Source of the DNA: Raillietiella orientalis | Taxonomy: Eukaryota | Direction of reading: 5' to 3' | NCBI GenBank assembly: GCA_036172245.1 | Contig: JAYWIR010000103.1 | Location: 62,001 to 126,000, forward strand | Length of the DNA stretch: 64,000 nucleotides | Shown: piece by piece, positions 1-64,000 of the stretch | How the letters are laid out: every line of letters starts with the position of its first letter | Position numbering within the stretch: position 1 is the first letter of the stretch | The notes under the pieces: model-generated | Databases searched by the model: none | What the model saw: only the letters and a program-made list of their open reading frames with translations | Told to the model about the DNA's origin: nothing | Position numbers and translations under genes: made by a program

Positions 1-3000
1 AGGATCCTGGATTCCTTTAATACCGGGGGCCACTTCAGCACATCTTTAGGGATGGCGAGCAGCTCGCACCATCTCATTAGTCCACGCGGCTGGACGCTCG
101 GGGTCGTGGCGTCCGCCAGTTCTCCTGTGGTCCAGCCGCTTAACATCTCCCTGCCTGCGATCTGGCAGGTGACTTGCCACCTCGGCTTCTGGCAATCCTG
201 AAGCGCCCTTAAGAGGTAGGGCATCGCCGTAGCAAGAGGGGTCGTCAACGCCCACCTGCGACTCCGAGGAAATTCCAGTATTTCCCGCAGGGTGCGGTTG
301 GCGTATGGGCCGATTCGCAGGCAGTTCATGTGGTTTTCGCTCCTCCGGTCCAGCTTAGCCCATGTGCCAGCAGACTCCTCTAACCAGGCGGAGGAGTTGG
401 CGAAGCCACAAACCATCCAACCGTTCGTCTTCGCCAAGGTTGCTATGCGTCCGAGCATAAGGCCGCATCTTCGGATCTTCCGGCCAGGGCACAGAAGACA
501 CGACGCGAGTCCTTCGCATCGGGACACACGCCTGGCGAGGTGGCGGGCCGGAACGCACCAAGGGGTGCTCCACATCTTCGCTGCGATGGCGAGGGTTCGC
601 CACCGCAGCTGGATTTCCACGCGTTCCAGCGTCAGAAGGCCAAGACCGCCGTCCGGACGCGGAGCGCACAAGTCCTGCAGAGGGACTCGGGGCCTCCCCT
701 TGCCCCAAAGGGCGATGCGGAGGAGGTCCTTCGTCCTCTTTTTGCATTCTCTGGTGGCGGGGCAAACAAAAAGCAAGGGGCGGAGGATGGGGGCCGCGAA
801 GGCGTTCCAAACCGCGGCCCGTTCCGGCAAGTAAAACTTGCCTTCCAGGAACGGGCCGATCGCCGTCTCGACTTTTTGAAGACAGCTGGGCCACGCCTCC
901 GCAGGGGAGTAGTCACCCAACGGCACACCAAGGTACTTGATGCACCTCGCCGTGGGGATCCCCAGACGGACCCAGTCCTGCTGCCCTGCCCACGCCGCAC
1001 CTACTGGCACCACCGACGACTTCGCCCTGTTGACCTGCAGTCCGGTCCCACGGCTGAGCAGATCGAAGAAGTCTCCGACCGCCTTCGCCGGGGTGGACAT
1101 AGGTAACAGGAGCAGAAGTTCGTCGGCATAGGCTGCTACGGCGGGCGTGCCGGGACAGGAGCTAGGCAAGGAGGCCAAAGTCACCCTGTAGGCTCTCAGC
1201 ACCGACTCAAATTAGGTGCAGAAGAGCAGGGGACTCAGGCTATCTCCCTGCCTGATGCCCCGCCGCACCGGCACGCAATGCACCTTCTGACCGCTGAAAG
1301 AGACGGAAATTATCGCATGGCGCCAGCAGGAGCGCAGGTAATTGATCAAGGAGGGTGGGAAGCCCATGCGACCCAGGAGCTCCAACAAAAGCCTCTAATC
1401 AACACAGTCGAACGCCTTATGGAGATCGACTGCGAGCGCTAAGGCCCCCTTCCCCGCCCGGGAGTCCATTCCCTGCCCTGCTGGCGGCCCCAAAGTGGGG
1501 TTGCCGATTTTTCCTTTCCCTTCCTTTTGACACCTCTGCGCGTGCATCCACGTGCTCGCGAAGAAGAGTTTGGCATCCATACTTCGCCCGGGAACAGCAT
1601 ATGTCTGCTCCGGGCTAATAATGGATTCTGCCACCTGCCCCAGACGCGAAGCCCATAGCCCGGCAACCAACTTGGCGTCCGTATTCACAATCGTGATCGG
1701 ACGCCAGTTGTTCAAATTCCTAAGGTCTCGCCCTTTCGGAAAGAGCCTCACTCTGGCTGACCGAAACGAGGCGGGAACATCGCCTTCGTCTCGGATCAGC
1801 CTTGTCAGCTGAAGCAGCAGGGGTGCCAGCTCTTCCGCGAAGCTCTGATAGAACTCCGCGGGCAAGCCGTCTTCCCCTGGAGCTTTCCGCCTCTTGAGCC
1901 TTTTGATACCGGCGAGAATTTCGCCGGAGGTAAAAGGCTCATCGAGGCTTAACGACTCCTCCTCCCCTATTGCCGGGGCAACATCCGGAAGCAAGAGCCG
2001 AGAGGCATCTTGATCCGGGGGCGCCCTGGCGTAAAGGGAGGAATAATAACTCCGCACGAGATGCCGTACCGACGCCGAAGACGAACATTCCCGGCCCTGG
2101 CATTCCCGGCCCTGGAACATTCCCATGAACATACCCGGATTGCCAGGCTTGGCGTTCGGCCCCGGCGCGGTACTCGGCCAGGCGACGGACATTAGGGGTT
2201 CGCTCGTACCTACAGCCTGTAAATAGGCCCGATGGTTGCGAGAACCCTCGCCGAATCCGGAGGGCAGGCGGTCCAGGGGGAACTGCTCGCAGAATTCTCG
2301 GACCGATTCCTTAAAAAGGTCCCAGTCTTGGAGATTCCGGAGCGTGACGCCTCTCAGGTATTCGCGAAGGTGTTCCTTCGCACCTGAGAGTCGCGTCCAG
2401 TCCCCCGGCAGACGCCAGTCTCTGGATGGCGGTCCTTTGTCGCGAGGCCGCATCTCGAAAATTAACCGGGAATGGTCCGACACCGTTGACGCAACCCTCC
2501 CCCGTTTGCCGACCCGTGAACACAGGTCAGCGTCGAGGAAGACGTGGTCGATGCTGCGGACCATTCCCCTCTCACCCGCGAACAAGTTGCGCGCACGCAT
2601 GGCGGCGCACAACTCGTTCATCGCGTTCACCTGTGTTTCCGGCTCACCTGTTAGCAGGCGGAGATTGAAATCTCCCGCTATCAGGTGAGCCTTCCGCACG
2701 CTCGTGTTCGCCAGCCAGTCGCGCTTCAGGGATTCAAGCAGCCTGGTACGGTTGCTGTATCCCTTTTGACCGGTTGGGGCGTACACATTCGTGACGATCA
2801 GATCGATCGAGTCCGACCAGCCGAGAGTCAGCTGACCGACCCGACCGTCGTCATCGAAGCACACGCCCTTCACGGCAGCGTCGATGGCCGGCTTCACGAA
2901 GAACGCGACCCCGCAGGTGTTGCGGATGCCGCATTGCCAGTACAGCCGACCCCCCGCGATCGTCTCGATCTCCTGGACGTCTGCCGCGGTGATCACGTGG

Positions 3001-3131
3001 ATCTCCTGCAACAGGGCCAGGTCGAACTCCCGCAGGGTGTCAGCTGTATCTCGCCTGTTACCGTCGTCGCGCAGCCCGTTGACATTCCAACAGGCCGCGC
3101 GAATCCGACGGCGACTGGCGAGCCCAGGTGT
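1..3131 (-). pseudogene. ORF2 (APE endonuclease + reverse transcriptase) of A4, disrupted
   Basis: Motifs CWNVNGL, LQEIH, NVYAP, AGDFN, SIDH, SDH, KAPGEDG, WRPITIVN, DLHKAFD, RQGDSLSP; stops near 1395 and 1212; compensating frameshifts at about 2100-2215. Confidence 0.92.
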
Positions 3132-4882
3132 TACTCCTGGGAAGATGGCAGTGCGGCGTCCGCCACCTGCTGGGGCGGGACGCTAGGTGTAGCAGGGGGG
3201 TCAGGTGCTGAAAGCACCTGGTCCCCCTCCTCCATCGGTGCCGGCGCGTCGGCCGGATCACCCGCAGGTGGAGTCGCGCCTACCTGTTCGCCCTCCTCCA
3301 TGGGGGCGGGCTGTTCAGGGTCGGCGCCTGCAGGGGGGACTTCACCCCCCTGTTTACCCTCCCCGATGGGGGTGGCCGCATCGACGGCTTCCGAGCGTGG
3401 GAATTCCTCCTCCGAATTTCCCACGCTGGCGACGGCTTCCGTCTTCTCCTCCTCGCTGGTGGAGGGGAGGCGCCTCCTGGGCTTCTGGGACTTGCGTCCC
3501 GATTTCCTGGGGGGTGCCTCCGAGGAGGAGGATGTGCTTCCGGCCCCCAGGTCTAGCTCACCTTTGGGGGCCTTCCTCGCCGGAGCCGGCCTTCGCACGG
3601 CCTTGCGCGAGGGGTTCTCACGCTCGGCCAGCGTGACCGCGAGCTCCTCCGCCGCCTGCGCGAACGCGGCGTCCGCGGCTTCGACCGCCGCTATGTCGCG
3701 CGGCTCACCCTCTGTGTAAACAGAGGGTTCGCCGTCGCGAGCCTCGGGCGCAGCGGAAACGGCAAGGGGAGGATCGACGCTCCGGGTGGCAATCTGGGGA
3801 ACGACGATTCGTTCCAGTGCCACCGTGCACTCGCACAAAGTTTTCGAGCGCGGACCGGGATTTTTCGGCTTACCGGCCGTCTTGCGCTCTTTGCTCTTCG
3901 CGGGTGGGAGTTTCCTCGGCTTTCTGGCCTCTACAAGCTGCCATCCCTCTTCGCCTTCCACCGTTTCAGAAGGTTTATCCTCCGGCTTACGCGCCGGAGG
4001 TTGATGTGTTGGCAGCTTGTGCTGGTTCTTTTCTACTTTAGGTCTAGAGACCTTTGAAGCACGTTTCCCTTGCGCTTTTTTCGCGGCAGGGAAAACCGGA
4101 GTGGGGAGTTTGGGACACACGCGCCGAACGTGGCCCCGCTCCCCGCACAAATGGCATTGTATATTGGGACACCTTTTACGTAGGTGTCCCACGGTATCAC
4201 AATGCCCGCAATACCGGGGCTTCCCTACATACCACAGGTCGACGTTTTCTTGCGCCACCTGTAGTTTGTGGGGAAGCCCACAATTCTCCCGTACGGTCAC
4301 CCGCGCTGCAGCCTGCCCACCAAAAAGGCTATCGAAGCCGTCGAAAATGAAGGGTTTCGGCCACAGTGCGTGCACCTCACCGTATTTCCGCAAGTCCTCA
4401 CCAACCGCTGACCGCGTCATGCGGCTGGTGATGCCAGTCATGTGGACCACCACGGAGCGGTCCATAGATACTGGCAGGATCTTGCGGCCGTCTACGTTCA
4501 GCGGCGCATGGATAAGGCGGTGAGCCAAGGTGACATCTTTGCAGACCACCTCGACCCGCTGCCCGCCGCTGAGGACGGAGAGGCCGTCCAGATCCTTCTC
4601 TGTGACATTCGCGTCCTTCAACGCTTTGCTGAATGCGCGCGCTGTGCGGCCGTCGAACAAGTTGCCTACCTGGTGCACAAGCGAAGTCTTGTACCCGGAG
4701 GCCTTGTATGCGGCCATCTCCGCCATCTCTTCTGCGCTGGGCGCGGCCACCATGGCGCTCCATGTCCTCGGCGTGGCCGGGGATGATTCAGGGGCGGCTG
4801 CCCCTGTTCCATTAGGCTGTGGGGGCGAACTAGCCTCCCCCACTCCCACCTCCATCGCGGTGTCCTCTGGCGTTGTGGCCAT
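3131..4882 (-). CDS. ORF1 nucleic-acid-binding protein (zinc knuckles) of A4, open frame of 583 aa
   Basis: MATTPEDTAMEV start; CGHCDTVGHLRKRC and CHLCGERGHVRRVC (CX2CX4HX4C); basic/acidic low-complexity tail. Confidence 0.9.
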   Translation of the reverse strand: MATTPEDTAMEVGVGEASSPPQPNGTGAAAPESSPATPRTWSAMVAAPSAEEMAEMAAYKASGYKTSLVHQVGNLFDGRTARAFSKALKDANVTEKDLDGLSVLSGGQRVEVVCKDVTLAHRLIHAPLNVDGRKILPVSMDRSVVVHMTGITSRMTRSAVGEDLRKYGEVHALWPKPFIFDGFDSLFGGQAAARVTVRENCGLPHKLQVAQENVDLWYVGKPRYCGHCDTVGHLRKRCPNIQCHLCGERGHVRRVCPKLPTPVFPAAKKAQGKRASKVSRPKVEKNQHKLPTHQPPARKPEDKPSETVEGEEGWQLVEARKPRKLPPAKSKERKTAGKPKNPGPRSKTLCECTVALERIVVPQIATRSVDPPLAVSAAPEARDGEPSVYTEGEPRDIAAVEAADAAFAQAAEELAVTLAERENPSRKAVRRPAPARKAPKGELDLGAGSTSSSSEAPPRKSGRKSQKPRRRLPSTSEEEKTEAVASVGNSEEEFPRSEAVDAATPIGEGKQGGEVPPAGADPEQPAPMEEGEQVGATPPAGDPADAPAPMEEGDQVLSAPDPPATPSVPPQQVADAALPSSQE

Positions 4883-4973
4883 TGGACACCGACGATGTAC
4901 ACAAAACACCATACAGAAGAAAAAGCGCTTTCCTACTGCTCTTTCGGGAGTGAAGGAAAAACACGTCCTCCTA

Positions 4974-6363
4974 CTGGCCTTGGAGGGTTCCGGCTGCAAC
5001 GAGGCAGCCAGTTCCTCCGCGGCTCGCGCGAAGGTTACGTCATCATGGTTTTGTCGATCTCGGACGCCGCCGCCGTCTCGATCCCCTCGCTATTGACAGA
5101 ATCAACAGAGGGGAAGTCGTCGGTAGGGGCGAGTTCTTTTTGGCAGCGTTAGGCAACATCGAGAACGCGTTCGAGAACGACGCTGCACTCTTCAATTATC
5201 GCGCTACCCTGCTGTTTCTTCTTCTGTTGCTAGGAGATTTTTATTTCCATCCTCCTCTCCTTTGATTTTTGGCTGTTGCCAATTGCCATTCAGTCTCCCG
5301 GGCGGCTCCCTCAACTTTTTCGGCGTTGGTCGCCGGGGTCTCGGGTGCGGCCTGGGTCTTGGGCGCGGGTGGCACACCCTTCGCGGCAGCTTTCGCCGCC
5401 ACCCTTTTCTGCAGAAGCCGAGCGCGTTTTTTAAGGTTTCTCTTGGAAACCACACGCACTGCTGCTTTAGGACACACCTCCCTCGTGTGACCCATTCTGC
5501 CGCATACTTGGCACTGCACGTTGGGACACCTCTTTTTGAGGTGGCCCGACGTATTGCAGAAGCCGTAGTATTTCGGCTTCCCCACATACCAGAGGTCGAC
5601 GGTTTCGCCTTCGACCACCGGTTCGTGGGGTAGGCAGCAACCCTCGTGAACGGTCACGCGCGCAGCCGTGAGGCCGTGTTGCAGCCTTGTGTAGTCCTCG
5701 AAAGGACTAACTTTCGTCCACCGCGCGTGGACCGTTCCGTATTCCTCCAACACGGAGCGAACTTGTTATTTGCGCATTCGCGCGGTTACGCCTAACAGGT
5801 GGACCACCATGCTGCGGTCCGATGTAGTGGGGAGGAGCCTGAGCGTCCCCATCACAACGGGGGCTTTAAGCAGTCGTTGGGCCAGCTCTGCTTGTTTGCA
5901 GATGACCTCAACGTACTGACCATCGCTGCGGATGGTCATAGGGTTGAGCTCCTCCTCTTTCACATCGAGAGCGCGCATGCCCTTCGAAAAGGCGCGCGCG
6001 CTCACTAAAGAATGAAGGTTGCCTACCTTGTAGAACAATGAGGGGTTGTACCCCTGCTCTACATAGGCCGACAATTTCGCCGCGGCTGCAGGCGATGGCG
6101 CCGACACAACGGCGATTTTCGCCTTCGCTGCAGCGGGGACCGATTTTGTGGGGGCAGATGCTTCCACCTCCATCGCCTCTGAGGGCGACGTTGCCGCCGC
6201 TACCTGGCTCTTATTCGCCTCTGGGGGCGGCGTTGCCGCTGCCCCCAGGCCATCGCTGGTGGTCGCGTGAAGCAACGCTGCCTGATCGACCACCGAGCGA
6301 CACGACGCTTGCGCTGGGGGAGACTTCCTGGCACGAGGAGCACCGAGAAAACACGTCCACCCT
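4974..6363 (-). mobile_element. 5' part (5' UTR + disrupted ORF1) of a C-related element (subfamily F), interrupted by A4
   Basis: GGACGTGT at 6358-6351; ORF1 pieces YVEQGYNPSLFYKVG and CQVCGRMGHTREVC match subfamily C ORF1; breaks at AAEELAASLQPEPSKA. Confidence 0.85.
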
Positions 6364-6383
6364 GGAGCACGCAAGGCTCTCGA

Positions 6384-9192
6384 TTTTCACCCGGATTTCG
6401 CAGGGGCGTTTATTGTAAAATAAATATTTACAAAGACGTGCGGTGGCTGAACCATTGCTCCAGCCACGCACGAAGAAACCAGAGCGTGCCGGGTCACCGG
6501 CTCGCAGACCGGCACGGTCAATCACGGCAGCAGGGGGTAGGGGGAAAAACAAAAAACAAAACAAAAAGAAAATGAAAAATTGGGAGGGTACGTGAAGGTA
6601 TCACTGTAGTTGGTGGGGCCGTTGCATCCTTTGCAGGATGCCGGCAAGCTCTTCCTGCATGCTTGGATCCAGGTGAGGCCATCGCGACGCCCTCCTCAGG
6701 AACTGAGAAGCTGGCTTTATGGCACCCTGGTCGTGTGGTCCTCCTGTAGCCTTGCTCCAGGCGACGACGATCCCGGGAAGGCAGCACAGAGCAGCTAAAG
6801 AGGTCGCTGGCCGAAGGGCGTGGGCAACGAAGAGGGCTTTCAGTGCGTCCCTGGGGTTGCCGCAGCTGATTCCGATGGCGGCAGCAAAGCGAAACCAAAG
6901 GGGCCGAAGGGCACCACAATCCACTAGCAGGAGGGGGAGGGACTCCCGTTCCCCACACCTGACGCAATTGGGGTCCACCGCTTCCCAGGTCCAGTGGTCT
7001 CGGCGGGCGTTGCAGGGGAGTACCCAGTGCTGCAACAGGAGAGCCGAATCCTGCCATTTTAAGGGAGGAGTGGAAGTGTTCATTAGCACCGGGGGCCACT
7101 TCAGATGTTTAATTGGAACATCGAGCAGCGCGCCCCAGCGCAGAAGTCCATTGAAAGGCGTACTCGGGGACGCAGCGTGTGCTAACTGGCCCGTCTAACA
7201 ACCTCCTATCTTCTTCTTCTTTCCGTGAATTTTTACTGTAACCTCCCACTCCGCCGCAACATCGCTGTCTAGATCCTCCATCAGGGAGGGCAGCGCAGCA
7301 GCGAGGGGGGTTCTTCCTGCCCACGCTCTCTTCTTTGGATCCTACAGAATCTCGCGGAGCGTGCAACTTCTGTAACCCCCAAACAGGAACCTTCGTTCCT
7401 GTTGGGAGCGTTGCATGCCGAACTATCCCCACGTTCGAACAGTCTCCTGCAACCAGGCACTACCGTTCAAAGGGCGACAGGTGAGCAATCCTCGGTTCTT
7501 CCGGTACAGCGCAGCCACCGTCCGTTGCTGGAGTTCGCATCGGTTAACGCGGCGACGGAGTGCAAGAAACGACGTCAGTTCCGTCTTGCCGGTGGCTTCC
7601 TGGAGAAGGAGACGTTGAGGGACGCACCAACAGGTGCACCACGACTCTGGAACAAGTACCGATATTCGGAACTGGAGCTGAAGCTCCAGCCGCTTCAGGA
7701 TCAGGAGGCCCCGACCACCGTCTCGACGAGGAGCGCACAGCCCTTTAAGCGGAATCGGGTTCTCCCGTTGCCCTAAAGATCGATACGAAGAAGGTCCTTT
7801 GTACGCTTTTTTATCCTGTCGGTGGGGGGGAAAAACAAAAAACAGGGGGTGAAGGAAAGGTGCCGCGAACGTGTTCCAAACCGCGACCCGTTCAGGCAGG
7901 AAAATCCTGCCGCCTCGGAAAAATCCGATCGCCGTCCCTACTTTCTGCAGGCAGCCGAACCACGCTTCCGCAGGGGATTAGTCCCCCAACGGCGAACCAA
8001 GGTACTTAAAGTACATCACCGTGGGGATTACCAAACGGACCCAGTCTTGCTGCCCTGCCAACGCCGCATTAACTGGCATCATGGCCGACTTCGCCCTGTT
8101 CACCGTAAGTCCGGTTCCCCGATGCAGCAGGTCGAAGAACTCCTCGACCGCCGCAGCCGGGGTGGACATAGGGAGCAGCAGCAGAAGGTCGTCCGCGTAT
8201 GCTGAAACGGCCGGCGTACCGGCACAGTCGTGTGGCAGGTGCGCCAGAGTTTCCCTGTACGCTCTCAGTGGCAACTTAAAGTAGGTACTGAAGAGCAAGG
8301 GGATCAGGCTGTCTCCCTGACGGATATCACGCCGCACCGGCTCGCCGCGCACGGTCTGCCCGCTGAAAGATACGTTGATGAGCGCGTCGCGCCAGCAGGA
8401 GCGCAGATAGGCCACTAATGAGGCCGGGAAGCCCAAGCGTTCCAGAAGCTCCAGAAGGAGATTCTGGTCGACGCAATCGAATGCTTTCTGCAAGTCGATT
8501 GCGACCGTAAGGGCTCCCTCCCCCACCCGACCATCCAACCCCTTGCCGGCGCACGCACCGGAATTCCGGCTGCGCACCAAGCTCCTTTCATGTTGGAGCT
8601 CTAGCCAGGTGGAAGCGTGGAACAGGTTCGCCTCCATGCTTCGCCCGGGAACAGCATATGTCTGTTCCGGGCTGATGAAGATGTTGGCAACCCGTCCCAG
8701 ACGCTCTGCCCAAACCTTGGCCACCAACTTGGCGTCCGCATTCACTATTGTGATGGGACGCCAGTTGTTCATGCTCCTCAGATCTCCTCCCTTAGGGAGG
8801 AGCCGCACCTTTGCCGAACCAAACGAGGCGGGAACGTCACCTGTTTCGCGTATCAGCAAGGTGAGTTGCTGTACCAGGGGGGTAAGCTCAGCCGCGAAAG
8901 TTTGATAAAAATCCGCGGACAGGCCGTCCTCCCCTGGAGCCTTGCGCCTATTGCGCTTTCTGATGGCCGAGAGGATCTCGTCCATCGTGAAAGGCTCGTC
9001 GAGGGTCTTTCTCTGCTCCTCCCCGATCGCTGGAGTGCCTTCCGGAAGCAGGTGTCGCGGGACGTTCCTCTCCGGAGGTGCCTTGCCATACAGGGAGAAG
9101 TAGTATCTCCGCAGCTGGCCGCGGATTTGGGTAAGTGCCGAGTGCTCCTGGCCCTCATCGTCCAGCAAGCTGGCCGATCCGGACTACCAGGG
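6384..9192 (-). mobile_element. 3' two-thirds of a C-related element (subfamily F): ORF2 pseudogene + 3' UTR
   Basis: RT motifs in 7978-9168 (KAPGEDG, NWRPITIVN, DLQKAFD, YADD); CVRCGERES near 6960; ORF2 stop at 6601; terminal AATAAA-hairpin at 6384-6413. Confidence 0.9.
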
Positions 9193-9199
9193 TTGGTCC

Positions 9200-10799
9200 C
9201 CCAGTGTTCCGCTGGGGAACGTCAGCCCAGTGGAAGTGTGATCGTTCTGGCTTCTGAAGGCAAGGACTTCTCTGAGCCCGTTCCACGATGGCAAGTTCCT
9301 CCTGTCGGAGCGGGCCGCGATATGGAACTCCTTCGTTGCCTTCCTCTTCGCCCCCTACTTTTTGTTTGCCCGCCTTTCTACTCGGTTAATCTCCAGGCGC
9401 ACAGCCTGTTGAGGAACGCTCTGTGGGGACCTGCGAGTTCCAGGTTCAGCCTCAAAGTTTTTGCGACTCCGCTTGGGGATTTTGGCTTAGGCATCCTGAC
9501 GCAGGGGAGAATCGAGCTGCAGGTGCAGCTTTGGAAGTTGGCCCTGTGTCTCAACCTTTGGTCCACTTCGTGGTGCGCTCAAGCGCGCCTACTCCTGCGG
9601 CGCTGCAACGCCGGCGATGGATTACTTTCGCTCCTGCTGCATAACGAGCGCGCAAAGAAAAGCTTCGGTTTCTTCTTGAAACCGCTCTACCGGCTCCTGG
9701 CAGACCATGAATGTATCTCCTGCCGCCCAACGAACTGTAAAGATTGGCGGCAGGAACCGTTGCAGGGCTGAGCAAGGCACCTGGATGTTTTCCTCCTGGA
9801 ACTACGGTGTGCTCACCTCTCCCCGTACTGCACGGTGAATGAGGTGTGCGACAGCCAGGAGAAGTGGACCCGCCTAGTCGTCACCCCCCTTGCCGAAGCA
9901 CTGTCAGCCCTCATGGCAAGAGATGACAGCTGCGAACCGGCGAGATGGGATGTCGCCTGCACCATCGCAGGAACAACACGACCTATTGGCGGCTGGAGGA
10001 CTGGCGAGCTAGCGGACGCTGCCACGCCTCGCCACGTTTCGAAGGGACTCCTTCGGTGGAGCGAACACTCAAGTGTGACCCCCGAAGAACTTGTGGTTCC
10101 TCCCTCCTGTTTGAACACTTCTGTGTTCCCCCTTTCGTGGAAGCAGGACGTCATCATGATGGTGCATTGGGGTGTTAACTTCAACCTGCGGAAGAACCGT
10201 GTCTCTGGGGGAGTATTCTCCCAAAACTGTAAGCAATGCGGGAAAGTGGAGACGCTCCTGCAGCTGCTCCTGGACTGCGGTGCCCTCCTAGGACTGTGGC
10301 GTAGGCTGGCCTAAGCTCTCCTGCACCAGTGGGACACCGCAAGAGATTTGATGCACCGCTTCTTTACGCCAAGCGGACTGTCCTTAGATGCTTTAATCGC
10401 AACGGTCTGTTGCACCCACGCCATCGACAAGGCCCACCGAGAGTTGGAGAAGCTGGCCATCCTTCGTCAGCCCACCGGACTAGCCAGCGCAAACATGTCG
10501 TCGGCTGCCGAGTGGGCCCACCTACCAGAGAGCGTGAGGAGTGAGATCGCCGGGATCCGTCGCCGGTTCTTTTAGAAAGGAACGGCCGAACCAAAGACCC
10601 CTGCCTCCTGCCCAACATATTTTTCTTTTTATTGTTTATAGTAGTGTATTTGTGGTCCCCTTGCTCCCGTTCCGAACTTTCGACATACCGAATTGCGTGT
10701 CGGGGATCCCACCCCCTTCGTCTCTTGTTTTTCCCTTTGTCCAGGAACTCTGTTCTTAAATAGTTTTTCAATAAACGCCTTGGCGTACCCGGGTGATAA
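9200..10799 (+). mobile_element. 5'-truncated, decayed D-related element (ORF2 C-terminus + 3' UTR)
   Basis: LLRNALWGPA, PARWDVACTIAG, CKQCGKVETL align with the D copy at 53.9-55.1 kb; ends AATAAACGCCTTGGCGTACCCGGGTGATAA. Confidence 0.85.
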
Positions 10800-11100
10800 A
10801 CATCCAACCACCCGCGATCTTCTCGATTTCCTGGACGTCTGCCGCATTGCTCACTTGGATGTCCTGTAGCAGCGCGAGGTTAAAGAGTCGCAGGTTGTTC
10901 GCTACCAATAACCACTTCTCGTCGTTCTGCAGTCCGTTCACGTTCCAACACGCTACGAACAAGCGATGATCAGAAGCGATTCCCTTCATTAATGCTGAGA
11001 AGTTAGCGGCTTTTTGCTTTCTTTCACCGGAGAGCGGACGGTAAGCTAAAGATCACTGTCGCCACTGTCCTCCAAGGTTTAGCTCCAGTCTCTCCACCCA
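10800..11100 (-). pseudogene. ORF1 end / ORF2 start of a D-related element; upstream extent uncertain
   Basis: TAATG overlap at 10991-10987; MKGIASDHRLFVACWNVNGLQNDEK is homologous to the D ORF2 N-terminus. Confidence 0.85.
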
Positions 11101-13314
11101 CCATTCTTCAGTTCAGGGTAACGTCAGTTGACGCTCTGGGATGAGCTCTCGCTATTTCGCGGCATGCGCTGCGCTGAAAAAGGTATTGACTCGGTCCTCC
11201 ACGGCCTCCGCGCAAATGTTGCAACGTTTGGCGGCTGTTTCAGATTCCGTTTTGTAGTCTGATTGACGTACGAGCGCTTCGCAACTTACCTGCCGCGTCG
11301 ATTGGTAAGTCTTTGCGGATGGCAACGCAGTAACTCGCCTTTTTGGGATTACGGGAGCATCTTTCCTTGTCATCGGAGCCCTGATGTATCGTGTGACGAT
11401 GGCAGCTGCTTTTGCGGCAGAAACCCTTGTGCGAGTATTCTTTATCGCGCGACTGTTCGCTGTGCCACGACACTACCTCCGGAGGAATGCCGATCATTTC
11501 TCCCAAGCACACAAGTTGTTTAGGTAATGCAATCAATGCACATCCATGTACAGCGGCCGTGTCGGTTTATACGGGAGATATGCTGCTGCCTCAACCCATG
11601 TTCATCTAGCTACGGTGCCTGAAAATTTCTTCGAGCTGTTACGCGAAGTAAAAAGATAGAAGATGAACAGAACAAAGCCGTTGGTGGTAGCAGTCCGTTT
11701 GATGAGGACAGGGCAGTGGGACTGGTTTCGATTGAAAATCCTGGCAACTGGGTACTTTAAGTTCCACGGTTTGCCGTTGAGGCACTATTTAACTGCGGAG
11801 GCGTGATCCAGATGCCTCTAGAAGACTCATGCAGCGATCATTCCGTTCCTGCATGGCCAATTTTGCTTTTCGGAACAGGTCGTGATGTACAACACGTCGA
11901 TGGTTCATTTTGCATCTCTTGCTTTCTGCTTGCTTCCCAACCCAAAAGAGTAAAATAGAATAAACGAACCTCGGAGAGATCGCCTTCTAGAAGAAAAACA
12001 GTTCGCGATCCTAGTTCTAAGACATGTGCGCTCCGCGTCGAGACGTCGGTTTCGGCCTCCTTCGTAAATGTAGGAGCTTCAGCTCCACATTAGGATTTTT
12101 GCCCTTGCACTGAAGTTATGTAGAGATAAGTGATGAGTTTCTTTACGCCTTCCTTTCCAGCAAGCCAAAAGCAACACAGGAATTGAGTTTTTCGTTGCAG
12201 TCCATCGCCGTCTCTACACTTAGTGCGGATTAAAGTTTCCGAGGGCTGCCAAAGAGACGAGGAAGATTTTAAAATGGATTCCCAGCCGCCCGCTTACGGA
12301 ACGTTATGGCTGCAGGAAACCGTTCGCACGTAAGCCAAAAGCCAGGAACAAAACATGGAACAGGTAAATCTGTTCCTGTTCGTGCCAGCAGTCTGTTACA
12401 CTCAATGAGAGATCCTGGAGTCCCGCAGTAAAAGTGAGTGAGCAGTGAGAACTGCTCTCGCCGCAGCGCTATCAACTATGAAGAAATACCTCAAGAGCAT
12501 CATGGCGACGAAATAAGGAGTAAAGGTCACACTTCTGGCAGAAAGAAAGGACAGGGCGAGTGAAACACGAGCAGACCACCGACGATAAATGACGGACCTG
12601 TGGCACAGCTAGCTGTTCAACCAAGGTAAAGAACCCTTAAAATCAGACAGCAGTTGTGGAAAAACAGAGCCCTTAAGTAGAGGTTGGATTCACCGTTGCT
12701 GCTCCTCGGAGCAGTATTTGGAAATAAAAGAAAGATTTCCTATACGGATAAGGCAAACATCCGCACTACAACCTAAAAACATGGAAGAAGCCCTCAGATT
12801 ATAGATAAAAGGGCGACGGATCAGGAAGGCTACCAATAACCTCGAAAGACACAAAACTTTTTGTGCAACTTTAGGTAAAGTATGTCATATATTTTCAACA
12901 GACTTCCCCCTTCAAGAAGGAAAACATATTCTAGAACTACTTCCAGGAGTTCAACTTCGAAAAAGCCAAGAAAAATGAAGATCTGTTGTCGACTAATACC
13001 ATCAGAACTGCTTTTCTGCGAAACTATATTGAAGAAAAAAACAAAAGCACATGTCGTCATCAGAAAATGAAGATATCGGTGAGACCTGCATCACTAAGTG
13101 GCTGCGAGAATGTAACAGGTCAGCAAAACAAGGAACAAAAATGCAGCATAACCTAGGAAACCAATTCAAATTACTAAGCTTCAGTTCTCAGTTCCACTTA
13201 CACTACTTAGCTCCATCTTATAGAAAACTCTAGAGATACACTTCCAAAAAGGTAAGCAAATAAATATTATATGAAGACAACTTTAAAAATTCCTAAATTT
13301 TAGGTTTTCCTGCC

Positions 13315-13692
13315 ATGATCTCTGAAATTCTAAATGAGCAAAGTTATGACTTGTGGAGGATCTTGGAGGAATTCGAACAACTGAACGCCTGGGTGACTAC
13401 GAGTCCATACTATCACACATACATCAGCGACGAATATAAGAGGTTCATCGATGAAACCGTTCAGGATGCCGACATCAATACAATACCATTCCTAGATGAA
13501 GATGTCAAAACCATTCTTCGATACAATGGAATCTGGAAAATCAGAAATTTACTGAGACTTCTTAAAAAAAATAATTACAGCAGCCAAGTGTTTATAAGAA
13601 TCCTGCTCGTCATCCTGGGTGATCACCGACACGTAAGAAGGGAAAAATTGAAGTTCCTCGCGTTAACACTCTACTGCATATTACTAAAATGA
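13315..13692 (+). CDS. Unassigned 125-aa ORF, possibly a terminal exon
   Basis: Open frame in AT-rich DNA, preceded by an intron-like GTAAG...TTTTAG segment (13252-13303); no motif recognised. Confidence 0.3.
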   Translation: MISEILNEQSYDLWRILEEFEQLNAWVTTSPYYHTYISDEYKRFIDETVQDADINTIPFLDEDVKTILRYNGIWKIRNLLRLLKKNNYSSQVFIRILLVILGDHRHVRREKLKFLALTLYCILLK

Positions 13693-13802
13693 AACATTAA
13701 AATGCAAATAAAAGAAATAAGAAAAGCCAAGAAAGAGTAGCGAACTTACATAACGTAGAAGAAAACAGTTAGTGTAGGTAGGTTAAGCGAAGTGAAGTCA
13801 TT

Positions 13803-13917
13803 TTAGGTTAGGGTAGCTTAGATTAGGCAGGTTAGGTTAGGTCAGGTAAGGTGGTATGTGTTAGGTCAGGTAAGGTTAGGCAAGATAGTTTAGGTAAGGT
13901 AGCTTAGGTAAGGTTAC
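13803..13917 (+). repeat. Degenerate pentamer array (TTAGG/TAAGG/TCAGG)n
   Basis: About 20 imperfect units read directly, e.g. gttaggttaggtcaggtaagg. Confidence 0.85.
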
Positions 13918-16559
13918 AACAAGATGAACTGATGATATTAGCAGCGAAGTCGCAGCATGGTGATCCCAGAAAAGCAGTTTCGCGTTCAAATACAGAAAGA
14001 AACATCGCTCTATTCAGGAACGACTTGCCATCTGTAGGCATGCAAGATGAAAAGCCAGGAATGCTAACTGCTTACAAAGTGCAAGGAAACGGAGAAGACC
14101 TAAAGCGCTTAAACATCATTTGAAAAGCAAGGTTCAAATTCGAGAGTGCAAGCCTACTCCATCCTCCAAACAAATAAATATAGAGCAGGTTGTAGCAATT
14201 CGACTGATTCGAGCACTATCAATCTGAAAATATTCTCACCATGTGCATCTTGAGCATCATGATTCCTCTACAGTTCTTCTCAGATTGTTTTCTGATGCAC
14301 ACCGAACCTGCAACGCAGCAACAGCAGGTCAGGAAAGCGAAGTATGTTAGAGGTGAATACAAGGGATGTGATAAGATTTGTTTACTTTCGACTGCAGCAA
14401 GCGTTGCAGAAAGCGCAATTGGCATTCAACTTACGAGAAATGCTGGATCCAGTTGAATGCAGTCCATAAAAGGGGAAAATCTGGATCAGCTACGCAGCCG
14501 ACAAGCAAAGGTTTCAGGAAATGTTTGCTCAGTCTTCAAGAGAACCGGGGAGCATGTTTGCCATTGCATATGTGGGCAACACACCCACCACAGCTTCACT
14601 AAGAACCAAATATCAGTCGATGCTGTCCATTAAACTGAGTATCCAAGAAACCGATGCACTTTTTCACGAGGAGTGATGGCTGCATGGCAGTCTCAGCGCT
14701 AATAAAAATGATTAAATTTCCTCGAAGACACAAAACTAATTCAAAGAAACAAAGTGCTCAGTAGAAAAACATCTGTACGGTTTTATGAAACAAGGATTCC
14801 TGGGGATGCTTATCTTAGCGGAGCAGTTTGATATGATGTCCACTGACTCCACGTTTAACTCTTGCGTTCCCTGATCCGGATATTCGTCAGCTTTCCAAAT
14901 ACTCTCTGAATAAAACCATCTGACAAAAAGTGAAACAGCTGACAGATGCATAACTTTTCTCTGCAAATCTGACGGAACACCTTGCTACACCACTGCATCA
15001 CTCAAGATGGGATGCTGCAAACGTTTGGTCCCGTGCCCAGCAAGCGTAGAAGAGACTTGGCATTAAGTGGAACTACATCCGCAGGGTAGTGAAGATAACC
15101 CTACCAATCGGAGTCTTCAGGAGAGTGATCACAATGTTGTTGTATGCACCACAGTGGGGTTGGTGGCCTTCACAGAAGCTAGACTCTAGTTGCGGAGTAT
15201 GATCAAGTGCCCACGATCGATTGCGTGCTGCTCCACTCTACGTCGCTGTTTTTCCAAGGGCTCAGTAAGTTATTACGCCGCAGCGACTGCCGGCTTATAC
15301 ACAGTTTTCGACGGTATCAATTGACTCTGAACGGAGATATTAAGCCAGGAGGCTTCGAGATATATGCGGACATTGTGTGTATCCGGTGGAGGCATTGGCC
15401 ACGTGGTTTGCCTTTGCAACCATCATCTGGGTACTAGGATAGCGGACAGACACAATGCCGCGTTAGGCATCCATAATGCGAACGCTCGTTATAAATGGTC
15501 AATGAACCAGCAGCTGGCAATCAACCGTTGGGATCCGGATATCAACAATGCCTTCTGACCAGGGCGGGTAGATTGCGATGGACAGCATGTGATGTGACGA
15601 TGATGTGACGATCTCATGTAAAAGCAAAAAGCAGTCACCTGGTGTTGCTAAGAATAGTAGGGTCACCAAATACCAATGCATGATGCATTGACTACGAGAC
15701 ACAGCGCTCAACGGTCGAAATAGATATACTCGTTATTGAGTCTCTGGGAAGTTGGCTGCCCAATAGCGATGCGGTCTGGAAGTTCAAAGTGAACAATCCC
15801 CATCAAAAACTCGATGCCACCGCTCGTTGCTCCGGAATTTCCAGTGATGAAAAGCAGTACGCGCTGTTTCCCGGAGAGAGGAAACAGCGAACTGACCAGT
15901 AAATGAGGGACCAGCACTAGTTCTTTAGGAGCAACACTGAAAATTTCTCCCCGCCGATACAGTGCCTTTGCCTCGGAAGGCGCAGTGTAAGCATTGATCA
16001 ACTTGAGCGTCCATCTGGCACTGAGATGTTTTGTTTCTCGTGAGAGGATGCAGGAAAACTTCCAAGTCGACGATTGGCTACTGTCGTCTCTTGTCTTGAA
16101 AGCATGCATTGCAATGACGACGGATTCCGTGGCTAAGGGTGAAAACTTTTCCGCGTCCTGCATTATCATTTCCAGAAGTCGCCGCAACAGGTGTCTCATG
16201 GGATAAGAATCTTGAGAGCACATTCTCTGGAATGTATTTCAGGATTCAGGAGCTCCTGATGTCAGGGTCAAAGCTCGTTGAGATGATGTAGGCACACAAA
16301 TGGGCTTTCGTTTGAATGTCCAGCTGCTAAAGGAGGAACCCTTGCATTCTGTAAGCGAGCTCCGCTGCAACGAGAACAGCCCTCCGCTGATGAATCATCC
16401 TTGCAGAAGCATGCATGAAATTGAACGCAACAGACAAGACCATTGCTAAGGATACAGTGGCAGGATTCGAAACTGCACTCGCAGCCTTATTGTATTTAGC
16501 TACAGGATATCTGAAACTACGCCGAAATCCGAAGTCTTTAAGACGGATCTAGAACCTTC

Positions 16560-16830
16560 CAGGTCCCTGGAGATTCCTCCACAGCAGGCAAGGAGTGCTC
16601 TACTTCTCCTCGTAGGGTGGTGTAGAATCTAAAATACCAGGGCAGAAGAAGAGGGCCACAAAGGCGTTCGAAATAACAGATCGTTCCAAAAATACCCACT
16701 TGCTATTAAGGAAGTGATCCAGGGCGAGTTCTGCCTTTTGAACGCAGTCCGACCACGCTTTGGAAGCGCCTATGACTCTCAACGGAACGTCAAGGTATCA
16801 TAAGTACCTACCGTTGGGATATCCAGGTGA
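16560..16830 (-). pseudogene. Old ORF2 remnant (post-RT region)
   Basis: AWSDCVQKAELALDHFLNSKWVFLERSVISNAFVA aligns with AWADCLQKAELAISPFFNGKFTLQERATIWNTFVA of copy D. Confidence 0.75.
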
Positions 16831-17599
16831 ATTCAGTCGGACAGTCTCTCCCACGGAAAAATCTTCGATACGAACATGCTCTTTCTTCTGTTCGCACGCA
16901 GTTAGGATGTTGGAATCAGCTACTTTCGAATTAGCTCTCCGGATCGGTAAGCGCTCCTCTCGAAAGTCCTTCTATGGACCCTGTCAGTTTTGGGTCTCGC
17001 GCCCTCTAAGCCGGAGGAAAACTTGGCTCGAAATGGTCTTGGTGGCATACCAGAATATTCATAAGCCTTGGAACACAACGAAAACGTACTATTTCAAGGG
17101 CAGCTACGGCTGAGACGGAGCGAAGCTTTAATAGCCAAACCTAAACAGGGCAAAGCCGTTGAATGCGACACTGTATCCTGCATTCGTGTGCTTCCTGAAA
17201 AATTGCGACATGATTTTCTTCTGCGTGTATAGCTTGCTTCATCCACCTTTCCAGGTTCAACATGCTCCCTCTTAGAGGAGTGGCAATAGGCCAGTGTTCT
17301 ATGAGCGCTGCAGACACTACCCTTACTTCAAGAGACAATGCCATACGTGCTCTTCCATCGTATCAAGCACCTAGCTGGTCCAATCACCGTTAGGCACAAC
17401 GCCGTCTTGTATACCCTTGAAACTTACTTGAGGAACAAGTGGCCAAAGGTGGCAATCGACAAATCCTTTGCGTGTATGTAGGTATAGAATCGCTGGAGTA
17501 CTATGGCAGACATGCCTGAAGACATCACGATAAATGTAGGGGTGGGAGAGGAACGTTCAACTCTCAATCCTGCAGAGGGAAGGGCTTAGACCCCAAAGG

Positions 17600-17960
17600 A
17601 ATCCTCCTATCCGCCGACGAGGACCTGGAATAACGTCGCCGAGAACCGAATGTCGACGCGATGGCATTGCTGACGGCGCACAAGGAGAGCGGCTAAAAGT
17701 CCTCTCTTGTCTACAAGATAAGTGTCGCCTTTTCTAGAAATACTGCAAGCTCCTTCTCTATAGCGTCGCAGAATGCTAATGTCAAGGCGGAAGACCTTAT
17801 TATCCCCTTCGTCTCAAGCGATGTCAAAGCGTAAAGCTGACCTGCAAAGATGCAGGGCTGGCTCAGAACCTGATGAAGAATCCCCTTAACATCGATGGCG
17901 CGAAGCTATTCCTTTCCGGAGAAATTCGTAGTTCTTCGCCTCATAGGTTTCACTTTTCGG
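17600..17960 (+). pseudogene. Old ORF1 remnant
   Basis: Translates to KSSLVYKI and CKDAGLAQNLMKNPLNIDGAKL, matching A ORF1 (KPSLVYKV, CKDITLAQSLITTPLNVDGRKI). Confidence 0.7.
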
Positions 17961-18169
17961 ATCCGATGCACCGGGTTGGGATTCTTGTCAGAAGTTAGAT
18001 GGCGAAAACGGTACGCAGCTTTCGCTACGACTTTGTCACCCAATCATGCCAAGTCGTTTATTATCAACATTCGACAATTGCTGTGAGACTCCCTGCAGCG
18101 GAAAATACAACGAGTGACCTTTCGGTTCGTCGGTTCGCCAAACGACCTGACTTTCCATATAAGCCGAGG

Positions 18170-18625
18170 GGAATAAGGGAAAAACACAAAAGAAAGAATA
18201 GTTTTTTGGAGGATCGAGAAGGGGTAACTGCCCGCTACATATAACGTTCAGCCTTTGCTGGATGTCAACGCGATCCTTCTGCCTAATTTGCAGGTGGAAC
18301 CATCGGATTCCAGTTTGCTGGAAGCGAGCTACTCACTCCACGACACACCTGTCGTTTGAATTTCGTATTCCGTTGTATCCACTCCAGAACGCCAGACTAC
18401 TGCACCTGCAGATAAGAGATTATAGGACAGTGGCAGGATGCAGGGAGTTGCGCGAAAAGACGAGCAAGAAAATGTCTGTGGGAGGACTCACCACCGCAAT
18501 CCCGAGGATCGTCTGAAAATGTTCCCAAAGGGGGCGAAGGGCAACACAGTCTACCATCAGGTGCGGCATGGATTCCCGTCCCCGCACCTCACGCACTTTG
18601 TACACACTCTTTCAGGCGTTCTCGT
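18170..18625 (-). pseudogene. Old ORF2 C-terminal remnant with T-rich 3' UTR
   Basis: GRESMPHLMVDCVALRPLWEHF. Confidence 0.75.
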
Positions 18626-18634
18626 TCACGTCTT

Positions 18635-18680
18635 CTGCGGTACGTTCTGTGGTACGTACGTAACACAGAACGTACCGCAG
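18635..18680. repeat. 46-bp near-perfect palindrome
   Basis: CTGCGGTACGTTCTGTG-g-TACGTACGTA-a-CACAGAACGTACCGCAG; one mismatch. Confidence 0.9.
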
Positions 18681-18699
18681 TACAGTACGTTCTGTCGTA

Positions 18700-20580
18700 A
18701 GTACTGTGGCAATTGCGATGCTACATGGTACTTAAAAAAACGGTGATCTAACATGCAATGCCACTTATGTGGAAATAAAAGCCACATCCGCAAGGTGTGC
18801 CCAAGACGAGAAATCCCGGTCCCTCCCGCTGCCAAAAAGGCAAAGGGGAAACGGGCGGGAGAGACCAATACCATGAAGCAGGCCGTGAGGAGCCAGATGC
18901 CAGTCCCTAAGCCATCCCAGCAAACTTCCGTTGAGAGCACTACCGACGACGCTACTGACGGCGAAGTCTGGCAGACTGTACAGCCCAGAAGAAAGCCCGG
19001 GATTCCCGAACGAAGCGCAAGGAAAACAAAAACGCAGCGCGGAAAACCGTGCTGCGAAAAACTTCGCGCTTGGTCGGTAATATTAGAGCGTGTGGAGGCA
19101 CTCGATGCCGCCACCGGGGGAGCAATCCCCAATCTCGCGTCCGCCGAAGCCGCGACGGTGGATGGCGAACGCTCTGGGGAAACAGAGGGGGAACCGTGCG
19201 CCGCGCTCGACGCGCTCGAGGAGGCCGCCTTCCAGCAGGAGGTGGAAGAACTCGAGGCAGAACTGCAAGGCCGTAAGAAGAACTCCTGAAAAGGCTTACA
19301 AAGGCCGGCCGCGAGAAAGGCTCCGGATGCAGGTGAGGCCGAACCGGATGCCGGAAGTATGTGCTCCTCAACGGAGGCGCAACCAAAGAAGACGGGACGC
19401 AAGTCCCAGAATCTCAGGAGGCGCATACGGATCAAGAAGGAGGAGGATGAACTGGCACCCGAGGGGGAAGCCAGCAGCGTGGGAGGCGAGGGTGGGAATC
19501 TCTCATTTCTCGACACCGTGCAGCTGGCGACCCCCATGGACTAGGAAGTACAGGTGGGTGAATCCTCCCTTTCTCTGTAAGGCCCTGACGAAGACTCGGC
19601 CCCCATGGAGGAGGGAGAAGCGGTGCGCGACGCACCCCCTCTTCCTAGCGTCCTGCCCGACAAGGTGGCGGGAGCCCCATTGCCACTTTCCCAGGATTAA
19701 CACCTGGGCTCGCCTGTAGCCGTAGGATCGGCATAGTCTGCTTGAACGTCAATGGATGTGCGACGACGGCAACAGGCGGGATACGGCCGATACCGTGCAT
19801 GACTCCGACCTGGCACTCCTGCAGGAGATCCACGTGATCACCAGGGAGAGCGCCGAAGAGATGGAGAGGATCACAGGGCGTCGTCTGTATTAACAATGCG
19901 GCGCTCTCAACACCTGTGGCGTGGCGTTTTTTATGAAGCTAGCAGTCACCGCAGTTGTCAAGGGCGTACGCTTCGACAAGGACAGTCAGGTTGGCCAGCT
20001 CATCCATGGGAGGTCCGACTCCATAGACCTCGTCGAGAGTAACGTGTATGCTACGAGCGGAGGATGCGGGTACGTGGAACGTTCTCTGTTCCTCGAAACC
20101 TTGATGCGCGACTGGCTGGCGGATACAAACGTACGCAAAGTGCATCTGATCGCTGGGGATTTCAACATCCGCCTGCTCTCAGGTGTGCCTTGCGAGCAAA
20201 AAGACGCAGCCAACGAGCTGTGAGCTGCTATGCGCACGCGCAACTTGTTGGGGGACCTACCGGAAATGATGCAAAGCGTAGACAACGTCTTCCTTGACGC
20301 CGACCTGTGCCCACGGGTCGGCAGACGAGGGAAACTTCCGTCGACTCTATCGGACCATTTCCGGTTATATTCGAGGTTATGCCCCGCGACAAAGGACCAC
20401 CATCCAGAGCGTGGCGTGTGCACGAGGACTGGACGCGCATCTCAGGTGCGGCGGAACACCTCCGCCAAGTACTGGGAGGCGTCATCCTCCGGAATCTCCA
20501 AGACTGGGACCGCATGAAAGCCAGGGTCCGGGAGTCCTGCAAGCAGTTCCCTGTGCACCGCCTGCCTCGGGAATTCGGTG
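18700..20580 (+). mobile_element. Decayed A-related element: ORF1 from the zinc knuckles onward + APE domain, broken at the GFG-equivalent site
   Basis: CHLCGNKSHIRKVC; TAACA junction at about 19698-19702; IAGDFN; ends PVHRLPREFG. Confidence 0.88.
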
Positions 20581-23360
20581 CTAACACCCGGGTACGCCCG
20601 GCGCATTTATTTAAAAACTCTACATAAGTAGTACGAGGCCCCACCATGGCCGTAAACACAGGACCTGTCGGAACACCAGGACGCAGCCAGGCGTGGCACT
20701 CTGCGGCAACGATAGGGGATGAGGGAAAAAACAAAAATAAAAATAAAAAAAAAAACAAACAAATAGAGTTTGGAGGGAAGGGTAGAAATCACTGGACGCT
20801 GTGAGGAGGGCCCATCTTCCGAAGGAAGCCCTCGAGGTGTCCGCATATTTCCCAGATGGGGCCATCGAGCAGCTATCCGCAAGAAGCGTACTGCATACTG
20901 GATGACGTTCTCTCGTTTTCGTCCACATCTCCGTTACTGGCGTCGCTCCATGCCGCCACGATGCCTCGGACGCAGCACAGGGCTGCGGGGGCTACGGCTG
21001 GCTGCAGAGCGTCCCGCAGGAAGAGGAGCCGGAGAACGTCTCTAGGTGCACTACCCGAAGGGAGCAGGAGGGTCGCCCCGGACCGTTCGCAAAGGAGTCG
21101 GAGGGCAACACAATCTACAATAAGGTGATGGAGCGACTCCCGCTCCCCGCACCTGGCACGCAAAAAATCCACAGTTTCCCTCGTCCAGTGGAAGCGGCGC
21201 GCGTTACAGGGAAGACCCCAGTGCAACAAAAGCAACGCAGACTCTTGCCACCTGAGAGGCAGGATCCTGGATTCATTCATCACCGGTGACCACTTCAGCT
21301 CATGCCTGGGGATGGCGATCAGCTCGCCCCATCTTGCTAATCCTCGCGGCTGGACGCTCGGGGTCGCGGCGTCAGACAGTTCTCCTGTTGTCCAGCCGCT
21401 TATCAACTTCTCCCGTCCCTCGATGCAGCAGGAGACCTGCCACCTTGGTGTCCGGCTGCTGTGAAGAGCCCTCCTTAGGAAGGGCAGCGCCGTAGCTAGG
21501 CAAGTCGCCTCTGCCCACGTGCTTCTTGCTGGACTCTCCAGGAGCTTCCGCAGCGTGCAGCGGGCTTGGGAGCTGCATCGGAGACGATTCCACGTCTCGT
21601 GGTTTCTCTGATTAACCACTGCTTACGTTCCAATATTCTCCTCCAGCCAGGCGACAAAGTTGGCGGGGCAGCAAACCATCCAGCTCTTCTCCTTGGACAA
21701 TGTTGCCATGCGCCCGAGCAGCAGACCGCATCTTCGCATCTTAGGGCCTGGGCACCGAAAAAAAGACGCGTCGCACAAGGACACACGGCTGGCCAGGAGG
21801 CGGGCCGGAATGAACCAAGAGGTTCTCAACATCTTCGCTGCAAAGGCGAGGGTTCGACATCGCAGCTGCTTCTTCACACGCTTTAGCGTCAGAAGGCTAT
21901 GACAACCGTCCCGACGCGGAGCGCATAAGTCCTTCAAAGGGAGTCTGGGCCTCGTTCTGCCCCAAAGGGCGATGCGGAGGATGTCGTTTGTCTTCTTCCT
22001 GGATTCCACAGTGGGGGGGCAAACAAAATGTAAGGGGAAAAGGATGGCGGCCGCGAGTACGTTCTAAACCGAAGCCCGCTCCGGCAAGTGAAACTTGCTT
22101 ACGAGGAACGGGCCGATCGCCGTCTCGACATTTTAGAAGCAGCTCGACCGCGTTTCCGCCTGGGAGTAGTCCTCCAACCGCACATCAAGGTACTTGAAGC
22201 ACTTCGCCGTGAAGATCCCCAGACGTACCCAGTCCTGCTGCCCTGCCCACGCCGCACCTACTGGCACCACCGACGACTTCGCCCTGTTAACCTGCAGTCC
22301 GGTCCCGCGGCTGAGCAGATCGAAGAAGTCTCCGACCGCCTTTGCCGGGGTAGACATTGGCAACAAGCGCAGATTATCGTCGGCATAGGCTGATACGGCG
22401 GCCGTGCCGGGACACGAACTCGGCAAGGGGGCCAAAGTCACCCTGTACGCTCTCAGCACCAACTCAAAGTAGGTACTAAAGAGCAGGGGGCTGAGGCTAT
22501 CTCCCTGACTTATGCCCCACCGCACCGGCACGCCATACACCTTCTAACTGCTGAAAGAGACGGTAATCATCGCGTTCCGCCAGCAAGAGCGCAGGTAGGA
22601 AATCAGGGAGGGTGGGAAGCCTATGCGAACCAGGAGCTCAAAGAGGAGTTCCTGGTCTACACAGTCAAACGCTTTATGGAGATCGACTGCGAGCGCTGAG
22701 GCCCCCTTCCCCGCCCAAGGGTCCCTTCCCAGCCCGGCTGGCGGCCACAATGTGGGGTTGCCGACTTTCCCTATCCCTTTCTTTTCTCTTTTCTGGAGGT
22801 GCACCCATGTGCTTGCGAAGAAGAGGTTGGCATCCATACTTCGCCCGGGAACAGCATAAGTCTGCTCCGGGCTAATTACGGATTCTGCCACCTGCCCCAG
22901 ACGCGAAGCCCATAGCCCTGCTATCAACTTAGCGTCCGTATTCACGATCGTGATCGGACGCCAGTTCTTTAAATTCCTGAGGTCTCCTCCTTTCGGAAGG
23001 AGCCTCACTCTGGCTGACCGAAACGAGGCGGGTACATCGCCTCCATCTCGGATCAGCCTTGTCAACTCAAGCACCAGAGGTGCCAACTCTGCCGCGAAGC
23101 ATTGAACAAACTCCTCAGGCAGGCCGTCCTCCCCTGGTGCTTTCCGCCTCTGGAGCCTTTTGATACCGGCGAGAATTCCGCCGGTGGTAAAAGGCTCGTC
23201 GAGGCTTTCCTTCTCCTCCTCCCCTATTGCCGGGGCACCGTTCGGAAGCAAGCGCCGGGAGGCATCTTGGTCCGGGGGCGCCCTGGCGTAAAGGTAGGAA
23301 CAAAAACGCCTCAAGAGGTGCCGTATTCTAGCCGGAGCCGAGTGCTCCCGGCCTTGGTCG
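20581..23360 (-). mobile_element. A-type element (A5), 3' part: ORF2 pseudogene + 3' UTR
   Basis: RT motifs at 22133-23340; ORF2 stop at about 20789; terminal hairpin at 20581-20612. Confidence 0.9.
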
Positions 23361-23364
23361 GTTT

Positions 23365-23540
23365 TTCCTTGTGCTGTTTTTGGTGTGGAACATCGTTGGT
23401 GTCCGATGGTAGCGATGCCTGAGGACACCACGATGGAGGTAGGAGTAAGGGAAGTTTGCCCACCCCCACAGCCTACAGAATCAGGGGCGTCCGCCCCGGA
23501 ATCGCCCTCGCCGCTCGAAGCGAGGAGCTGGCGCGCCACT
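23365..23540 (+). other. Short fragment of A 5' UTR / ORF1 start
   Basis: Near identical to about 41500-41660 (ggtgtggaacatcgttggtgtccgatgg...MPEDTTMEVG). Confidence 0.85.
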
Positions 23541-25908
23541 CCTCAGATGGCACTGCCCCTCGATTTCCCACACGCAACACAGGTGGTTGTCGAGGAACAT
23601 GTGGTCGATCCTCGTCTCCGTCTTGGCGTCGCCGGCCAACAAGTTGCGCGCGTGCATGGCAGCGCACATCTTGTTGACCAGCTGTGCGCGAATGTCGGGC
23701 GCACCTGCCAGCAGGCGGACGTTAAAGTCCCCGGCAATGAGGTGCGCCTTTCGCATGTCTGCTTCGGCCAGCCAATCTCGCCGCAGGCCTTCGAAGAACG
23801 CACTGCGTTCCCCGCGCCTGTGGCTCGTTCCGGGCGCGTACACGTTGGTCACGACGAGGTCGATCGCGTCGGACCACTTGGCAACAAGCTGCCCGATTTG
23901 ACCTTCCCCGTCGAAGTGCACGTCGCGCAGCGCATTCACGACGGCTGGCTTCAGCATGAAAGCCACACCGCGAGTGCGGTCTTTCTTGTTTTGGTATATG
24001 AGCCGCCCGCCTGCGATCCGTTCGCTTTCCAGGGCCTCCTCTGCGTGGAGCACTTGCGTCTCCTGCAGAAGCGCCAGGTCGAAGTCCCGCAGGCTGGCGG
24101 CCACTTCTCTCCTCTTGCCGTCGTAGCGAACCCGTTGACGTTCCAACAGATTATGCGCAGTCGCCGGCAGGAGGAGAGTCCACGCGTTGGTGTGTGTATG
24201 GTGTTTGCTTACCGTCCTTCGCCTGCTGTTCAGCAGGCGGGACTTCTGTGTCCATTGCGACGGGCTGTTCCTCGCAAGTAGGCGGTTCGTCGGTGGTTGT
24301 GGTGATGGTTGGAGGATCCTGCTTGGCCAGGGCCGCCTCCGACGAGGAGTCGCGAGACCTCGCCGACATCGCCTCCCCGTCGTCGTGGTCCGACCGCATT
24401 TCCTCCTCTGTAGGTGGAGGTGCGGAACGCCGCGGGTTGCCTACCTTGCGGCCCGCTTTGCGCTTCGGGAGAGCGACAGCCGGAGAGTTGCCGGCTTCGG
24501 CTTCGGACTCGGAAGTCTCCGGTCCTTTCGCCTCAGCCGGACGCCTCAAGGCCTTCTTCTCGGCCTTGGGAGGTTGCTGGAGCATGGCTGCCAACTCTTC
24601 CGCCGCCTTATTGAAGTCCCGGTCGTCGCTGCTCACGCTGGGCTCGCGACTTTGTCGCGGCGTCGGCGTTCGCGCGGCGGCGGGTTGAACAGATGGCGTG
24701 ACGTCACATCGCATCAATCCGTCAGCGGAGCGAGTATCGATCGCCGGCACGCGTTTGATGGCCACGCTGGACGCTTTGATTGTTGGGAGTGGCGCGACCT
24801 TCACCTTGCCCTTCACCACTTTCGCCGGTGCGGGCGCGGTTTTTTGGACGATTTTTATTTTACGGGTGACCAGCTGCCAGCCTTCCTCTTCGGCAGTCTT
24901 TTCCGGGAGCTCCTGTACCGAGTCCCTTTCCTGCTGCGCGACTTTTGTCGGAGCCGACGGCTGATCCCCTTTTGTGGGGTTTATCACTATTTTTGCCTTC
25001 CCTTCCTTCTTTTGCGGAAGTTCCGGCGTTGCAGCGACGTTCATCGGGCACACCACTTTGGTGTGGCTTCTCAGGCCGCACGTTGGGCAAACTGCGTCCG
25101 GACACTGCTTTTTCAAATGCCCGAACGACTTACAATTGCCACAAAATTTAGGTTTCCCCACAAACCAAATGTCGGCGAACTCGTCGTTAATTTGGAGCTT
25201 GTGGGGAAGCTGTACGCTTTCTCGAAGCGTCACGCGTGCGCCTACTCGCCCACTAAATGCACCGTTCACTCCGAAGGTGTTGGGCTTTCTTCACATCGCG
25301 AGAACGCTTGCGAATTTTTCCAGTTCAGCGCGGATGGCGTTCTCATCCATCCGCACTGTTGTCCCTGTTAAGTGGACCACAATGGAGTAGTCCACCGTGT
25401 GTGGGAGTAAATTCCTGCCCTCAAATTGTACGGGCGTGCAGAGCATCTTGTGGGTAAGAGCTGCATCCTTGCAGATGAGCTCCGCCAAATGCCCTCCGCT
25501 CCGTAGTGATAGGCAAAGGATTTCATGGTCGGCAATGCCCATCTTTTTGATGGTATTGCCGAACTTTTGCGCCCTTAACGGGGAATATAAATTTCCTATC
25601 TGGTACAAGAGGGCCGGATTGTAGCCCTCCTAGATGTAGGATTGAATTTCGGCGGCGACATCGGGCGTTTCCGCCGCTGGCACCGCGCTCCAGGCTTTCG
25701 CCGTAGTGGCGGGTTCAGAAGTAGTGGTGGGGCGTGATCCCACCTCCTTTGGCTTGGGAGACGCGATCTTCCCGCCTTCCTCACCTGAAACTTCGGCGTT
25801 TACAAACATTTCTGTCTGTCAACATCCGCCAAACACACACGAAACACCAAACAAAAAAACTCCCTATCCACGGACCGCTCGGGCGCGGCCGAAGTTCCCC
25901 GCCTCCTA
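23541..25908 (-). mobile_element. Divergent subfamily G: ORF1 (frameshifted, about 25810-24151) + APE domain
   Basis: CGNCKSFGHLKKQC, CPTCGLRSHTKVVC; LLQETQV, NVYAP, IAGDFN, RIDH. Confidence 0.88.
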
Positions 25909-25909
25909 A

Positions 25910-26490
25910 AGAGCTACTACTCCTCCTTGTATGCTAGGGAAACGACGGAAAGCAGTCTCTCGGAGCTGCTTCTGCCGGCGGATTCCCCGTCGGTCGCCGA
26001 GGAGGAACGCGCCACTCTTGAATTGCCTTTCACGGCGGAAGAAGTGTCTTCCACCATATCGGGCCTCAAGAAGCGCAAGTCACTAGATGAGGATGGTCTG
26101 CCTGCGGAGTTCTTCCAGTACTTCGCGGCGGAACTCATCCCTTTGGTGCTGAGGCTTTCTGCGCTGATGCGAGAGACGGGCAATGTACCGGCCTCGTTTC
26201 GCTCATGAAGGGTGTGTCTGGAGAGGAAAGGCGGAGACATGCGCCTTTTAAGCAACTGGCGTCTCATTAACTTGGTGAATGCGGACGTCAAGTTGTTCTC
26301 CTGGCTCTGGGTCGCGCGCCTAGGCAAGATCGCTGAATCCGTGGTAATTCCGAAGCAGTCTTACGCTGTTCCCGGACGGTCCATGGAGGCGTAACTGTTC
26401 TTCGCGCGCACGTGGATCAAGCTGCAACGTCGCGTGGAGCACGAAAGCCAGAAAACCGCATCTGCGGCTAACAGGGCTAGGCGTCGCAGC
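25910..26490 (+). pseudogene. D-related ORF2 fragment (RT N-terminus)
   Basis: YYSSLYARE, DEDGLPAEFF, NWRLINLVNADVKLFS. Confidence 0.85.
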
Positions 26491-26492
26491 AT

Positions 26493-29400
26493 TTGGGGAG
26501 GGTTGCGTCGACGTTGTCGGACCATTCCCGGTTAATTTTCGAGATACGGCCTCGTGACAAGGGACCGCCATCCAGGGATTGGCGTCTGCCGGGGGACTGG
26601 ACGCGACTCTCAGGTGCGAAGGAACACCTTCGCGAATTCCTGAGAGGCGTCACCCTCCGCAGTCTCAAAGATTGGGACCTCTTCAAGGCGTCGGTCCGCG
26701 AGTTCTGTGAGCAGTTCCCCCTGCACCGCCTGCCCCCCGGATTTTGGGAGGGGGCTCGGAACCATAGGGCCTATTTGCAGGCCCGCCGGTACGAGAGGAC
26801 CCCCAATGTCCGTCGCCTGGCCGAATATCGAGCCGGGGCCGAGCGCCAAGCCTGGCAATCCGGGTCGGCCAGCTTGCTGGACGACCAGGGCCGGGAGCGA
26901 TCAACCCCACCCGCGATCAGGCACCTCGTGCGGCAGTATTATTCCTCCCTCTACGCTAGGGCACCCCCAGAGCATGACGCCTCGCGACTCCTGCTTCCGG
27001 ACGGAGGCCAGGCAATAGGGGAGGAGGAGAGGATCAGCCTCGACGAGATTTTATCTACCGGTGAAATTCTCGCCGGTATTAAAAGGCTTAAGAGGCGTAA
27101 GGCGCCAGGGGAGGACGGCCTGCCTGCGGAATATTTTCAATGCTTCGCGAAAGAGCTGGCCCCCCTGGTGCTCCAGTGGACCGGGCTGATCCGAAACGAA
27201 GGCGACGTTCCCGCCTCGTTTCGGTCATCCCGTGTGAGGCTCCTCCCTAAGGGAGGAGACCTGAGATCCCTAGGCAACTGGCGTCCGATCACAATTGTGA
27301 ATACGGACGCCAAGCTGGTCGTTGGACTGTGAGCTTCGCGTCTAGGACAGGTGGCAGACTCTATAATTAGCCCGGAGCAGACATACGCTGTTCCCAAGCG
27401 AAGTATGGATGTCAACCTGTTTTTCGCGAATACATGGTTCCATGTGCAGCGCTGCCTAAATGAAACTGGCGGAAAGGTTGACAACCCCACTTTGGGGCCG
27501 GCAGCTGGGCTGGGAATGGACACCCGGGCTGGGAAGGGGGCCCTAGCGATCGCGGTCGATCTCCATAAGGCGTTCGACTGCGTTGACCAGGAGCTACTGT
27601 TGGAGCTCCTAAGTCGCATGGGCTTCCCACCCTCCCTTCTCTCCTTCATGCGCTCCTAATGGCGCAACGCCATCCTTAACATCTGCTTTTCTAGACAACA
27701 GGTGTACGGCGTGCCGGTGCAGCGGGGCATACGGCAGGGCGATGGCCTCAGTCCCCTGCTCTTTAGCACCTACTTTGAGTTGGTGCTGAGAGCGTACAGG
27801 GTGACTTTGGTCGCCCTGCCCAGCTCGTGCCCCGGCACGCCCGCCGTAGCAGCATACGCCGACGACCTTCTGCTCATGTTGCCCATGTCCGCCCCGGCAG
27901 CCGCAGTCGAGGATTTCTTCGACCTGCTAAGTCGTGGGACTGGACTCCGGGTAAACAAGGCGAAGTCGTCGGTCGTACCGCTGGGTGCGACGTGGGTCGG
28001 ACGGCCTGACTGGATTCGCTTGGGGATCCCTGCGGCCAGGTACCTGAAGTACCTGGGTGTCCCGTTGGGGGATTTCTGCCTCGCAGAAGCGTGGTCAGGT
28101 CGTCTCCAAAAGGTAGAGTTGGCAATCGGCCCGTTCCTGGAAGGCAAGTTTCACTTGCCGGAACGGGCCGCGGTGTGGAACGCGTTCGCGGCTCCCATCC
28201 TCCGCACCCTGCTTTTTGTTTGCTCCGTCCCCCGTGACATTAAAAAGAGGACCAAGGACCTATTCCGCATCGCCCTCTGGGGCAGCGGGAGGCCACGTGT
28301 GCCTCTAGATGACTTATGCGCTCCTCGTCGGGACGGCAATCTCGGCCTCCTGACGCTGGAGCGCCTGGACATACAGCTGCGATGGCGCACCCTGGCCATC
28401 GTAGCAAAGTCATGGAGCACCCCTTGGTGCGTTCCGGCTTGACTCCTCGCCAGCCGTGTGTCCAGGACGCAAGGACTCGCGTCGTACCTTCTGTGCTCTG
28501 GCAGGAAGGTCAGAAGATGCGGCCTTCTCCTTGGGCGCATGGAAGCCCTGGTCAGAGACAACGGCTGGACGGTATGCAGCCCCGCCAACTCCTCCGCCTG
28601 GCTGGAGGAATCCGTTGCGACGTAAGCCAAGCTGAACCTCCAGACTTCCCCGGACTGGAACCGCCGGCGATTCGGCCCCAACGCCTGCTGCACACTGCGG
28701 ACTACTCTGGAGTGTCCCGCCAAAAGCACGTGGGCGGAGAGTACCCCTCTAGCTTCGACCCTGCCTTTCCTACGAAGGGCTTTAACCAGCGGCCGCAAGC
28801 CAAAGTGGCAAGTCTCCTGCCGAATCGCAGGCAAGGAAAAAAAGATCAACGGTTGGACCATGGGAGAACTGGCGGATGCCACGACCCCGAGTGCTCTCCC
28901 TCGTGGACTTCGTCGATGGGGCGAGCTGCTCGGCATCCCGACGGATGACCTGAAGTGGCCCCCAATACTGATAGGATCCAGGCTTCTCCCCCTGAAGTGG
29001 CAAGAGTCGGCGCTGCTGCTGTTGCACTGGGGTCTACCCTGCAACACGCGCCGCTTCCACTGGACGCGGGGGAGTGTAACGCCTGAGTGTGAAAGGTGTG
29101 GGAAGCGGGAATCGCTCCCCCACCTACTAGTTGACTGTGCTGCCCTCCGACCCCTGTGGGAACGGTTCGGGACGACCTTCGGGCTCCCAATGGGCACCAC
29201 GCCCAGAGACGTTCTTCCGCCCCTCTGCGTGCGGGACGCCCTGCAGCCCGCCGCAGCCCTCGCAGCTTTCTGCTGCATCCGGGGCATCGTGGCGGCATGA
29301 AGCGACATTCGCGACGAAGGAGTGGATGCCAACGTGAGGGATGTCATCCCGTATGCGGTCTGCTTCATGCAGAGAGCAGCGAGATGGCCCCATCTGGGAA

Positions 29401-29678
29401 ACATGAAGATGGAACTAGAGGGCATCCTGCGAAGGATGGACCCTCCTCTAAGTGGAACGTGATCCCTTCTCCTCCCTCCAAACTCTTTTTGTTTTCCTTT
29501 ATATTTATTTTTAATTTTGTTTTGATCCCTATCCCCCTCCACAGCCGAGGAGCGTCACGCTGGGCTGCGTCCCGGCGTCCCGGCAGGTCCGGTGTTGTGT
29601 GGCCGTTAGTGGGGCCTTGTACTACGTTTTCTTGTAGAGCTTTATACAATAAACGCCCCGGGCGTACCCGGGTGGAAA
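26493..29678 (+). mobile_element. 5'-truncated A-related element (subfamily B): ORF2 pseudogene + 3' UTR
   Basis: Runs from RVASTLSDH through YADD and CERCGKRESLPH to the stop at 29460-29462; several nonsense codons; terminal hairpin 29648-29678. Confidence 0.92.
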
Positions 29679-32294
29679 CCCCAAATCCCGCAGGTAAGCG
29701 ATGCAGGGGAAACTGGTCGCAGAACTCCTGGACCGACCGCTTGAAGCGGTCCCAGTCCTGAAGTGTCTGTATCCTGTAGCTACGAATAAACGCGAGGAGG
29801 TCCTCCGCCGCGTCGGGAAACTTCAGCCAGTCCCCTGGCAGACGCCACGCTGACGAGGGGGGCCCTTGTCGCGCGGACGCACTTCGAACATGATCCGACC
29901 ATGGTCCGACAGCTCGAATGGTACCTTGCCGCGCCTGCCCACCCGAGAGCATAGGTGCTGATCAAGGTACACGTGATCGATGCTGCTTTCCATGGCCGTG
30001 TCCCCGGCCAACAAGTTGCGCGTGTTCATTTCTGCGCACAACTCGTTGACGCGGTCGTTCAGTGTATCCGGCGCACCTGAAAGCAGGCGCAGGTTGAAAT
30101 CACCTGAGATCAGGTGCGCTTTAAGAACTCCTGCATCGGTCAGCCAATCGCGTCTCAGGGCAAGGTAGAATTCCCTTCTTGCCTTCGCCCTCAACGCGGC
30201 GTTTCCGCTAGGAGCGTATAGGTTGGTGCCGACCAGGTCGATAGAGTCGGACCAGCTGAGAGTCAGCTGACCGACGTGACCTGCGTCATCGTACCGAACG
30301 TCCTTTATTGCGGTCTCGATGCCTGGGCGAAGCAGGAAGGCGAAACCGCTTGATTTCGCGGTGCCGCAACGCCACAACAGCCGCCCACCCGAGATCCGTT
30401 TGATCTCCCGGGCTTGATCTGCGGAGATCACGTGGATCTCCTGCAGCAGCACTAGGTCGAAGGATGCCAGGGTGGCGGCCACGGCACGCCTCTCGCCGTC
30501 GTCGCTTAGCCCGTTCACGTTCCAACAGGCGATCAGAAGACGACGGCGAGAGGTGATTCCCGGCATTATGGCTGGGAAAGTGGCGTCGCGACACCTGCCG
30601 CGGGGCAGGTGTAGGAAAGGTCCATCGGTACGAGGACGGAGGCCTCTTCAGGCGCCTGGGGTACCTGTTCGGCCTCCATCCTCACCATCCCCTCCGTGTC
30701 CGAGCGTGGAATTCTCTCGGGCGACGGGTCCCGGGAGTTTCCCACGCTCATGGCACCCTCGCTACCGGAAGCCATCTCTTCCCCTTCGTCGGGGGAGACG
30801 ATCTTCCGGGGCATTGTGGACTTTCGTCCTGCCTTTTTGCGGGTTGCCGCGGAGATGGATGCTGTGTTTCTGGCCTTCACCTCGGGCTCGGAAGTGGCCG
30901 ATTCCTGAGGGGAAGCCGGACGCCTGACGGCCTTCTTGTTAGCCTTGGGGGCAACCGGCTGCAGCGAGGTAGCCAGCTCATCCGCGGCGCGCTCGAAGGC
31001 GACGTCATCGAGCGTGGGCTCGATGACGGACGCTGCCGCCTCGCTCCCCTCCTTGTTGACTTTGTCAACGGAGGGTTGAGCAAGGGCAGCAGCGAGATCT
31101 TTAGCGCCGCATCCGTCGATGGCGGGAATCCGCTCGACGACAACGCAGCAGCTTGCTAATTTTTCGCGGCACCAGAGCGGTTTCGCTTCGTTTCGCCACG
31201 TTCCTTTCCCTTCTTATGGGAGTTTTTCTTGGGGTCGACCTTCTGCCACCTGGCTCTTGACCTCGCCCTCGACCTTTTTCGGCGTTTTTCGCCTTGGTCT
31301 CGAGGCTGGCCTTCGCCTTGGAGGCGGAGGTGTCCTCCTTAGCAACCCCGTGGGAGCTGCCAGCTTCTTTCTCTATTTTGCTGCGCGCTTTTTCGCGTTT
31401 TTCGCGGACACGACGCGGACTGTGTTTTAGGGGCACACCAGACGGGTGTGCCCCGCTTGTTTGCATTGCTAGCACTGCACGCTCGGACACCTCATTTTAA
31501 GGTGACCAAACCTGCTGCAGCAGCCGCAAAACTAGGGTTTCCCCACGTACCACACGTCAACGAATTCACCGTTGACGATGAGTTTGTGGGGAACCTCACA
31601 TCCCTCGCGAACCGTCACTCGCGCTGCACCCAGGCCGCCTAGCACCCCGTCGTAATCGACAAAAGGAGTAGGTTTACCCCACAGCGCGTGGACAGTTGCG
31701 AATTTTTCGAATTCGTTCCGGACGGCCTCCTTCGTCATCCGGAACGTGATACCGGTCAGGTGAATGATCACCGACCGGTCTTTAGTAATTGGGAGAAGCC
31801 TCCGGCTGCCCATAATTATGGGGGTTCGCAGAAGTCTCTGCGCAAGAGTTGCCTCCTTGCAGATAACTTTCACAAATTGACCCCCGCTTCTGACGGACAT
31901 AGCCAGAAGCTCCTCTTTCTGTACGCCGAGAACGCGCATCGCCTGTGAGAATGCGCGCGCGTTCTCGGGAGAATATAGACAGCCTACCTTATATAGAAGG
32001 GGTGGGTTATACCCCTCCTCCAGGTAAGCGCGCATTTTCGCCATAGCCGCTGGAGTAGGTGCCGCAGGCACGGCGTTCCAAGCCCTGGGTAGAGACGGGG
32101 CCGCGTCCGTGCTGGCGGGAGCCTCCACTGATTCGGGAGCCCCCACCTCCATCTGCTCCGGGGGCAATGAGGTCATCGCACCCGGATCCTCACCGGTGGT
32201 GATATCAGGCATTTCTGCCTAATCCTCCACCCACACCACGCACAGGCGCCAACGGAAATGGAACTCAGGAGCAACGAAAAGACACGTCCGCTCG
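29679..32294 (-). mobile_element. Subfamily C copy C1, 5' part (ORF1 32212-30566 disrupted; APE 30566-29679), interrupted by B
   Basis: 5' CGAGCGGACGTGT; MPDITTGEDPG; TAATG overlap; MPGITSRRRLLIACWNVNGL. Confidence 0.92.
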
Positions 32295-32524
32295 ACGCTC
32301 CGGAATCTTCATTGAAACCCGGGTGCGCCGGGACGTTTATTCTAACGAATAAACTTATACAATCTGTGACTGGACCAGTAGTCCAGCCACGCCCTGGAAA
32401 GATATAGCCTGCCGGGCTACCGGTGCGCAGACCGGCGCGGTCGACCTCGGCAGCAGAGGGGAGGGGGAACGAAACAAAAAGAAAACAAAAAATAAACAAA
32501 AATCAGGGAGGGAGCGGGAAGGAA

Positions 32525-35500
32525 TCACAGTCTGCTGGGAGGGTCCGTCATCCTCTGGAGGATGCCGGCAAGCTGTTTCTGCGTGTGTGGTTCCAGATGG
32601 GGCCATCGCGTCGCCATCCTGAGGAAACGGGCGGCATACACGTTGGCATCCCTGTCGCTTGACCCTCCCGTCGCTTTGCTCCATGCCACGACGATCCCGC
32701 GTAGGCAGCACAGGGCTGCAAGCGAGGCCGCTGGAGGCAGGGCGTCACGGACGAAGAGGGGGCGCAAAGCGTCTCTAGGGTTGCCTCCGGGGATCCCCAG
32801 GGCTGCGGCAAAGCGTTTCCACAAGGGACGGAGGGCAACACAATCCACTAACAGGTGGGGGAGGTATTCCCTCTCCCCTCACCTGACACAATTAGGGTTG
32901 ACACCCCCCCGCGTCCAGTGGTGTCGGCGGGCGTTGCAAGGAAGCCCCCAATGCAACACCATCAGTGCCGACTGTTGCCACTTCATGGGGAGGGTGCGCG
33001 AGTCCATGAGCACCGGAGGCCACTCGAGATGTTCCTCTGGAACATCCAGTAGCTCTCTTCAGCGCAAAAGTCCATTTGGGGTGGTCCTCGGGGTCGCAGC
33101 GTTGGTGAGCTGACCCGTTCTCCAATCCCCGATCTTCTTTTCCCTGCTGGCGATCTTCACAGTTACCTCCCATTGTGCCGCGACGTCGCTGCCCACATGT
33201 TCCCGTAGGGTAGGCAGTACCGCAGCAAGGGAGGTTCTTTGTGCCCACGCTCTCCTTCGGGGATTCTCGATGATTTCTCGGAGCGTGCGGCGGGCATGCG
33301 GCCCGAACAGAGCTATTCGCTCGTGTTGCGGGCTCTGCTCCTGAATCATCGCCCACGTGCGGACGGTTTCCTGCAACCAGGCAGGACCGTTCGCGGGGCG
33401 TACGAGGATCCGCGCCGAGTTGTTCTTCACGAGCTTGGCCGCCCTCCGAAGTTGAAGTCCGCAGTGGCAGATGGGGCTTCCGAGTGCAAAGTAGGACGAG
33501 AGTCCCGCATTGCCGGTGGCCCGCTCGACGAGGAGACGTGCTGGGAGGCACCAAGGGGTGCACCAATTTCCTGCCATAAAGGCAACAACTCGGAACTGGA
33601 GCTGTAGCTCCAGCCGCTCCAACGTCAGGAGGCCCAGACAACCATCCCGACGAGGAGCGCACACGTCGGAAAGACGGACTCGGGGCCTCCCTCTGCCCCA
33701 AAGGGCGATCCTCAGGAGGTCCTTCGTCCTCTTCTAGTCTCTGTGCTGAAGGGGCAAACAAAAAGCAAGGGGCGAGAAGGGGGGGCCGCAAACGCGTTTC
33801 ACGCCGCGGCCCGTTCTGCAGGTAGAACCTGCCGTCCTGGAACAGACCCGATCGCCGCCTCCTGAGCCTTCTGAAGGCAGCCGGACCACGCTTCCGCAGG
33901 GAAGTAATCCCCCAACGGCACACCAAGGTACATGAAGTACCTCACCGTGGGGATCCACAAACGGACCCAGTCCTACTGCCCTGCCCACGCCGCTTCGACT
34001 GGCATTACGGACGACTTCGCCCTGTTCACCGTCAGTCCTGTTCCACGACTCAGCAGGTCGAAGAAGTCCTCGACCGCCGCAGCCGGGGTGGACATAAGCA
34101 GCAGCAGCAGAAGATCGTCCGCGTACGCCGAAACCGCAGGCGTACCGGGGCAATCGAACGGCAGGTGCGCAAGAGTCTCCCTGTACGCTCTCAGCACCAA
34201 TTCGAAAAAGGCGCTAAAGTGCAGGGGGCTCAGGCTGTCTCCCTGCCGTATGCCGCGTCGCAACGGTACTCCGTGCACGGTTTGCCCGCTGAAAAGAACA
34301 TTAATGAGCGCGTCGCGCCAGCTGGAGCGCAGGTAGGCCAACAAAGAGGCCGGGAAGCCCAAGCGTTCTAGAAGCTCCAGCAGGAGATTCTGGTCGACGC
34401 TGTCGAATGCTTTACGCAAGTCGACAGCGACCGCAAGGGCTCCCTTCCCCACCCGACCGTTCCGTCTCCCGCCAACGGACGCACCGGAATTCCGGCTGCT
34501 CAATAAGCCCCTTCCTTGTTGGAGCTCTAACCATGTGGAAGCGTGGAACAGGTTCGCCTCCATGCTCCGCCCGGGAACAGCATAAGTCTGTTCCGGGCTG
34601 ATGAAGATGTTGGCAACCCGTCCCAGACGCTCTGCCCACATCTTGGCTATCAACTTGGCGTCCGCATTCACTATTGTGATGGGACGCCAGTTGTTCATGC
34701 TCCTTAGGTCTCCTCCCTTCGGGAGGAGCCGCACCTTTGCTGAACGAAACGAGGTGGGAACGTCACCTGTTTCACGGATCAGCAAGGTGAGCTGATGTAC
34801 CAGGGGAGTAAGCTCAGCCGCGAAAGTTTGGTAAAACTCCGCGGGCAGGCCGTCCTCCCCTGGAGCCTTCCGCCTCTTGAGCTTTCCGATGGCCGAGAGG
34901 ATCTCGTCCATCGTGAAAGGCTCGTCGAGGCTTCTTTTCTCCTCCTCCCCGATCGCTGGAGCACCTTCCGGAAGGAGAAGTCGTCAGACGTCTCGCTCCG
35001 GAGGCGCCCTGACGTACAGGGTGGAGTAAAATTTTCTCACTATCCCTCGTTTCTGAGCGGGAACCGAGTGCTCCCTGCCATGGTCTTCCAGCAAGCTGGC
35101 CGTCCCGGATTGCCAGGCTTGCCTCTCGGCTCCCGCTCGATACTCTGCTAACCTGCCCATGTCGGGGGTTCTCGCGTAACATCGGGCCTGAAGATAGTGC
35201 CTTTCGTTACGCGGCCCCTCCCCAAATCCCGCAGGTAGGGGATGCAGGGGGAACTGTTCGCAGAACTCCTGGACCGACCGCTTGAAGCGGTCCCAGTCCT
35301 GAAGTGTCTGCATCCTGAAGCTCCGATTAAACGCGCGGAGGTGCTCCGCCGCGTCGGGAAACTTCAGCCAGTCCCCTGGCAGACGCCACGCTGACGAGGG
35401 GGGGCCCTTGTCGCGCGGACGCACTTCGAACATGATCCGACCATGGTCCGACAGCTCGGATGGTACCTTGCCGCGCCTGCCCTCCCGAGAGCATAGGTGC

Positions 35501-36108
35501 TGATCAAGGTACACGTGATCGATGCTGATTTCCATGGCCGTGTCCCCGGCCAACAAGTTGCGCGTGTTCATTTCTGCGCACAACTCGTTGACGCGGTCGT
35601 TCAGTGTATCCGCCGCACCTGAAAGCAGGCGCAGGTTGAAATCACCTGCGATCAGGTGCGCTTTGCGAACTCCTGCATCGGTCAGCCAATTGCGTCTCAG
35701 GGCAAGGTAGAATTCCCTTCTTGCCTTCGCCCTGAACGCGTTATTTCCGCTAGGAGCGTATAGGTTGGTGACGACCAGGTCGATAGAGTCGGACCAGCTG
35801 AGAGTCAGCTGACCGACGCGACCTGCATCATCGAACCGAACGTCCTTTATTGCGGTCTCGATGGCTGGCCGAAGCAGGAAGGCGACACCGCTTGATTTCG
35901 CGGTGCCGCAACGCCACAACAGCCGCCCACCCGAGATCCGTTCGATCTCCCGGGCTTGATCTGCGGAGATTACGTGGATCTCCTTCAGCATCACCAGGTC
36001 GAAGGATGCCAGGGTGGCGGCCACGTCACGCCTCTTGCCGTCGTCGCTTAGCCCGTTCACGTTCCAACAGGCGATCAGAAGACGACGGCGAGAGGCGATT
36101 CCCGGCAT
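32525..36108 (-). pseudogene. ORF2 (APE-RT-CCHC) of C2, several frameshifts/stops
   Basis: ORF pieces 34984-36108, 33973-34911, 33059-33664 and 32525-32848 are colinear with the open C3 frame. Confidence 0.92.
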
Positions 36109-37766
36109 TATGGCTGGGAAAGTGGCGTTGCGGCACCTGCCGCGGGGCAGGTGTACGAAAGGTCCATCGGTACGAGGACCATCGGAACGAGGACGGAGGC
36201 CTCTTCAGGCGCCTGGGGTACCTGTTCGGCCTACATCCTCACCATCCCCTCCGTGTCCGAGCGTGGAATTCTCTCGGGCGACGGGTCCCGGGAGTTTCCC
36301 ACGCTCATGGCACCCTCGCTACCGGAAGCCATCTCTTCCCCTTCGTCGGGGGAAACGATCTTCCGGGGCATTGTGGACTTTCGTCCTGCCTTTTTGCGGG
36401 GTGCCGCGGAGATGGATGCTGTGTTTCCGGCCTTCACCTCGGGGTCGGAATTGGCCGACTCCTGAGGGGAAGCCGGACGCCTGACGGCCTTCTTGCCAGC
36501 CTTGAGGGCAACCGGCTGCAACGAGGCAGCCAGCTCCTCCGCGGCGCGCTCGAAGGCGACGTCATCGAGCGTGGGCTCGATGACGGACGCCGCCGCCTCG
36601 CTCCCCTCCTTGTTGACTTTGTCAACGGAGGGTTGAGCAGGGGCAGCAGCGAGTTCTTTAGCGCCGCATTCGTCGATGGCGGGAATCCGCTCTACAACGA
36701 CGCAGCAGCTTTTAATTTTATCGCGGCGCAGAGCGGTTTCGCTCCGTTTCGCCACGTTCTTTCCCTTCTTATGGGAGTTTTTCTTGGGGTCGACCTTCTG
36801 CCACCCTGGCTCTTGACCCTCGCCCTCGACCTTTTCGGCGTCTTTCGCCGAAGTCTCGGGGCTGGCCTTCGCCTTGGTGGCGGAGGTGACCTCCTTAGCA
36901 GCAGCACGAGCTGCCAGCTTCTTTCTCTTTTTTGCCGCGCGCTTTCTCGCGTTTTTCGCGGACACGACGCGGACTGTGTTTTGGGGGCACACCAGACGGG
37001 TGTGCCCCGCTTGTTTGCATTGCTGGCACTGCACGCTCGGACACCTCATTTTAAGGTGACCAAAGCTGCTGCAGCAGCCGCAAAACTTGGGTTTCCCCAC
37101 GTACCACACGTCAACGGATTCACCGTTGACGGTGAGTTTGTGGGGAATCTCAGATCCCTCGCGAACCGTCACTCGCGCTGCACCCAGGCCGCCAAGCAAC
37201 CCGTCGTGATCGACAAAAGGAGTAGGCTTGCCCCACAGCGCGTGGAGAGTTGCGAATTTTTCCAATTTGTTCCGGACGGCCTCCTTCGTCATCCGGAACG
37301 TGATACCGGTCAGGTGAATGATCACCGACCGGTCTTCTGTTATTGGGAGAAGCCTCCGGCTGCCCATACTTACGGAGGTTCGCAGAAGTCTCTGCGCAAG
37401 AGTTGCCTCCTTGCAGATAACTTCCACAAATTGACCCCCGCTTCTGACGGACATAGCCAGAAGCTCCTCTTTCTGTACGCCGAGAACGCGCATCGCCTGT
37501 GAGAAGGCGCGCGCGTTCTCGGGAGAATATAGACCGCCTACCTTATATATAAGGGGTGGGTTATACCCCTCCTCCAGGTAAGCGCGCATTTCCGCCATAG
37601 CCGCTGGCGTAGGTGCCGCAGCCACGGCGTTCCAAGCCCTGGGTAGGGCCGGGGGCGCATCCGTGCTGGCGGGAGCCTCCACTGATGCGGGAGCCCCCAC
37701 CTCCATCTGCTCCGGGGGCAATAAGGTCATCGCCCCCGGATCCTCACCGGTGGTGGTATCAGGCAT
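36108..37766 (-). pseudogene. ORF1 of C2, premature stop at 36231 and a short duplication near its 3' end
   Basis: 511 aa open with CGCCSSFGHLKMRC and CQQCKQAGHTRLVC; the homologous stop overlaps the ORF2 ATG (TAATG 36110-36106). Confidence 0.9.
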
Positions 37767-37848
37767 TTCTGCCTAATCCTCCACCCACACCACGCACAAG
37801 CACCAACGGAAATGGAACTCAGCAGCAACGAAATAACACGTCCCCTCG

Positions 37849-38516
37849 ACGCTCCGGAATCTCAGGACTGGGACCTTTTTGAATCGGGGTCCGCGAGTTC
37901 TGGGAGCAGTTCCCCCTGGATCGCTTGCCCCCCGGGTTCGGCGAGGGTGCTCGCAACCATCGGGCCTATTTACAGGCTCGTAGGTACGAGTAAACCCCTA
38001 ATGTTCGTCGCCTGGCCGAGTACCGCGCCGTGGCCGAACGCCAAGCCTGGCAATCCGGGTCGGCCAGCTTGCTGGACGACCAGGGCCGGGAATGTTCGTC
38101 CCCGGCGTCGGTACGGCATCTCGTGCGGAGTTTTTATTCCTCCCTTTACGCCAGGGAGCCCCCGGATCGAAACGCCTTTCGACGCTTGCTTCCGGATGGC
38201 ACCCCGGCAATAGGGGAGGAGGAGATGGAAAGCCTCGACGAGCCTTATAACACCGGCGAAATTCTCTCCGGTAACAAAAGGCTCAAGAGGCGTAAAGCTC
38301 CAGGGGAAGACGGCTTGCCCGCGGAGTTCTTTCAGAGCTTCGCGGAAGAGCTGGCACCCCTGCTGCTTAAGTTGATCTGGCTGATCCGAGACGAAGGCGA
38401 TGTTCCCGCCTCGTTTCGGTCAGCCAGAGTGAGGCTCCTTCCGAAAGGGGGAGACCTCAGGAATTTAAAGAACTGGCGTCCGATCACGATCGTTAATACG
38501 GACGCCAAGTTGATAG
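37849..38516 (+). pseudogene. Internal ORF2 segment of an A-type host (A0) bounded by two insertions
   Basis: From TLRNLQDWD to NTDAKLI; near identical to about 55769-56438. Confidence 0.9.
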
Positions 38517-41440
38517 TTGCCACCCGGTCACGCCGGGGCGTTTATTAAAAATTCTCTTTGATTCGTGGTACGAGGTCCCACTACGGCCAACTCAACTGGA
38601 CCTGCCGGGTCGCCGGTACGTAGACCGGCGCGACTCTCCTCGGTAGCGGAAGGGGGTGGGGGAAAAAACAAAAAGAAAAATAAAACATAAAAACAAAAAG
38701 ATTTGGGAGGGCTGGAGAGGGATCACTGACCACTGGGAGGAGAATCCACCCTTCGCAGGATGCCCTCGAGATCGGTCCGTATAATTCCCAGGTGGGGCCA
38801 TCTGGTCACAATCCGCAGGTAGCGGACTGCAAGTACGACGGCATCCCTGTCGTGGCTCGGTCTTCTGACGTTGCTCCAGCACGTCACAATCCCGCGTACG
38901 CAGCAAAGTGCAGCCAGGGTAGCGGCTGGACGCAGGGCATCATGCACGAACAGAAGCCGAAAAACGTCTCTGGGCTGGCTGCCCTCCTGGATCCGTAGGG
39001 AGGCACGAAGACGTTCCCACAGGGGTCGGAGGGCAGCACAATCAACAAGGAGGTGGGGGAGGGTTTCCCGTTCCCCACACCTGATGCAGGTAGGATCTAC
39101 TCGACCCCTGGTCCAGTGGTGGCGGCGTGCGTTGCAGGGTAGACCCCAATGCAACAACAGAAGCGCCGACTCCTGCCACTTCAGGGGGAGGATCCTAGAA
39201 CCAATTAATACCGGGGGCCACTTCAGGTCATCCGGCTGGATGCCGAGTAGCTCGCCCCATCTCTGAAGTCCTCTCGGCTGGACACTAGGGGTACTGGCGT
39301 CCGCCAGTTCACCCGTGGAACAGCCGCTGATCAACTTCTCCTTGCCTGCGATGCGGCAGGAGACTTGCCACCTAGGCTTGCGGCTGCTGGAGAGCGCCCT
39401 CCTCAGGAAGGGCATCGCAGTAGCTAGGGGGGTTGTCTCTGCCCACGTGCTTCTCGCGGGACACTGGAGTATCTTCCGCAGAGTGCAGCGGGAATAGGCG
39501 CCGCGTCGCAGGCAGTTCCATATTTCTTCATTTTTTTCATTAATCTTCGCCCACGTGCCAGCTGTCTCCTCCAGCCATGCGGAGGAGTTGGCGGGGCTGC
39601 ATACCATCCAGCCGTTTTCCTTCGCCAGAGTTGCCATGCGTCCCAGGAGAAGTCCGCATCTCTTGATATTCTTGCCACGGCAGAGAAGATAGGACGCGAG
39701 ACCCTCCGTCCCGGATACACGGCTGGCAAGGAGTCGGGCCGGAACGCACCAAGGGGTGCTCCATAACTTCGCTGCGATGGCGAGGGTTCGGAAGCGCAGC
39801 TGAATCTTTACTCGCTCCATCGTGAAGAGGCCGAGACCGCCATCCCGACGTGGAGCACACAAGTCCTTCAACGGGACTCGGGGCCTCCCTCTTCCCCAAA
39901 GGGCAATTCTCAGGAGGTCCTTCGTCCGTTTTTTCAACTCTCTGGGGACCGAACAAACAAAAGCTGGGGGCGGAGGATAGAAGCCGCGAACGCGTTCCAT
40001 ACCGCGGCCCGTTCCGGAAGGAGAAACTTGTCTTCCATGAACGGGCCGATCGCCGTTTCCACTTTTTGGAGGCAGCCGGACCACGCTTCCGCAGGGGAGT
40101 AGTCCCCCAACGGCACAGCAAGGTACTTCAAGCACCTCGCCGTGCGGATCCCCAAGCGGACCCAGTCCTGCTGCCCTGTCCACGTCGCTCCAACTGGCAA
40201 CACTGACGACTTCGCCCTGTTAACCTGTAATCCGGCCCCACGGCTAAGCAGGTCGAAGAAATCTCCGACCGCCTTCGCCGGGGTGGACATAGGTAAGAGG
40301 AGCAGAAGATCGTCGGCATACGCCGCTACGGCTGGCGTGCCGGGGCACGAGCTCGGCAAGGGGGCCAAAGTCACCCGGTACGCTCTCAGCACCAACTCAG
40401 CGTAGGTGCTAAAAAGCAGGGGGCTGAGGCTGTCGCCCTGCCTTATGCCCCGCCGCACCGGCACGCCATACACCTTTTGTCCACTGAAAGTAATTGAGAT
40501 TATCGCGTTCCGCCAGCAAGAGCGCAGGTAAGAAATCAAGGAGGGTGGGAAGCCCATGCGACCCAGGAGCTCCAAGAGGAGTTCCTGGTCAACACAGTCG
40601 AATGCCTTATGGAGGTCGACTGCGATCGCTAAGGCCCCCTTTCCCGCATGAGGGTCCCTACCCTGTCCCACTGGCGGCCCCAAAGTAGGGTTACAAATTT
40701 TCCCTTTCCCTTCTTTATTACTCCGCTGCGCGTGCATCCATGTGCTCGCGAAGAAGAGGTTGTCCTCCATACTTCGCCCGGAAACAGCGTATGTCTGCTC
40801 CGGGCTAATTATGGAATTGGACACCTGCCCCAATCGCGACGCCCACATCCCGACAATCAACTTGGCGTCCGTGTTCACAATCGTGATCGGACGCCAGTTG
40901 CAAAGTTTCCTGAGGTCTCCTCCCTTCGGGAGGAGCCTCACCCTGGCTGACCGAAACGAGGCGGGAACATCGCCTTCGTCCCGGATTCGCCTTGTCAACT
41001 CGAGCACCAGGGGGGCCAGCTCTTCCGCGAAACTCTGAAAGAACTCCGCAGGCAAGCCGTCCTCCCCTGGCGCCTTACGCCTCTTCAGCCTTTTGATACC
41101 GGCGAGAATTTCACCGGTCGTGAAAGGCTCGTCGAGGCTTTCTCTCTCCTCCTCCCCTATCGCCACGGAACCACTCATGAGCAATCGCCGCGAGGCGTCT
41201 TGTTCCGGTGGTGTTTTGGCGTAAAGGGAGGAATAAAAACAATGCACGAGATTCCGTACCGCAGACAGGGACGAACGTTCCCGGCCCATGTCATCCAGCA
41301 TGCTGGCTGACCCGGATTGCCAGGCTTGTTGCTCGGCTCCGGCGCGGTATTCGGCCAGGCGACGGACATTGGGGTTCCTCTCGTGACGACGCGCGTGCAA
41401 ATACGCGCGTTCGTTGCGAGCCCTCCGCCGAATCCCTTGG
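38517..41440 (-). mobile_element. A-related subfamily E, 3' part (ORF2 41440-38723, frameshift near 39965) + 3' UTR; interrupted by the A1-A3 array
   Basis: RT motifs including YADD; CIRCGERETLPH; terminal hairpin 38517-38546. Confidence 0.92.
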
Positions 41441-41531
41441 CGAGTGGACGTGTTTTTCCTTCGCTCCCGAGTGAGTCGACAGGAAGCGGTTTTTTCTATT
41501 GTTGTTTGGTGTGGAACATCGTTGGTGTCCG

Positions 41532-43285
41532 ATGGCAGCGATGCCTGAGGACACCACGATGGAGGTAGGTGTGGGGGAGGCTTGCCCACCCCCACAGCCT
41601 ACAGAATCAGGGGCGTCCGCCCCGGAATCGCCCTCGCCGCTCAAGGCGAGGAGCTGGAGCGCCATGGTGGCCGCGCCTAGCGCGGAAACCATGGCCGAGA
41701 TGGCGGCCTACCGGGCAGCTGGGTACAAGCCCAGCTTGGTTTACCAGGTAGGCAATCTCTTTGACGGGCGAACTGCACGCGCTTTTTCGAAAGCGCTGCA
41801 GAACGCCAACGTGTTGGAAAAGGACCTTGACGGTCTATCCGTGCTAAGCGGGGGTCAGCGCGTTGAGGTTGTCTGCAAGGACATCACCTTGGCGCAAAGC
41901 TTGATAACCACCCCGCTGAACGTGGACGGACGCAAGATCCTACCAGTCACGATGGACCGCTCCGTAGTGGTCCATCTGACAGGGATCACCAGCCGCATGA
42001 CGCGGTCTGCGGTTGGTGATCAGTTAAGAAAGTACGGAGATGTTCACGCGCTTTGGCCAAAGGCCACAATCTTCGATGGCTACGATAGCCTTTTCGGAGG
42101 GCAGGCCGCCGCGCGCGTGACGGTGAAAGAGAGTGGGCTTCCCCACAAACTAGAGGTCAATGGCGAAGTCGTAGACCTCTGGTACGTGGGGAAACCCCGC
42201 TTTTGTGGCTACTGCAATGCAGTAGGACACTTGCGCAAGCGGTGCCCGAACATTGTGTGCCACTTATGCGGGGAGAAGGGCCACGTACGCCGCGTATGCC
42301 CTAAACGCCCCACTCCGGTGCCGCCTGCTGCACAAAAAGCACAGGCAAAACGCGGTAAACTGGTCGAAAGACCAAAAAGAGATACTGGCCGGCAGCAGCC
42401 GCTAGCCCCTGTTCCTCCCACACAGGCGTCGGAAGAAAAACCCTCCGAAGACGCGGGAGTCCAAGACGGCTGGCAGCTGGTCCAGGCCAGGAAGGAGAAA
42501 AAGGTGCACCCCGCGGAACCCGCGAAAGCGGTAAAAAAGACAGCCGGCAAGGCGAAAAAACCTGGGCCGCGCTCTAAGACCATGCGGGAATGTACGGTAG
42601 CACTGGAGCGTATAGCCGTTCCCGAGATTGCCACCCGGGGCGACGAGCCTTCCCTCGCCGTTTCCGCCGCGCCTGAGGTTCGCGACGACGAACCCTCTGT
42701 TTACACAGAGGGTGAGCCGCGCGATGCGCCGGTCGACACTGCGGACGCCGCGTTCGCAAAGGCGGCGGAGGAGCTCGCGGCCACGCTGGCGGAGCGTGAG
42801 AACCCCTCACGCAAGGCCGTGCGAAGGCCGGCTCCCGCGAAAAAGGCCCCCACAGGTGAGTCGGACCTGGGGGCCGGAAGTGCATCCTCCTCCTCGGAGG
42901 CACCCCCAGGAAGTCGGGACGCAAGTCCCAGAAACCCAGGAGGCGCCTCCCCTCCACCAGCGAGGAGGAGAAGCAGGAAGGTAGCGGTAGCGTGGGAATC
43001 CCGGAGGGGGAACTCCCACGCTCGGAAGCCGTCGAGCTGGCCACCCCCATGGAGGAGGGTGAGCAGGGGGGCGAAGTCCTCCCTGCAGTCGCCGAGCCTG
43101 AACAGCCCGCCCCCATGGAGGAGGGCCAACAGGTAGGCGCGACCCCACTTAAGGGTGACCCCCTCGACGCGCCGTTACCCATGGAGGAGGGGGACCAGGT
43201 GCACGCAGCGCCTGACCCTCCTCCTCCAGCTAGCGTCCCGCCCCAACAGGTGGCGGACGCCGCATCGCCATCTTCCCAGGAATAA
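41532..43285 (+). pseudogene. ORF1 of A1, one frameshift in a C run near 42905
   Basis: CGYCNAVGHLRKRC, CHLCGEKGHVRRVC; tail continues in ORF 42992-43285; could be a homopolymer sequencing error. Confidence 0.88.
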
Positions 43286-46200
43286 CACCTGGGCTCGCCA
43301 GTCGCCGTCGGATTCGCGCCGCCTGTTGGAACGTCAACGGGCTGCGCGACGACGGTAACAGGCGAGATACGGCCGACACCCTGCGTGAGCTCGACCTGGC
43401 CCTGCTGCAGGAGATCCACGTGATCACCGCGGCAGACGCCCAGGAGATCAAGACGATCGCGGGGGGTCGGCTGTATTGGCGGTGCGGCCTCCGCAACACC
43501 TGCGGGGTCGCGTTCTTCGTGAAGCCGGCCATCGACGCGGCCGTGAAGGGCGTGCGCTTCGATGACGACGGTCGGGTCGGTCAGCTGATTCTCAGCTGGT
43601 CCGACTCGATCGAAGTGATCGTCACGAATGTGTACGCCCCCAGCGGTAAACAGGGATACAGCGACCGTACCAGGCTGCTGGATTCCCTGAAGCGCGACTG
43701 GCTGGCGGACACGAACGTGCGGAAGGCTCACCTGATAGCGGGAGATTTCAATCTCCGTCTGCTAACAGGTGAGCCAGAAACACAAGAGAACGCGATGAAC
43801 GAGTTGTGCGACGCCATGCGTGCGCGCAACTTGTTCGCGGGTGAGAGGGGAATGGTCCGCAGCATCGACCACGTCTTCCTCGACGCTGACCTGTGTTCAC
43901 GGGTCGGCAAACGGGGGAGGGTTGCGTCGACGTTGTCCGAACATTCCCGGTTAATTTTCAAGATGCGGCCTCGAGACAAGGGACCGCCATCCAGGGATTG
44001 GCGTCTGCCGGGGGACTGGATGCGACTCTCAGGTGCGAAGGAATACCTTCGCGAATACCTGAGAGGTGTCACGCTCCGGATTCTCCAGGACTGGGACCTT
44101 TTTAAGGAATCGGTCCCCGAGTTCTGTGAGCAGTTCCCCCTGGATCGCCTGCCCCCCGGATTCAAAGAGGGTGCTCGCAACCATCGGGCCTATTTACAGG
44201 CTCGTAGGTACGAGAGAACCCCTAATGTCCGTCGCCTGGCCGAGTACCGCGCCGGGGCCGAACGCCAAGCCTGGCAATCCGGGTCGGCCAGCTTGCTGGA
44301 CGACCAGGGCCGGGAATGTTCGTCCCCGGCGTCAATACGGCATCTCGTGCGGAGTTTCTATTCCTCCCTTTACGCCAGGCAGCCCCCGGATCGAAACGCC
44401 TCTCGGCGCTTGCTTCCGGATGGCGCCCCGGCAATAGGGGAGGAGGAGATGGAAAGCCTCGACGAGCCTTTTACCACCGGCGAAATTCTCGCCGGTATCA
44501 AAACGCTCAAGAGGCGTAAAGCTCCAGGGGAAGACGGCTTGCCCGCGGAGTTCTTTCAGAGCTTCGCGGAAGAGCTGGCACCCCTGCTGCTTAAGTTGAT
44601 CAGGCTGATCCGAGACGAAGGCGATGTTCCCGCCTCGTTTCGGTCAGCCAGAGTGAGTCTCCTGCCGAAAGGGGGAGACCTCAGGGATTTAAAGAACTGG
44701 CGTCCGATCACGATCGTGAATACGGACGCCAAGTTGATCGCAGGGCTATGGGCTTCGCGTCTGGGGCAGGTGGCAGAATCCGTAATTACCCCGGAGAAGA
44801 CTTATGCTGTTCCCGGGCGAAGTATGGATGCCAACCTCTTCTTCGCAAGCACATGGGTGCACCTGCAGAGAAGAGAGAAGAAAGGGATAGGGAAAGTCGG
44901 CAACCCCACATTGGGGCCGCCAGCCGGGCTGGGAAGGGACCCCCGGGCGGGGAAGGGGGCCCTAGCGCTCGCAGTCGATCTCCACAAAGCGTTCGACTGT
45001 GTAGACCAGTAACTTCTCTTGGAGCTCCTGGGTCGCATGGGCTTTCCACCCTCCCTGATTTCCTACCTGCGCTCTTGCTGGCGGAATGCGATAATTACCG
45101 TCTCTTTCAGCGGTCAAAAGGTGTATGGCGTGCCGGTGCGGCGGGGCATAAGGCAGGGAGATAGCCTCAGCCCCCTGCTCTTCAGCACCTACTTTGAGTT
45201 GGTGCTGAGAGCGTACAGGGTGACTTTGGCCCCATTGCCGAGCTCGTGCCCCGGCACGCCCGCCGTAGCAGCGTACGCCGCCGATCTTCTGCTCTTGTTG
45301 CCAATGTCCACCGCGGCAAAGGCGGTCGGAGACTTCTTCGATCTGCTCAGCCGCGGGACCGGACTGCAGGTTAACAGGGTGAAGTCGTCGGTTGTGCCAA
45401 TAGGTGCGGCGTGGGTAGGGCAGCAGGACTGGGTCCGTCTGGGGATTTCCACGGCGAGGTGCTTCAAGTACCTCGGTGTGCCGTTGGGAGACTACTCTCC
45501 TGCGTAAGCGTGCTCCAGCTGCCTCCAAAAAGTCGAGACGGCGATCGGCCCGTTCCTGGGAGGCAAGTTTCACTTGCCGGAACGGGCCGCGGTGTGGAAC
45601 GCCTTCGCGACCCCCATCCTCCGCCCCTTGCTTTTTGTTTGCCCCCTCCCACCGTGGAATCGAAGAAGAGGACCTCCTCCGTATCGCCCTTTGGTGCAAG
45701 GGGAGGCCCCGAGTCCTTCTGAAGGACTTGTGCGCTCCGCGTCGGGACGGCGATCTTGGCCTCCTGACGCTGGAGCGCGTGTAGAAGCAGCAGCGGTGGC
45801 GAACCCTCGCCATCGCAGCGAAGATGTGGAGCACCCCTTGGTGCACCCCGGCACGCCTCCTGGCCAGCCGTGTGTCCCGGTGCGATGGACTCGCGTCTTT
45901 TCTTCTGAGTCGTGGCCGGAAGATGCGAGGTTGCGGCCTACTGCTTGGGCGCATGGCAACATTGGCCAAGGAGAACAGCTGGATAGTTTGCTGCCCCGCC
46001 AACTACCCCGCCTGGCTGGAGGAGAATATTGGAACGTGGGCAGCGGTTAACCAGAGGAGCCACGAAACGTGGAATCGTCTCCGATGCAGCCCCTACGCCC
46101 GCTGCACGCTGCGGAATCTCCTGGAGAGTTCAGCAAGATGCACGTGGGCAGAGACGACCTGCCTAGCTACGGCGCTACCCTTCCTAAGGAGGGCACTTCA

Positions 46201-46876
46201 CAGCACCCGGACGCCAAGGTGGCAAGTCTCCTGCTGCATCGAGGGACAGGAGAAGTTGATCAGCGGCTGGACAACAGGAGAACTGGCCGACGCCTCGACC
46301 CCGAGCGTCCAGCCGCGAGGATTATTAAGATGGGGCGAGCTGCTCGCCATCCCCAGGGATGAGCTGAAGTGGCCCCCGGTGATGAAGGAATCCAGGATCC
46401 TGCCCCTCAAGTGGCAAGAGTCGGCGTTGCTTTTGTTGCACTGGGGTCTACCCTGCAACGCGCGCCGCATCCACTGGACGAGGGGAGCTGTGGATCCTGC
46501 GTGTGCCAGGTGCGGGGAGCGGGAGTCGCTTCCCCACCTTATTGTGGATTGTGCTGCCCTCCGACCCCTTTGGGAACGGTTCGGGACGACCCTCGGGCTC
46601 CCTACGGGCAGCACCCCCAGAGACGTTATTCGGCCCCTCTTCGTGAAGGACGCACTGCAGCCAGCCGCAGCCATCGCAGCCTTGTGCTGCGTCCGTGGCA
46701 TCGTGTCGGCATGGAGCGACGCCAACAACGAAGGAGTGGGTCCACAGGCGAGGGATGTCATCCCGTATGCCAAACGCTTCTTGCGAAGAGCTGCCGGATG
46801 GCCCCAACTGGGGAATATGCAGGCTGACCTCGAGGGCTTCGTTCGACGGATGGGCCCTTCCCACAGCGACCAGTGA
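43285..46876 (+). pseudogene. ORF2 of A1, nonsense codons and YADD mutated to YAAD
   Basis: Pieces 43420-45012, 45019-45507, 45824-46876. Confidence 0.92.
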
Positions 46877-47193
46877 TCCCTTCCCTGCCCTCCAACTTCT
46901 TTTTGTTTGTTTCTTTTTATTTTACTTTTTGTCTCATCCCCATCCCCCTTTGCTGTCGGGGAGTGCCACGCCGGGCTGCGTCCCGGTGTCCCGACAGGTC
47001 CTGTGTTTACGACCGTGGTGGGGCCTTGTACCACGCATGTAAAGTTTATCAATAAACGCCCCGGGCGTACCCGGGTGGCAACGCCGAATAACCGCTGTGG
47101 AGAGCGGACGTGCTTTTCCTGCGCTCCGCCTGCGTGGCAAAGCGAGTGTTTTTTCTTCTTAAGTGATTTGTGCGTGCACATCGTCGGTGTCCG

Positions 47194-49068
47194 ATGGCAG
47201 CGTTGCCAGAGGACACCGCGATGGAAGTAGGCGTGATGGAGGCTTGTTCGTCCCCACAGCCTACTGGATCAGGGGCATCCGCCCCGGAATCGTCCCCGGC
47301 GACGCCGAGGTCCTGGAGCGCCATGGTGGCCGCGCCTAGCGTGGAAGCCATGGCCCAGATGGAAGCCTACAAGAAAGCGGGGTATAAACCCTCGCTAGTC
47401 TACAAGGTAGGCAACCTTTTCGATGGGCGAACTGCACGCGCCTTTACGAAGGCGCTGCAGGACGCCAATATTTTTGAAAAAGATCTCGACGACCTCTGCG
47501 TTCTCCGCGGCGGGCAGCGGGTCGAGGTGGTATGCAAGGATATCACCTTGGCCCGACACCTGATCACCGACCCGCTGATCGTTGATGGTCGGAAGATCTT
47601 GCCGATAACGATGGACCGCTCGGTGGTGGTCCATCTCACTGGGATCTCCAGTCGCATGACGAGGTCAGCGGTTCGAGAACAGCTTCAAAAGCACGGAGAA
47701 GTGCACGCGTTGTGGCCGAAGTCCACGATTTTCCAAGGCTACAATAGCCTTTTCGGAGGTCAAGCTGCGGCGCGTATCACGGTAAAAGAGGGTGGTGCGC
47801 TTCCCCATAAGCTGGAGGTCTGCCAAGAAGCGGTGGACCTCTGGTACGTGGGAAAACGCCAATTTTGTGGCTACTGCAATGCAGTAGGGCATCTACGAAA
47901 AAGGTGCCCGAACATTGTGTGCCACCTATGCGGCGAAAAGGGTCACGTTCGGCGCGTGTGCCCCAAGCGCCCCACCCCGGTGACCCCTGCCGCCAAAAAG
48001 GCGCAGGGAAAACGTGGAAAGCTGGTAGAAAGACCAGCTCGCGAAAATGGCCGTTCCCAACTGCCAGCCTCCCTTCCTCCCGTACAGACGTCGGAGGAAA
48101 TAGCTCCCGTGGACGCGGGAATGGAGGAGGGTTGGCAGCTGGTTCAGGCCAGAAAAGAGAAAAAAAAGAAAGTGATGATAGAAGAAAATTCGGAGAAGAA
48201 AACTGCCGGCAACAAGAAAAAAGCCGCGCCGCTTTCAAAAAAAAAACTCCACGAATGCTCGGTAGCACTGGAACGCTTAGCCGTTCCTCCCGAGTCCGCC
48301 CGCGGCAATGTTCGCGGAACAGCTGATGCGGACGCGATGAATACTCGCGTGGACGAGCCCAATCTACGTGTAGAGGGTGAGACGCGAGACTCGCGCGCCG
48401 ACAGCCAGGACGCCGCGCTCGATAAAGTCGCGGAGGAGCCCGCGGCAACGTTCGCCGTCAACGATGACGCCGCGCTCGATAAGGTCGCGGAGCAGCCCGC
48501 GGCAACGGTCGCCGCTGGCGAAGACGCGGCCTTCGAGAAAGCGGCGGAGGAGCTCGCAGCAACGCTCGCCGAGCGCGAAACCCCGTCGCGCAAGGGCGTA
48601 CGCAGGTCGGCTCCGACGAAGAAGGCCCCCGCAGGTGAGTGCGACCTGGGGGCCGGAAGCGGATCCTCCTCCTCGGAGGCACCCCCCAGGAAGTCGGGAC
48701 GCAAGTCCCAGAAACCCAGGAGGCGCCTCCCCTCCACCAGCGAGGAGGAGAAACCGGAAGGAAGCAGCAGCGTGGGAATCCCGGAGGGGGAATACCCACG
48801 CCCGGAAACCGTCGAGTCGGCCACCCCCATGGAGGAGGGAGAGCAGCGGGGTGAAGTCCTCCCTGCAGTCGCGAAACCTGAGCAGCCCGAACCCATGGAG
48901 GAAGGCGAACAGGTAGGCGCGACTCCACGTGCGGGTGATCCGGCCGACGCGCCGGCACCGATGGAGGAGGAGGAAAAGGTGCCTTCAGTACCTGTCCCTC
49001 CTCCCCCTCCACCTAGCGTCCCGTCCCAGCAGGTGGCGGAGGCCGCATCGCCGTTTTCCCTGGACTAA
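47194..49068 (+). CDS. ORF1 of A2, open frame of 624 aa
   Basis: MAALPEDTAMEV; two CCHC knuckles; 57-bp internal repeats. Confidence 0.9.
   Translation: MAALPEDTAMEVGVMEACSSPQPTGSGASAPESSPATPRSWSAMVAAPSVEAMAQMEAYKKAGYKPSLVYKVGNLFDGRTARAFTKALQDANIFEKDLDDLCVLRGGQRVEVVCKDITLARHLITDPLIVDGRKILPITMDRSVVVHLTGISSRMTRSAVREQLQKHGEVHALWPKSTIFQGYNSLFGGQAAARITVKEGGALPHKLEVCQEAVDLWYVGKRQFCGYCNAVGHLRKRCPNIVCHLCGEKGHVRRVCPKRPTPVTPAAKKAQGKRGKLVERPARENGRSQLPASLPPVQTSEEIAPVDAGMEEGWQLVQARKEKKKKVMIEENSEKKTAGNKKKAAPLSKKKLHECSVALERLAVPPESARGNVRGTADADAMNTRVDEPNLRVEGETRDSRADSQDAALDKVAEEPAATFAVNDDAALDKVAEQPAATVAAGEDAAFEKAAEELAATLAERETPSRKGVRRSAPTKKAPAGECDLGAGSGSSSSEAPPRKSGRKSQKPRRRLPSTSEEEKPEGSSSVGIPEGEYPRPETVESATPMEEGEQRGEVLPAVAKPEQPEPMEEGEQVGATPRAGDPADAPAPMEEEEKVPSVPVPPPPPPSVPSQQVAEAASPFSLD
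48409..48570 (+). repeat. Three 57-bp coding tandem repeats in A2 ORF1
   Basis: Units start at 48409, 48466 and 48523 (DAALDKVAEEPAAT / DAALDKVAEQPAAT / DAAFEKAAEELAAT). Confidence 0.9.
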
Positions 49069-49534
49069 CACCTGGGCTCGCCAGTCGCCGTCGGATTCGC
49101 GCGGCCTGTTGGAACGTCAACGGGCTGCGCGACGACGGCAACAGGCGAGATACAGCCGACACCCTGCGTGAGCTCGACCTGGCGCTGCTGCAGGAGATCC
49201 ACGTGATCACCGCGGCAGACGCCCAGGAAATCGAGACGATCGCGGGGGTCGGCTGTATTGGCGATGCGGCCTCCGCAACACCTGCGGGGTCGCGTTCTTC
49301 GTGAAGCCGGCCATCGACGCTGCCGTAAAGGGCGTGCGGTTTGATGACGACGGTCGGATCGGTCAGCTGATTCTCAGCTGGTCCGACTCGATCGACCTAA
49401 TCGTCACAAACGTGTATGGCCCCAGCGGCAAACAGGGTTACCGCGACCGCACCAGGCTGCTGGAAACCCTGAAGCGCGACTGGCTGGCGGATACCAATGT
49501 GCGAAAGGCTCACCTGATAGCGGGAGATTTCAAT
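49068..49534 (+). pseudogene. ORF2 5' segment (APE) of A2
   Basis: CWNVNGL...IAGDFN; 1-nt loss in a G run near 49245. Confidence 0.88.
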
Positions 49535-49613
49535 CGAGTGCGGACGTGTTTTTCTTCGCTCTCGTCTCCGTGCTTTCATCCGCTTCATCTTGGCGTCGTA
49601 CATTTTGACGACG

Positions 49614-51536
49614 ATGTCGACCCAACTTGAAGCTACTGAAGTTGGAGGAACAGCATCCGGATCTGCAATCGCGGAACCTCCGGCCGCCTCCACTTCGTCT
49701 TTCTCGCCAATGGAGAGGAGTTTTGCTGACGTTGCTGCCACAGCAGCCGTCAAGGGGAAACCACTCGACGAGTCGGAGTTGCGGGCATACGTAGCCCAAG
49801 GCTATAGACCTGCTCTCCGATATAAGGTGAGTGGTTTTCTTTCTGCGCGCGACGGGAATAAGTTCAACGATGAACTGACCCGTGTTGGCGTGCGGGAGGA
49901 GGACCTTCTCGCCATTATGCCCGTAAAAGACATGGGCTATTTCAAGGTGCGTTGCAAAGACGCTGCACTTGTGCAGCGCTTGCTGCGCACCCCGCTTTCG
50001 ATCCGTGCCCAGAACGTCTTCCCGGCCGCCATGGACGACTCATTTGTGGTTGAGATTTCCGACATCGAGTCGGAAATCTCCGATACTGATATTCGGAACG
50101 CGTTGGCGAAATTCGCCACGGTCCATGCGCTGTGGAGGGTGCGTAGCAACCTCAAGGACTTACCGTCCATACACAGCGGAGTCGCTGGAGTCCGGCTTAC
50201 AATGCCGGACCGCCGTCTGCTGCCCACCAAACTACAGGTGAAAGACACGGTCGTTCACCTGTGGTTCGTGGGCAAAGTAAAAACGTGCGAGCAATGCAGG
50301 AAGGAGGGGCATTGTTTGGATAAATGCCCCTCTGGAAAATGCCGTTATTGCAAACTATCCGGGCACCAATTGAAAAATTGCCCGGATCTTTTGCGAAAAA
50401 AGGCAGCCGCGGAGCTCCATTTTAAAAAACAAAGCGCGGATAAAAAGAAAAAATTTGCGAAAAACCTGGAGACCCCACGGCAGAAATTCGGTAAAAACGC
50501 GAGGCGGAATGTCGCCCCAAAGCAGCAGGAAACCTCGCACGCGAAGCCCTGCGCGCCCCCTCTCGCGGCAGGGGAGCTGCAAAAGAAAGGGTGCGGGGAA
50601 TCCGGGGCAATGGTAAGTCCCCCTAGGCGCAATAGCTGTCCTTCCCAAGCACGCCCGGCTCTCTCGGAGTTCGAGCAACCGGCGGGGACGCCAATGGACA
50701 ACGGCGGTAAGGACACTTCCAGTACCGTCAGATCCATTCCTTCACCTCCTGCAGTGGCTGAGAAGCCCAAATCGGGTAAGAAGGGTTGTGCCGTGTCGAC
50801 TTCGAAAGTCGGCAAAAAAAAATCCGCGTCGCGATCAAACACCGCGAAAGCGGAGAAAAATCTCACGCCGTCGCAGTCGGAGAGCAAGCTCTCGACTGGC
50901 GCGGATGCCATGCCAACGAAGGGATTAAAAGCCCTTCCGAAAGCAGCGTCCATGACGAGCGTGTCGGAGCCATCGAAAGTGCTCCCGTCCAAAGACGCGG
51001 ATGGCTTCAAAGATGGCAATGGAGCACAATCTCCATTTACGGCGCCACGCGAAGTGAGGAACCGTAATGAAGTAAAGAAGACTTCAGCAAAGGTCCCTCG
51101 TGCAACTGCGCGTGAGAACGCTGAAAACGCGCGCGCCGGGAAAGCAGCCGTCACCAAAAGCGATGCTCTGGTGACGGAAAACGAAAACAGGACAGCTGTC
51201 AATCCAGCAGAACCTGTCACTGCTTCGCGGAATGCCGAAACCCGATCGAACATGCGCCGGTCGGACTCCGAAATGGATGCCGTTCCGATCACCGAGACGA
51301 GGACAACTCGTTCGAAAGCGTGTGCGCGCCGATCAAAAGTAGGCAGCCAGGCAACGCTCGCCGCGAAGCAACGCGAAGTCTCCACGAAACCCGCCGGGGT
51401 TCAGCCTGGCGTGGAGGCATTACATGCATGCAGCACGACAGAGGACGGTGGCGACCGTCCCCTCCAGCCAGTCGTGCTGCTCGCCGTCTGCTCGGCGGAT
51501 AAAGCGAGCAAAAAGCTGCCACCTTCCCAGCAGTAA
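49614..51536 (+). CDS. ORF1 of D, open frame of 640 aa
   Basis: CEQCRKEGHCLDKC, CRYCKLSGHQLKNC; stop overlaps the ORF2 ATG (TAATG 51534-51538). Confidence 0.9.
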   Translation: MSTQLEATEVGGTASGSAIAEPPAASTSSFSPMERSFADVAATAAVKGKPLDESELRAYVAQGYRPALRYKVSGFLSARDGNKFNDELTRVGVREEDLLAIMPVKDMGYFKVRCKDAALVQRLLRTPLSIRAQNVFPAAMDDSFVVEISDIESEISDTDIRNALAKFATVHALWRVRSNLKDLPSIHSGVAGVRLTMPDRRLLPTKLQVKDTVVHLWFVGKVKTCEQCRKEGHCLDKCPSGKCRYCKLSGHQLKNCPDLLRKKAAAELHFKKQSADKKKKFAKNLETPRQKFGKNARRNVAPKQQETSHAKPCAPPLAAGELQKKGCGESGAMVSPPRRNSCPSQARPALSEFEQPAGTPMDNGGKDTSSTVRSIPSPPAVAEKPKSGKKGCAVSTSKVGKKKSASRSNTAKAEKNLTPSQSESKLSTGADAMPTKGLKALPKAASMTSVSEPSKVLPSKDADGFKDGNGAQSPFTAPREVRNRNEVKKTSAKVPRATARENAENARAGKAAVTKSDALVTENENRTAVNPAEPVTASRNAETRSNMRRSDSEMDAVPITETRTTRSKACARRSKVGSQATLAAKQREVSTKPAGVQPGVEALHACSTTEDGGDRPLQPVVLLAVCSADKASKKLPPSQQ

Positions 51537-54500
51537 TGCGGGGAATCGCGTCTTCTCGTCGTCTGTCCGTAACGTGTTGGAACGTGAACGGACTGCAGAA
51601 CGACGAGAAGAGGCGATTAGTAGCCAACGCCCTGCGCCCCTTCGACCTCGCGCTCCTGCAAGAGATTCACGTAATCTCCGACGAGCAGGCAGCCGAAATC
51701 GAGGAGCGCGCAGGCGGAACGCTACATTGGCGGTGCGGCGGCGCACACACGTGCAGCGTCGCGTTCCTCGTAAGAGGAAAAATAGCGGAAGCGGTGCGTA
51801 GTGTTCGTTTCGATGACAACGGACGGATAGGCCAGCTTTTCATCAAGTGGTCCGAGTCCATCGATCTCGTCGTTACGAACGTCTACGCGCCGAGTGGCTC
51901 TCGCTACCTCGAAGAAAGAGTAGCTTTCTTTGGTGAGGTGCAGAGCCAGTGGCTCAACAGCTCCGGATTCCAAGTGGCGCACCTCGTCGCTGGGGACTTC
52001 AACGTCCGCCTGCTCTCCGACGATTGGAGCCGCCCGAGGGAGCGCGCGCTGCCCATCGAGATGTGCGCGTCCGTGCACGCCGCCAACTTGATGGTCAGCG
52101 AACCTGGAATGGAAAGATCGCTCGATCACGTTTTCCTCGATGAAAACCTGCATTCGCGTGTGGGTAGGAGAGGAAGATTGTTGACTGAGCTTTCTGACCA
52201 CCACAGGTTGGAGTTTGAGATCCTTCCGCCAGGCAGGGGGCCTCCGTTGCAAAGCTGGAGGATGCAGGCGGATTGGCTTAGCCAACCGGAGGCTGCGGAG
52301 CATCTACGTGTATACCTCCGAGGCTTTGCCATTCAAGAACTTGCGGACTGGGACGATCTCAAAAGATCTGTCCGCGAGTTCTGTTGCCAATTCCCCTTGC
52401 ACCGGCTTCCACGCGGTTTCGGAGAGGGCGTGGCCAACAGTAGAGACTTTCTGCAGGCCCGCACGTTTTCGAGACGCGCGGATGTCGGGCGTCTCGCAGA
52501 GTACAAGGCGAGGGCCGAGCGCCAGGTCTGGCAGTCCGGAGCAGCATGCCTGTTGGACGACAAGGGCCAGGAATGTTCGGCCCCAGCCGAAGTACGCCGC
52601 ATTGTGTGACGCTACTACTCCTCGCTCTACGCGGAATCCCCGACGGAGGATATTCTTTCTGAGATACTCCTGTCTCAGGATGCTCGTGTTGTCGGCGAGG
52701 AGGAACGCGAACGTCTCGACGAGCCCTTCACGGCGGATGAATTTTCGTCCGCAATCGCTGGGCTGAAGAGACGAAAGGCGCCAGGCGAGGATGAGCTCCC
52801 TGCAGAGTTTTATCAGTGCTTTGCAGTGGAGCTCATTCCCTTGATGCTTAAACTCGCGACGCTGATGAGTGAATCCGGGAATGTCCCTGATTCCTTCCGC
52901 TCTGCGAAGGTGCGTCTCCTGCCGAAAGGCGGAGACTTGCGCCAACTTAACAACTGGCGTCCGATCACCTTGGTGAACTCGGACGTCAAGTTGTTTTCCA
53001 AGCTGTGGGTCGCGCGGTTAGGAAGTATCGCGGAATCTGTGGTGAGCCCGGAACAAACCTACGCGGTTCCGGGACGATCCATGGAGGCGAACATCCTTTT
53101 CGCGCGTACATGGATGCAGCTGCAGGATGTTGTGGCGCAGCAAAGCCAGGCTGCTGCGAAAGTCACTGCCGCAGGCAAAAAGAACAGGCGCCGACGGCAG
53201 GAGGGAACGCCAGGTGCCTTGGCGGTCGCAATCGATCTCCACAAGGCGTTCGACTGCGTAAACCAGAAGCTGCTTTTGGAGCTTATGGAACGCCTTGGGT
53301 TCCCGGCGCAACTCCTGCTGTATTTGCGCGCGTGCTGGCGCCACGCGCTAACCTGCATCACTTTTAGCGGCTGCCGCGTGTATGGTATTTCCGTTCGTAG
53401 GGGCATCCGACAGGGCGACAGCTTAAGCCCGTTGCTCTTCAGCATCTTCTTTGAGTTGGTGCTAAGAGCATACAGGCTGACACTGTCTCACTTGCCAAGC
53501 TCCTGCCCGGGAACGCCTGCCGTGGCCGCCTACGCTGATGACCTGCTTCTTCTGCTCCCCATGTCCACCCCGGCGTCCAGTGTCGAGGATTTCTTCGACC
53601 TGATTCGTCGGGGAGCGGGCGTGAGCGTGAACAGACAGAAGAGCGTGGTCGTTCCTGTGGGTACGTCGTGGGAGGGGCAGTCCGACTGGATCCGCCTGGG
53701 GATCCCCACGGGCGGGTACTTTAAGTACCTTGGCGTTCCGTTGGGCGCTTTCGGCGCAGCAGAAGCGTGGGCGGACTGTCTTCAGAAAGCAGAGTTGGCC
53801 ATCAGCCCGTTCTTTAACGGCAAGTTTACCTTGCAGGAACGGGCGACTATTTGGAACACCTTTGTGGCCCCCCTCCTCCGTCCCCTGTTTTTTGATTTGG
53901 ACCCCCCCTATGCGGCAAAACAGCGGGCTAAGCGCCTGCTCAGGAACGCTCTCTGGGGTCCGGCGAGATCCAGGATCCGCCTTAAAGATTTGTCAACTCC
54001 GCGTCGGGATGCTGGTTTGGGTATCCTGACAATGGAGCGAATCGGACTGCAGGTGCAGTTCCGACTGCTGGCACTGTGTGCCCAGCTATGGACATCCCCC
54101 CTGTGTGTGCCAGCTCGCATTCTCCTGCGGAGATGCGCCGGCAGCGGAGGATTTCTCTCGCTTTGGCCGGGCACTCAATACAGGAAGCGGGGTTTCGGTT
54201 TTCCATTGCGGCAGTTGACCGCACTTCTGGAAGCACACTCTTGGATCTCCTGCCGCCCAATGAACTTTGAAGCTTGGCGGCAGGAGTCTGTTGAATCCTG
54301 GGCGGCGTTCCAAGGAATACGCTCTGAAGATCTTCGCCCCCTGCGTCAATTTTTTCCACGATCCTTGGAAGAAGTACTGCAGGACGAGGTGAAGTTTTCT
54401 ACCCTGGCTGTCACGCCTCGTGCCGCAGCGCTGTCTGCCCTCAGGGCAAGAAACCACAGTTACCAACCGGCGAGGTGGGAGGTTTCCTGCACGATAGCGG

Positions 54501-55129
54501 GAAGAACCAAACTCCTTGGCACCTGGAAGACAAGTGAGTTGGCGGACGCCGCCACTCCTCGTGTTACTGCATAGGGACTCCTCCGGTGGGCAGAAGAACT
54601 TGCTGTCACCCCCGAAGAACTTGTAGTCCCTCCACAGTGTATGGACAGTTCGCTGCTCCCCCTTGCTTGGAAACAAGCCGTGCTGCTTTTCGTTCACTGG
54701 GGTTTTCAGTGCAACGAGCGTTGGCATCGTGACTCGGGGGGACTTGCGTCTGCGAACTGCGTTCGGTGCGGATCGACGGAGTCGATTCCGCACCTACTTC
54801 TGGACTGCGGTGTCCTACAAGGACTGTGGCGTAGGCTGGCAACGGCACTATTGCATCCCGTGGACACCGCAAGAGACTTGCTGCGACGATTCTTCACGCC
54901 GAGCGGGCTTTCACTAAGCGCAAGGATTGCAACCATCGGTTGCATACGCGCGATAGTTTCCGTCCGCCAGGCGTTGGTAATCAACGGACAGCACCAAGAG
55001 GTAATCAGCAAAGCATCCTTCTACATAGGAGCATCCGCTAGATGGCCTCATTTGACAGAGGAGACAAAGAGGAATCTCGCCGCAATACACCGCCGGTTTA
55101 CACACCCTCATCAGCGGCCAACCCGGTGA
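51536..55129 (+). pseudogene. ORF2 of D, single frame of about 1197 codons with two in-frame stops (52607, 54572)
   Basis: Pieces starting at 51536, 52826 and 54641 share one frame; APE, RT (YADD) and CVRC..H...C motifs present. Confidence 0.93.
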
Positions 55130-55450
55130 TCATTGCCCTACCCTCCATAAACTAAATTTGGATTTTCTTTTTACACCCGCGTCCCCATAGGCTCCGAAAC
55201 ATTTCAGGTGCTCATCGTATAAATCCCCGTGAGTACGGAGCCTAACCAAAAACCCGTTAATCTTCCCTCCAGTTTTTGATTTTTGTTTGTTTCCCCTCAT
55301 TCCCCCGACGCTGCGAGCGGTTTGTTTACCAGGCCTGCGTGCCGGTAATTTTTCAATGTTCTCTGTCGTTCTGTTGGTTAAGGACATTGTCCCTGACCAG
55401 TTTATTATTATTAATAAACGCCCCGGCGTGACCGGGTGATAAATTTCAAT

Positions 55451-58400
55451 CTCCGCCTGCTAACAGGTGAGCCGGAAACACAAGTGAACGCGATGAACGA
55501 GTTGTGCGCCGCCATGCGTGCGCGCAACTTGTTCGCGGGTGAGAGGGGAATGGTCCGCAGCATCGACCACGTCTTCCTCGACGCTGACCTGTGTTCACGG
55601 GTCGGCAAACGGGGGAGGGTTGCGTCAACGTTGTCGGACCATTCCCGGTTAATTTTCGAGATGCGGCCTCGCGACAAAGGACCGCCATTCAGAGACTGGC
55701 GTCTGCCGGGGGACTGGACGCGACTCTCAGGTGCGAAGGAACACCTTCGCGAATACCTGAGAGGCGTCACGCTCCGGAATCTCCAAGACTGGGACCTTTT
55801 TAAGGAATCAGTCCGGGAATTCTGCGAGCAGTTCTCCCTGGACCGCCTGCCCTCCGGATTCGGCGAGGGTCCTCGCAACCATCGGGCGTATTTACAGGCC
55901 CGTAGGTACGAGCGAACCCCTAATGTCCGTCGTTTGGCCGAATACCGCGCCGGGGCCGAACGCCAAGCCTGGCAATCCGGGTCGGCCAGCTTGCTGGACG
56001 ACCAGGGCCGGGAATGTTCGTCCCCGGCGTCGGTACGGCATCTCGTGCGGAGTTTTTATTCCTCCCTTTACGCCAGGGAGCCCCCGGATCGAAACGCCTC
56101 TCGACGCTTGCTTCCGGATGGCACCCCGGCAATAGGGGAGGAAGAGATGGAAAGCCTCGACGAGCATTTTACCACCGGCGAAATTCTCGCCGGTATCAAA
56201 AGGCTCAAGAGGCGTAAAGCTCCAGGGGAAGACGGCTTGCCTGCGGAGTTCTTTCAGAGCTTCGCGGAAGAGCTGGCACCCCTGCTGCTTAAGTTGATCA
56301 GGCTGATCCGAGACGAAGGCGATGTTCCCGCCTCGTTTCGGTCAGCCAGAGTGAGGCTCCTTCCGAAAGGGGGAGACCACAGGAATTTAAAGAACTGGCG
56401 TGCGATCACAATCGTGAATACGGACGCCAAGTTGATAGCAGGGCTATGGGCTTCGCGTCTGGGGCAGGTGGCAGAATCCGTAATTAGCCCGGAGCAGACT
56501 TATGCTGTTCCCGGGCGAAGTATGGATGCCAACCTCTTCTTCGCAAGCACATTAGTGCACCTGCAGAGAAGAGAGAAGAAAGGGATAGGGAAAGTCGGCA
56601 ACCTTACATTGGGGCCACCAGCCGGGCTAGGAAGGCACCCCCGGGCAGGGAAGGGAGCCCTAGCGCTCGCAGTCGATCTCCGGAAGGCGTTCGACTGTGT
56701 AGACCAGGAACTCCTCTTGGAGCTCCTGGGTCGCATGGGCTTCCCACCCTCTCTGATTTCCTACCTGCGCTCTTGCTGGCGGAATGCGATGATTACCGTC
56801 TGTTTCAGTGGACAGAAGGTGTATGGCGTGCCGGTGCGGCGGAACATAAGGCAGGGCGATAGCCTCAGCCCCCTGCTCTTTAGCACCTACTTTGTGTTGG
56901 TGCTGAGAGCGTACAGGGTGACTTTGGCCCCCTTGCCGAGCTCGTGCCCCGGCACGCCCGCCGTAGCAGCGTACGCCGACGATCTTCTGCTCTTGTTGCC
57001 AATGTCCACCCCGGCGAAGGCGGTCGGAGACTTCGATCTATTCAGCCGCGGGACCGGACTGCAGGTTAACAGGGCGAAGTCGTCGGTTGTGCCAATAGGT
57101 GCGGCGTGGGCAAAGCAGCAGGACTGGGTCCGTCTAGGGATCCCCACGGCGATGTGCTTGAAGTACCTTGGTGTGCCGTTGGGGGACTACTCCCCTGCGG
57201 AAGCGTGGTCCAGCTGCCTCCAAAAAGTCGAGACGGCGATCGGCCCGTTCCTGGAAGGCAAGTTTCACTTGCCGGAACGGGCCGCGGTTTGGAACGCCTT
57301 CGCGGCCCCCATCCTCCGCCCCTTGCTTTTTGTTTGCCCTCCCACCGTGGAATCCAAGAAAAGGAAGAAGGACCTCCTCCGTATCGCCCTTTGGGGCAAG
57401 GGGAGGCCCGGAGTCCCACTGAAGGACTTGTGCGCTTTGCGTCGGGACGGCGGTCTTGGCCTCCTGACGCTGGAGCGCGTGGAGAAGCAGCTGCGGTGGC
57501 GAACCCTCGCCATCGCAGCGAAGATGTGGTGCACCCCTTGGTGCACTCCAGCCCGCCTCCTGGCCAGCCGTGTGTCCCGTTGCGATGGACTCGCGTCTTT
57601 TCTTCTCAGTCGTGGCCGGAAGATTCGAAGATGCGGCCTACTGCTCGGGCGCATGGCAACATTGGCCAAGGAGAACAGCTGGATGATTTGGTGCCCCGCC
57701 AACTCCCCCGCCTGGCTGGAGGAAAATATTGGAACGTGGGCAGTGGTTAACAGGACAAGCCACGAGACGTGGAATCGTCTCCGATGCAGCCCCTACGCCC
57801 GCTGCACGCTGCGGAATCTTCTGGAAAGTCCAGCAAGATGCACGTGGGCAGAGACGACCTGTCTAGCTACGGCGCTGCCCTTCCTGAAGAGGGCACTTCA
57901 CAGCAGCCGGACGCCAAGGTGGCAAGTCTCCTGCTGCATCGAGGGACGCGAAAAGTTGATCAGCGGCTGGACAACAGGAGAACTGGCAGACGCCACGACC
58001 CCGAGCGTCCAGCCGCGAGGACTAAGAAGATGGGGCGAGCTGCTGGCCATCCCTATGGATGTGCTGAAGTGGCCCCCGCTTCTTCAGGAATCCAGGATCC
58101 TGCCCCTTAAGTGGAAAGAGTCGGCGTTGCTGTTTTTGCATTGGGGTTTACCCTGCAACGCACGCCGCTCTCACTGGACAAGAGGAGTTGTGGATCCTGC
58201 GTGTGTCAGGTGCGGAGAGCGGGAATCGCTCTCCCACCTTATTGTGGACTGTGCTGCCCTTCGTCCCCTTTGGCAACGGTTTGGGACGATCCTCGGTCTC
58301 CCAACAGGCAGTTCCCCTAGAGACGTTCTTCGGCCCCTCTTCGTGAAGGACGCCCTGCAGCCAGCCGCAGCCCTTGCAGCCTTGTGCTGCGTCCGAGGCA

Positions 58401-58576
58401 TCGTGGCGGCATGGAGCGACACCAACAAGGAAGGAGTGGGTCAACACGCGAGGGATGTCATCCCATATGCCCAACGCTTCTTGCGAAGAGCTGCCGGATG
58501 GCCCCAACTGGGGAATATGCAGACTGACCTCGAGGGCTTCGTTCGACGGATGGGCCCTCTCCACAGCGAACAGTGA
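55451..58576 (+). pseudogene. ORF2 3' segment of A2 (more than 1000 codons open): APE end, RT, CCHC
   Basis: 1046-aa ORF in the track; inactivated by the D insertion. Confidence 0.92.
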
Positions 58577-58796
58577 TCCCTTCCCTGCCCTCCAACTTCT
58601 TTTTGTTTGTTTCTTTTTATTTTACTTTTTGTCTTATCCCCATCCTCCTTCGCTGTCTTGGATTGCCACGCCGGGCTGCGTCCCGGTGTCCCGACAGGTC
58701 CTGTGTTTACGGCCGTGGTGGGGCCTTGTACCACGCATGTAAAGTTTATCAATACACGCCCCGGGCGTACCCGGGTGATAACGCCGAATCCCTTGG

Positions 58797-61441
58797 CGAG
58801 TGGACGTGTGTTTCCTTCGCTCCCGAGTGAGTCGACAGGAAGCGGTTTTTTCTATTGTTGTTTGGTGTGGAACATCGTTGGTGTCCGATGGCAGCAATGC
58901 CTGAGTACACCACGATGGAGGTAGGTGTGAGGGAGGCTTGCCCACCCCCACAGCCTAGAGAATCAGGGGCGTCCGCCCCGGAATCGCCCTCGCCGCCCAA
59001 GGCGAGGAGCTGGAGCGCCATGGTGGCCTCGCCGAACGCGGAAACCGTGGACGAGATGGCGGCTTACCGGGCAGCTGGGTACAAGCCCAGCTTGGTGTAT
59101 CAGGTAGGCCCCTTATTTGACGGAAAAACGGCACGCGCGTTTTCGAAAGCGCTGCAAAACGCCGGAGTTAGAGAACAAGATCTTGACGGTTTGTCCGTTC
59201 TCAGCGGAGGTCAGCGAGTCGAGGTGGTGTGCAAGGAGATCACCTTGGCTCAGACTCTGATCACCAACCCGTTGAACGTCGACGGCCGCAAGATCTTGCC
59301 GGTGACGATGGACCGCTCCGTGGTGGTCCATCTCACTGGAATAACTAGCCGTATGATTCGCTCTGCGGTAGCACAAGAACTTCGGAAGTTCGGCGAGGTG
59401 CACGCTCTGTGGCCTAAGCCAACAATCTTTGAAGGCTTCAATAGCCATTTCGGAGGTCAGGCTGCAGCGCGGGTAACCGTGAGTAAGGATTGTGGGCTTC
59501 CCCACAAGCTGGAGGTCGCGCAAGGGAGCGTGGACCTCTGGTACGTGGGAAAGCTCCGGTATTGCGGCTACTGCGATACCGTAGGACACCTTCGCAAGAG
59601 GTGTCCTAACATCCAATGCTACATGTGCGGGGAGAAGGGCCACGTTCGACGTGTGTGCCCAAAACGCCCCACCCCGGTTCCTCCTGCAGCGAAAAAGGCG
59701 CAGGGGAAACGCGCACTAAAGGTCGCAAAACCTATGGCGGACGATGGCCGGCTGAAACTGCCAGATCCTCAACCTCCAAAAGAAAAGACGGAGGGTAAAC
59801 CTTCCCAAGAGGCGGAAGGTGAAGAGGGCTGGCAACTTGTAGCCGCCAGAAAAGAGAAAAAAGCTCCTTGAAAGGAGAAGAAAGAAAAGTCGACCGCTAA
59901 GGCAAAAAAACCCGGGCCGCGTTCGAAAACCGTACGCGAGTGCACGGTGGCATTGGAACGTATCGTCGTTCCTGAAGATGCCACCCGGGGCGACGAACCT
60001 CCCCTTGCCGTTTCCGATGCGCCCGAAGTTCGCGACGGCGAACCCTCTGTGCAAACAGAGGGTGAGCCGCGCGACGGGCCGGTCGACACCGAGGACGCCG
60101 CGTTCGCGCAGGCGGCGGAGGAGCTCGCGGCCACGCTGGCGGAGCGTGAGAACCGCTCACGCAAGGCCGTGCGAAGGCCTGCTCCCGCGAGAAAGGCCCC
60201 CACAGGTGAGTTGGACCTGGGGGCCCGAAGCACATCCTCCTCCTCGGAGGCACCCCCCAGGAAGTCGGGACGCAAGTCCCAGAAACCCAGGAGGCGCCTC
60301 TTCTCCACCAGCGAGGAGGAGAAACCGGAAGGAAGCGGCAGCGTGGGAATCCCGGAGGGGGAATACCCACGTCCGGAAGCCGTCGAGTCTGCCACCCCCA
60401 TGGAGGAGGGAGAGCAGGGGGGTGAAGTCCTCCCTGCAGTCGCGAAACCTGAGCAGCCCGAACCCATGGAGGAAGGCGAACAGGTAGGCGCGACTCCACG
60501 TGCGGGTGATCCGGCCGACGCGCCGGCAGCGATGGAGGAGGAGGAAAAGGTGCCTTCAGTACCTGTCCCTCCTCCCCCTCCACCTAGCGTCCCGTCCCAG
60601 CAGGTGGCGGACGCCGCATCGCCGTTTTCCCTGGACTAACACCTGGGCTCGCCAGTCGCCGTCGGATTCGCGCCGCCTGTTGGAACGTCAACGGGCTGCG
60701 CGACGACGGCAACAGGCGAGATACAGCCGACACCCTGCGTGAGCTCGACCTGGCCCTGCTGCAGGAGATCCACGTGATCACCGCGGCAGACGCCCAGGAG
60801 ATCGAGACGATCGCGGGGGGTCGGTTGTATTGGCAGTGCGGCCTCCGCAACACCTGCGGGGTCACGTTCTTCGTGAAGCCGGCCATCGACGCGGCCGTGA
60901 AGGGCGTGCGCTTCGATGACGAAGGTCGGGTCGGTCAGCTGATTCTCAGCTGGTCCGACTCGATCGAATTGATCGTCACGAATGTGTACGCCCCCCGCGG
61001 TAAACAGGGATACAGCGACCGTACCAGGCTGCTGGATTCCCTGAAGCGCGACTGGCTGGCGGACACGAACGTGCGGAAGGCTCACCTGATAGCGGGAGAT
61101 TTCAATCTCCGTCTGCTACCAGGTGAGCCAGAAACACAAGAGAACGCGATGAACGAGTTGTGCGCCGCCATGCGTGCGCGCAACTTGTTCGCGGGTGAGA
61201 GGGGAATGGTCCGCAGCATCGACCACGTCTTCCTCGACGCTGACCTGTGTTCACGGGTCGGCAAACGGGGGAGGGTTGCGTCGACGTTGTCGGACCATTC
61301 CAGGTTAATTTTCGAGATGCGGCCTCGTGACAAGGGACCGCCATCCAGGGATTGGCGTCTGCCGGGGGACTGGACGCGACTCTCAGGTGCGAAGGAATAC
61401 CTTCGCGAATACCTGAGAGGTGTCACGCTCCGGAATCTCCA
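58797..61441 (+). mobile_element. Subfamily A copy A3, 5' part (ORF1 58888-60639 with one in-frame TGA at 59869; APE 60639-61441), interrupted by C3
   Basis: 5' CGAGTGGACGTGT; breaks at GVTLRNL. Confidence 0.93.
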
Positions 61442-64000
61442 TTGAAACCCGGGTGCGCCGGGACGTTTATTCTAACGAATAAACTTATACAATCTGTGAC
61501 TGGACCAGTAGTCCAGCCACGCCCTGGAAAGATATAGCCTGCCGGGCTACCGGTGCGCAGACCGGCGCGGTCGACCTCGGCAGCAGAGGGGAGGGGGAAC
61601 GAAACAAAAAGAAAACAAAAAAATAAACAAAAATCAGGGAGGGAGCGGGAAGGGATCACAGTCTGCTGGGAGGGCCCGTCATCCTCTGGAGGATGCCGGC
61701 AAGCTGTTTCTGCTTGTGTGGTTCCAGATGGGGCCATCGCGTCGCCATCCTGAGAAAACGGGCAGCATACACGTTGGCATCCCTGTCGCTGGATCCTCCC
61801 GTCGCTTTGCTCCATGCCACGACGATCCCGCGTAGGCAGCACAGGGCTGCAAGCGAGGCCGCTGGAGGCAGGGCGTCACGGACGAAGAGGGGGCGCAAAG
61901 CGTCTCTAAGGTTGCCTCCGGGGATCCCCGGGGCTGCGGCAAAGCGTTCCCACAAGGGACGGAGGGCAACACAATCCACTAACAGGTGGGGGAGGTATTC
62001 CCTCTCCCCGCACCTGACACAATTAGGGTTGACACCCCCCCGCGTCCAGTGGTGTCGGCGGGCGTTGCAAGGAAGCCCCCAATGCAACACCATCAGTGCC
62101 GACTGTTGCCACATCATGGGGAGGGTGTGCGAGTCCATGAGCACCGGGGGCCACTCGAGATGTTCCTCTGGAACATCCAGTAGCTCTCCCCAGCGCAACA
62201 GTCCATTTGGGGTGGTCCTCGGGGTCGCAGCGTTGGTGAGCTGACCCGTTCTCCAATCCACGATCTTCTTTGCCCTGCTGTCGATCTTGACAGTAACCTC
62301 CCATTGTGCCGCGACGTCGCTGCCCAGATGTTCCCGTAGGGTAGGCAGTACCGCAGCAAGGGAGGTTCTTTGTGCCCACGCTCTCCTTCGGGGATTCTCG
62401 ATGATTTCTCGGAGCGTGCGGCGGGCATGCGGCCCGAACAGAGCTATTCGCTCGTGTTGCGGGCTCTGCTCCTGAATCATCGCCCACGTGCGGACGGTTT
62501 CCTGCAACCAGGCAGGGCCGTTCGCGGGGCGTACGAGGATCCGCGCCGAGTTGTTCTTCACGAGCTTGGCCGCCCTCCGAAGTTGAAGTCCGCAGTGGCA
62601 GATGGGGCTTCGGAGTGCAAAGTAGGACGAGAGTCCCGCATTGCCGGTGGCCCGCTCGACGAGGAGACGTGCAGGGAGGCACCAAGGGGTGCACCAATTT
62701 CCTGCCATAAAGGCAACAACTCGGAACTGGAGCTGTAGCTCCAGCCGCTCCAACGTCAGGAGGCCCAGACCACCATCCCGAAGAAGAGCGCACAAGTCCG
62801 AAAGACGGACTCGGGGCCTCCCTCTGCCCCAAAGGGCGATCCTCAGGAGGTCCTTCGTCCTCTTCTTTGACTCCGCTGAGGGGGGGCAAACAAAAAGCAA
62901 GGGGCGAAGGAGGGGGGCCGCAAACGCGTTCCACGCCGCGGCCCGTTCCTGCAGGTAGAACCTGCCGTCCTGGAACGGGCCGATCGCCGCCTGAGCCTTC
63001 TGAAGGCAGCCGGACCACGCTTCCGCAGGGGAGTACTCCCCCAACGGCACACCAAGGTACTTGAAGTACCTCACCGTGGGGATCCCCAAACGGACCCAGT
63101 CCTGCTGCCCTGCCCACGCCGCTCCGACTGGCATTACGGACGACTTCGCCCTGTTCACCGTCAGTCCTGTTCCACGACTCAGCAGGTCGAAGAAGTCCTC
63201 GACCGCCGAGGCCGGGGTGGACATAGGCCGCAGCAGCAGAAGATCGTCCGCGTACGCCGAAACCGCAGGCGTACCGGGGCAATCGCACGGCAGGTGCGCA
63301 AGAGTCTCCCTATACGCTCTCAGCACCAATTCGAAAAAGGCGCTAAAGAGCAGGGGGCTCAGGCTGTCTCCCTGCCGTATGCCGCGTCGCACCGGTACTC
63401 CGTGCACGGTTTGCCCGCTGAAAAGAACATTAATGAGCGCGTCGCGCCAGCTGGAGCGCAGGTAGGCCAACAAAGAGGCCGGGAAGCCCAAGCGTTCCAG
63501 AAGCTCCAGCAGGAGATTCTGGTCGACGCTGTCGAATGCTTTACGCAAGTCGACAGCGACCGCAAGGGCTCCCTTCCCCACCCAACCGTTCCGTCTCCCG
63601 CCAACGGACGCACCGGAATTCCGGCTGCTCAATAAGCCCCTTCCTTGTTGGAGCTCTAACCATGTGGAAGCGTGGAACAGGTTCGCCTCCGTGCTCCGCC
63701 CGGGAACAGCATAAGTCTGTTCCGGGCTGATGAAGATGTTGGCGACCCGTCCCAGGCGCTCTGCCCACATCTTGGCTATCAACTTGGCGTCCGCATTCAC
63801 TATTGTGATGGGACGCCAGTTGTTCATGCTCCTTAGGTCTCCTCCCTTCGGGAGGAGCCGCACCTTTGCTGAACGAAACGAGGTGGGAACGTCACCTGTT
63901 TCACGGATCAGCAAGGTGAGCTGATGTACCAGGGGAGTAAGCTCAGCCGCGAAAGTTTGGTAAAACTCCGCGGGCAGGCCGTCCCCCCTGGAGCCTTCCG
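61442..64000 (-). mobile_element. Subfamily C copy C3, 3' part; continues beyond the window
   Basis: 3' UTR nearly identical to C2; target copy at 61425-61441. Confidence 0.94.
61656..63914 (-). CDS. ORF2 of C3 (partial, 752 aa open): RT + C-terminal CCHC
   Basis: NWRPITIVN, DLRKAFD, RQGDSLSP, YADD, CVRCGEREYLPH; apparent 1-nt loss near 63985. Confidence 0.85.
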   Translation of the reverse strand: MLIRETGDVPTSFRSAKVRLLPKGGDLRSMNNWRPITIVNADAKLIAKMWAERLGRVANIFISPEQTYAVPGRSTEANLFHASTWLELQQGRGLLSSRNSGASVGGRRNGWVGKGALAVAVDLRKAFDSVDQNLLLELLERLGFPASLLAYLRSSWRDALINVLFSGQTVHGVPVRRGIRQGDSLSPLLFSAFFELVLRAYRETLAHLPCDCPGTPAVSAYADDLLLLRPMSTPASAVEDFFDLLSRGTGLTVNRAKSSVMPVGAAWAGQQDWVRLGIPTVRYFKYLGVPLGEYSPAEAWSGCLQKAQAAIGPFQDGRFYLQERAAAWNAFAAPLLRPLLFVCPPSAESKKRTKDLLRIALWGRGRPRVRLSDLCALLRDGGLGLLTLERLELQLQFRVVAFMAGNWCTPWCLPARLLVERATGNAGLSSYFALRSPICHCGLQLRRAAKLVKNNSARILVRPANGPAWLQETVRTWAMIQEQSPQHERIALFGPHARRTLREIIENPRRRAWAQRTSLAAVLPTLREHLGSDVAAQWEVTVKIDSRAKKIVDWRTGQLTNAATPRTTPNGLLRWGELLDVPEEHLEWPPVLMDSHTLPMMWQQSALMVLHWGLPCNARRHHWTRGGVNPNCVRCGEREYLPHLLVDCVALRPLWERFAAAPGIPGGNLRDALRPLFVRDALPPAASLAALCCLRGIVVAWSKATGGSSDRDANVYAARFLRMATRWPHLEPHKQKQLAGILQRMTGPPSRL

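Follow-up and report, generated by a model that had tools for sequence, protein, structure and literature searches.

The window, by which we mean the whole 64 kb stretch analysed here, consists to about 87% of LINE sequence, as estimated from the alignment map, and contains at least seven sub-lineages of a LINE family (Table 1). The results come from this window and from one short outside contig. At least three levels of nesting are present: B lies in hostA and in turn houses the E-H2-H3 array, within which D occupies H2 and Cend occupies H3. Pfam matches to PF03372 (Exo_endo_phos) and PF00078 (RVT_1) are found in the A copies E, el1 and H3, in C and in D. ORF2 begins with an N-terminal apurinic-like endonuclease that is followed by the reverse transcriptase (RT), the layout of APE-type elements. 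Behind the RT, zf-RVT matches weakly with 18.4 and 17.7 bits, under the curated cut-off of 27.5. A CCHC knuckle is found by Pfam in ORF1 of the A copies E, H2 and H3, and neither the C ORF1 (513 aa) nor the D ORF1 (671 aa) matches a Pfam family. According to the open reading frame list, ORF2 is intact in none of the copies.

In a similarity search, Tx1 proteins are the best named relatives of ORF2, and the second-best library match, P0012, belongs to a family that is 62% identical to Xenopus Tx1. ORF2 scores 173 bits against Xenopus Tx1 in BLASTP and 148 bits (E 2e-42) against human L1 ORF2p in phmmer, two programs whose scores are not strictly comparable. These best named matches give a first lead towards a putative placement in the Tx1 clade.

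Table 1. Copies, hosts and spacers in the window (TSD, target-site duplication).
Feature	Position	Strand	Description
el1	1..4970	-	A-core copy, 5' end 4970, 3' part beyond window; 84% to E over E 6-4961; unoccupied sites C (2330-2345), D (2663-2671) and A
C'1	4977..6360	-	5' part of C-like copy, 5' end 6360; break at ~C coordinate 1348, el1 5' end adjoins in same orientation
C'-C'1 spacer	6361..6381	-	21 nt, between C' 3' end and C'1 5' end
C'	6382..9195	-	3' part, C-like, 83-84% to C in RT region, 3' end 6382
G	9206..10799	+	5'-truncated, D-like copy, 3' end 10799
G host	10800-11041		D-like endonuclease fragment, G antisense at S1 (E coordinate 2034)
old A	19166..20580	+	Host, 72-73% to E, cut at A site
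b_ins	20581..23360	-	A-core insert, 5'-truncated at E 2861, 3' end antisense in old A
A2	26495..29678	+	80% to A core, 5'-truncated, 3' end antisense in C1, A site
C1	29679..32294	-	5' half of C copy, A2 host, 5' end 32294; 94.5% to Cfull
Cfull-C1 spacer	32295..32311	-	17 nt TGAAGATTCCGGAGCGT, Cfull 3' end to C1 5' end
Cfull	32312..37848	-	Full-length C; ORF1, endonuclease and RT present; ORF2 split over at least 3 frames; A and B sites unoccupied
hostA	37849..38515	+	667 bp A-core piece, 95% to E (E 2631-3298); cut left by C at C site (TSD 37849-37864), right by B at S5
B	38516..41425	-	85% to A core in RT region, 3' end antisense in hostA; body cut by E at A site
A-site target copy	41426..41441	+	CGCCGAATCCCTTGGC in host B, immediately 5' of E
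E	41442..47081	+	Full-length A-core; ORF1 CCHC knuckle; ORF2 endonuclease, RT, weak zf-RVT match; empty C, D and G sites
E-H2 spacer	47082..47099	+	18 nt CGCCGAATAACCGCTGTG
H2 5' part	47100..49535	+	E 1-2313; 57 bp tandem repeat in ORF1
D	49536..55442	+	Full-length, distant lineage (65% identical), sense in H2
D TSD	49527-49535 and 55443-51	+	ATTTCAATC
H2 3' part	55443..58781	+	E 2305-5640, 93% to E; open frame of 1052 aa, longest in window
H2-H3 spacer	58782..58797	+	16 nt, identical to target copy upstream of E
H3	58798..61441	+	A-core 5' part (E 1-2647), cut at C site
Cend	61442..64000	-	C copy, 97% to Cfull, 3' end at 61442 antisense in H3, continues beyond window

The element ends carry most of the information on integration. 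Allowing one mismatch, AATAAACGYCCC occurs eight times in the whole window against 0.40 expected, and two further 3' ends are degenerate (20581, minus strand; 10799, plus strand), which gives ten complete 3' ends. Six of the ten run directly into the ORF2 of another element (10799, 20581, 29678, 38516, 55442 and 61442), and at the other four (6382, 32312, 47081 and 58781) a spacer of 16-21 nt is followed by the 5' end of the next copy. All ten border LINE sequence and none adjoins unique DNA. The pattern agrees with the preliminary description, which had counted nine such ends rather than ten. The 3' termini read CCGGGTG followed by about four bases (GAAA, GCAA, ATAA, TTAG, TCAA), and no A run that would represent a poly(A) tail is found at them. 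At the 5' side, four copies (b_ins, A2, C' and G) are truncated, each at a different point, and the other half of the host is found there in none of the four. Four full-length copies have a 5' junction that is not of the tandem kind. Of these, E, Cfull and D fit insertion at the sites described below; the misfit is el1, whose 5' end falls within a C-like ORF1 where none of the known sites is located.

A and A2 elements are inserted antisense, after GGGATTCGGNG. A single fixed antisense nucleotide had been proposed for A-type insertions, and the 3' junctions 20580/20581 (host old A) and 29678/29679 (host C1) indeed fall into the same alignment column. For 41426-41441 the proposal had the roles swapped. 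We reject E as host at this position: E (41442-47081) made the insertion, and the host cut there is the minus-strand element at 38516-41425. What is visible is the 5' junction of E in B, with the 16 nt CGCCGAATCCCTTGGC ahead of it. The A site is thereby represented by three junctions in three host lineages. By hand calculation, given one fixed junction, another independent one would match it in nucleotide and strand within a 5.6 kb element with a probability of about 3 in 11,000. The A-site motif occurs in all sub-lineages of the family, and A-type elements have also entered two A-like hosts, old A and B. In Cfull the A site is uninterrupted and the exact 16-mer is present. Exact matches to CGCCGAATCCCTTGGC number two in the window, one upstream of E and one as the H2-H3 spacer.

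C elements are inserted antisense about 80 nt upstream of the A site, and both positions fall between the Pfam matches to endonuclease and RT, as the preliminary description had placed them. Its fixed C nucleotide in A hosts is likewise confirmed, with 61441 and 37849 representing the two sides of one site. The host coordinates at the two junctions (61441/61442 and 37848/37849) overlap by 16-17 nt, which identifies the overlap as a target-site duplication. The C site is unoccupied in el1, E and H2. The C elements' own sequence differs from this target at 7 of 17 positions, counted by hand on the alignment, and a window search allowing up to three mismatches did not detect the C target at the homologous place of C copies.

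D is inserted in sense orientation within the codons of the endonuclease motif GDFN, and both junctions are visible with a 9 bp duplication of ATTTCAATC. Of the five occurrences of this sequence in the window, two flank D and three are empty sites, in E, H3 and el1; the GDFN codons of D itself differ from it at three positions. Duplication lengths are thus 9 bp for D, 16 bp for the A site and 16-17 bp for the C site. B is inserted antisense where the RT domain begins and G antisense inside the endonuclease domain, each with a single junction within the window. In the alignment, the G junction 10799/10800 corresponds to nucleotide 43474 in E, and in one outside contig (run X1) precisely this nucleotide adjoins a 3' end. 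The contig is weak evidence because its depth is 4.3 and its shorter side measures 31 nt.

Insertion of A into C is seen once (A2 into C1, 29678/29679) and insertion of C into A two to three times (Cend into H3, 61441/61442; Cfull into hostA, 37848/37849). Both directions of the reciprocal entry put forward in the preliminary description are therefore present, but the special pairing of A and C that it implied does not hold: the A site is family-wide, C is without a site of its own, and at least three more lineages (B, D and G) have their own sites. The tandem junctions, previously described as plain spacers, also require a different reading. Three of the four spacers between tandem copies are what is left of an A or C target, which suggests that a duplicated target is hit again and again as the arrays lengthen. 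The Cfull-C1 spacer is the C target as found in A-type hosts with one mismatch. For the E-H2 spacer only the first 8 of 18 nt match the A target, and the C'-C'1 spacer has no other match within the window.

The common junctions could descend from a few chance insertions multiplied through segmental duplication, unequal crossing-over or gene conversion in the repeat array, so that they trace back to single events. Tandem arrays are prone to unequal exchange. Composite alignments do cross junctions (20099-23360 with 30160-26882 at 74%, 4977-9195 with 30942-35121 at 72%), and the 16 nt upstream of E are identical to the H2-H3 spacer. However, identity at the A site is 62% between the hosts (old A and C1) and 77% between the inserts (b_ins and A2), and much closer relatives exist without the A-site junction: the uninterrupted Cfull for C1 (95.7%) and E for b_ins (89.5%). 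Since hosts and inserts at one site come from different sub-lineages, segmental duplication does not explain the common junctions, which do not go back to one event. The similarity between Cend and Cfull begins exactly at the element end plus duplication, and the flanks beyond differ. Over the first 1.3 kb, H2 is 75% and H3 87% identical to E, so a single duplicated unit did not give rise to all three tandem copies; the spacers 6361-6381 and 32295-32311 show no relationship. We consider a spread of this kind quite improbable. Much the same applies to regional targeting, for example through chromatin or a centromere protein, in which no sequence would be chosen and coincident positions would reflect local DNA structure or selection among survivors. 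The same nucleotide, strand and duplicated bases recur across hosts of different lineages, and the insertion sites vary with the inserter lineage, neither of which fits regional targeting. In its favour, landing in LINE sequence is expected for any insertion into a window that is ~87% LINE, Zepp-like clusters lie at putative centromeres in the available text of PMC8226300, and one ZeppL copy in Chlamydomonas is described, in that of 10.1101/2025.03.28.645958, as an insertion at a distance from the native centromere, with a protein-coding gene on either side. As the sole cause it appears improbable, and it may act in addition to sequence choice.

For the tandem junctions alone, a head-to-tail pair might arise in one event, by a template jump of the RT from a 5' end to a 3' end or from read-through transcripts. 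The R2 reverse transcriptase is known to jump from template end to template end, the E-H2 spacer is target-like only in part, and the C' spacer is unlike any seen site. Two of the four spacers are nevertheless the full-length lineage target (58782-58797 exactly, 32295-32311 with one mismatch), where a direct template jump would not put them, and tandem partners diverge by 6-25%. Such an origin seems unlikely to us, if less remote than an artefact of assembly, in which the junctions would stem from a collapsed repeat. The region is highly repetitive, and run X1, the only run in which it is represented, contains just 0.51 of the sampled words, with contigs of mostly a few hundred bases. Yet the junctions are precise, with duplications and complete element ends, the same architecture is repeated in diverged sequences, and run X1 covers 30 of 30 bins of 32305-47092. 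An artefact is very improbable indeed.

Junction anatomy, duplications, empty sites in sister copies and independent events are all present in the window, and junction positions that recur across host lineages bear out the earlier claim of site-specific integration with targets in sibling ORF2. We conclude that the window is probably built of nested APE-endonuclease/RT LINEs of the L1/Tx1 group from a GC-rich eukaryote, elements that integrate site-specifically in the ORF2 of their siblings and form self-renewing clusters. The endonuclease would be the determinant of specificity: those of the sub-lineages would each nick a different short sequence in conserved ORF2 coding motifs. Integration would proceed by target-primed reverse transcription, and its product would be a complete 3' end, with a GC hairpin and about four variable A-rich bases and without poly(A), together with a target-site duplication of 9-17 bp. 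Spacers would arise through re-insertion. We propose that, through the duplication, a target is present again next to the new copy, so that later insertions adjoin earlier ones and head-to-tail arrays with target-length spacers result. Clustering would be a consequence of site choice and target renewal, as each new copy would supply fresh targets to other lineages and keep the clusters self-renewing. We further propose that other copies are the only abundant targets in the genome, so that the elements pile into clusters of their own making. Possibly, although we hold it to be rather doubtful, a guild of siblings has split ORF2 into private sites, and at least some lineages (C and perhaps D) have altered this site in their own sequence, which would spare them self-disruption while rivals are still disabled. 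Such an arms race would, as a side effect, create and maintain Zepp-like or centromere-like LINE-only domains through sequence recognition and nothing else.

Target-specific LINEs are known from rDNA, small RNA genes, telomeric repeats and one DNA transposon, and Keno, Dewa and Mutsu are further target-specific members of the Tx1 clade. Like Tx1L of Xenopus, the window elements are APE-type LINEs that integrate sequence-specifically into a target present in many copies; in the case of Tx1 the target is a different transposon, as described in the available text of PMC6719617 and PMC4640811. Unlike Tx1L, Keno, Dewa and Mutsu, they target the coding sequence of sibling LINEs and no DNA transposon or RNA gene, and unlike in the Tx1 group systems, several sister lineages each use a different site in the same ORF. 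R1 and R2 are unrelated LINE lineages that share one multicopy gene, the 28S rDNA, in which each has its own fixed site at a distance of a few tens of bases from that of the other, and they disable the 28S rDNA unit that they enter. Their target is a host gene under selection, whereas in the window it is the elements' own ORF2, whose supply depends on the elements. The site specificity of R1 is described in the available text of PMC1919474.

In the accessible parts of PMC8226300 and PMC3446292, Zepp of Chlorella and Coccomyxa and ZeppL of Chlamydomonas target existing copies and form nested, self-only clusters, one per chromosome. By description the window elements are alike in that they nest in clusters of themselves. 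Those descriptions, as far as they are available, give tandem arrays mostly of 3' ends and mention no fixed nucleotide, antisense rule or lineage-specific sites. Chlamydomonas has a single ZeppL family, in contrast to the several lineages here. Zepp carries poly(A) tails and the window elements do not. In the same partial accounts the self-nesting of Zepp comes without a nucleotide-level mechanism; the window offers a concrete one, with lineage-specific sites and a duplication that renews the target. If true genome-wide, it would explain the origin of self-only LINE clusters, candidate centromeric ones included. It would also provide a natural set of close APE endonucleases with different defined specificities, in which the evolution of specificity could be followed, and an example of transposon lineages that compete and may be immune to themselves.

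Head-to-tail LINE arrays of cooperating lineages are described for HeT-A/TART/TAHRE and for GilM/GilT of Giardia in the available text of PMC13534243 and PMC1635262. These arrays are extended at chromosome ends, where no internal target sequence is involved. In contrast to them, the junctions in the window have target-length spacers, and most insertions lie antisense in ORF2.

The elements are assigned by sequence to the L1 group of LINEs and are probably Tx1-like, because of their protein matches. An exhaustive HMMER search returned one close relative at 66% identity, followed at about 30% by RT proteins in their thousands; the second-best match comes from a family that shares 62% identity with Xenopus Tx1, and the ORF2 alignment scores 173 bits with Xenopus Tx1 and 148 bits with human L1 ORF2p. 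Atlas matches of the homologue place generic RT clusters on top, with a weak lead to a Tx1-named cluster (rank 22, score 0.88). The A-type reference copy E carries a CCHC knuckle in ORF1 and an Exo_endo_phos endonuclease, RVT_1 and a weak zf-RVT match in ORF2. The endonuclease and RT of E recur in copies of the C and D types, whose ORF1s yield no Pfam family. No ORF2 is intact anywhere in the window.

Comparison of the window with itself yields long matches, dozens in number and 65-97% identical, on both strands. For a map of the parts, the window was aligned to three full-length references (E, C and D), and lineages were set by identity in an RT block (1.26 kb) and an endonuclease block (0.43 kb). 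GC content is about 58-64% across most of the window. An AT-richer patch at 12000-18000 (41-48% GC), which contains a degenerate microsatellite and a decayed RT fragment, may be old, mutated LINE debris. Of ten ORFs tried in 9.2-25.4 kb, nine lack any Pfam family and the tenth has a weak match below the cut-off; Rfam gives no matches.

Lineages, copies and other features with their window coordinates
Feature	Copies	Identity or description	Coordinates
Lineage A core	E, H2, H3, el1, b_ins	mutual identity 86-98%	reference E, 41426-47089 (5.66 kb)
A core, short copy	hostA	placed by 95% identity to E; too short for both blocks	
Lineage B	one copy	85% to A	
Lineage A2	one copy	80% to A	
Lineage C	Cfull, Cend, C1	mutual identity 95-97%	reference C, 32312-37848
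Lineage C'	one copy	83-84% to C	
Lineage D	one full copy	65% to A	reference D, 49536-55442
Lineage old A	one copy	72% to A	
Lineage F	one copy	68% to A; cut at E coordinate 2477	23557-26451 region
D-like RT fragment adjoining F			25879-26451
Decayed D-like RT fragment			16532-16855
TTAGG-like microsatellite		22.6 copies, 65% matches	13803-13916
ORF with DUF6165 match		E 0.0067, 16.6 bits, cut-off 27	13297-13692
Inverted A-type 5' UTR piece at b_ins		180 bp, 92% to E 47-224	23359-23538
ORF1 tandem repeat of H2		57 bp unit x3.3	48392-48579
Near-match to C target in E		1-2 mismatches	46106-46121
Near-match to C target in H2		1-2 mismatches	57806-57821
Spacer C'/C'1		21 nt	6361-6381
Spacer Cfull/C1		C-site duplication sequence at 32295-32310	32295-32311
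Spacer E/H2			47082-47099
Spacer H2/H3			58782-58797
Folded 3' UTRs	A, C, D	examples	47005-47081, 32312-32389, 55362-55442
Shared 3' terminus	B, D	26 nt, identical	38516-38546 (B), 55413-55442 (D)

The 3' end motif proposed in the preliminary description is real, with 8 matches against 0.40 expected. Two more ends, degenerate or missed, bring the total to ten instead of nine and lie at 20581 (-) and 10799 (+); the latter (10768-10799) was exposed by a loose fuzzy search that gave mostly noise. Every 3' end reads ...AATAAAC-G-(GC hairpin)-GGGT(G/T) followed by about four variable bases, and none of the ten has a poly(A) tail. Another element's ORF2 follows directly after six of them. In the other four, a stretch of 16-21 nt separates the 3' end from the conserved 5' end (...GGACGTG...) belonging to a further copy.

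The position of A-type insertion is fixed. When the endonuclease-RT linkers of eleven copies are aligned, the host old A ends ...GGGAATTCGGTG and the host C1 ends ...GGGATTTGGGG at the identical column, and an antisense A-type 3' end follows the break in both. The minus-strand copy B resumes at this position, where full-length E begins, and E is preceded by 16 nt, CGCCGAATCCCTTGGC, that are continuous with B. This makes B the host and E the element that entered it, the reverse of the roles first given to them. The spacer between the tandem copies H2 and H3 is the entire 16-mer CGCCGAATCCCTTGGC, and that between E and H2 has it in common in its first 8 nt only.

C elements use a different site. 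H3 ends ...CACGCTCCGGAATCTCCA at 61441 with an antisense C 3' end next to it, and hostA starts ...ACGCTCCGGAATCTCA at 37849 beside the 5' end of Cfull. The host coordinates of H3 and hostA overlap by 16-17 nt, as expected of a target-site duplication. The site is unoccupied in el1, E and H2. Its sequence is a property of A-type elements: C's own differs at 7 of 17 positions by manual alignment count, and a search allowing up to 3 mismatches finds no match in C's own copy of the site. The spacer between Cfull and C1 is the C-site duplication sequence with one mismatch. Since this spacer is an A-type target and C's own sequence is unlike it, C1 must, as we read the spacer, have been the earlier arrival, in an A-type host, and Cfull came in next to it afterwards. 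E and H2 each have another near-match to the C target, in the same strand sense and close to the 3' part of ORF2; it is empty in both.

At least three further lineages use sites of their own. D lies inside H2 in sense orientation with its two junctions both visible. The 9-mer ATTTCAATC has exactly five occurrences in the window; two flank D, and three are empty at the homologous place in E, H3 and el1. This site falls within the GDFN codons of the endonuclease; in D's own version of them, 3 of the 9 positions are different. The 3' end of B is antisense in hostA at E 3298, a conserved RT motif, and the exact 16 nt flank of this junction is unoccupied in Cfull, Cend and H2. G, a D-like element, has its 3' end at 10799, inserted antisense into a piece of a D-like endonuclease where the junction corresponds to E nucleotide 43474. 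In X1, the single public run with window DNA (0.51 of sampled words), most contigs on 32305-47092 are a few hundred bases in length. Among the joints listed, the sole usable one is 43474 to 38521, a single contig (depth 4.3, shorter side 31 nt) in which an A-like host ending at 43474 is joined to a 3' end via TTAT. It hints at reuse of the G-site nucleotide in a different host. Most of the joints listed (for example 32856 to 39056, and 34307 with 45169) connect homologous positions of different copies, and we take these to be cross-mapping instead of real junctions. Runs X2 and X3 cover 4/30 and 1/30 bins, at a low-complexity spot.

Shared junctions could also descend from a single event by duplication, the alternative that the preliminary description set against its own reading. 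This alternative does not refute that reading here: inserts and hosts both differ. The A-site inserts are 77% identical to each other, one of them 89.5% to E. Their hosts old A and C1 are 62% identical, and the third, B, belongs to yet another lineage. C1 is 95.7% identical to Cfull, in which the A site is uninterrupted with the exact 16-mer. Cend resembles Cfull precisely from the element end plus duplication onward, and outside that boundary their flanks are unrelated. Nor are the tandem A copies E, H2 and H3 a single unit that was duplicated: H2 matches E at 75% over its first 1.3 kb, as against 87% for H3. What looks like a break in H2 (48450-48490) is due to tandem repetition of a 57 bp unit in ORF1, which also explains a 70 nt overlap in its alignment to E.

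For independent insertion we propose that the APE endonuclease of each lineage nicks its own site, and that nicking would be followed by target-primed reverse transcription with duplications of 9-17 bp. The duplication would re-create the target beside the new copy, which would account for two of the four tandem spacers being full target copies and a third a partial one. With sites in conserved codons, each new copy of whatever lineage would supply targets, and such supply would make clusters self-renewing and built of elements alone. The preliminary description had A-type and C elements reciprocally targeting each other's ORF2. This reciprocity is borne out by A2 in C1 and by C in H3 and hostA. 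Since A-type elements appear able to enter any lineage, A-like included, and C seems to enter only A-type, it is real but one part of a wider web.

Several features of this small sample, one 64-kb window and one outside contig, do not fit. The host remainder expected at the 5' side is found in none of the four 5'-truncated copies. At b_ins a 180 bp A-type 5' UTR piece is inverted against the truncated 5' end and resembles an inversion of the twin-priming type combined with an internal deletion; past this piece, the remainder of the host that would be expected is missing. At 4955-4990 the A-core copy el1, its 5' end complete, runs up against ORF1 of a C-like copy that points the same way; the junction is at none of the five sites and reflects either a different target or a deletion. 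The spacer between the C-like pieces C' and C'1 has no other match within the window. Junctions of the divergent copy F and the adjoining D-like RT fragment with neighbouring elements fit none of the sites.

Excerpts of the literature list rRNA, snRNA and tRNA genes, spliced-leader exons, microsatellites, telomeric repeats and transposons as targets of specific LINEs (PMC4640811). The target of Tx1 is the DNA transposon Tx1d (PMC6719617). Zepp is described in similar excerpts as nesting in existing copies, with tandem arrays mainly of 3' ends (PMC8226300, PMC3446292). The parts of the ZeppL literature consulted give neither a fixed nucleotide of integration nor an antisense rule, nor sites that are specific to lineages. 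Sequence-specific LINEs and self-nesting Zepp are already known. A literature search, with the primary Zepp papers and any relevant detail in them outside it, found no account in which sibling LINE lineages use different fixed positions within one another's ORF2.

The 3' end itself seems exchangeable and apparently does not set the target, because B and D share an identical terminus despite bodies 85% and 65% identical to A and different sites. A metagenome scan for the motif gave 12 loci, all chance matches, none resembling the window in DNA or ORF2 protein. An alignment fold of nine 3' ends has 7 pairs and no compensatory changes and recovers only the last hairpin. Compared with shuffles, single folds come out better for C (z -4.0) and D (z -3.0) but not for A, B or G. 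When the 3' UTRs of A, C and D are folded singly, AATAAAC pairs with an upstream GTTTAT, with a longer, lineage-differing hairpin before this pairing and the GC hairpin after it.

Follow-up and report, generated by a model that had tools for sequence, protein, structure and literature searches.

A 64-kb nest of related LINEs

The stretch of DNA that we analysed, hereafter the window, is 64,000 nucleotides long and belongs to contig JAYWIR010000103.1 of the Raillietiella orientalis assembly GCA_036172245.1. Self-comparison revealed that the whole 64 kb, its low-GC part included, is derived from LINEs, with related elements of ~60% G+C nested in one another. Insertions of the types that we call A, B and C all lie in LINE ORF2. 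The elements and fragments that enter the analysis are listed below by their position in the window, with the evidence in parentheses.

26495..29678, plus strand: A', a 5'-truncated A-like LINE lying antisense in C1 (blastn, junction sequence)
29679..32294, minus strand: C1, a C-type LINE represented by its 5' 2.6 kb (C positions 1-2629), with CGAGCGGACGTGT as its first bases (blastn to C2, 94.5% over 2635 columns)
32312..37848, minus strand: C2, a full-length C-type LINE of 5537 bp (ORFs, Pfam, ends)
37849..38515, plus strand: A6, part of the ORF2 of an A-type LINE (A positions 2646-3313), flanking the C array on the right (94.8% identical to Aref by blastn)
41434..47081: Aref, the full-length A reference
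47090..58781: A4, a member of the A-type array
49536..55442: B, inserted in A4 at the G-D-F-N codons
58790..61441, plus strand: A5, the 5' 2.65 kb of an A-type LINE, ending in the exact 17-mer described below and forming the left flank of C3 (blastn, junction sequence)
61442..64000, minus strand: C3, a C-type LINE of which the 3' 2.56 kb lie inside the window and the rest beyond its edge (97.2% to C2, translation, Pfam, 3' end)

C2 carries an open ORF1 of 513 aa with two CCHC knuckles (recognised by eye) and an ORF2 that has endonuclease and reverse transcriptase domains (Pfam Exo_endo_phos, 2.6e-12; RVT_1, 4.5e-22), yet is broken into at least three frames. In C3, ORF2 is open over 780 aa (Pfam RVT_1, 2.2e-23). 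Judged from its ORF1, APE-type endonuclease and reverse transcriptase, C is an autonomous LINE of the L1 superfamily; its copies are oriented antisense to A. Both C1 and C2 start at the same base, CGAG(C/G)GGACGTGT. The 3' end of C2, ...AATAAACGTCCCGGCGCACCCGGGTTTCAA, has no poly(A), and the C 3' ends at 32312 and 61442 are identical, with ...CCCGGGTTTCAA standing directly at the target, again without poly(A).

The left edge of C1 is cut by the 3' end of A'; the 8-mer behind it, CCCCAAAT (29679-29686), is the A-type target in the form that C1 has. Neither the 3'-terminal 2.9 kb of C1 nor the left A flank of the array is present, the sequence left of 26495 is not C1, and no C element has both of its flanks inside the window. 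On the other side, A6 stops at 38515/38516, where the 3' end of a further minus-strand A-like LINE interrupts it. The oldest layer of the nest contains C1 and C2, and the youngest contains C3 (A5 in the A array, inside A2, inside A6). Since C3 combines this youngest position with an open ORF2, the C family was active for a long time.

A common 5' start, GGACGTGTNTTTC (6 matches against 0.26 expected), and a common 3' end, made up of AATAAACG and a CCCGG/CCGGG hairpin, are present in all families; the A and B elements end in ...GGGTG(G/A)(C/T)AA. The full 5' start of the respective family is present in C1, C2, Aref, A4, A5 and B, and truncated copies (A' and 20573-23360) are a minority. No compensatory changes were found in the 3' hairpin, though it is kept in 11 ends, and its fold is not always better than that of shuffled sequences.

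Searching solved structures (PDB) with A ORF2 returned human L1 ORF2p as the best relative (2e-42); the next relative outside L1 was a reverse transcriptase-like protein (2.9e-13), and the best chain named R2 scored 8.3e-11. The architecture is that of the L1 group, comprising an N-terminal APE domain, a reverse transcriptase closest to L1 ORF2p, a C-terminal Cys-rich motif and an ORF1, with zf-RVT weak at 8.3e-4 and below the Pfam cut-off. An A ORF1 contains zf-CCHC (Pfam, 6.8e-5), and the Atlas neighbours carry RVT_1, Exo_endo_phos and zf-RVT. C also has the pairing of APE-type endonuclease and reverse transcriptase that characterises the target-specific non-LTR class (Pfam). A 3' poly(A) tail is typical of the L1 group, not universal in it, and is absent from the C, A and B ends. 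The protein search with A ORF2 gave 11 hits, the best of them 66% identical, and no relative of the C3 protein was found in the prokaryote genome collection. A metagenome scan with a degenerate 3'-end pattern produced 23 loci, which were judged unrelated and bacterial by eye from the sequence around the matches.

C termini adjoin a 17-base codon block of A-type ORF2

The original prediction for this DNA held that C-type elements enter a specific 17-bp site in A-type ORF2, duplicate it, and build arrays by repeated insertion. The 17-base target is ACGCTCCGGAATCTCCA, and the translation of A ORF2 around it (...LRGVTLRNLQDWD...) reads the predicted codons, T-L-R-N-L-Q. Its copies beyond the C3 junction at 61425-61441 include the following.

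2329..2345, minus strand: unoccupied exact target in an A copy (motif search)
32295..32311, no strand assigned: spacer between C1 and C2, one 17-base target copy, ACGCTCCGGAATCTTCA (motif search, junction sequence)
37849..37864, plus strand: 17-mer copy with one C missing, found at the 5' junction of C2 and forming the first bases of the A right flank (motif search, junction sequence)
44071..44087, plus strand: unoccupied target with one mismatch in the full-length A reference copy (motif search)
55769..55785, plus strand: unoccupied exact target in the A copy A4 (motif search)

The three junctions agreed with the prediction base by base. At 61425-61441 the 17-mer is exact; A ORF2 continues to its left, and to its right follows TTGAAACCCGGG, the reverse complement of the C 3' end. 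At 37849-37864 the CC at positions 15/16 of the 17-mer is reduced to a single C; this copy has the C2 5' end (...ACACGTCCCCTCG) on its left and the A right flank, GGACTGGGACC, on its right. The lone copy at 32295-32311 has 16 of the 17 target bases, with C changed to T at position 15, and lies between the C1 5' end (32294; ...ACACGTCCGCTCG) and the C2 3' end (32312; then TTGAAACCCGGG). Like the orientation, precise ends and domains of the elements, these junctions are seen directly.

Allowing up to two mismatches, the 17-mer occurs 8 times in the 64-kb window against 0.02 expected, and none of 100 shuffles reached 8. Besides the junction copies and the three unoccupied sites in A copies, the matches comprise one at 20484, in a diverged A-like copy (2 mismatches), and one at 46106 (2 mismatches), an unrelated spot in the A C-terminal region. 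Five A copies have the site with no more than one change, and two of these are occupied; two further, diverged copies, with 2 and 4 mismatches in the site, are empty. As for the share of C termini flanked by the 17-mer, which had been proposed as a check, all four in the window adjoin it, spread over two separate A copies (A5 and A6) and the array spacer; the 3' junction is likewise invariant among these independent copies at one and the same sequence. Independent hits of C on its target number only two within the window. The corresponding site in C's own ORF2 matches at 11 of 18 bases (the 17-mer and the next base, counted by eye); it differs at the other seven, so C does not offer its own target.

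The 17-mer occurs once in intact A copies, whereas it is present in full both in the A left flank at C3 and in the A right flank at C2, as staggered nicks 17 bases apart would give. Composed from these separate junctions, the order on the C strand runs from the A right flank through TGGAGATTCCGGAGCGT, C and a second TGGAGATTCCGGAGCGT to the A left flank. Taken together, the junctions on the two flanks and the spacer lead us to infer a 17-bp duplication, no single element carrying both flanks. Site specificity, as originally proposed, fits every junction and all four termini; the duplication that went with it is drawn from the set of junctions rather than seen around one element.

A-type and B-type elements use other exact sites

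Beyond each of the four A-type 3' ends (...CCCGGGTG..A(A/G)) comes the 8-mer CNCCRAAT; the four cases cover three different target families plus arrays. CNCCRAAT is the antisense of the G-F-G-E codons and lies ~75 bp downstream of the C site. B is inserted in the sense orientation at the catalytic G-D-F-N codons of the endonuclease, and a 9-bp duplication, ATTTCAATC, stands on both of its sides, the only duplication seen directly around one insertion.

Aref, A4 and A5 are arranged head to tail and spaced by exactly one 8-mer, CGCCGAAT (47082-47089 and 58782-58789). The three are 57-85% alike over their first ~1.2-1.4 kb and 88-99% alike beyond, and they carry three different ORF1 modules. Because of these three modules, the array members are independent insertions and not duplicates of one another. 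The A array thereby shows that re-use of a duplicated target builds arrays in this LINE group.

Origin of the C1-C2 array

Read on the C strand, the C array consists of the A flank, the 17-mer minus one base, C2, the 17-mer with one mismatch, and C1, the spacer being exactly one target copy. The tandem thus has a spacer that equals the target duplication in length and, at 16 of 17 bases, in sequence. This is the arrangement of the double-insertion model, a tandem dimer with a spacer equal to the target duplication, which the passages of McGurk and Barbash (2018; PMC5932611) on this model describe for elements including the P element and R1, and which is shown there by population data and, for jockey, by different 5' truncations. 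C shares the dimer and the spacer with those cases and differs from them in being one pair without an independent marker of two events. R1 arrays likewise have members spaced by a 14-bp duplication, which section 13 of PMC2718515 attributes to insertion into the 5' copy of the duplication.

The identity of C1 and C2 is ~95% overall and uniform along their length (88-98% per 200 columns). Their differences are distributed over the three codon positions as 29/20/26 in ORF1 and 14/14/12 in the endonuclease part, and those between C2 and C3 as 15/23/24; this even distribution reflects neutral decay that followed insertion. When seven outgroup copies were used to polarise the differences between C1 and C2, 32 derived changes fell on C1 and 26 on C2, and 77 stayed unpolarised, so the two copies look equally old. 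Codon positions, polarised changes and the identity profile yielded no marker of separate insertion events for C1 and C2. A comparison of divergence among the C copies had also been proposed: the neighbours C1 and C2 (94.5%) are not closer to each other than the non-neighbours C2 and C3 (97.2%; both by blastn), the two values coming from different regions of the element.

These figures bear on a second way of making the array, in which a single C inserted with a 17-bp duplication and unequal sister-chromatid exchange or replication slippage between the 17-mers then doubled it. Such a course yields exactly 17mer-C-17mer-C-17mer, and it would account for two copies of one sublineage with uniform identity, neutral differences and about equal derived changes, as for twins of one age; dimers do expand by unequal exchange, according to the same passages of PMC5932611. 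For C1 and C2, double insertion and unequal exchange between two 17-mers give the same structure and cannot be separated. The proposal that repeated insertion builds the arrays is supported in part: the spacer matches the published double-insertion signature, and for the C1-C2 pair itself the uniform identity, neutral differences and 32 versus 26 derived changes leave re-insertion and unequal exchange undistinguished. Several observations nevertheless speak against tandem duplication, which we consider unlikely. Seventeen bases are very short for homologous exchange, the non-neighbouring copies are the more similar ones (in different element parts), the same architecture in R1 has been ascribed to re-insertion in the cited section of PMC2718515, and the A array, of the same architecture, has three ORF1 modules, which duplication cannot make.

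We prefer double insertion for C, our main reason being the neighbouring A array of independent insertions, since it shows that re-use of a duplicated target builds arrays in this LINE group. If arrays grew through the 5' copy, as in R1, the upstream member would be expected to be the younger one. No such signal is present in C, and in the A array ORF2 is broken in Aref, the upstream member, and open in the window part of A4, which fits poorly with a younger upstream member.

It could also be argued that C is not site-specific at all, that it entered A once, and that the composite was spread by segmental duplication, by gene conversion between A copies or by retrotransposition of an A transcript with C inside it. 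The occupied A copies number only two, and the A sequences that flank C in them (A5 positions 1-2662, A6 positions 2646-3313) share no positions beyond the 17-mer, which leaves no basis for comparing them. We regard such a spread as improbable. Both junction types occur on one isolated 17-mer that has no A flank inside the array, C3 with its open ORF2 lies in the youngest layer of the nest and C1 and C2 in the oldest, and the A relatives in the window demonstrably use one site in three different families.

Outside the assembly, one sequencing run matches the stretch (0.33 of the words); it was used together with two runs of the same sample or study, all in the form of short assembled contigs, and none of the matching runs listed was of RNA. 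Over 31900-38300 these contigs are pieces of 200-400 bases from related copies, one of which shows the full 17-mer in an A site that is unoccupied. Among the short contigs of those runs none bridges 32250-32350, and the junction is neither confirmed nor contradicted by them. Despite this lack of an independent bridging piece and the dense nest of 70-97% similar repeats, an assembly artefact at the C1-C2 junction is most improbable, as C1 and C2 are distinguishable copies that differ at ~5% of positions, the spacer has a private mismatch of its own, and the architecture recurs at the two A-A junctions (47082-47089 and 58782-58789) and near 6366-6382, where diverged C-like copies meet head to tail.

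Proposed mechanism of C integration

Our main reading, to which we assign a probability of roughly two in three (0.68), is that C integrates site-specifically by target-primed integration, produces a 17-bp duplication, and forms an array when a second C inserts into one of the duplication copies. The target would be the 17 bases encoding T-L-R-N-L-Q in the linker between the endonuclease and the reverse transcriptase of A-type ORF2, entered in antisense. The first nick would fall on the A sense strand, at ...AATCTCCA^RGACTGG (...CTCCA^RGAC), and the 3' end exposed there would prime copying of the C RNA from its fixed end, ...GGGUUUCAA. A second nick, 17 bases off on the other strand (...GGAGCGT^GAC), followed by fill-in, would leave the 17-mer on both sides of C. 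Subsequently, the duplication copy beside the native flank could be cut again, and a second C placed there would give C-17mer-C, head to tail. Our placement of the nicks follows the established logic of target-primed reverse transcription; that one element is flanked by the duplication on both sides, and that the pair arose by re-insertion, are likewise deductions from the junctions.

The 17-mer alone need not suffice as the full target, given that the outer copies each keep one native flank and that R1 re-inserts only at its 5' copy.

Comparison with known systems

R1 of arthropods is among the closest known systems. It shares with C an APE-type endonuclease, a single exact target and a 3' junction that does not vary, C would match it in having a target duplication of fixed length, and both form head-to-tail arrays spaced by exactly one duplication copy. 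The target of C is, unlike the rRNA gene (28S rDNA) used by R1, the coding sequence of another LINE, hit in antisense, and the duplication would be 17 bp in C and is 14 bp in R1. The window LINEs also part from R1 in the solved-structure search, in which the A ORF2 query had L1 ORF2p as its nearest relative.

Examples of site-specific elements in the Tx1 clade are Tx1L, which resides in the Tx1D DNA transposon, and Keno, Mutsu and Dewa. According to the introduction of PMC4640811, transposons are among the targets of the target-specific APE LINEs of the Tx1 and R1 clades. C resembles the Tx1 clade, as described there, in being an L1-group, APE-type, sequence-specific element with a transposon target. 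It differs in that the target is the ORF2 of a LINE of the same superfamily and that the families here cross-target each other.

Zepp LINEs, with ~61% G+C, form nested clusters through insertion into existing copies (PMC3446292, section 6; PMC8226300, section 10), and their arrays consist mostly of 3' ends owing to frequent 5' truncation (PMC8226300, section 10). Like Zepp and ZeppL, the window LINEs are of L1 type, insert into existing kin and occur in LINE-only clusters with tandem arrangement; the window is itself a LINE-only cluster with the nested insertions of these systems. The differences lie in the 5' ends, which are full in both C elements whose 5' end is present and in the three A array members, and in the presence here of several families that differ from one another in exact site and duplication length and have no poly(A) tail, Zepp having been compared by description only. 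Our literature search found no published case of a LINE with site specificity for the ORF2 of another LINE in open-access text.

Discussion

The mechanism of array formation is one already known from R1, and the array itself would be an ordinary consequence of a duplicated target. What is new is the codon block of a sister LINE's ORF2 hit in antisense, the probable 17-bp duplication, the lack of poly(A), and the occurrence of sister families that each have their own exact site. One may extend this to a guild of L1-type LINE families, related to one another, in which the ORF2 of one family serves another as a landing site, their endonucleases being aimed at different conserved codon blocks: C at T-L-R-N-L-Q (antisense, 17 bp), A at G-F-G-E (antisense, 8 bp), B at G-D-F-N (sense, 9 bp) and further families at further sites, with C sparing its own. 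We think the odds of this wider picture are about even.

LINE-only islands serve as centromeres in some green algae. Should the guild exist, cross-targeting together with re-use of duplicated targets would by itself build and enlarge LINE-only chromosome islands, and it would give the phrase 'insertion into existing copies' a mechanism at the level of sequence. It would also offer a concrete mechanism, open to test, for the nucleation and growth of such islands, including Zepp-like clusters. Site-specific LINEs serve as models of how retrotransposons reach safe places and as a basis for programmable insertion tools; in the present case, a related LINE would be that place. Sister families at distinct exact sites within ~400 bp of the same coding region would, in addition, offer a natural series for studying how the specificity of an APE-type endonuclease changes.

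Two smaller observations concern 17-base segments. Diverged C-like copies form a second head-to-tail junction, with 17 bases between their recognisable ends (6366-6382); this 17-mer has no other occurrence in the window and may be a target copy or part of the element. Separately, both altered copies of the C target are changed at positions 15-16, beside the proposed priming nick, which may be chance or a scar of repair.

A-type LINEs have an exact target within LINE ORF2

The exact target of the A-type LINEs is the 8-mer CNCCRAAT, the antisense of the G-F-G-E codons in LINE ORF2, located approximately 75 bp downstream of the site used by family C (the T-L-R-N-L-Q codons of A-type ORF2). In the window, the 8-mer directly followed the A 3′ end in all four cases (4/4), which were spread over three different target families. 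It also separates the three A elements that stand head to tail as an array, each of which has a different ORF1 module.

Positions of the A-type 8-mer
20573-20580, minus strand
29679-29686
41426-41433
47082-47089
58782-58789

Other insertions and shared termini

The related family B is represented by an element within A4, a member of the A array.

49536-55442, sense relative to A4, B element in the A4 endonuclease, at its G-D-F-N codons

A 9-bp duplication, ATTTCAATC, flanks B on each side (49527-49535 and 55443-55451), and among the insertions in the window, B is the only one with both flanks visible. A further site, observed once (n=1) and different from the A, B and C sites, lies in A6, the A-type ORF2 fragment to the right of the C array: a minus-strand A-like element (38516-41425) sits antisense in this fragment, at A position 3313 (junction 38515/38516).

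All families share their ends. The 5′ start motif GGACGTGTNTTTC had 6 matches in the window, compared with 0.26 expected, and the common 3′ end, which lacks poly(A), consists of AATAAACG, a CCCGG/CCGGG hairpin and GT..AA. Across the 3′ ends listed here, the hairpin is conserved, but without compensatory changes.

Shared termini
4956, 32277, 41446, 47106, 49542, 58802: 5′ starts with GGACGTGTNTTTC
6383, 10800, ~18033, 20581, 29678, 32312, 38516, 47081, 55442, 58781, 61442: 3′ ends

Additional junctions and flanking regions

At 6341-6402 lies another head-to-tail junction, within a diverged C-like family (72-77% to C), two copies of which meet there. The recognizable ends of these copies are separated by ~17 bases (6366-6382), which do not occur a second time in the window; they may belong to the 5′ end, or represent one copy of the target that an unseen family uses.

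Both altered copies of the 17-mer C target are changed at positions 15-16 (32309 and 37863); the inferred priming nick is two or three bases away. The shared position may reflect chance, or a scar of integration or repair.

The interval 23360-26495, left of the C array, contains neither the expected 3′ part of C1 (the array's left-hand member) nor the A sequence flanking the array on the left. The following features were found:

25788-24337, minus strand, LINE ORF1
24122-23577, minus strand, endonuclease of the same LINE
23359-23538, plus strand, short A 5′ piece
25879-26451, plus strand, RT piece

Finally, the stretch 11500-18600 has 41-48% G+C within a nest of 60% G+C. Since tblastn recovered decayed LINE ORF2 and ORF1 pieces still present there, its sequence looks like older, AT-shifted LINE copies rather than host genes.

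What the first reader, a model, noticed from the sequence alone, without database searches (positions are those of the whole stretch)
41426..41450. A-type target: antisense insertion after the first base following the GFG codons, in different hosts
Four 3' junctions fall on the same homologous base of host sense GRA TTY GGN G|: 20580/20581 (gaa ttc ggt g), 29678/29679 (gga ttt ggg g), 47081/47082 and 58781/58782 (ttc ggc g). The 15-mer CGCCGAATCCCTTGG precedes A1 (41426-41440) and recurs between A2 and A3 (58782-58796), which fits a 15-bp TSD. Both inserters (A5, B, A1, A2) and hosts differ in sequence, which argues for independent events.
Basis: seen in the sequence. Interest (0 to 1): 0.8.

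Follow-up and report, generated by a model that had tools for sequence, protein, structure and literature searches.

The report
LINEs that insert into other LINEs
One lineage of L1-like jumping genes in this repeat cluster repeatedly landed, backwards, at exactly the same base inside the protein-coding region of other jumping genes, which suggests how such element-only clusters can build themselves.

Summary
The window is a dense nest of L1-like LINEs from a eukaryote. ORF1 carries a CCHC knuckle and ORF2 has APE endonuclease, RT and a weak zf-RVT match. There is no poly(A); every family ends in AATAAACG, a short CCCGG/CCGGG hairpin, TG or TT, and 4 nt.

All 4 of 4 A/B-type 3' ends abut C[ACG]CC[GA]AAT. 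That is the antisense of GRA-TTY-GGN-G in the EN-RT linker motif LPxGFG|EG (site S1). Three different host elements (Host1, Host2, E) are cut at this same alignment column. The E-specific 15-mer CGCCGAATCCCTTGG flanks A1 and separates A2 from A3, as a target-site duplication reused in a head-to-tail array.

The inserters differ in 5' truncation and diverged under purifying selection (dN/dS 0.22-0.40), so the events are independent.

New here: a second lineage (C, G, Host2) does the same 80 bp upstream at ACGCTCCGGAATCTYCA| (site S2), antisense, with a 17-bp duplication, inside A-type copies.

Best reading: sequence-specific target-primed reverse transcription into conserved LINE codons, reciprocal between lineages.

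No genome or outside sequence could be used, so genome-wide specificity is untested. One A-type copy (el1) has a non-S1 5' flank.

The parts
41426..41440 (+). Left copy of the 15-bp target-site duplication T1 (CGCCGAATCCCTTGG). It is continuous with host E and is the antisense of E's ..AAG GGA TTC GGC G.
38517..41425 (-). Host E, 3' part (homologous to A1 positions about 2733-5641, about 80% identical). It is cut at S1 by the A array. Its own 3' end (38517) sits antisense in an A-type fragment at the RT motif NTDAKLI.
41441..47081 (+). A1, a full-length A-type LINE. It starts CGAGTGGACGTG, has ORF1 at 41499-43136 and a frameshifted ORF2, and ends ..CCCGGGTGGCAA.
47082..47099 (+). A1|A2 spacer: the first 8 nt of T1 (CGCCGAAT, 47082-47089) followed by about 10 nt of filler (AACCGCTGTG) before the A2 5' end.
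47100..58781 (+). A2, an A-type LINE in two pieces (about 47100-49534 and 55443-58781), interrupted by element D. Its ORF2 3' part at 55436-58576 is open (1046 aa). It carries intact S2 (55769-55785) and intact S1 (55856-55865).
49535..55442 (+). D, a full-length distant LINE inserted in sense orientation into A2 at the GDFN codons of the endonuclease. The 8-bp duplication ATTTCAAT lies at 49527-49534 and 55443-55450.
58782..58796 (+). Second copy of T1, lying between the A2 3' end and the A3 5' end.
58797..61441 (+). A3, an A-type LINE with a full 5' end. It is cut at S2 (..ACGCTCCGGAATCTCCA|) by G.
61442..64000 (-). G, a C-family LINE (97% identical to C). Its 3' end ..CCCGGGTTTCAA abuts S2 of A3 in antisense. 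It runs off the window.
17482..20580 (+). Host1, a LINE of a separate family (ORF1 plus EN, about 72% identical to A1). It is cut at S1 (..CGG GAA TTC GGT G|) and holds a small older antisense 3' fragment (f18, 3' end at 18033).
20581..23538 (-). A5, an A-type LINE 5'-truncated at A1 position 2861 (20581-23360), with its 3' end at S1 of Host1. An inverted A-type 5' piece (23359-23538, A1 positions 47-224) is attached to it.
26495..29678 (+). B, a relative of the A type (80% identical) with the A-type hairpin, 5'-truncated at A1 position 2474. Its 3' end sits at S1 of Host2.
29679..32294 (-). Host2, a C-family LINE (94% identical to C) with a full 5' end (CGAGCGGACGTG at 32294). It is cut at S1 (..GCG GGA TTT GGG G|) by B.
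32295..32311 (-). 17-bp S2 target copy T2 (TGAAGATTCCGGAGCGT), lying between the C 3' end and the Host2 5' end.
32312..37848 (-). C, a full-length C-family LINE. Its 5' end abuts S2 of the A-type fragment. It carries an intact S1 at 35220.
37849..38516 (+). A-type fragment (95% identical to A1). It starts exactly at S2 (ACGCTCCGGAATCT..) and ends at the E insertion point. It is the host of both the C/Host2 array and E.
1..4973 (-). el1, an A-type LINE (84% identical) with intact S1 (2249) and S2 (2329). Its 5' end abuts the ORF1 of el2 in sense orientation, which is not an S1 flank.

Best explanation
The A/B lineage of these L1-like LINEs is sequence-specific. It integrates by target-primed reverse transcription into the ORF2 of other LINE copies, in antisense orientation.

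The first nick falls on the host's sense strand between G and A of 5'-GG(A/G)TT(C/T)GGNG^AGGG-3'. These are the codons for the conserved linker motif LPxGFG|EG, about 70 residues after the endonuclease domain. The freed 3'-OH primes cDNA synthesis at the very end of the element RNA (AAUAAACG, CCCGG/CCGGG hairpin, UG, 4 nt), with no poly(A) copied. The second-strand nick falls 15 bp away and produces the duplication CGCCGAATCCCTTGG.

A duplication copy remains a target, so later insertions stack head to tail (A1, A2, A3) with the target between them.

A second lineage (C, G, Host2) works the same way at ACGCTCCGGAATCTYCA^, with a 17-bp duplication, inside A-type copies. The two lineages therefore insert into each other, and a LINE-only cluster grows.

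Shown: the junctions, the shared host column, the orientation, the duplications, and the independence of the events.

Inferred: that the element's APE endonuclease supplies the specificity, the order of the nicks, the role of the hairpin, and specificity outside this window.
For: - Element type: ORF1 has zf-CCHC, ORF2 has Exo_endo_phos and RVT_1. The closest solved protein is human LINE-1 ORF2p, E 1.9e-42.
- Eleven 3' ends share AATAAACG-hairpin-GGGT(G/T)+4 nt, and eight 5' ends share ..GGACGTG, so element ends are defined to the base.
- A/B lineage: 4 of 4 A-hairpin 3' ends are followed by C[ACG]CC[GA]AAT. Flank identity within the group is 6-8 of 10, against 1-6 of 10 to other families.
- Three hosts of different families end in the same alignment column.
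- The flanks carry each host's own variant: GGTG, GGGG (as in its 94% relative C) and GGCG. They are therefore host DNA, not element DNA.
- The 15-mer is exact at both places and carries the E-specific tail CCCTTGG.
- C/G lineage: 2 of 2 3' ends are followed by TG(A/G)AGATTCCGGAGCGT. The A-type fragment begins, and A3 ends, at that same site. The C|Host2 spacer is the 17-mer.
- Independence: different 5' truncation points and dN/dS of 0.22-0.40 among A1, A2, A3, A5, el1, B and E.
- Chance: P about 8e-9 for three hosts sharing one base and orientation.
- APE-type LINEs with sequence-specific endonucleases are established in the R1 and Tx1 clades, and their targets include transposons (PMC4640811, passages read).
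Against: - All evidence comes from one 64-kb window. No genome is held and no related DNA was found elsewhere.
- Only one S1 event (the array in E) shows a duplication. A5 and B have 5' sides that do not continue into their hosts, so two of the three events rest on the 3' junction alone.
- The right end of the A array and E's 5' half lie outside the window.
- The A1|A2 spacer keeps only 8 of the 15 nt, plus filler.
- el1, an A-type copy, has a 5' flank inside el2's ORF1 in sense orientation. Specificity is therefore either not absolute or the 5' side was rearranged.
- Intact S1 sites persist in el1, A2 and C. Only 3 of 10 copies that reach the column are occupied.
- No biochemical or structural evidence ties the specificity to the endonuclease.
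Confidence: 0.78

Rival explanations
1. The targeting is real, but the specificity is set by the RNA and not by the endonuclease. Transcripts that read through into the downstream CGCCGAAT.. flank, or the 3' hairpin type itself, would anneal to or select the nicked target, as proposed for some rDNA- and telomere-specific LINEs. The endonuclease would then be only loosely specific.
For: Target class follows 3' hairpin type in this window. The A-type hairpin goes with S1 in 4 of 4 cases, including B, whose ORF2 is as far from A (dS 0.56) as E's. E has another hairpin and another target. The C/G hairpin goes with S2 in 2 of 2 cases. E and D share a hairpin, and their flanks share 6 of 10 bases despite ORF2 identity of only 67%.
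Against: AATAAA lies about 25 nt before every element end, so transcripts probably end at the element end and not in the flank (inference). The 4-nt tails (GCAA, ATAA, GAAA, TTAG) show no complementarity to the target. The 6-of-10 match between E and D is about what one expects once among 55 pairs. The endonuclease parts of B and E are missing from the window, so the endonuclease and the hairpin cannot be separated here.
Confidence: 0.12
2. The shared junctions descend from one or two ancient insertions that were later copied as host-plus-insert blocks by segmental duplication or unequal crossing-over. On this view the A1-A2-A3 array is an amplified tandem unit and not a series of repeated insertions.
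For: The region is highly rearranged. A5 and B lack interpretable 5' junctions. Two array junctions share an identical 15-mer. Recombination in such arrays is described for other LINE arrays (Cnl1 preprint 10.1101/2021.08.11.455996, passages read).
Against: Hosts are 68% identical (Host1 vs Host2) and belong to different families. Inserters have different 5' truncation points (2861, 2474, full length). The differences between inserters are mostly synonymous (dN/dS 0.22-0.40), which is not the pattern of neutral decay after duplication. A1 and A3 differ at dS 0.50 in ORF1. The same pattern is repeated by a second family at a second site.
Confidence: 0.05
3. Insertion is directed to a region, for example centromeric chromatin or a structural hotspot, and the coincidences at one base reflect a local DNA-structure preference and not sequence recognition.
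For: LINE-only nested clusters are known at algal centromeres (PMC8226300 and PMC3446292, passages read). Nine of the 11 resolved insertions here are antisense to the host (for the binomial value 0.033; orientations).
Against: Regional targeting does not predict base-exact, orientation-exact reuse at two different sites by two different lineages. The other families in the same cluster land at other positions.
Confidence: 0.05

Closest known systems
Zepp / Zepp-like (ZeppL) L1 LINEs of green algae (Coccomyxa, Chlamydomonas)
   Same: These are L1-type LINEs found almost only in clusters of nested copies. [quoted passage not shown] Zepp elements are about 61% GC and stand out from the surrounding genome (PMC3446292, passage read). 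The LINEs here are about 58-63% GC, next to a 42-48% GC stretch.
   Different: The passages I could read give no base-level target, no orientation rule and no inter-lineage reciprocity. Zepp arrays are described as mostly 3' ends produced by 5' truncation, whereas eight elements here have complete 5' ends. I recall that Zepp carries poly(A), but I could not check this because Higashiyama 1997 is not held. These elements end in hairpin + 4 nt. The ORF1 of the Coccomyxa L1 is reported to match HTH_1 (PMC5203782), whereas ORF1 here has zf-CCHC. Phylogenetic placement with Zepp was not tested.
Sequence-specific APE-type LINEs of the R1 and Tx1 clades (R1 in 28S rDNA; Tx1, Keno and others)
   Same: They have an APE-like endonuclease, base-exact insertion into a multicopy target in fixed orientation, target duplications and occasional tandem insertions. 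Known targets include transposons (PMC4640811, passages read). Endonuclease-determined specificity was shown for R1Bm (PMC1919474, abstract seen in the listing).
   Different: Here the target is a conserved coding motif of the ORF2 of related LINEs, including close relatives of the inserter. At least two lineages target each other. Clade membership was not tested. The nearest solved protein is human L1 ORF2p.
Telomere-associated LINE arrays (Cnl1 of Cryptococcus, MoTeR of Magnaporthe)
   Same: Non-LTR elements that pile up in long arrays of their own copies (preprint 10.1101/2021.08.11.455996, passages read).
   Different: Cnl1 is described as preferring G+C-rich sites, with duplications of 0-12 bp and insertions into many genes (same passages). 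No fixed base within an ORF is described there.

Membership tests
APE-type (L1-like) non-LTR retrotransposon | ORF2 with an APE-like endonuclease followed by a reverse transcriptase | tested here: met
   Exo_endo_phos: 47.2 bits in D, 28.4 in el1, 24.6 in A1 (cut-off 24.5). RVT_1: 68-83 bits (cut-off 29.6). Best PDB matches are the L1 endonuclease and L1 ORF2p at E 1.9e-42.
APE-type (L1-like) non-LTR retrotransposon | ORF1 with a nucleic-acid-binding CCHC knuckle | tested here: met
   zf-CCHC scores 23.9 and 23.2 bits (cut-off 20.8) in the ORF1 of A1 and A2. The ORF1 of A3 and el1 score below the cut-off.
APE-type (L1-like) non-LTR retrotransposon | C-terminal zinc-binding domain (zf-RVT) | tested here: inconclusive
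   zf-RVT scores 18.4 and 20.5 bits, below the 27.5 cut-off.
APE-type (L1-like) non-LTR retrotransposon | 3' poly(A) tail | tested here: not met
   All 11 3' ends stop 4 nt after the hairpin (NNAA or TTAG) and run directly into target DNA.
APE-type (L1-like) non-LTR retrotransposon | Target-site duplications and 5' truncation | tested here: met
   Duplications of 15 bp (A array), 17 bp (C/Host2) and 8 bp (D). 5'-truncated copies: A5, B, el3, el4.
Sequence-specific LINE (as in the R1 and Tx1 clades) | Independent insertions at the same base and orientation of a repeated target | tested here: met
   S1: three hosts of different families. S2: two hosts. Independence is supported.
Sequence-specific LINE (as in the R1 and Tx1 clades) | Copies absent or rare outside the target, genome-wide | not testable with these tools
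   No genome is held. Within the window, one A-type copy (el1) has a non-S1 5' flank.
Sequence-specific LINE (as in the R1 and Tx1 clades) | The endonuclease nicks the target sequence specifically | not testable with these tools
   This needs a biochemical assay.
Sequence-specific LINE (as in the R1 and Tx1 clades) | RT phylogeny places it in the R1 or Tx1 clade | not tested
   No reference set was available. Named database relatives are only 23-27% identical, for example a fish LIN1.
Zepp / ZeppL | Nested clusters formed by insertion into existing copies | tested here: met
   The whole 64-kb window is nested LINEs.
Zepp / ZeppL | RT/EN phylogeny groups it with Zepp | not tested
No algal protein appeared among the 17 hits.
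Zepp / ZeppL | One cluster per chromosome, centromeric | not testable with these tools
   No genome is held.

The most novel reading that the evidence does not exclude
The cluster is built by a guild of co-resident L1-like lineages. Each lineage is specific for a different short, conserved coding motif in the ORF2 of the others: GFG|EG for A/B, TLRNLQ|DW for C/G, and possibly the RT motif NTDAKLI for E and the endonuclease motif GDFN for D. These lineages hyperparasitise one another. The sequence code alone, with no chromatin cue, then makes LINE-only clusters of the Zepp or centromere type assemble and grow. Variants at the site in some A/B copies (GFKEG in A1, GFWEG in B) could be target-escape alleles.
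Probability: 0.35. Interest if true: 0.85.

Novelty: new variant of a known kind. Interest (0 to 1): 0.7.

Why it matters
Site-specific LINEs are known for rDNA, snRNA genes, microsatellites, telomeres and one DNA transposon. LINE-only nested clusters are known at algal centromeres. How such clusters are targeted has been left open or attributed to chromatin.

Here the junctions indicate a plain sequence rule. One lineage nicks a conserved codon block in other LINEs' ORF2, and another lineage does the same to the first. This would give three things:

- A testable molecular mechanism for self-assembling retrotransposon clusters.
- A case of retrotransposons disabling competitors while using them as a safe landing site.
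- Two compact APE-type elements with defined 15-17-bp targets, which could be assayed as programmable or site-specific insertion tools.

Tried and rejected
- Public reads: one run (X1) held 47% of the sampled words. Laying three runs on 55443-61000 placed 257 short contigs from X1 and none from X2 or X3. Only 2 joints were listed, both small skips near 57.7 kb. Six loose ends were shown and 144 were not. This gave no test of S1 or S2 usage. One 300-nt contig ends at 55785, the S2 nick position, but a contig end in a repeat carries no weight.
None had any tblastn match to ORF1 or ORF2, and their flanks were unrelated. These were chance matches in bacterial contigs.
- The same idea in viral contigs gave 0 matches. 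In GTDB genomes it gave 2 loci, both unrelated.
- Protein search: there were 17 hits. Only one was close (66% identity, an unnamed metagenome protein); the rest were at most 28% identical. The ESM Atlas gave generic RT clusters only. The organism was not identified.
- Rfam returned 0 matches.
- Earlier findings of the scan: nothing in 4 look-ups.
- Hairpin covariation: the stem is invariant apart from C-to-T decay in f18. Fold z-scores of the last 80 nt were -0.31, -5.71, +1.28 and -3.41. The hairpin is therefore conserved in sequence, and its structure is not proven.
- TSDs for A5 and B: the DNA beyond their 5' ends is not the expected host remainder.
- A CCCCAAAT match at 26498, next to B's 5' end, was examined. 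It lies inside Y's own coding sequence, which is homologous to D, and I treat it as coincidence.
- Literature: five full-text searches and passages from eight papers turned up no description of a LINE with a base-exact target in another LINE's ORF2. The two primary Zepp papers (Higashiyama 1997, Yamamoto 2003) are not held, so they may contain relevant junction data that I could not see.
Full report
**What the window is**

The 64-kb window is almost entirely nested copies of L1-like non-LTR retrotransposons.
- ORF1 products carry a CCHC knuckle. ORF2 products carry an APE-type endonuclease (Exo_endo_phos), RVT_1 and weak zf-RVT matches.
- The nearest solved proteins are the human L1 endonuclease and L1 ORF2p, the latter at E 1.9e-42.
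- The only close database relative is one unnamed metagenome protein at 66% identity. Named relatives are 23-27% identical.
- G+C is 58-64% over the LINEs, with a 42-48% stretch at about 12-18 kb.
- No genome is held for this window, and the scan holds no earlier notes on it.

**Element ends are defined to the base**

A pattern search found 10 distinct 3' ends. A looser pattern added one more (f18, 18033) and one match inside D's RT ORF at 54177. I dropped that match because it has no hairpin and lies in coding sequence.

All 11 retained ends read AATAAACG, a CCCGG...CCGGG hairpin, T(G/T), and 4 nt (GCAA, ATAA, GAAA, TTAG, TCAA, AAAA, ACAA). They then run straight into foreign DNA with no poly(A). 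Eight copies have a complete 5' end of the form CGAG(N)GGACGTG, and a ninth (X) has a decayed version.

The small terminal hairpin appears in all four minimum-energy folds that I ran. The stem does not vary, so there is no covariation evidence. Fold z-scores of the last 80 nt range from +1.28 to -5.71.

**The observation**

- The 15-mer CGCCGAATCCCTTGG is present exactly twice, at 41426-41440 and 58782-58796.
- The A-type hairpin CCGGGCGTACCCGGG is present four times. All four copies are followed by TG, 4 nt, then C[ACG]CC[GA]AAT. The junctions are at 20580/81, 29678/79, 47081/82 and 58781/82.
- Using A1 (41441-47081) as a ruler and aligning every copy across the region, Host1 ends ..CGG GAA TTC GGT G|, Host2 ends ..GCG GGA TTT GGG G|, and the E-side duplication reads ..AAG GGA TTC GGC G|. 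All three fall in one column.
- In A2's open ORF2 this column is the first base of codon 144, after G141-F142-G143.
- At protein level it is the conserved linker motif LPxGFG|EG, about 70 residues after the endonuclease domain.

I call this site S1.

**Is it more than chance, and are the events independent?**

The 8-mer pattern occurs 14 times in 128,000 strand positions. Eight of these are S1-related: 4 junction flanks, the left duplication copy, and intact sites in el1, C and A2. Three hosts sharing one base and one orientation has P about 8e-9 under uniform insertion. Even allowing any triple among 11 events, the expectation is about 1e-6.

The hosts are different elements:
- Host1 is about 72% identical to A1.
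- Host2 belongs to the C family (94% to C).
- E is about 80% identical to A1.

The flanks carry each host's own spelling, so they are host DNA and not part of the inserter.

The inserters differ too. A5 is truncated at A1 position 2861, B at 2474, and A1 and A3 are full length. Their pairwise differences are mainly synonymous: dN/dS is 0.31 (A2 vs A1), 0.40 (A5), 0.38 (el1), 0.25 (B), 0.26 (E), and 0.22-0.24 in ORF1. They therefore diverged as active lineages before landing.

The 47081 and 58781 junctions are array-internal, so I count three independent hosts, not four.

**The duplication**

- A1's 5' end (CGAGTGGACGTG) follows the 15-mer, which is continuous with E's sequence.
- A2's 3' end (..GGGTGATAA) is followed by the same 15-mer and then by A3's 5' end.
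- The tail ..CCCTTGG is E's own. Other copies read ..CCGGAGG..CCCGCAGG or ..TCCCGAGG. The spacer is therefore a copy of E's target, as a 15-bp target-site duplication reused by a later insertion.
- The A1|A2 spacer keeps only CGCCGAAT plus about 10 nt of filler, an imprecise 5' join.
- The far end of the array lies beyond the window.

**A second lineage with a second site (new here)**

C and G (97% identical) and Host2 (94% to C) form another family.
- G's 3' end (..GGGTTTCAA) abuts TGGAGATTCCGGAGCGTGAC.., the antisense of A3's ..GTC ACG CTC CGG AAT CTC CA|.
- C's 3' end is followed by TGAAGATTCCGGAGCGT (17 nt) and then directly by Host2's complete 5' end.
- C's own 5' end abuts an A-type fragment that begins exactly at ACGCTCCGGAATCT (37849).

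This is site S2, 80 bp upstream of S1, at the codons for TLRNLQ|DW. Two A-type hosts are hit in antisense, with a 17-bp duplication and a head-to-tail array. The architecture is the same as at S1.

C-family copies do not carry the S2 sequence themselves. A-type copies A2 and el1 do carry an intact S1, while A1 (GGATTCAAAG) and B (GGATTTTGGG) differ there. A/B elements insert into a C-family copy (Host2), and C-family elements insert into A-type copies, so the targeting is reciprocal.

**Other insertions in the window**

Each of these was seen once, so no specificity can be claimed.
- E sits antisense in the A-type fragment at ..AAT ACG GAC GCC AAG TTG ATA G|. This is an RT-motif block conserved in 10 copies at up to 3 mismatches.
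- D sits in sense orientation in A2 at the GDFN codons, with an 8-bp duplication.
- el4 sits antisense near the endonuclease N-terminus of a D-like copy.
- el3 and el2 are head to tail with a 23-nt spacer found nowhere else in the window.

By my reading, 9 of the 11 resolved insertions are antisense to their host (binomial 0.033).

**Evidence against, and loose ends**

- el1, an A-type copy, has a 5' flank that is el2's ORF1 in sense orientation, not S1. Its 3' end is outside the window.
- Beyond the 5' ends of A5 and B the DNA is not the expected remainder of Host1 or Host2.
  - A5 carries an inverted A-type 5' piece (23359-23538) and then abuts X.
  - B is preceded on the same strand by Y, a fragment of another family whose coding sequence runs up to the junction.
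  - These junctions could reflect twin priming, template switching or target deletions. That is inference.
- Only 3 of the 10 copies that reach the S1 column are occupied.

**Mechanism**

The anatomy fits target-primed reverse transcription by a stringent-type LINE.
1. A first nick falls on the host-sense strand at GGNG^AG.
2. cDNA synthesis is primed at the exact RNA end. The AATAAA lies about 25 nt upstream of that end, which suggests it is the cleavage site, and the conserved hairpin is a plausible RT recognition element.
3. A second nick falls 15 bp away (17 bp for the C family).
4. Full-length copying continues to a defined 5' end.

Reuse of a duplication copy explains the arrays. That the APE endonuclease supplies the specificity is inferred by analogy with the R1 and Tx1 clades (PMC4640811, passages read; PMC1919474, abstract seen in the listing). 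An RNA-guided contribution cannot be excluded, because target class also follows hairpin type here.

**Comparison with what is known**

- It also resembles sequence-specific APE LINEs.
- Telomeric arrays such as Cnl1 show only a G+C-rich preference and variable duplications (preprint 10.1101/2021.08.11.455996, passages read).
- In five searches and in the passages read, I found no base-exact, antisense, inter-lineage targeting of LINE ORF2 codons.
- The primary Zepp papers are not held and might contain junction data.

I therefore rate this a new variant of a known kind.

**Verdict**

Confidence that A/B elements are site-specific for S1 is about 0.78. The decisive test is a genome-wide census of 3' flanks and of broken ORF2 copies. 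All attempts to reach outside sequence failed.

Noticed in passing
window 49527-49534 and 55443-55450 (element D, 49535-55442): A full-length distant LINE (D) is inserted in sense orientation into A2, exactly at the GDFN catalytic-motif codons of the endonuclease, with an 8-bp duplication ATTTCAAT.
   Followed up: partly
window 38495-38517: E's 3' end abuts, in antisense, the RT-motif codons AAT ACG GAC GCC AAG TTG ATA G (NTDAKLI). This block is conserved at DNA level in 10 copies at up to 3 mismatches. E and D share one hairpin variant (CCCCGGCGTGACCGGG), and their flanks share 6 of 10 bases.
   Followed up: partly
window 6361-6383: el3 and el2 lie head to tail, separated by a 23-nt spacer (TCGAGAGCCTTGCGTGCTCCAGG on the minus strand) that matches nothing else in the window. 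It may be a third reused target whose host is not visible.
   Followed up: partly
window 23359-23538: An inverted A-type 5' piece (A1 positions 47-224, 92% identical) is joined to the 5'-truncated end of A5. The structure looks like twin priming.
   Followed up: no
window 25882-26494 / 26495: Fragment Y (another family, ORF2 residues about 301-505) is joined on the same strand to the 5'-truncated start of B. This may be a template-switch chimera. X (minus strand, 5' end about 25881) abuts Y in antisense.
   Followed up: partly
window about 10950-18600: An A+T-richer stretch (42-48% G+C) holds only badly decayed LINE fragments (27-52% protein identity). In the f18 3' end the hairpin CCCGG/CCGGG has become CTTGG/TTGGG, i.e. 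C-to-T decay. This suggests deamination of older copies.
   Followed up: no
window 44166-44175 (A1) and 26747-26756 (B), approximate: At the S1 column A1 reads GGATTCAAAG (GFKEG) and B reads GGATTTTGGG (GFWEG), whereas A2, el1, C and the hosts keep GFGEG. These could be target-escape variants.
   Followed up: no
window 41499-43136 vs 58855-60484: ORF1 of A1 and A3 differ at dS 0.50, while A3 is 96% identical to A2 in the 343-bp endonuclease overlap. ORF1 of A2 is also divergent (81% identity, 632 aa). The lineages look mosaic or recombinant.
   Followed up: no
all elements, e.g. window 41441-41456: All families, even at 65-70% overall identity, share the 5' terminal motif CGAG(N)GGACGTGT and the 3' terminal AATAAACG-hairpin. 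This suggests common transcription-start and RT-recognition signals.
   Followed up: partly
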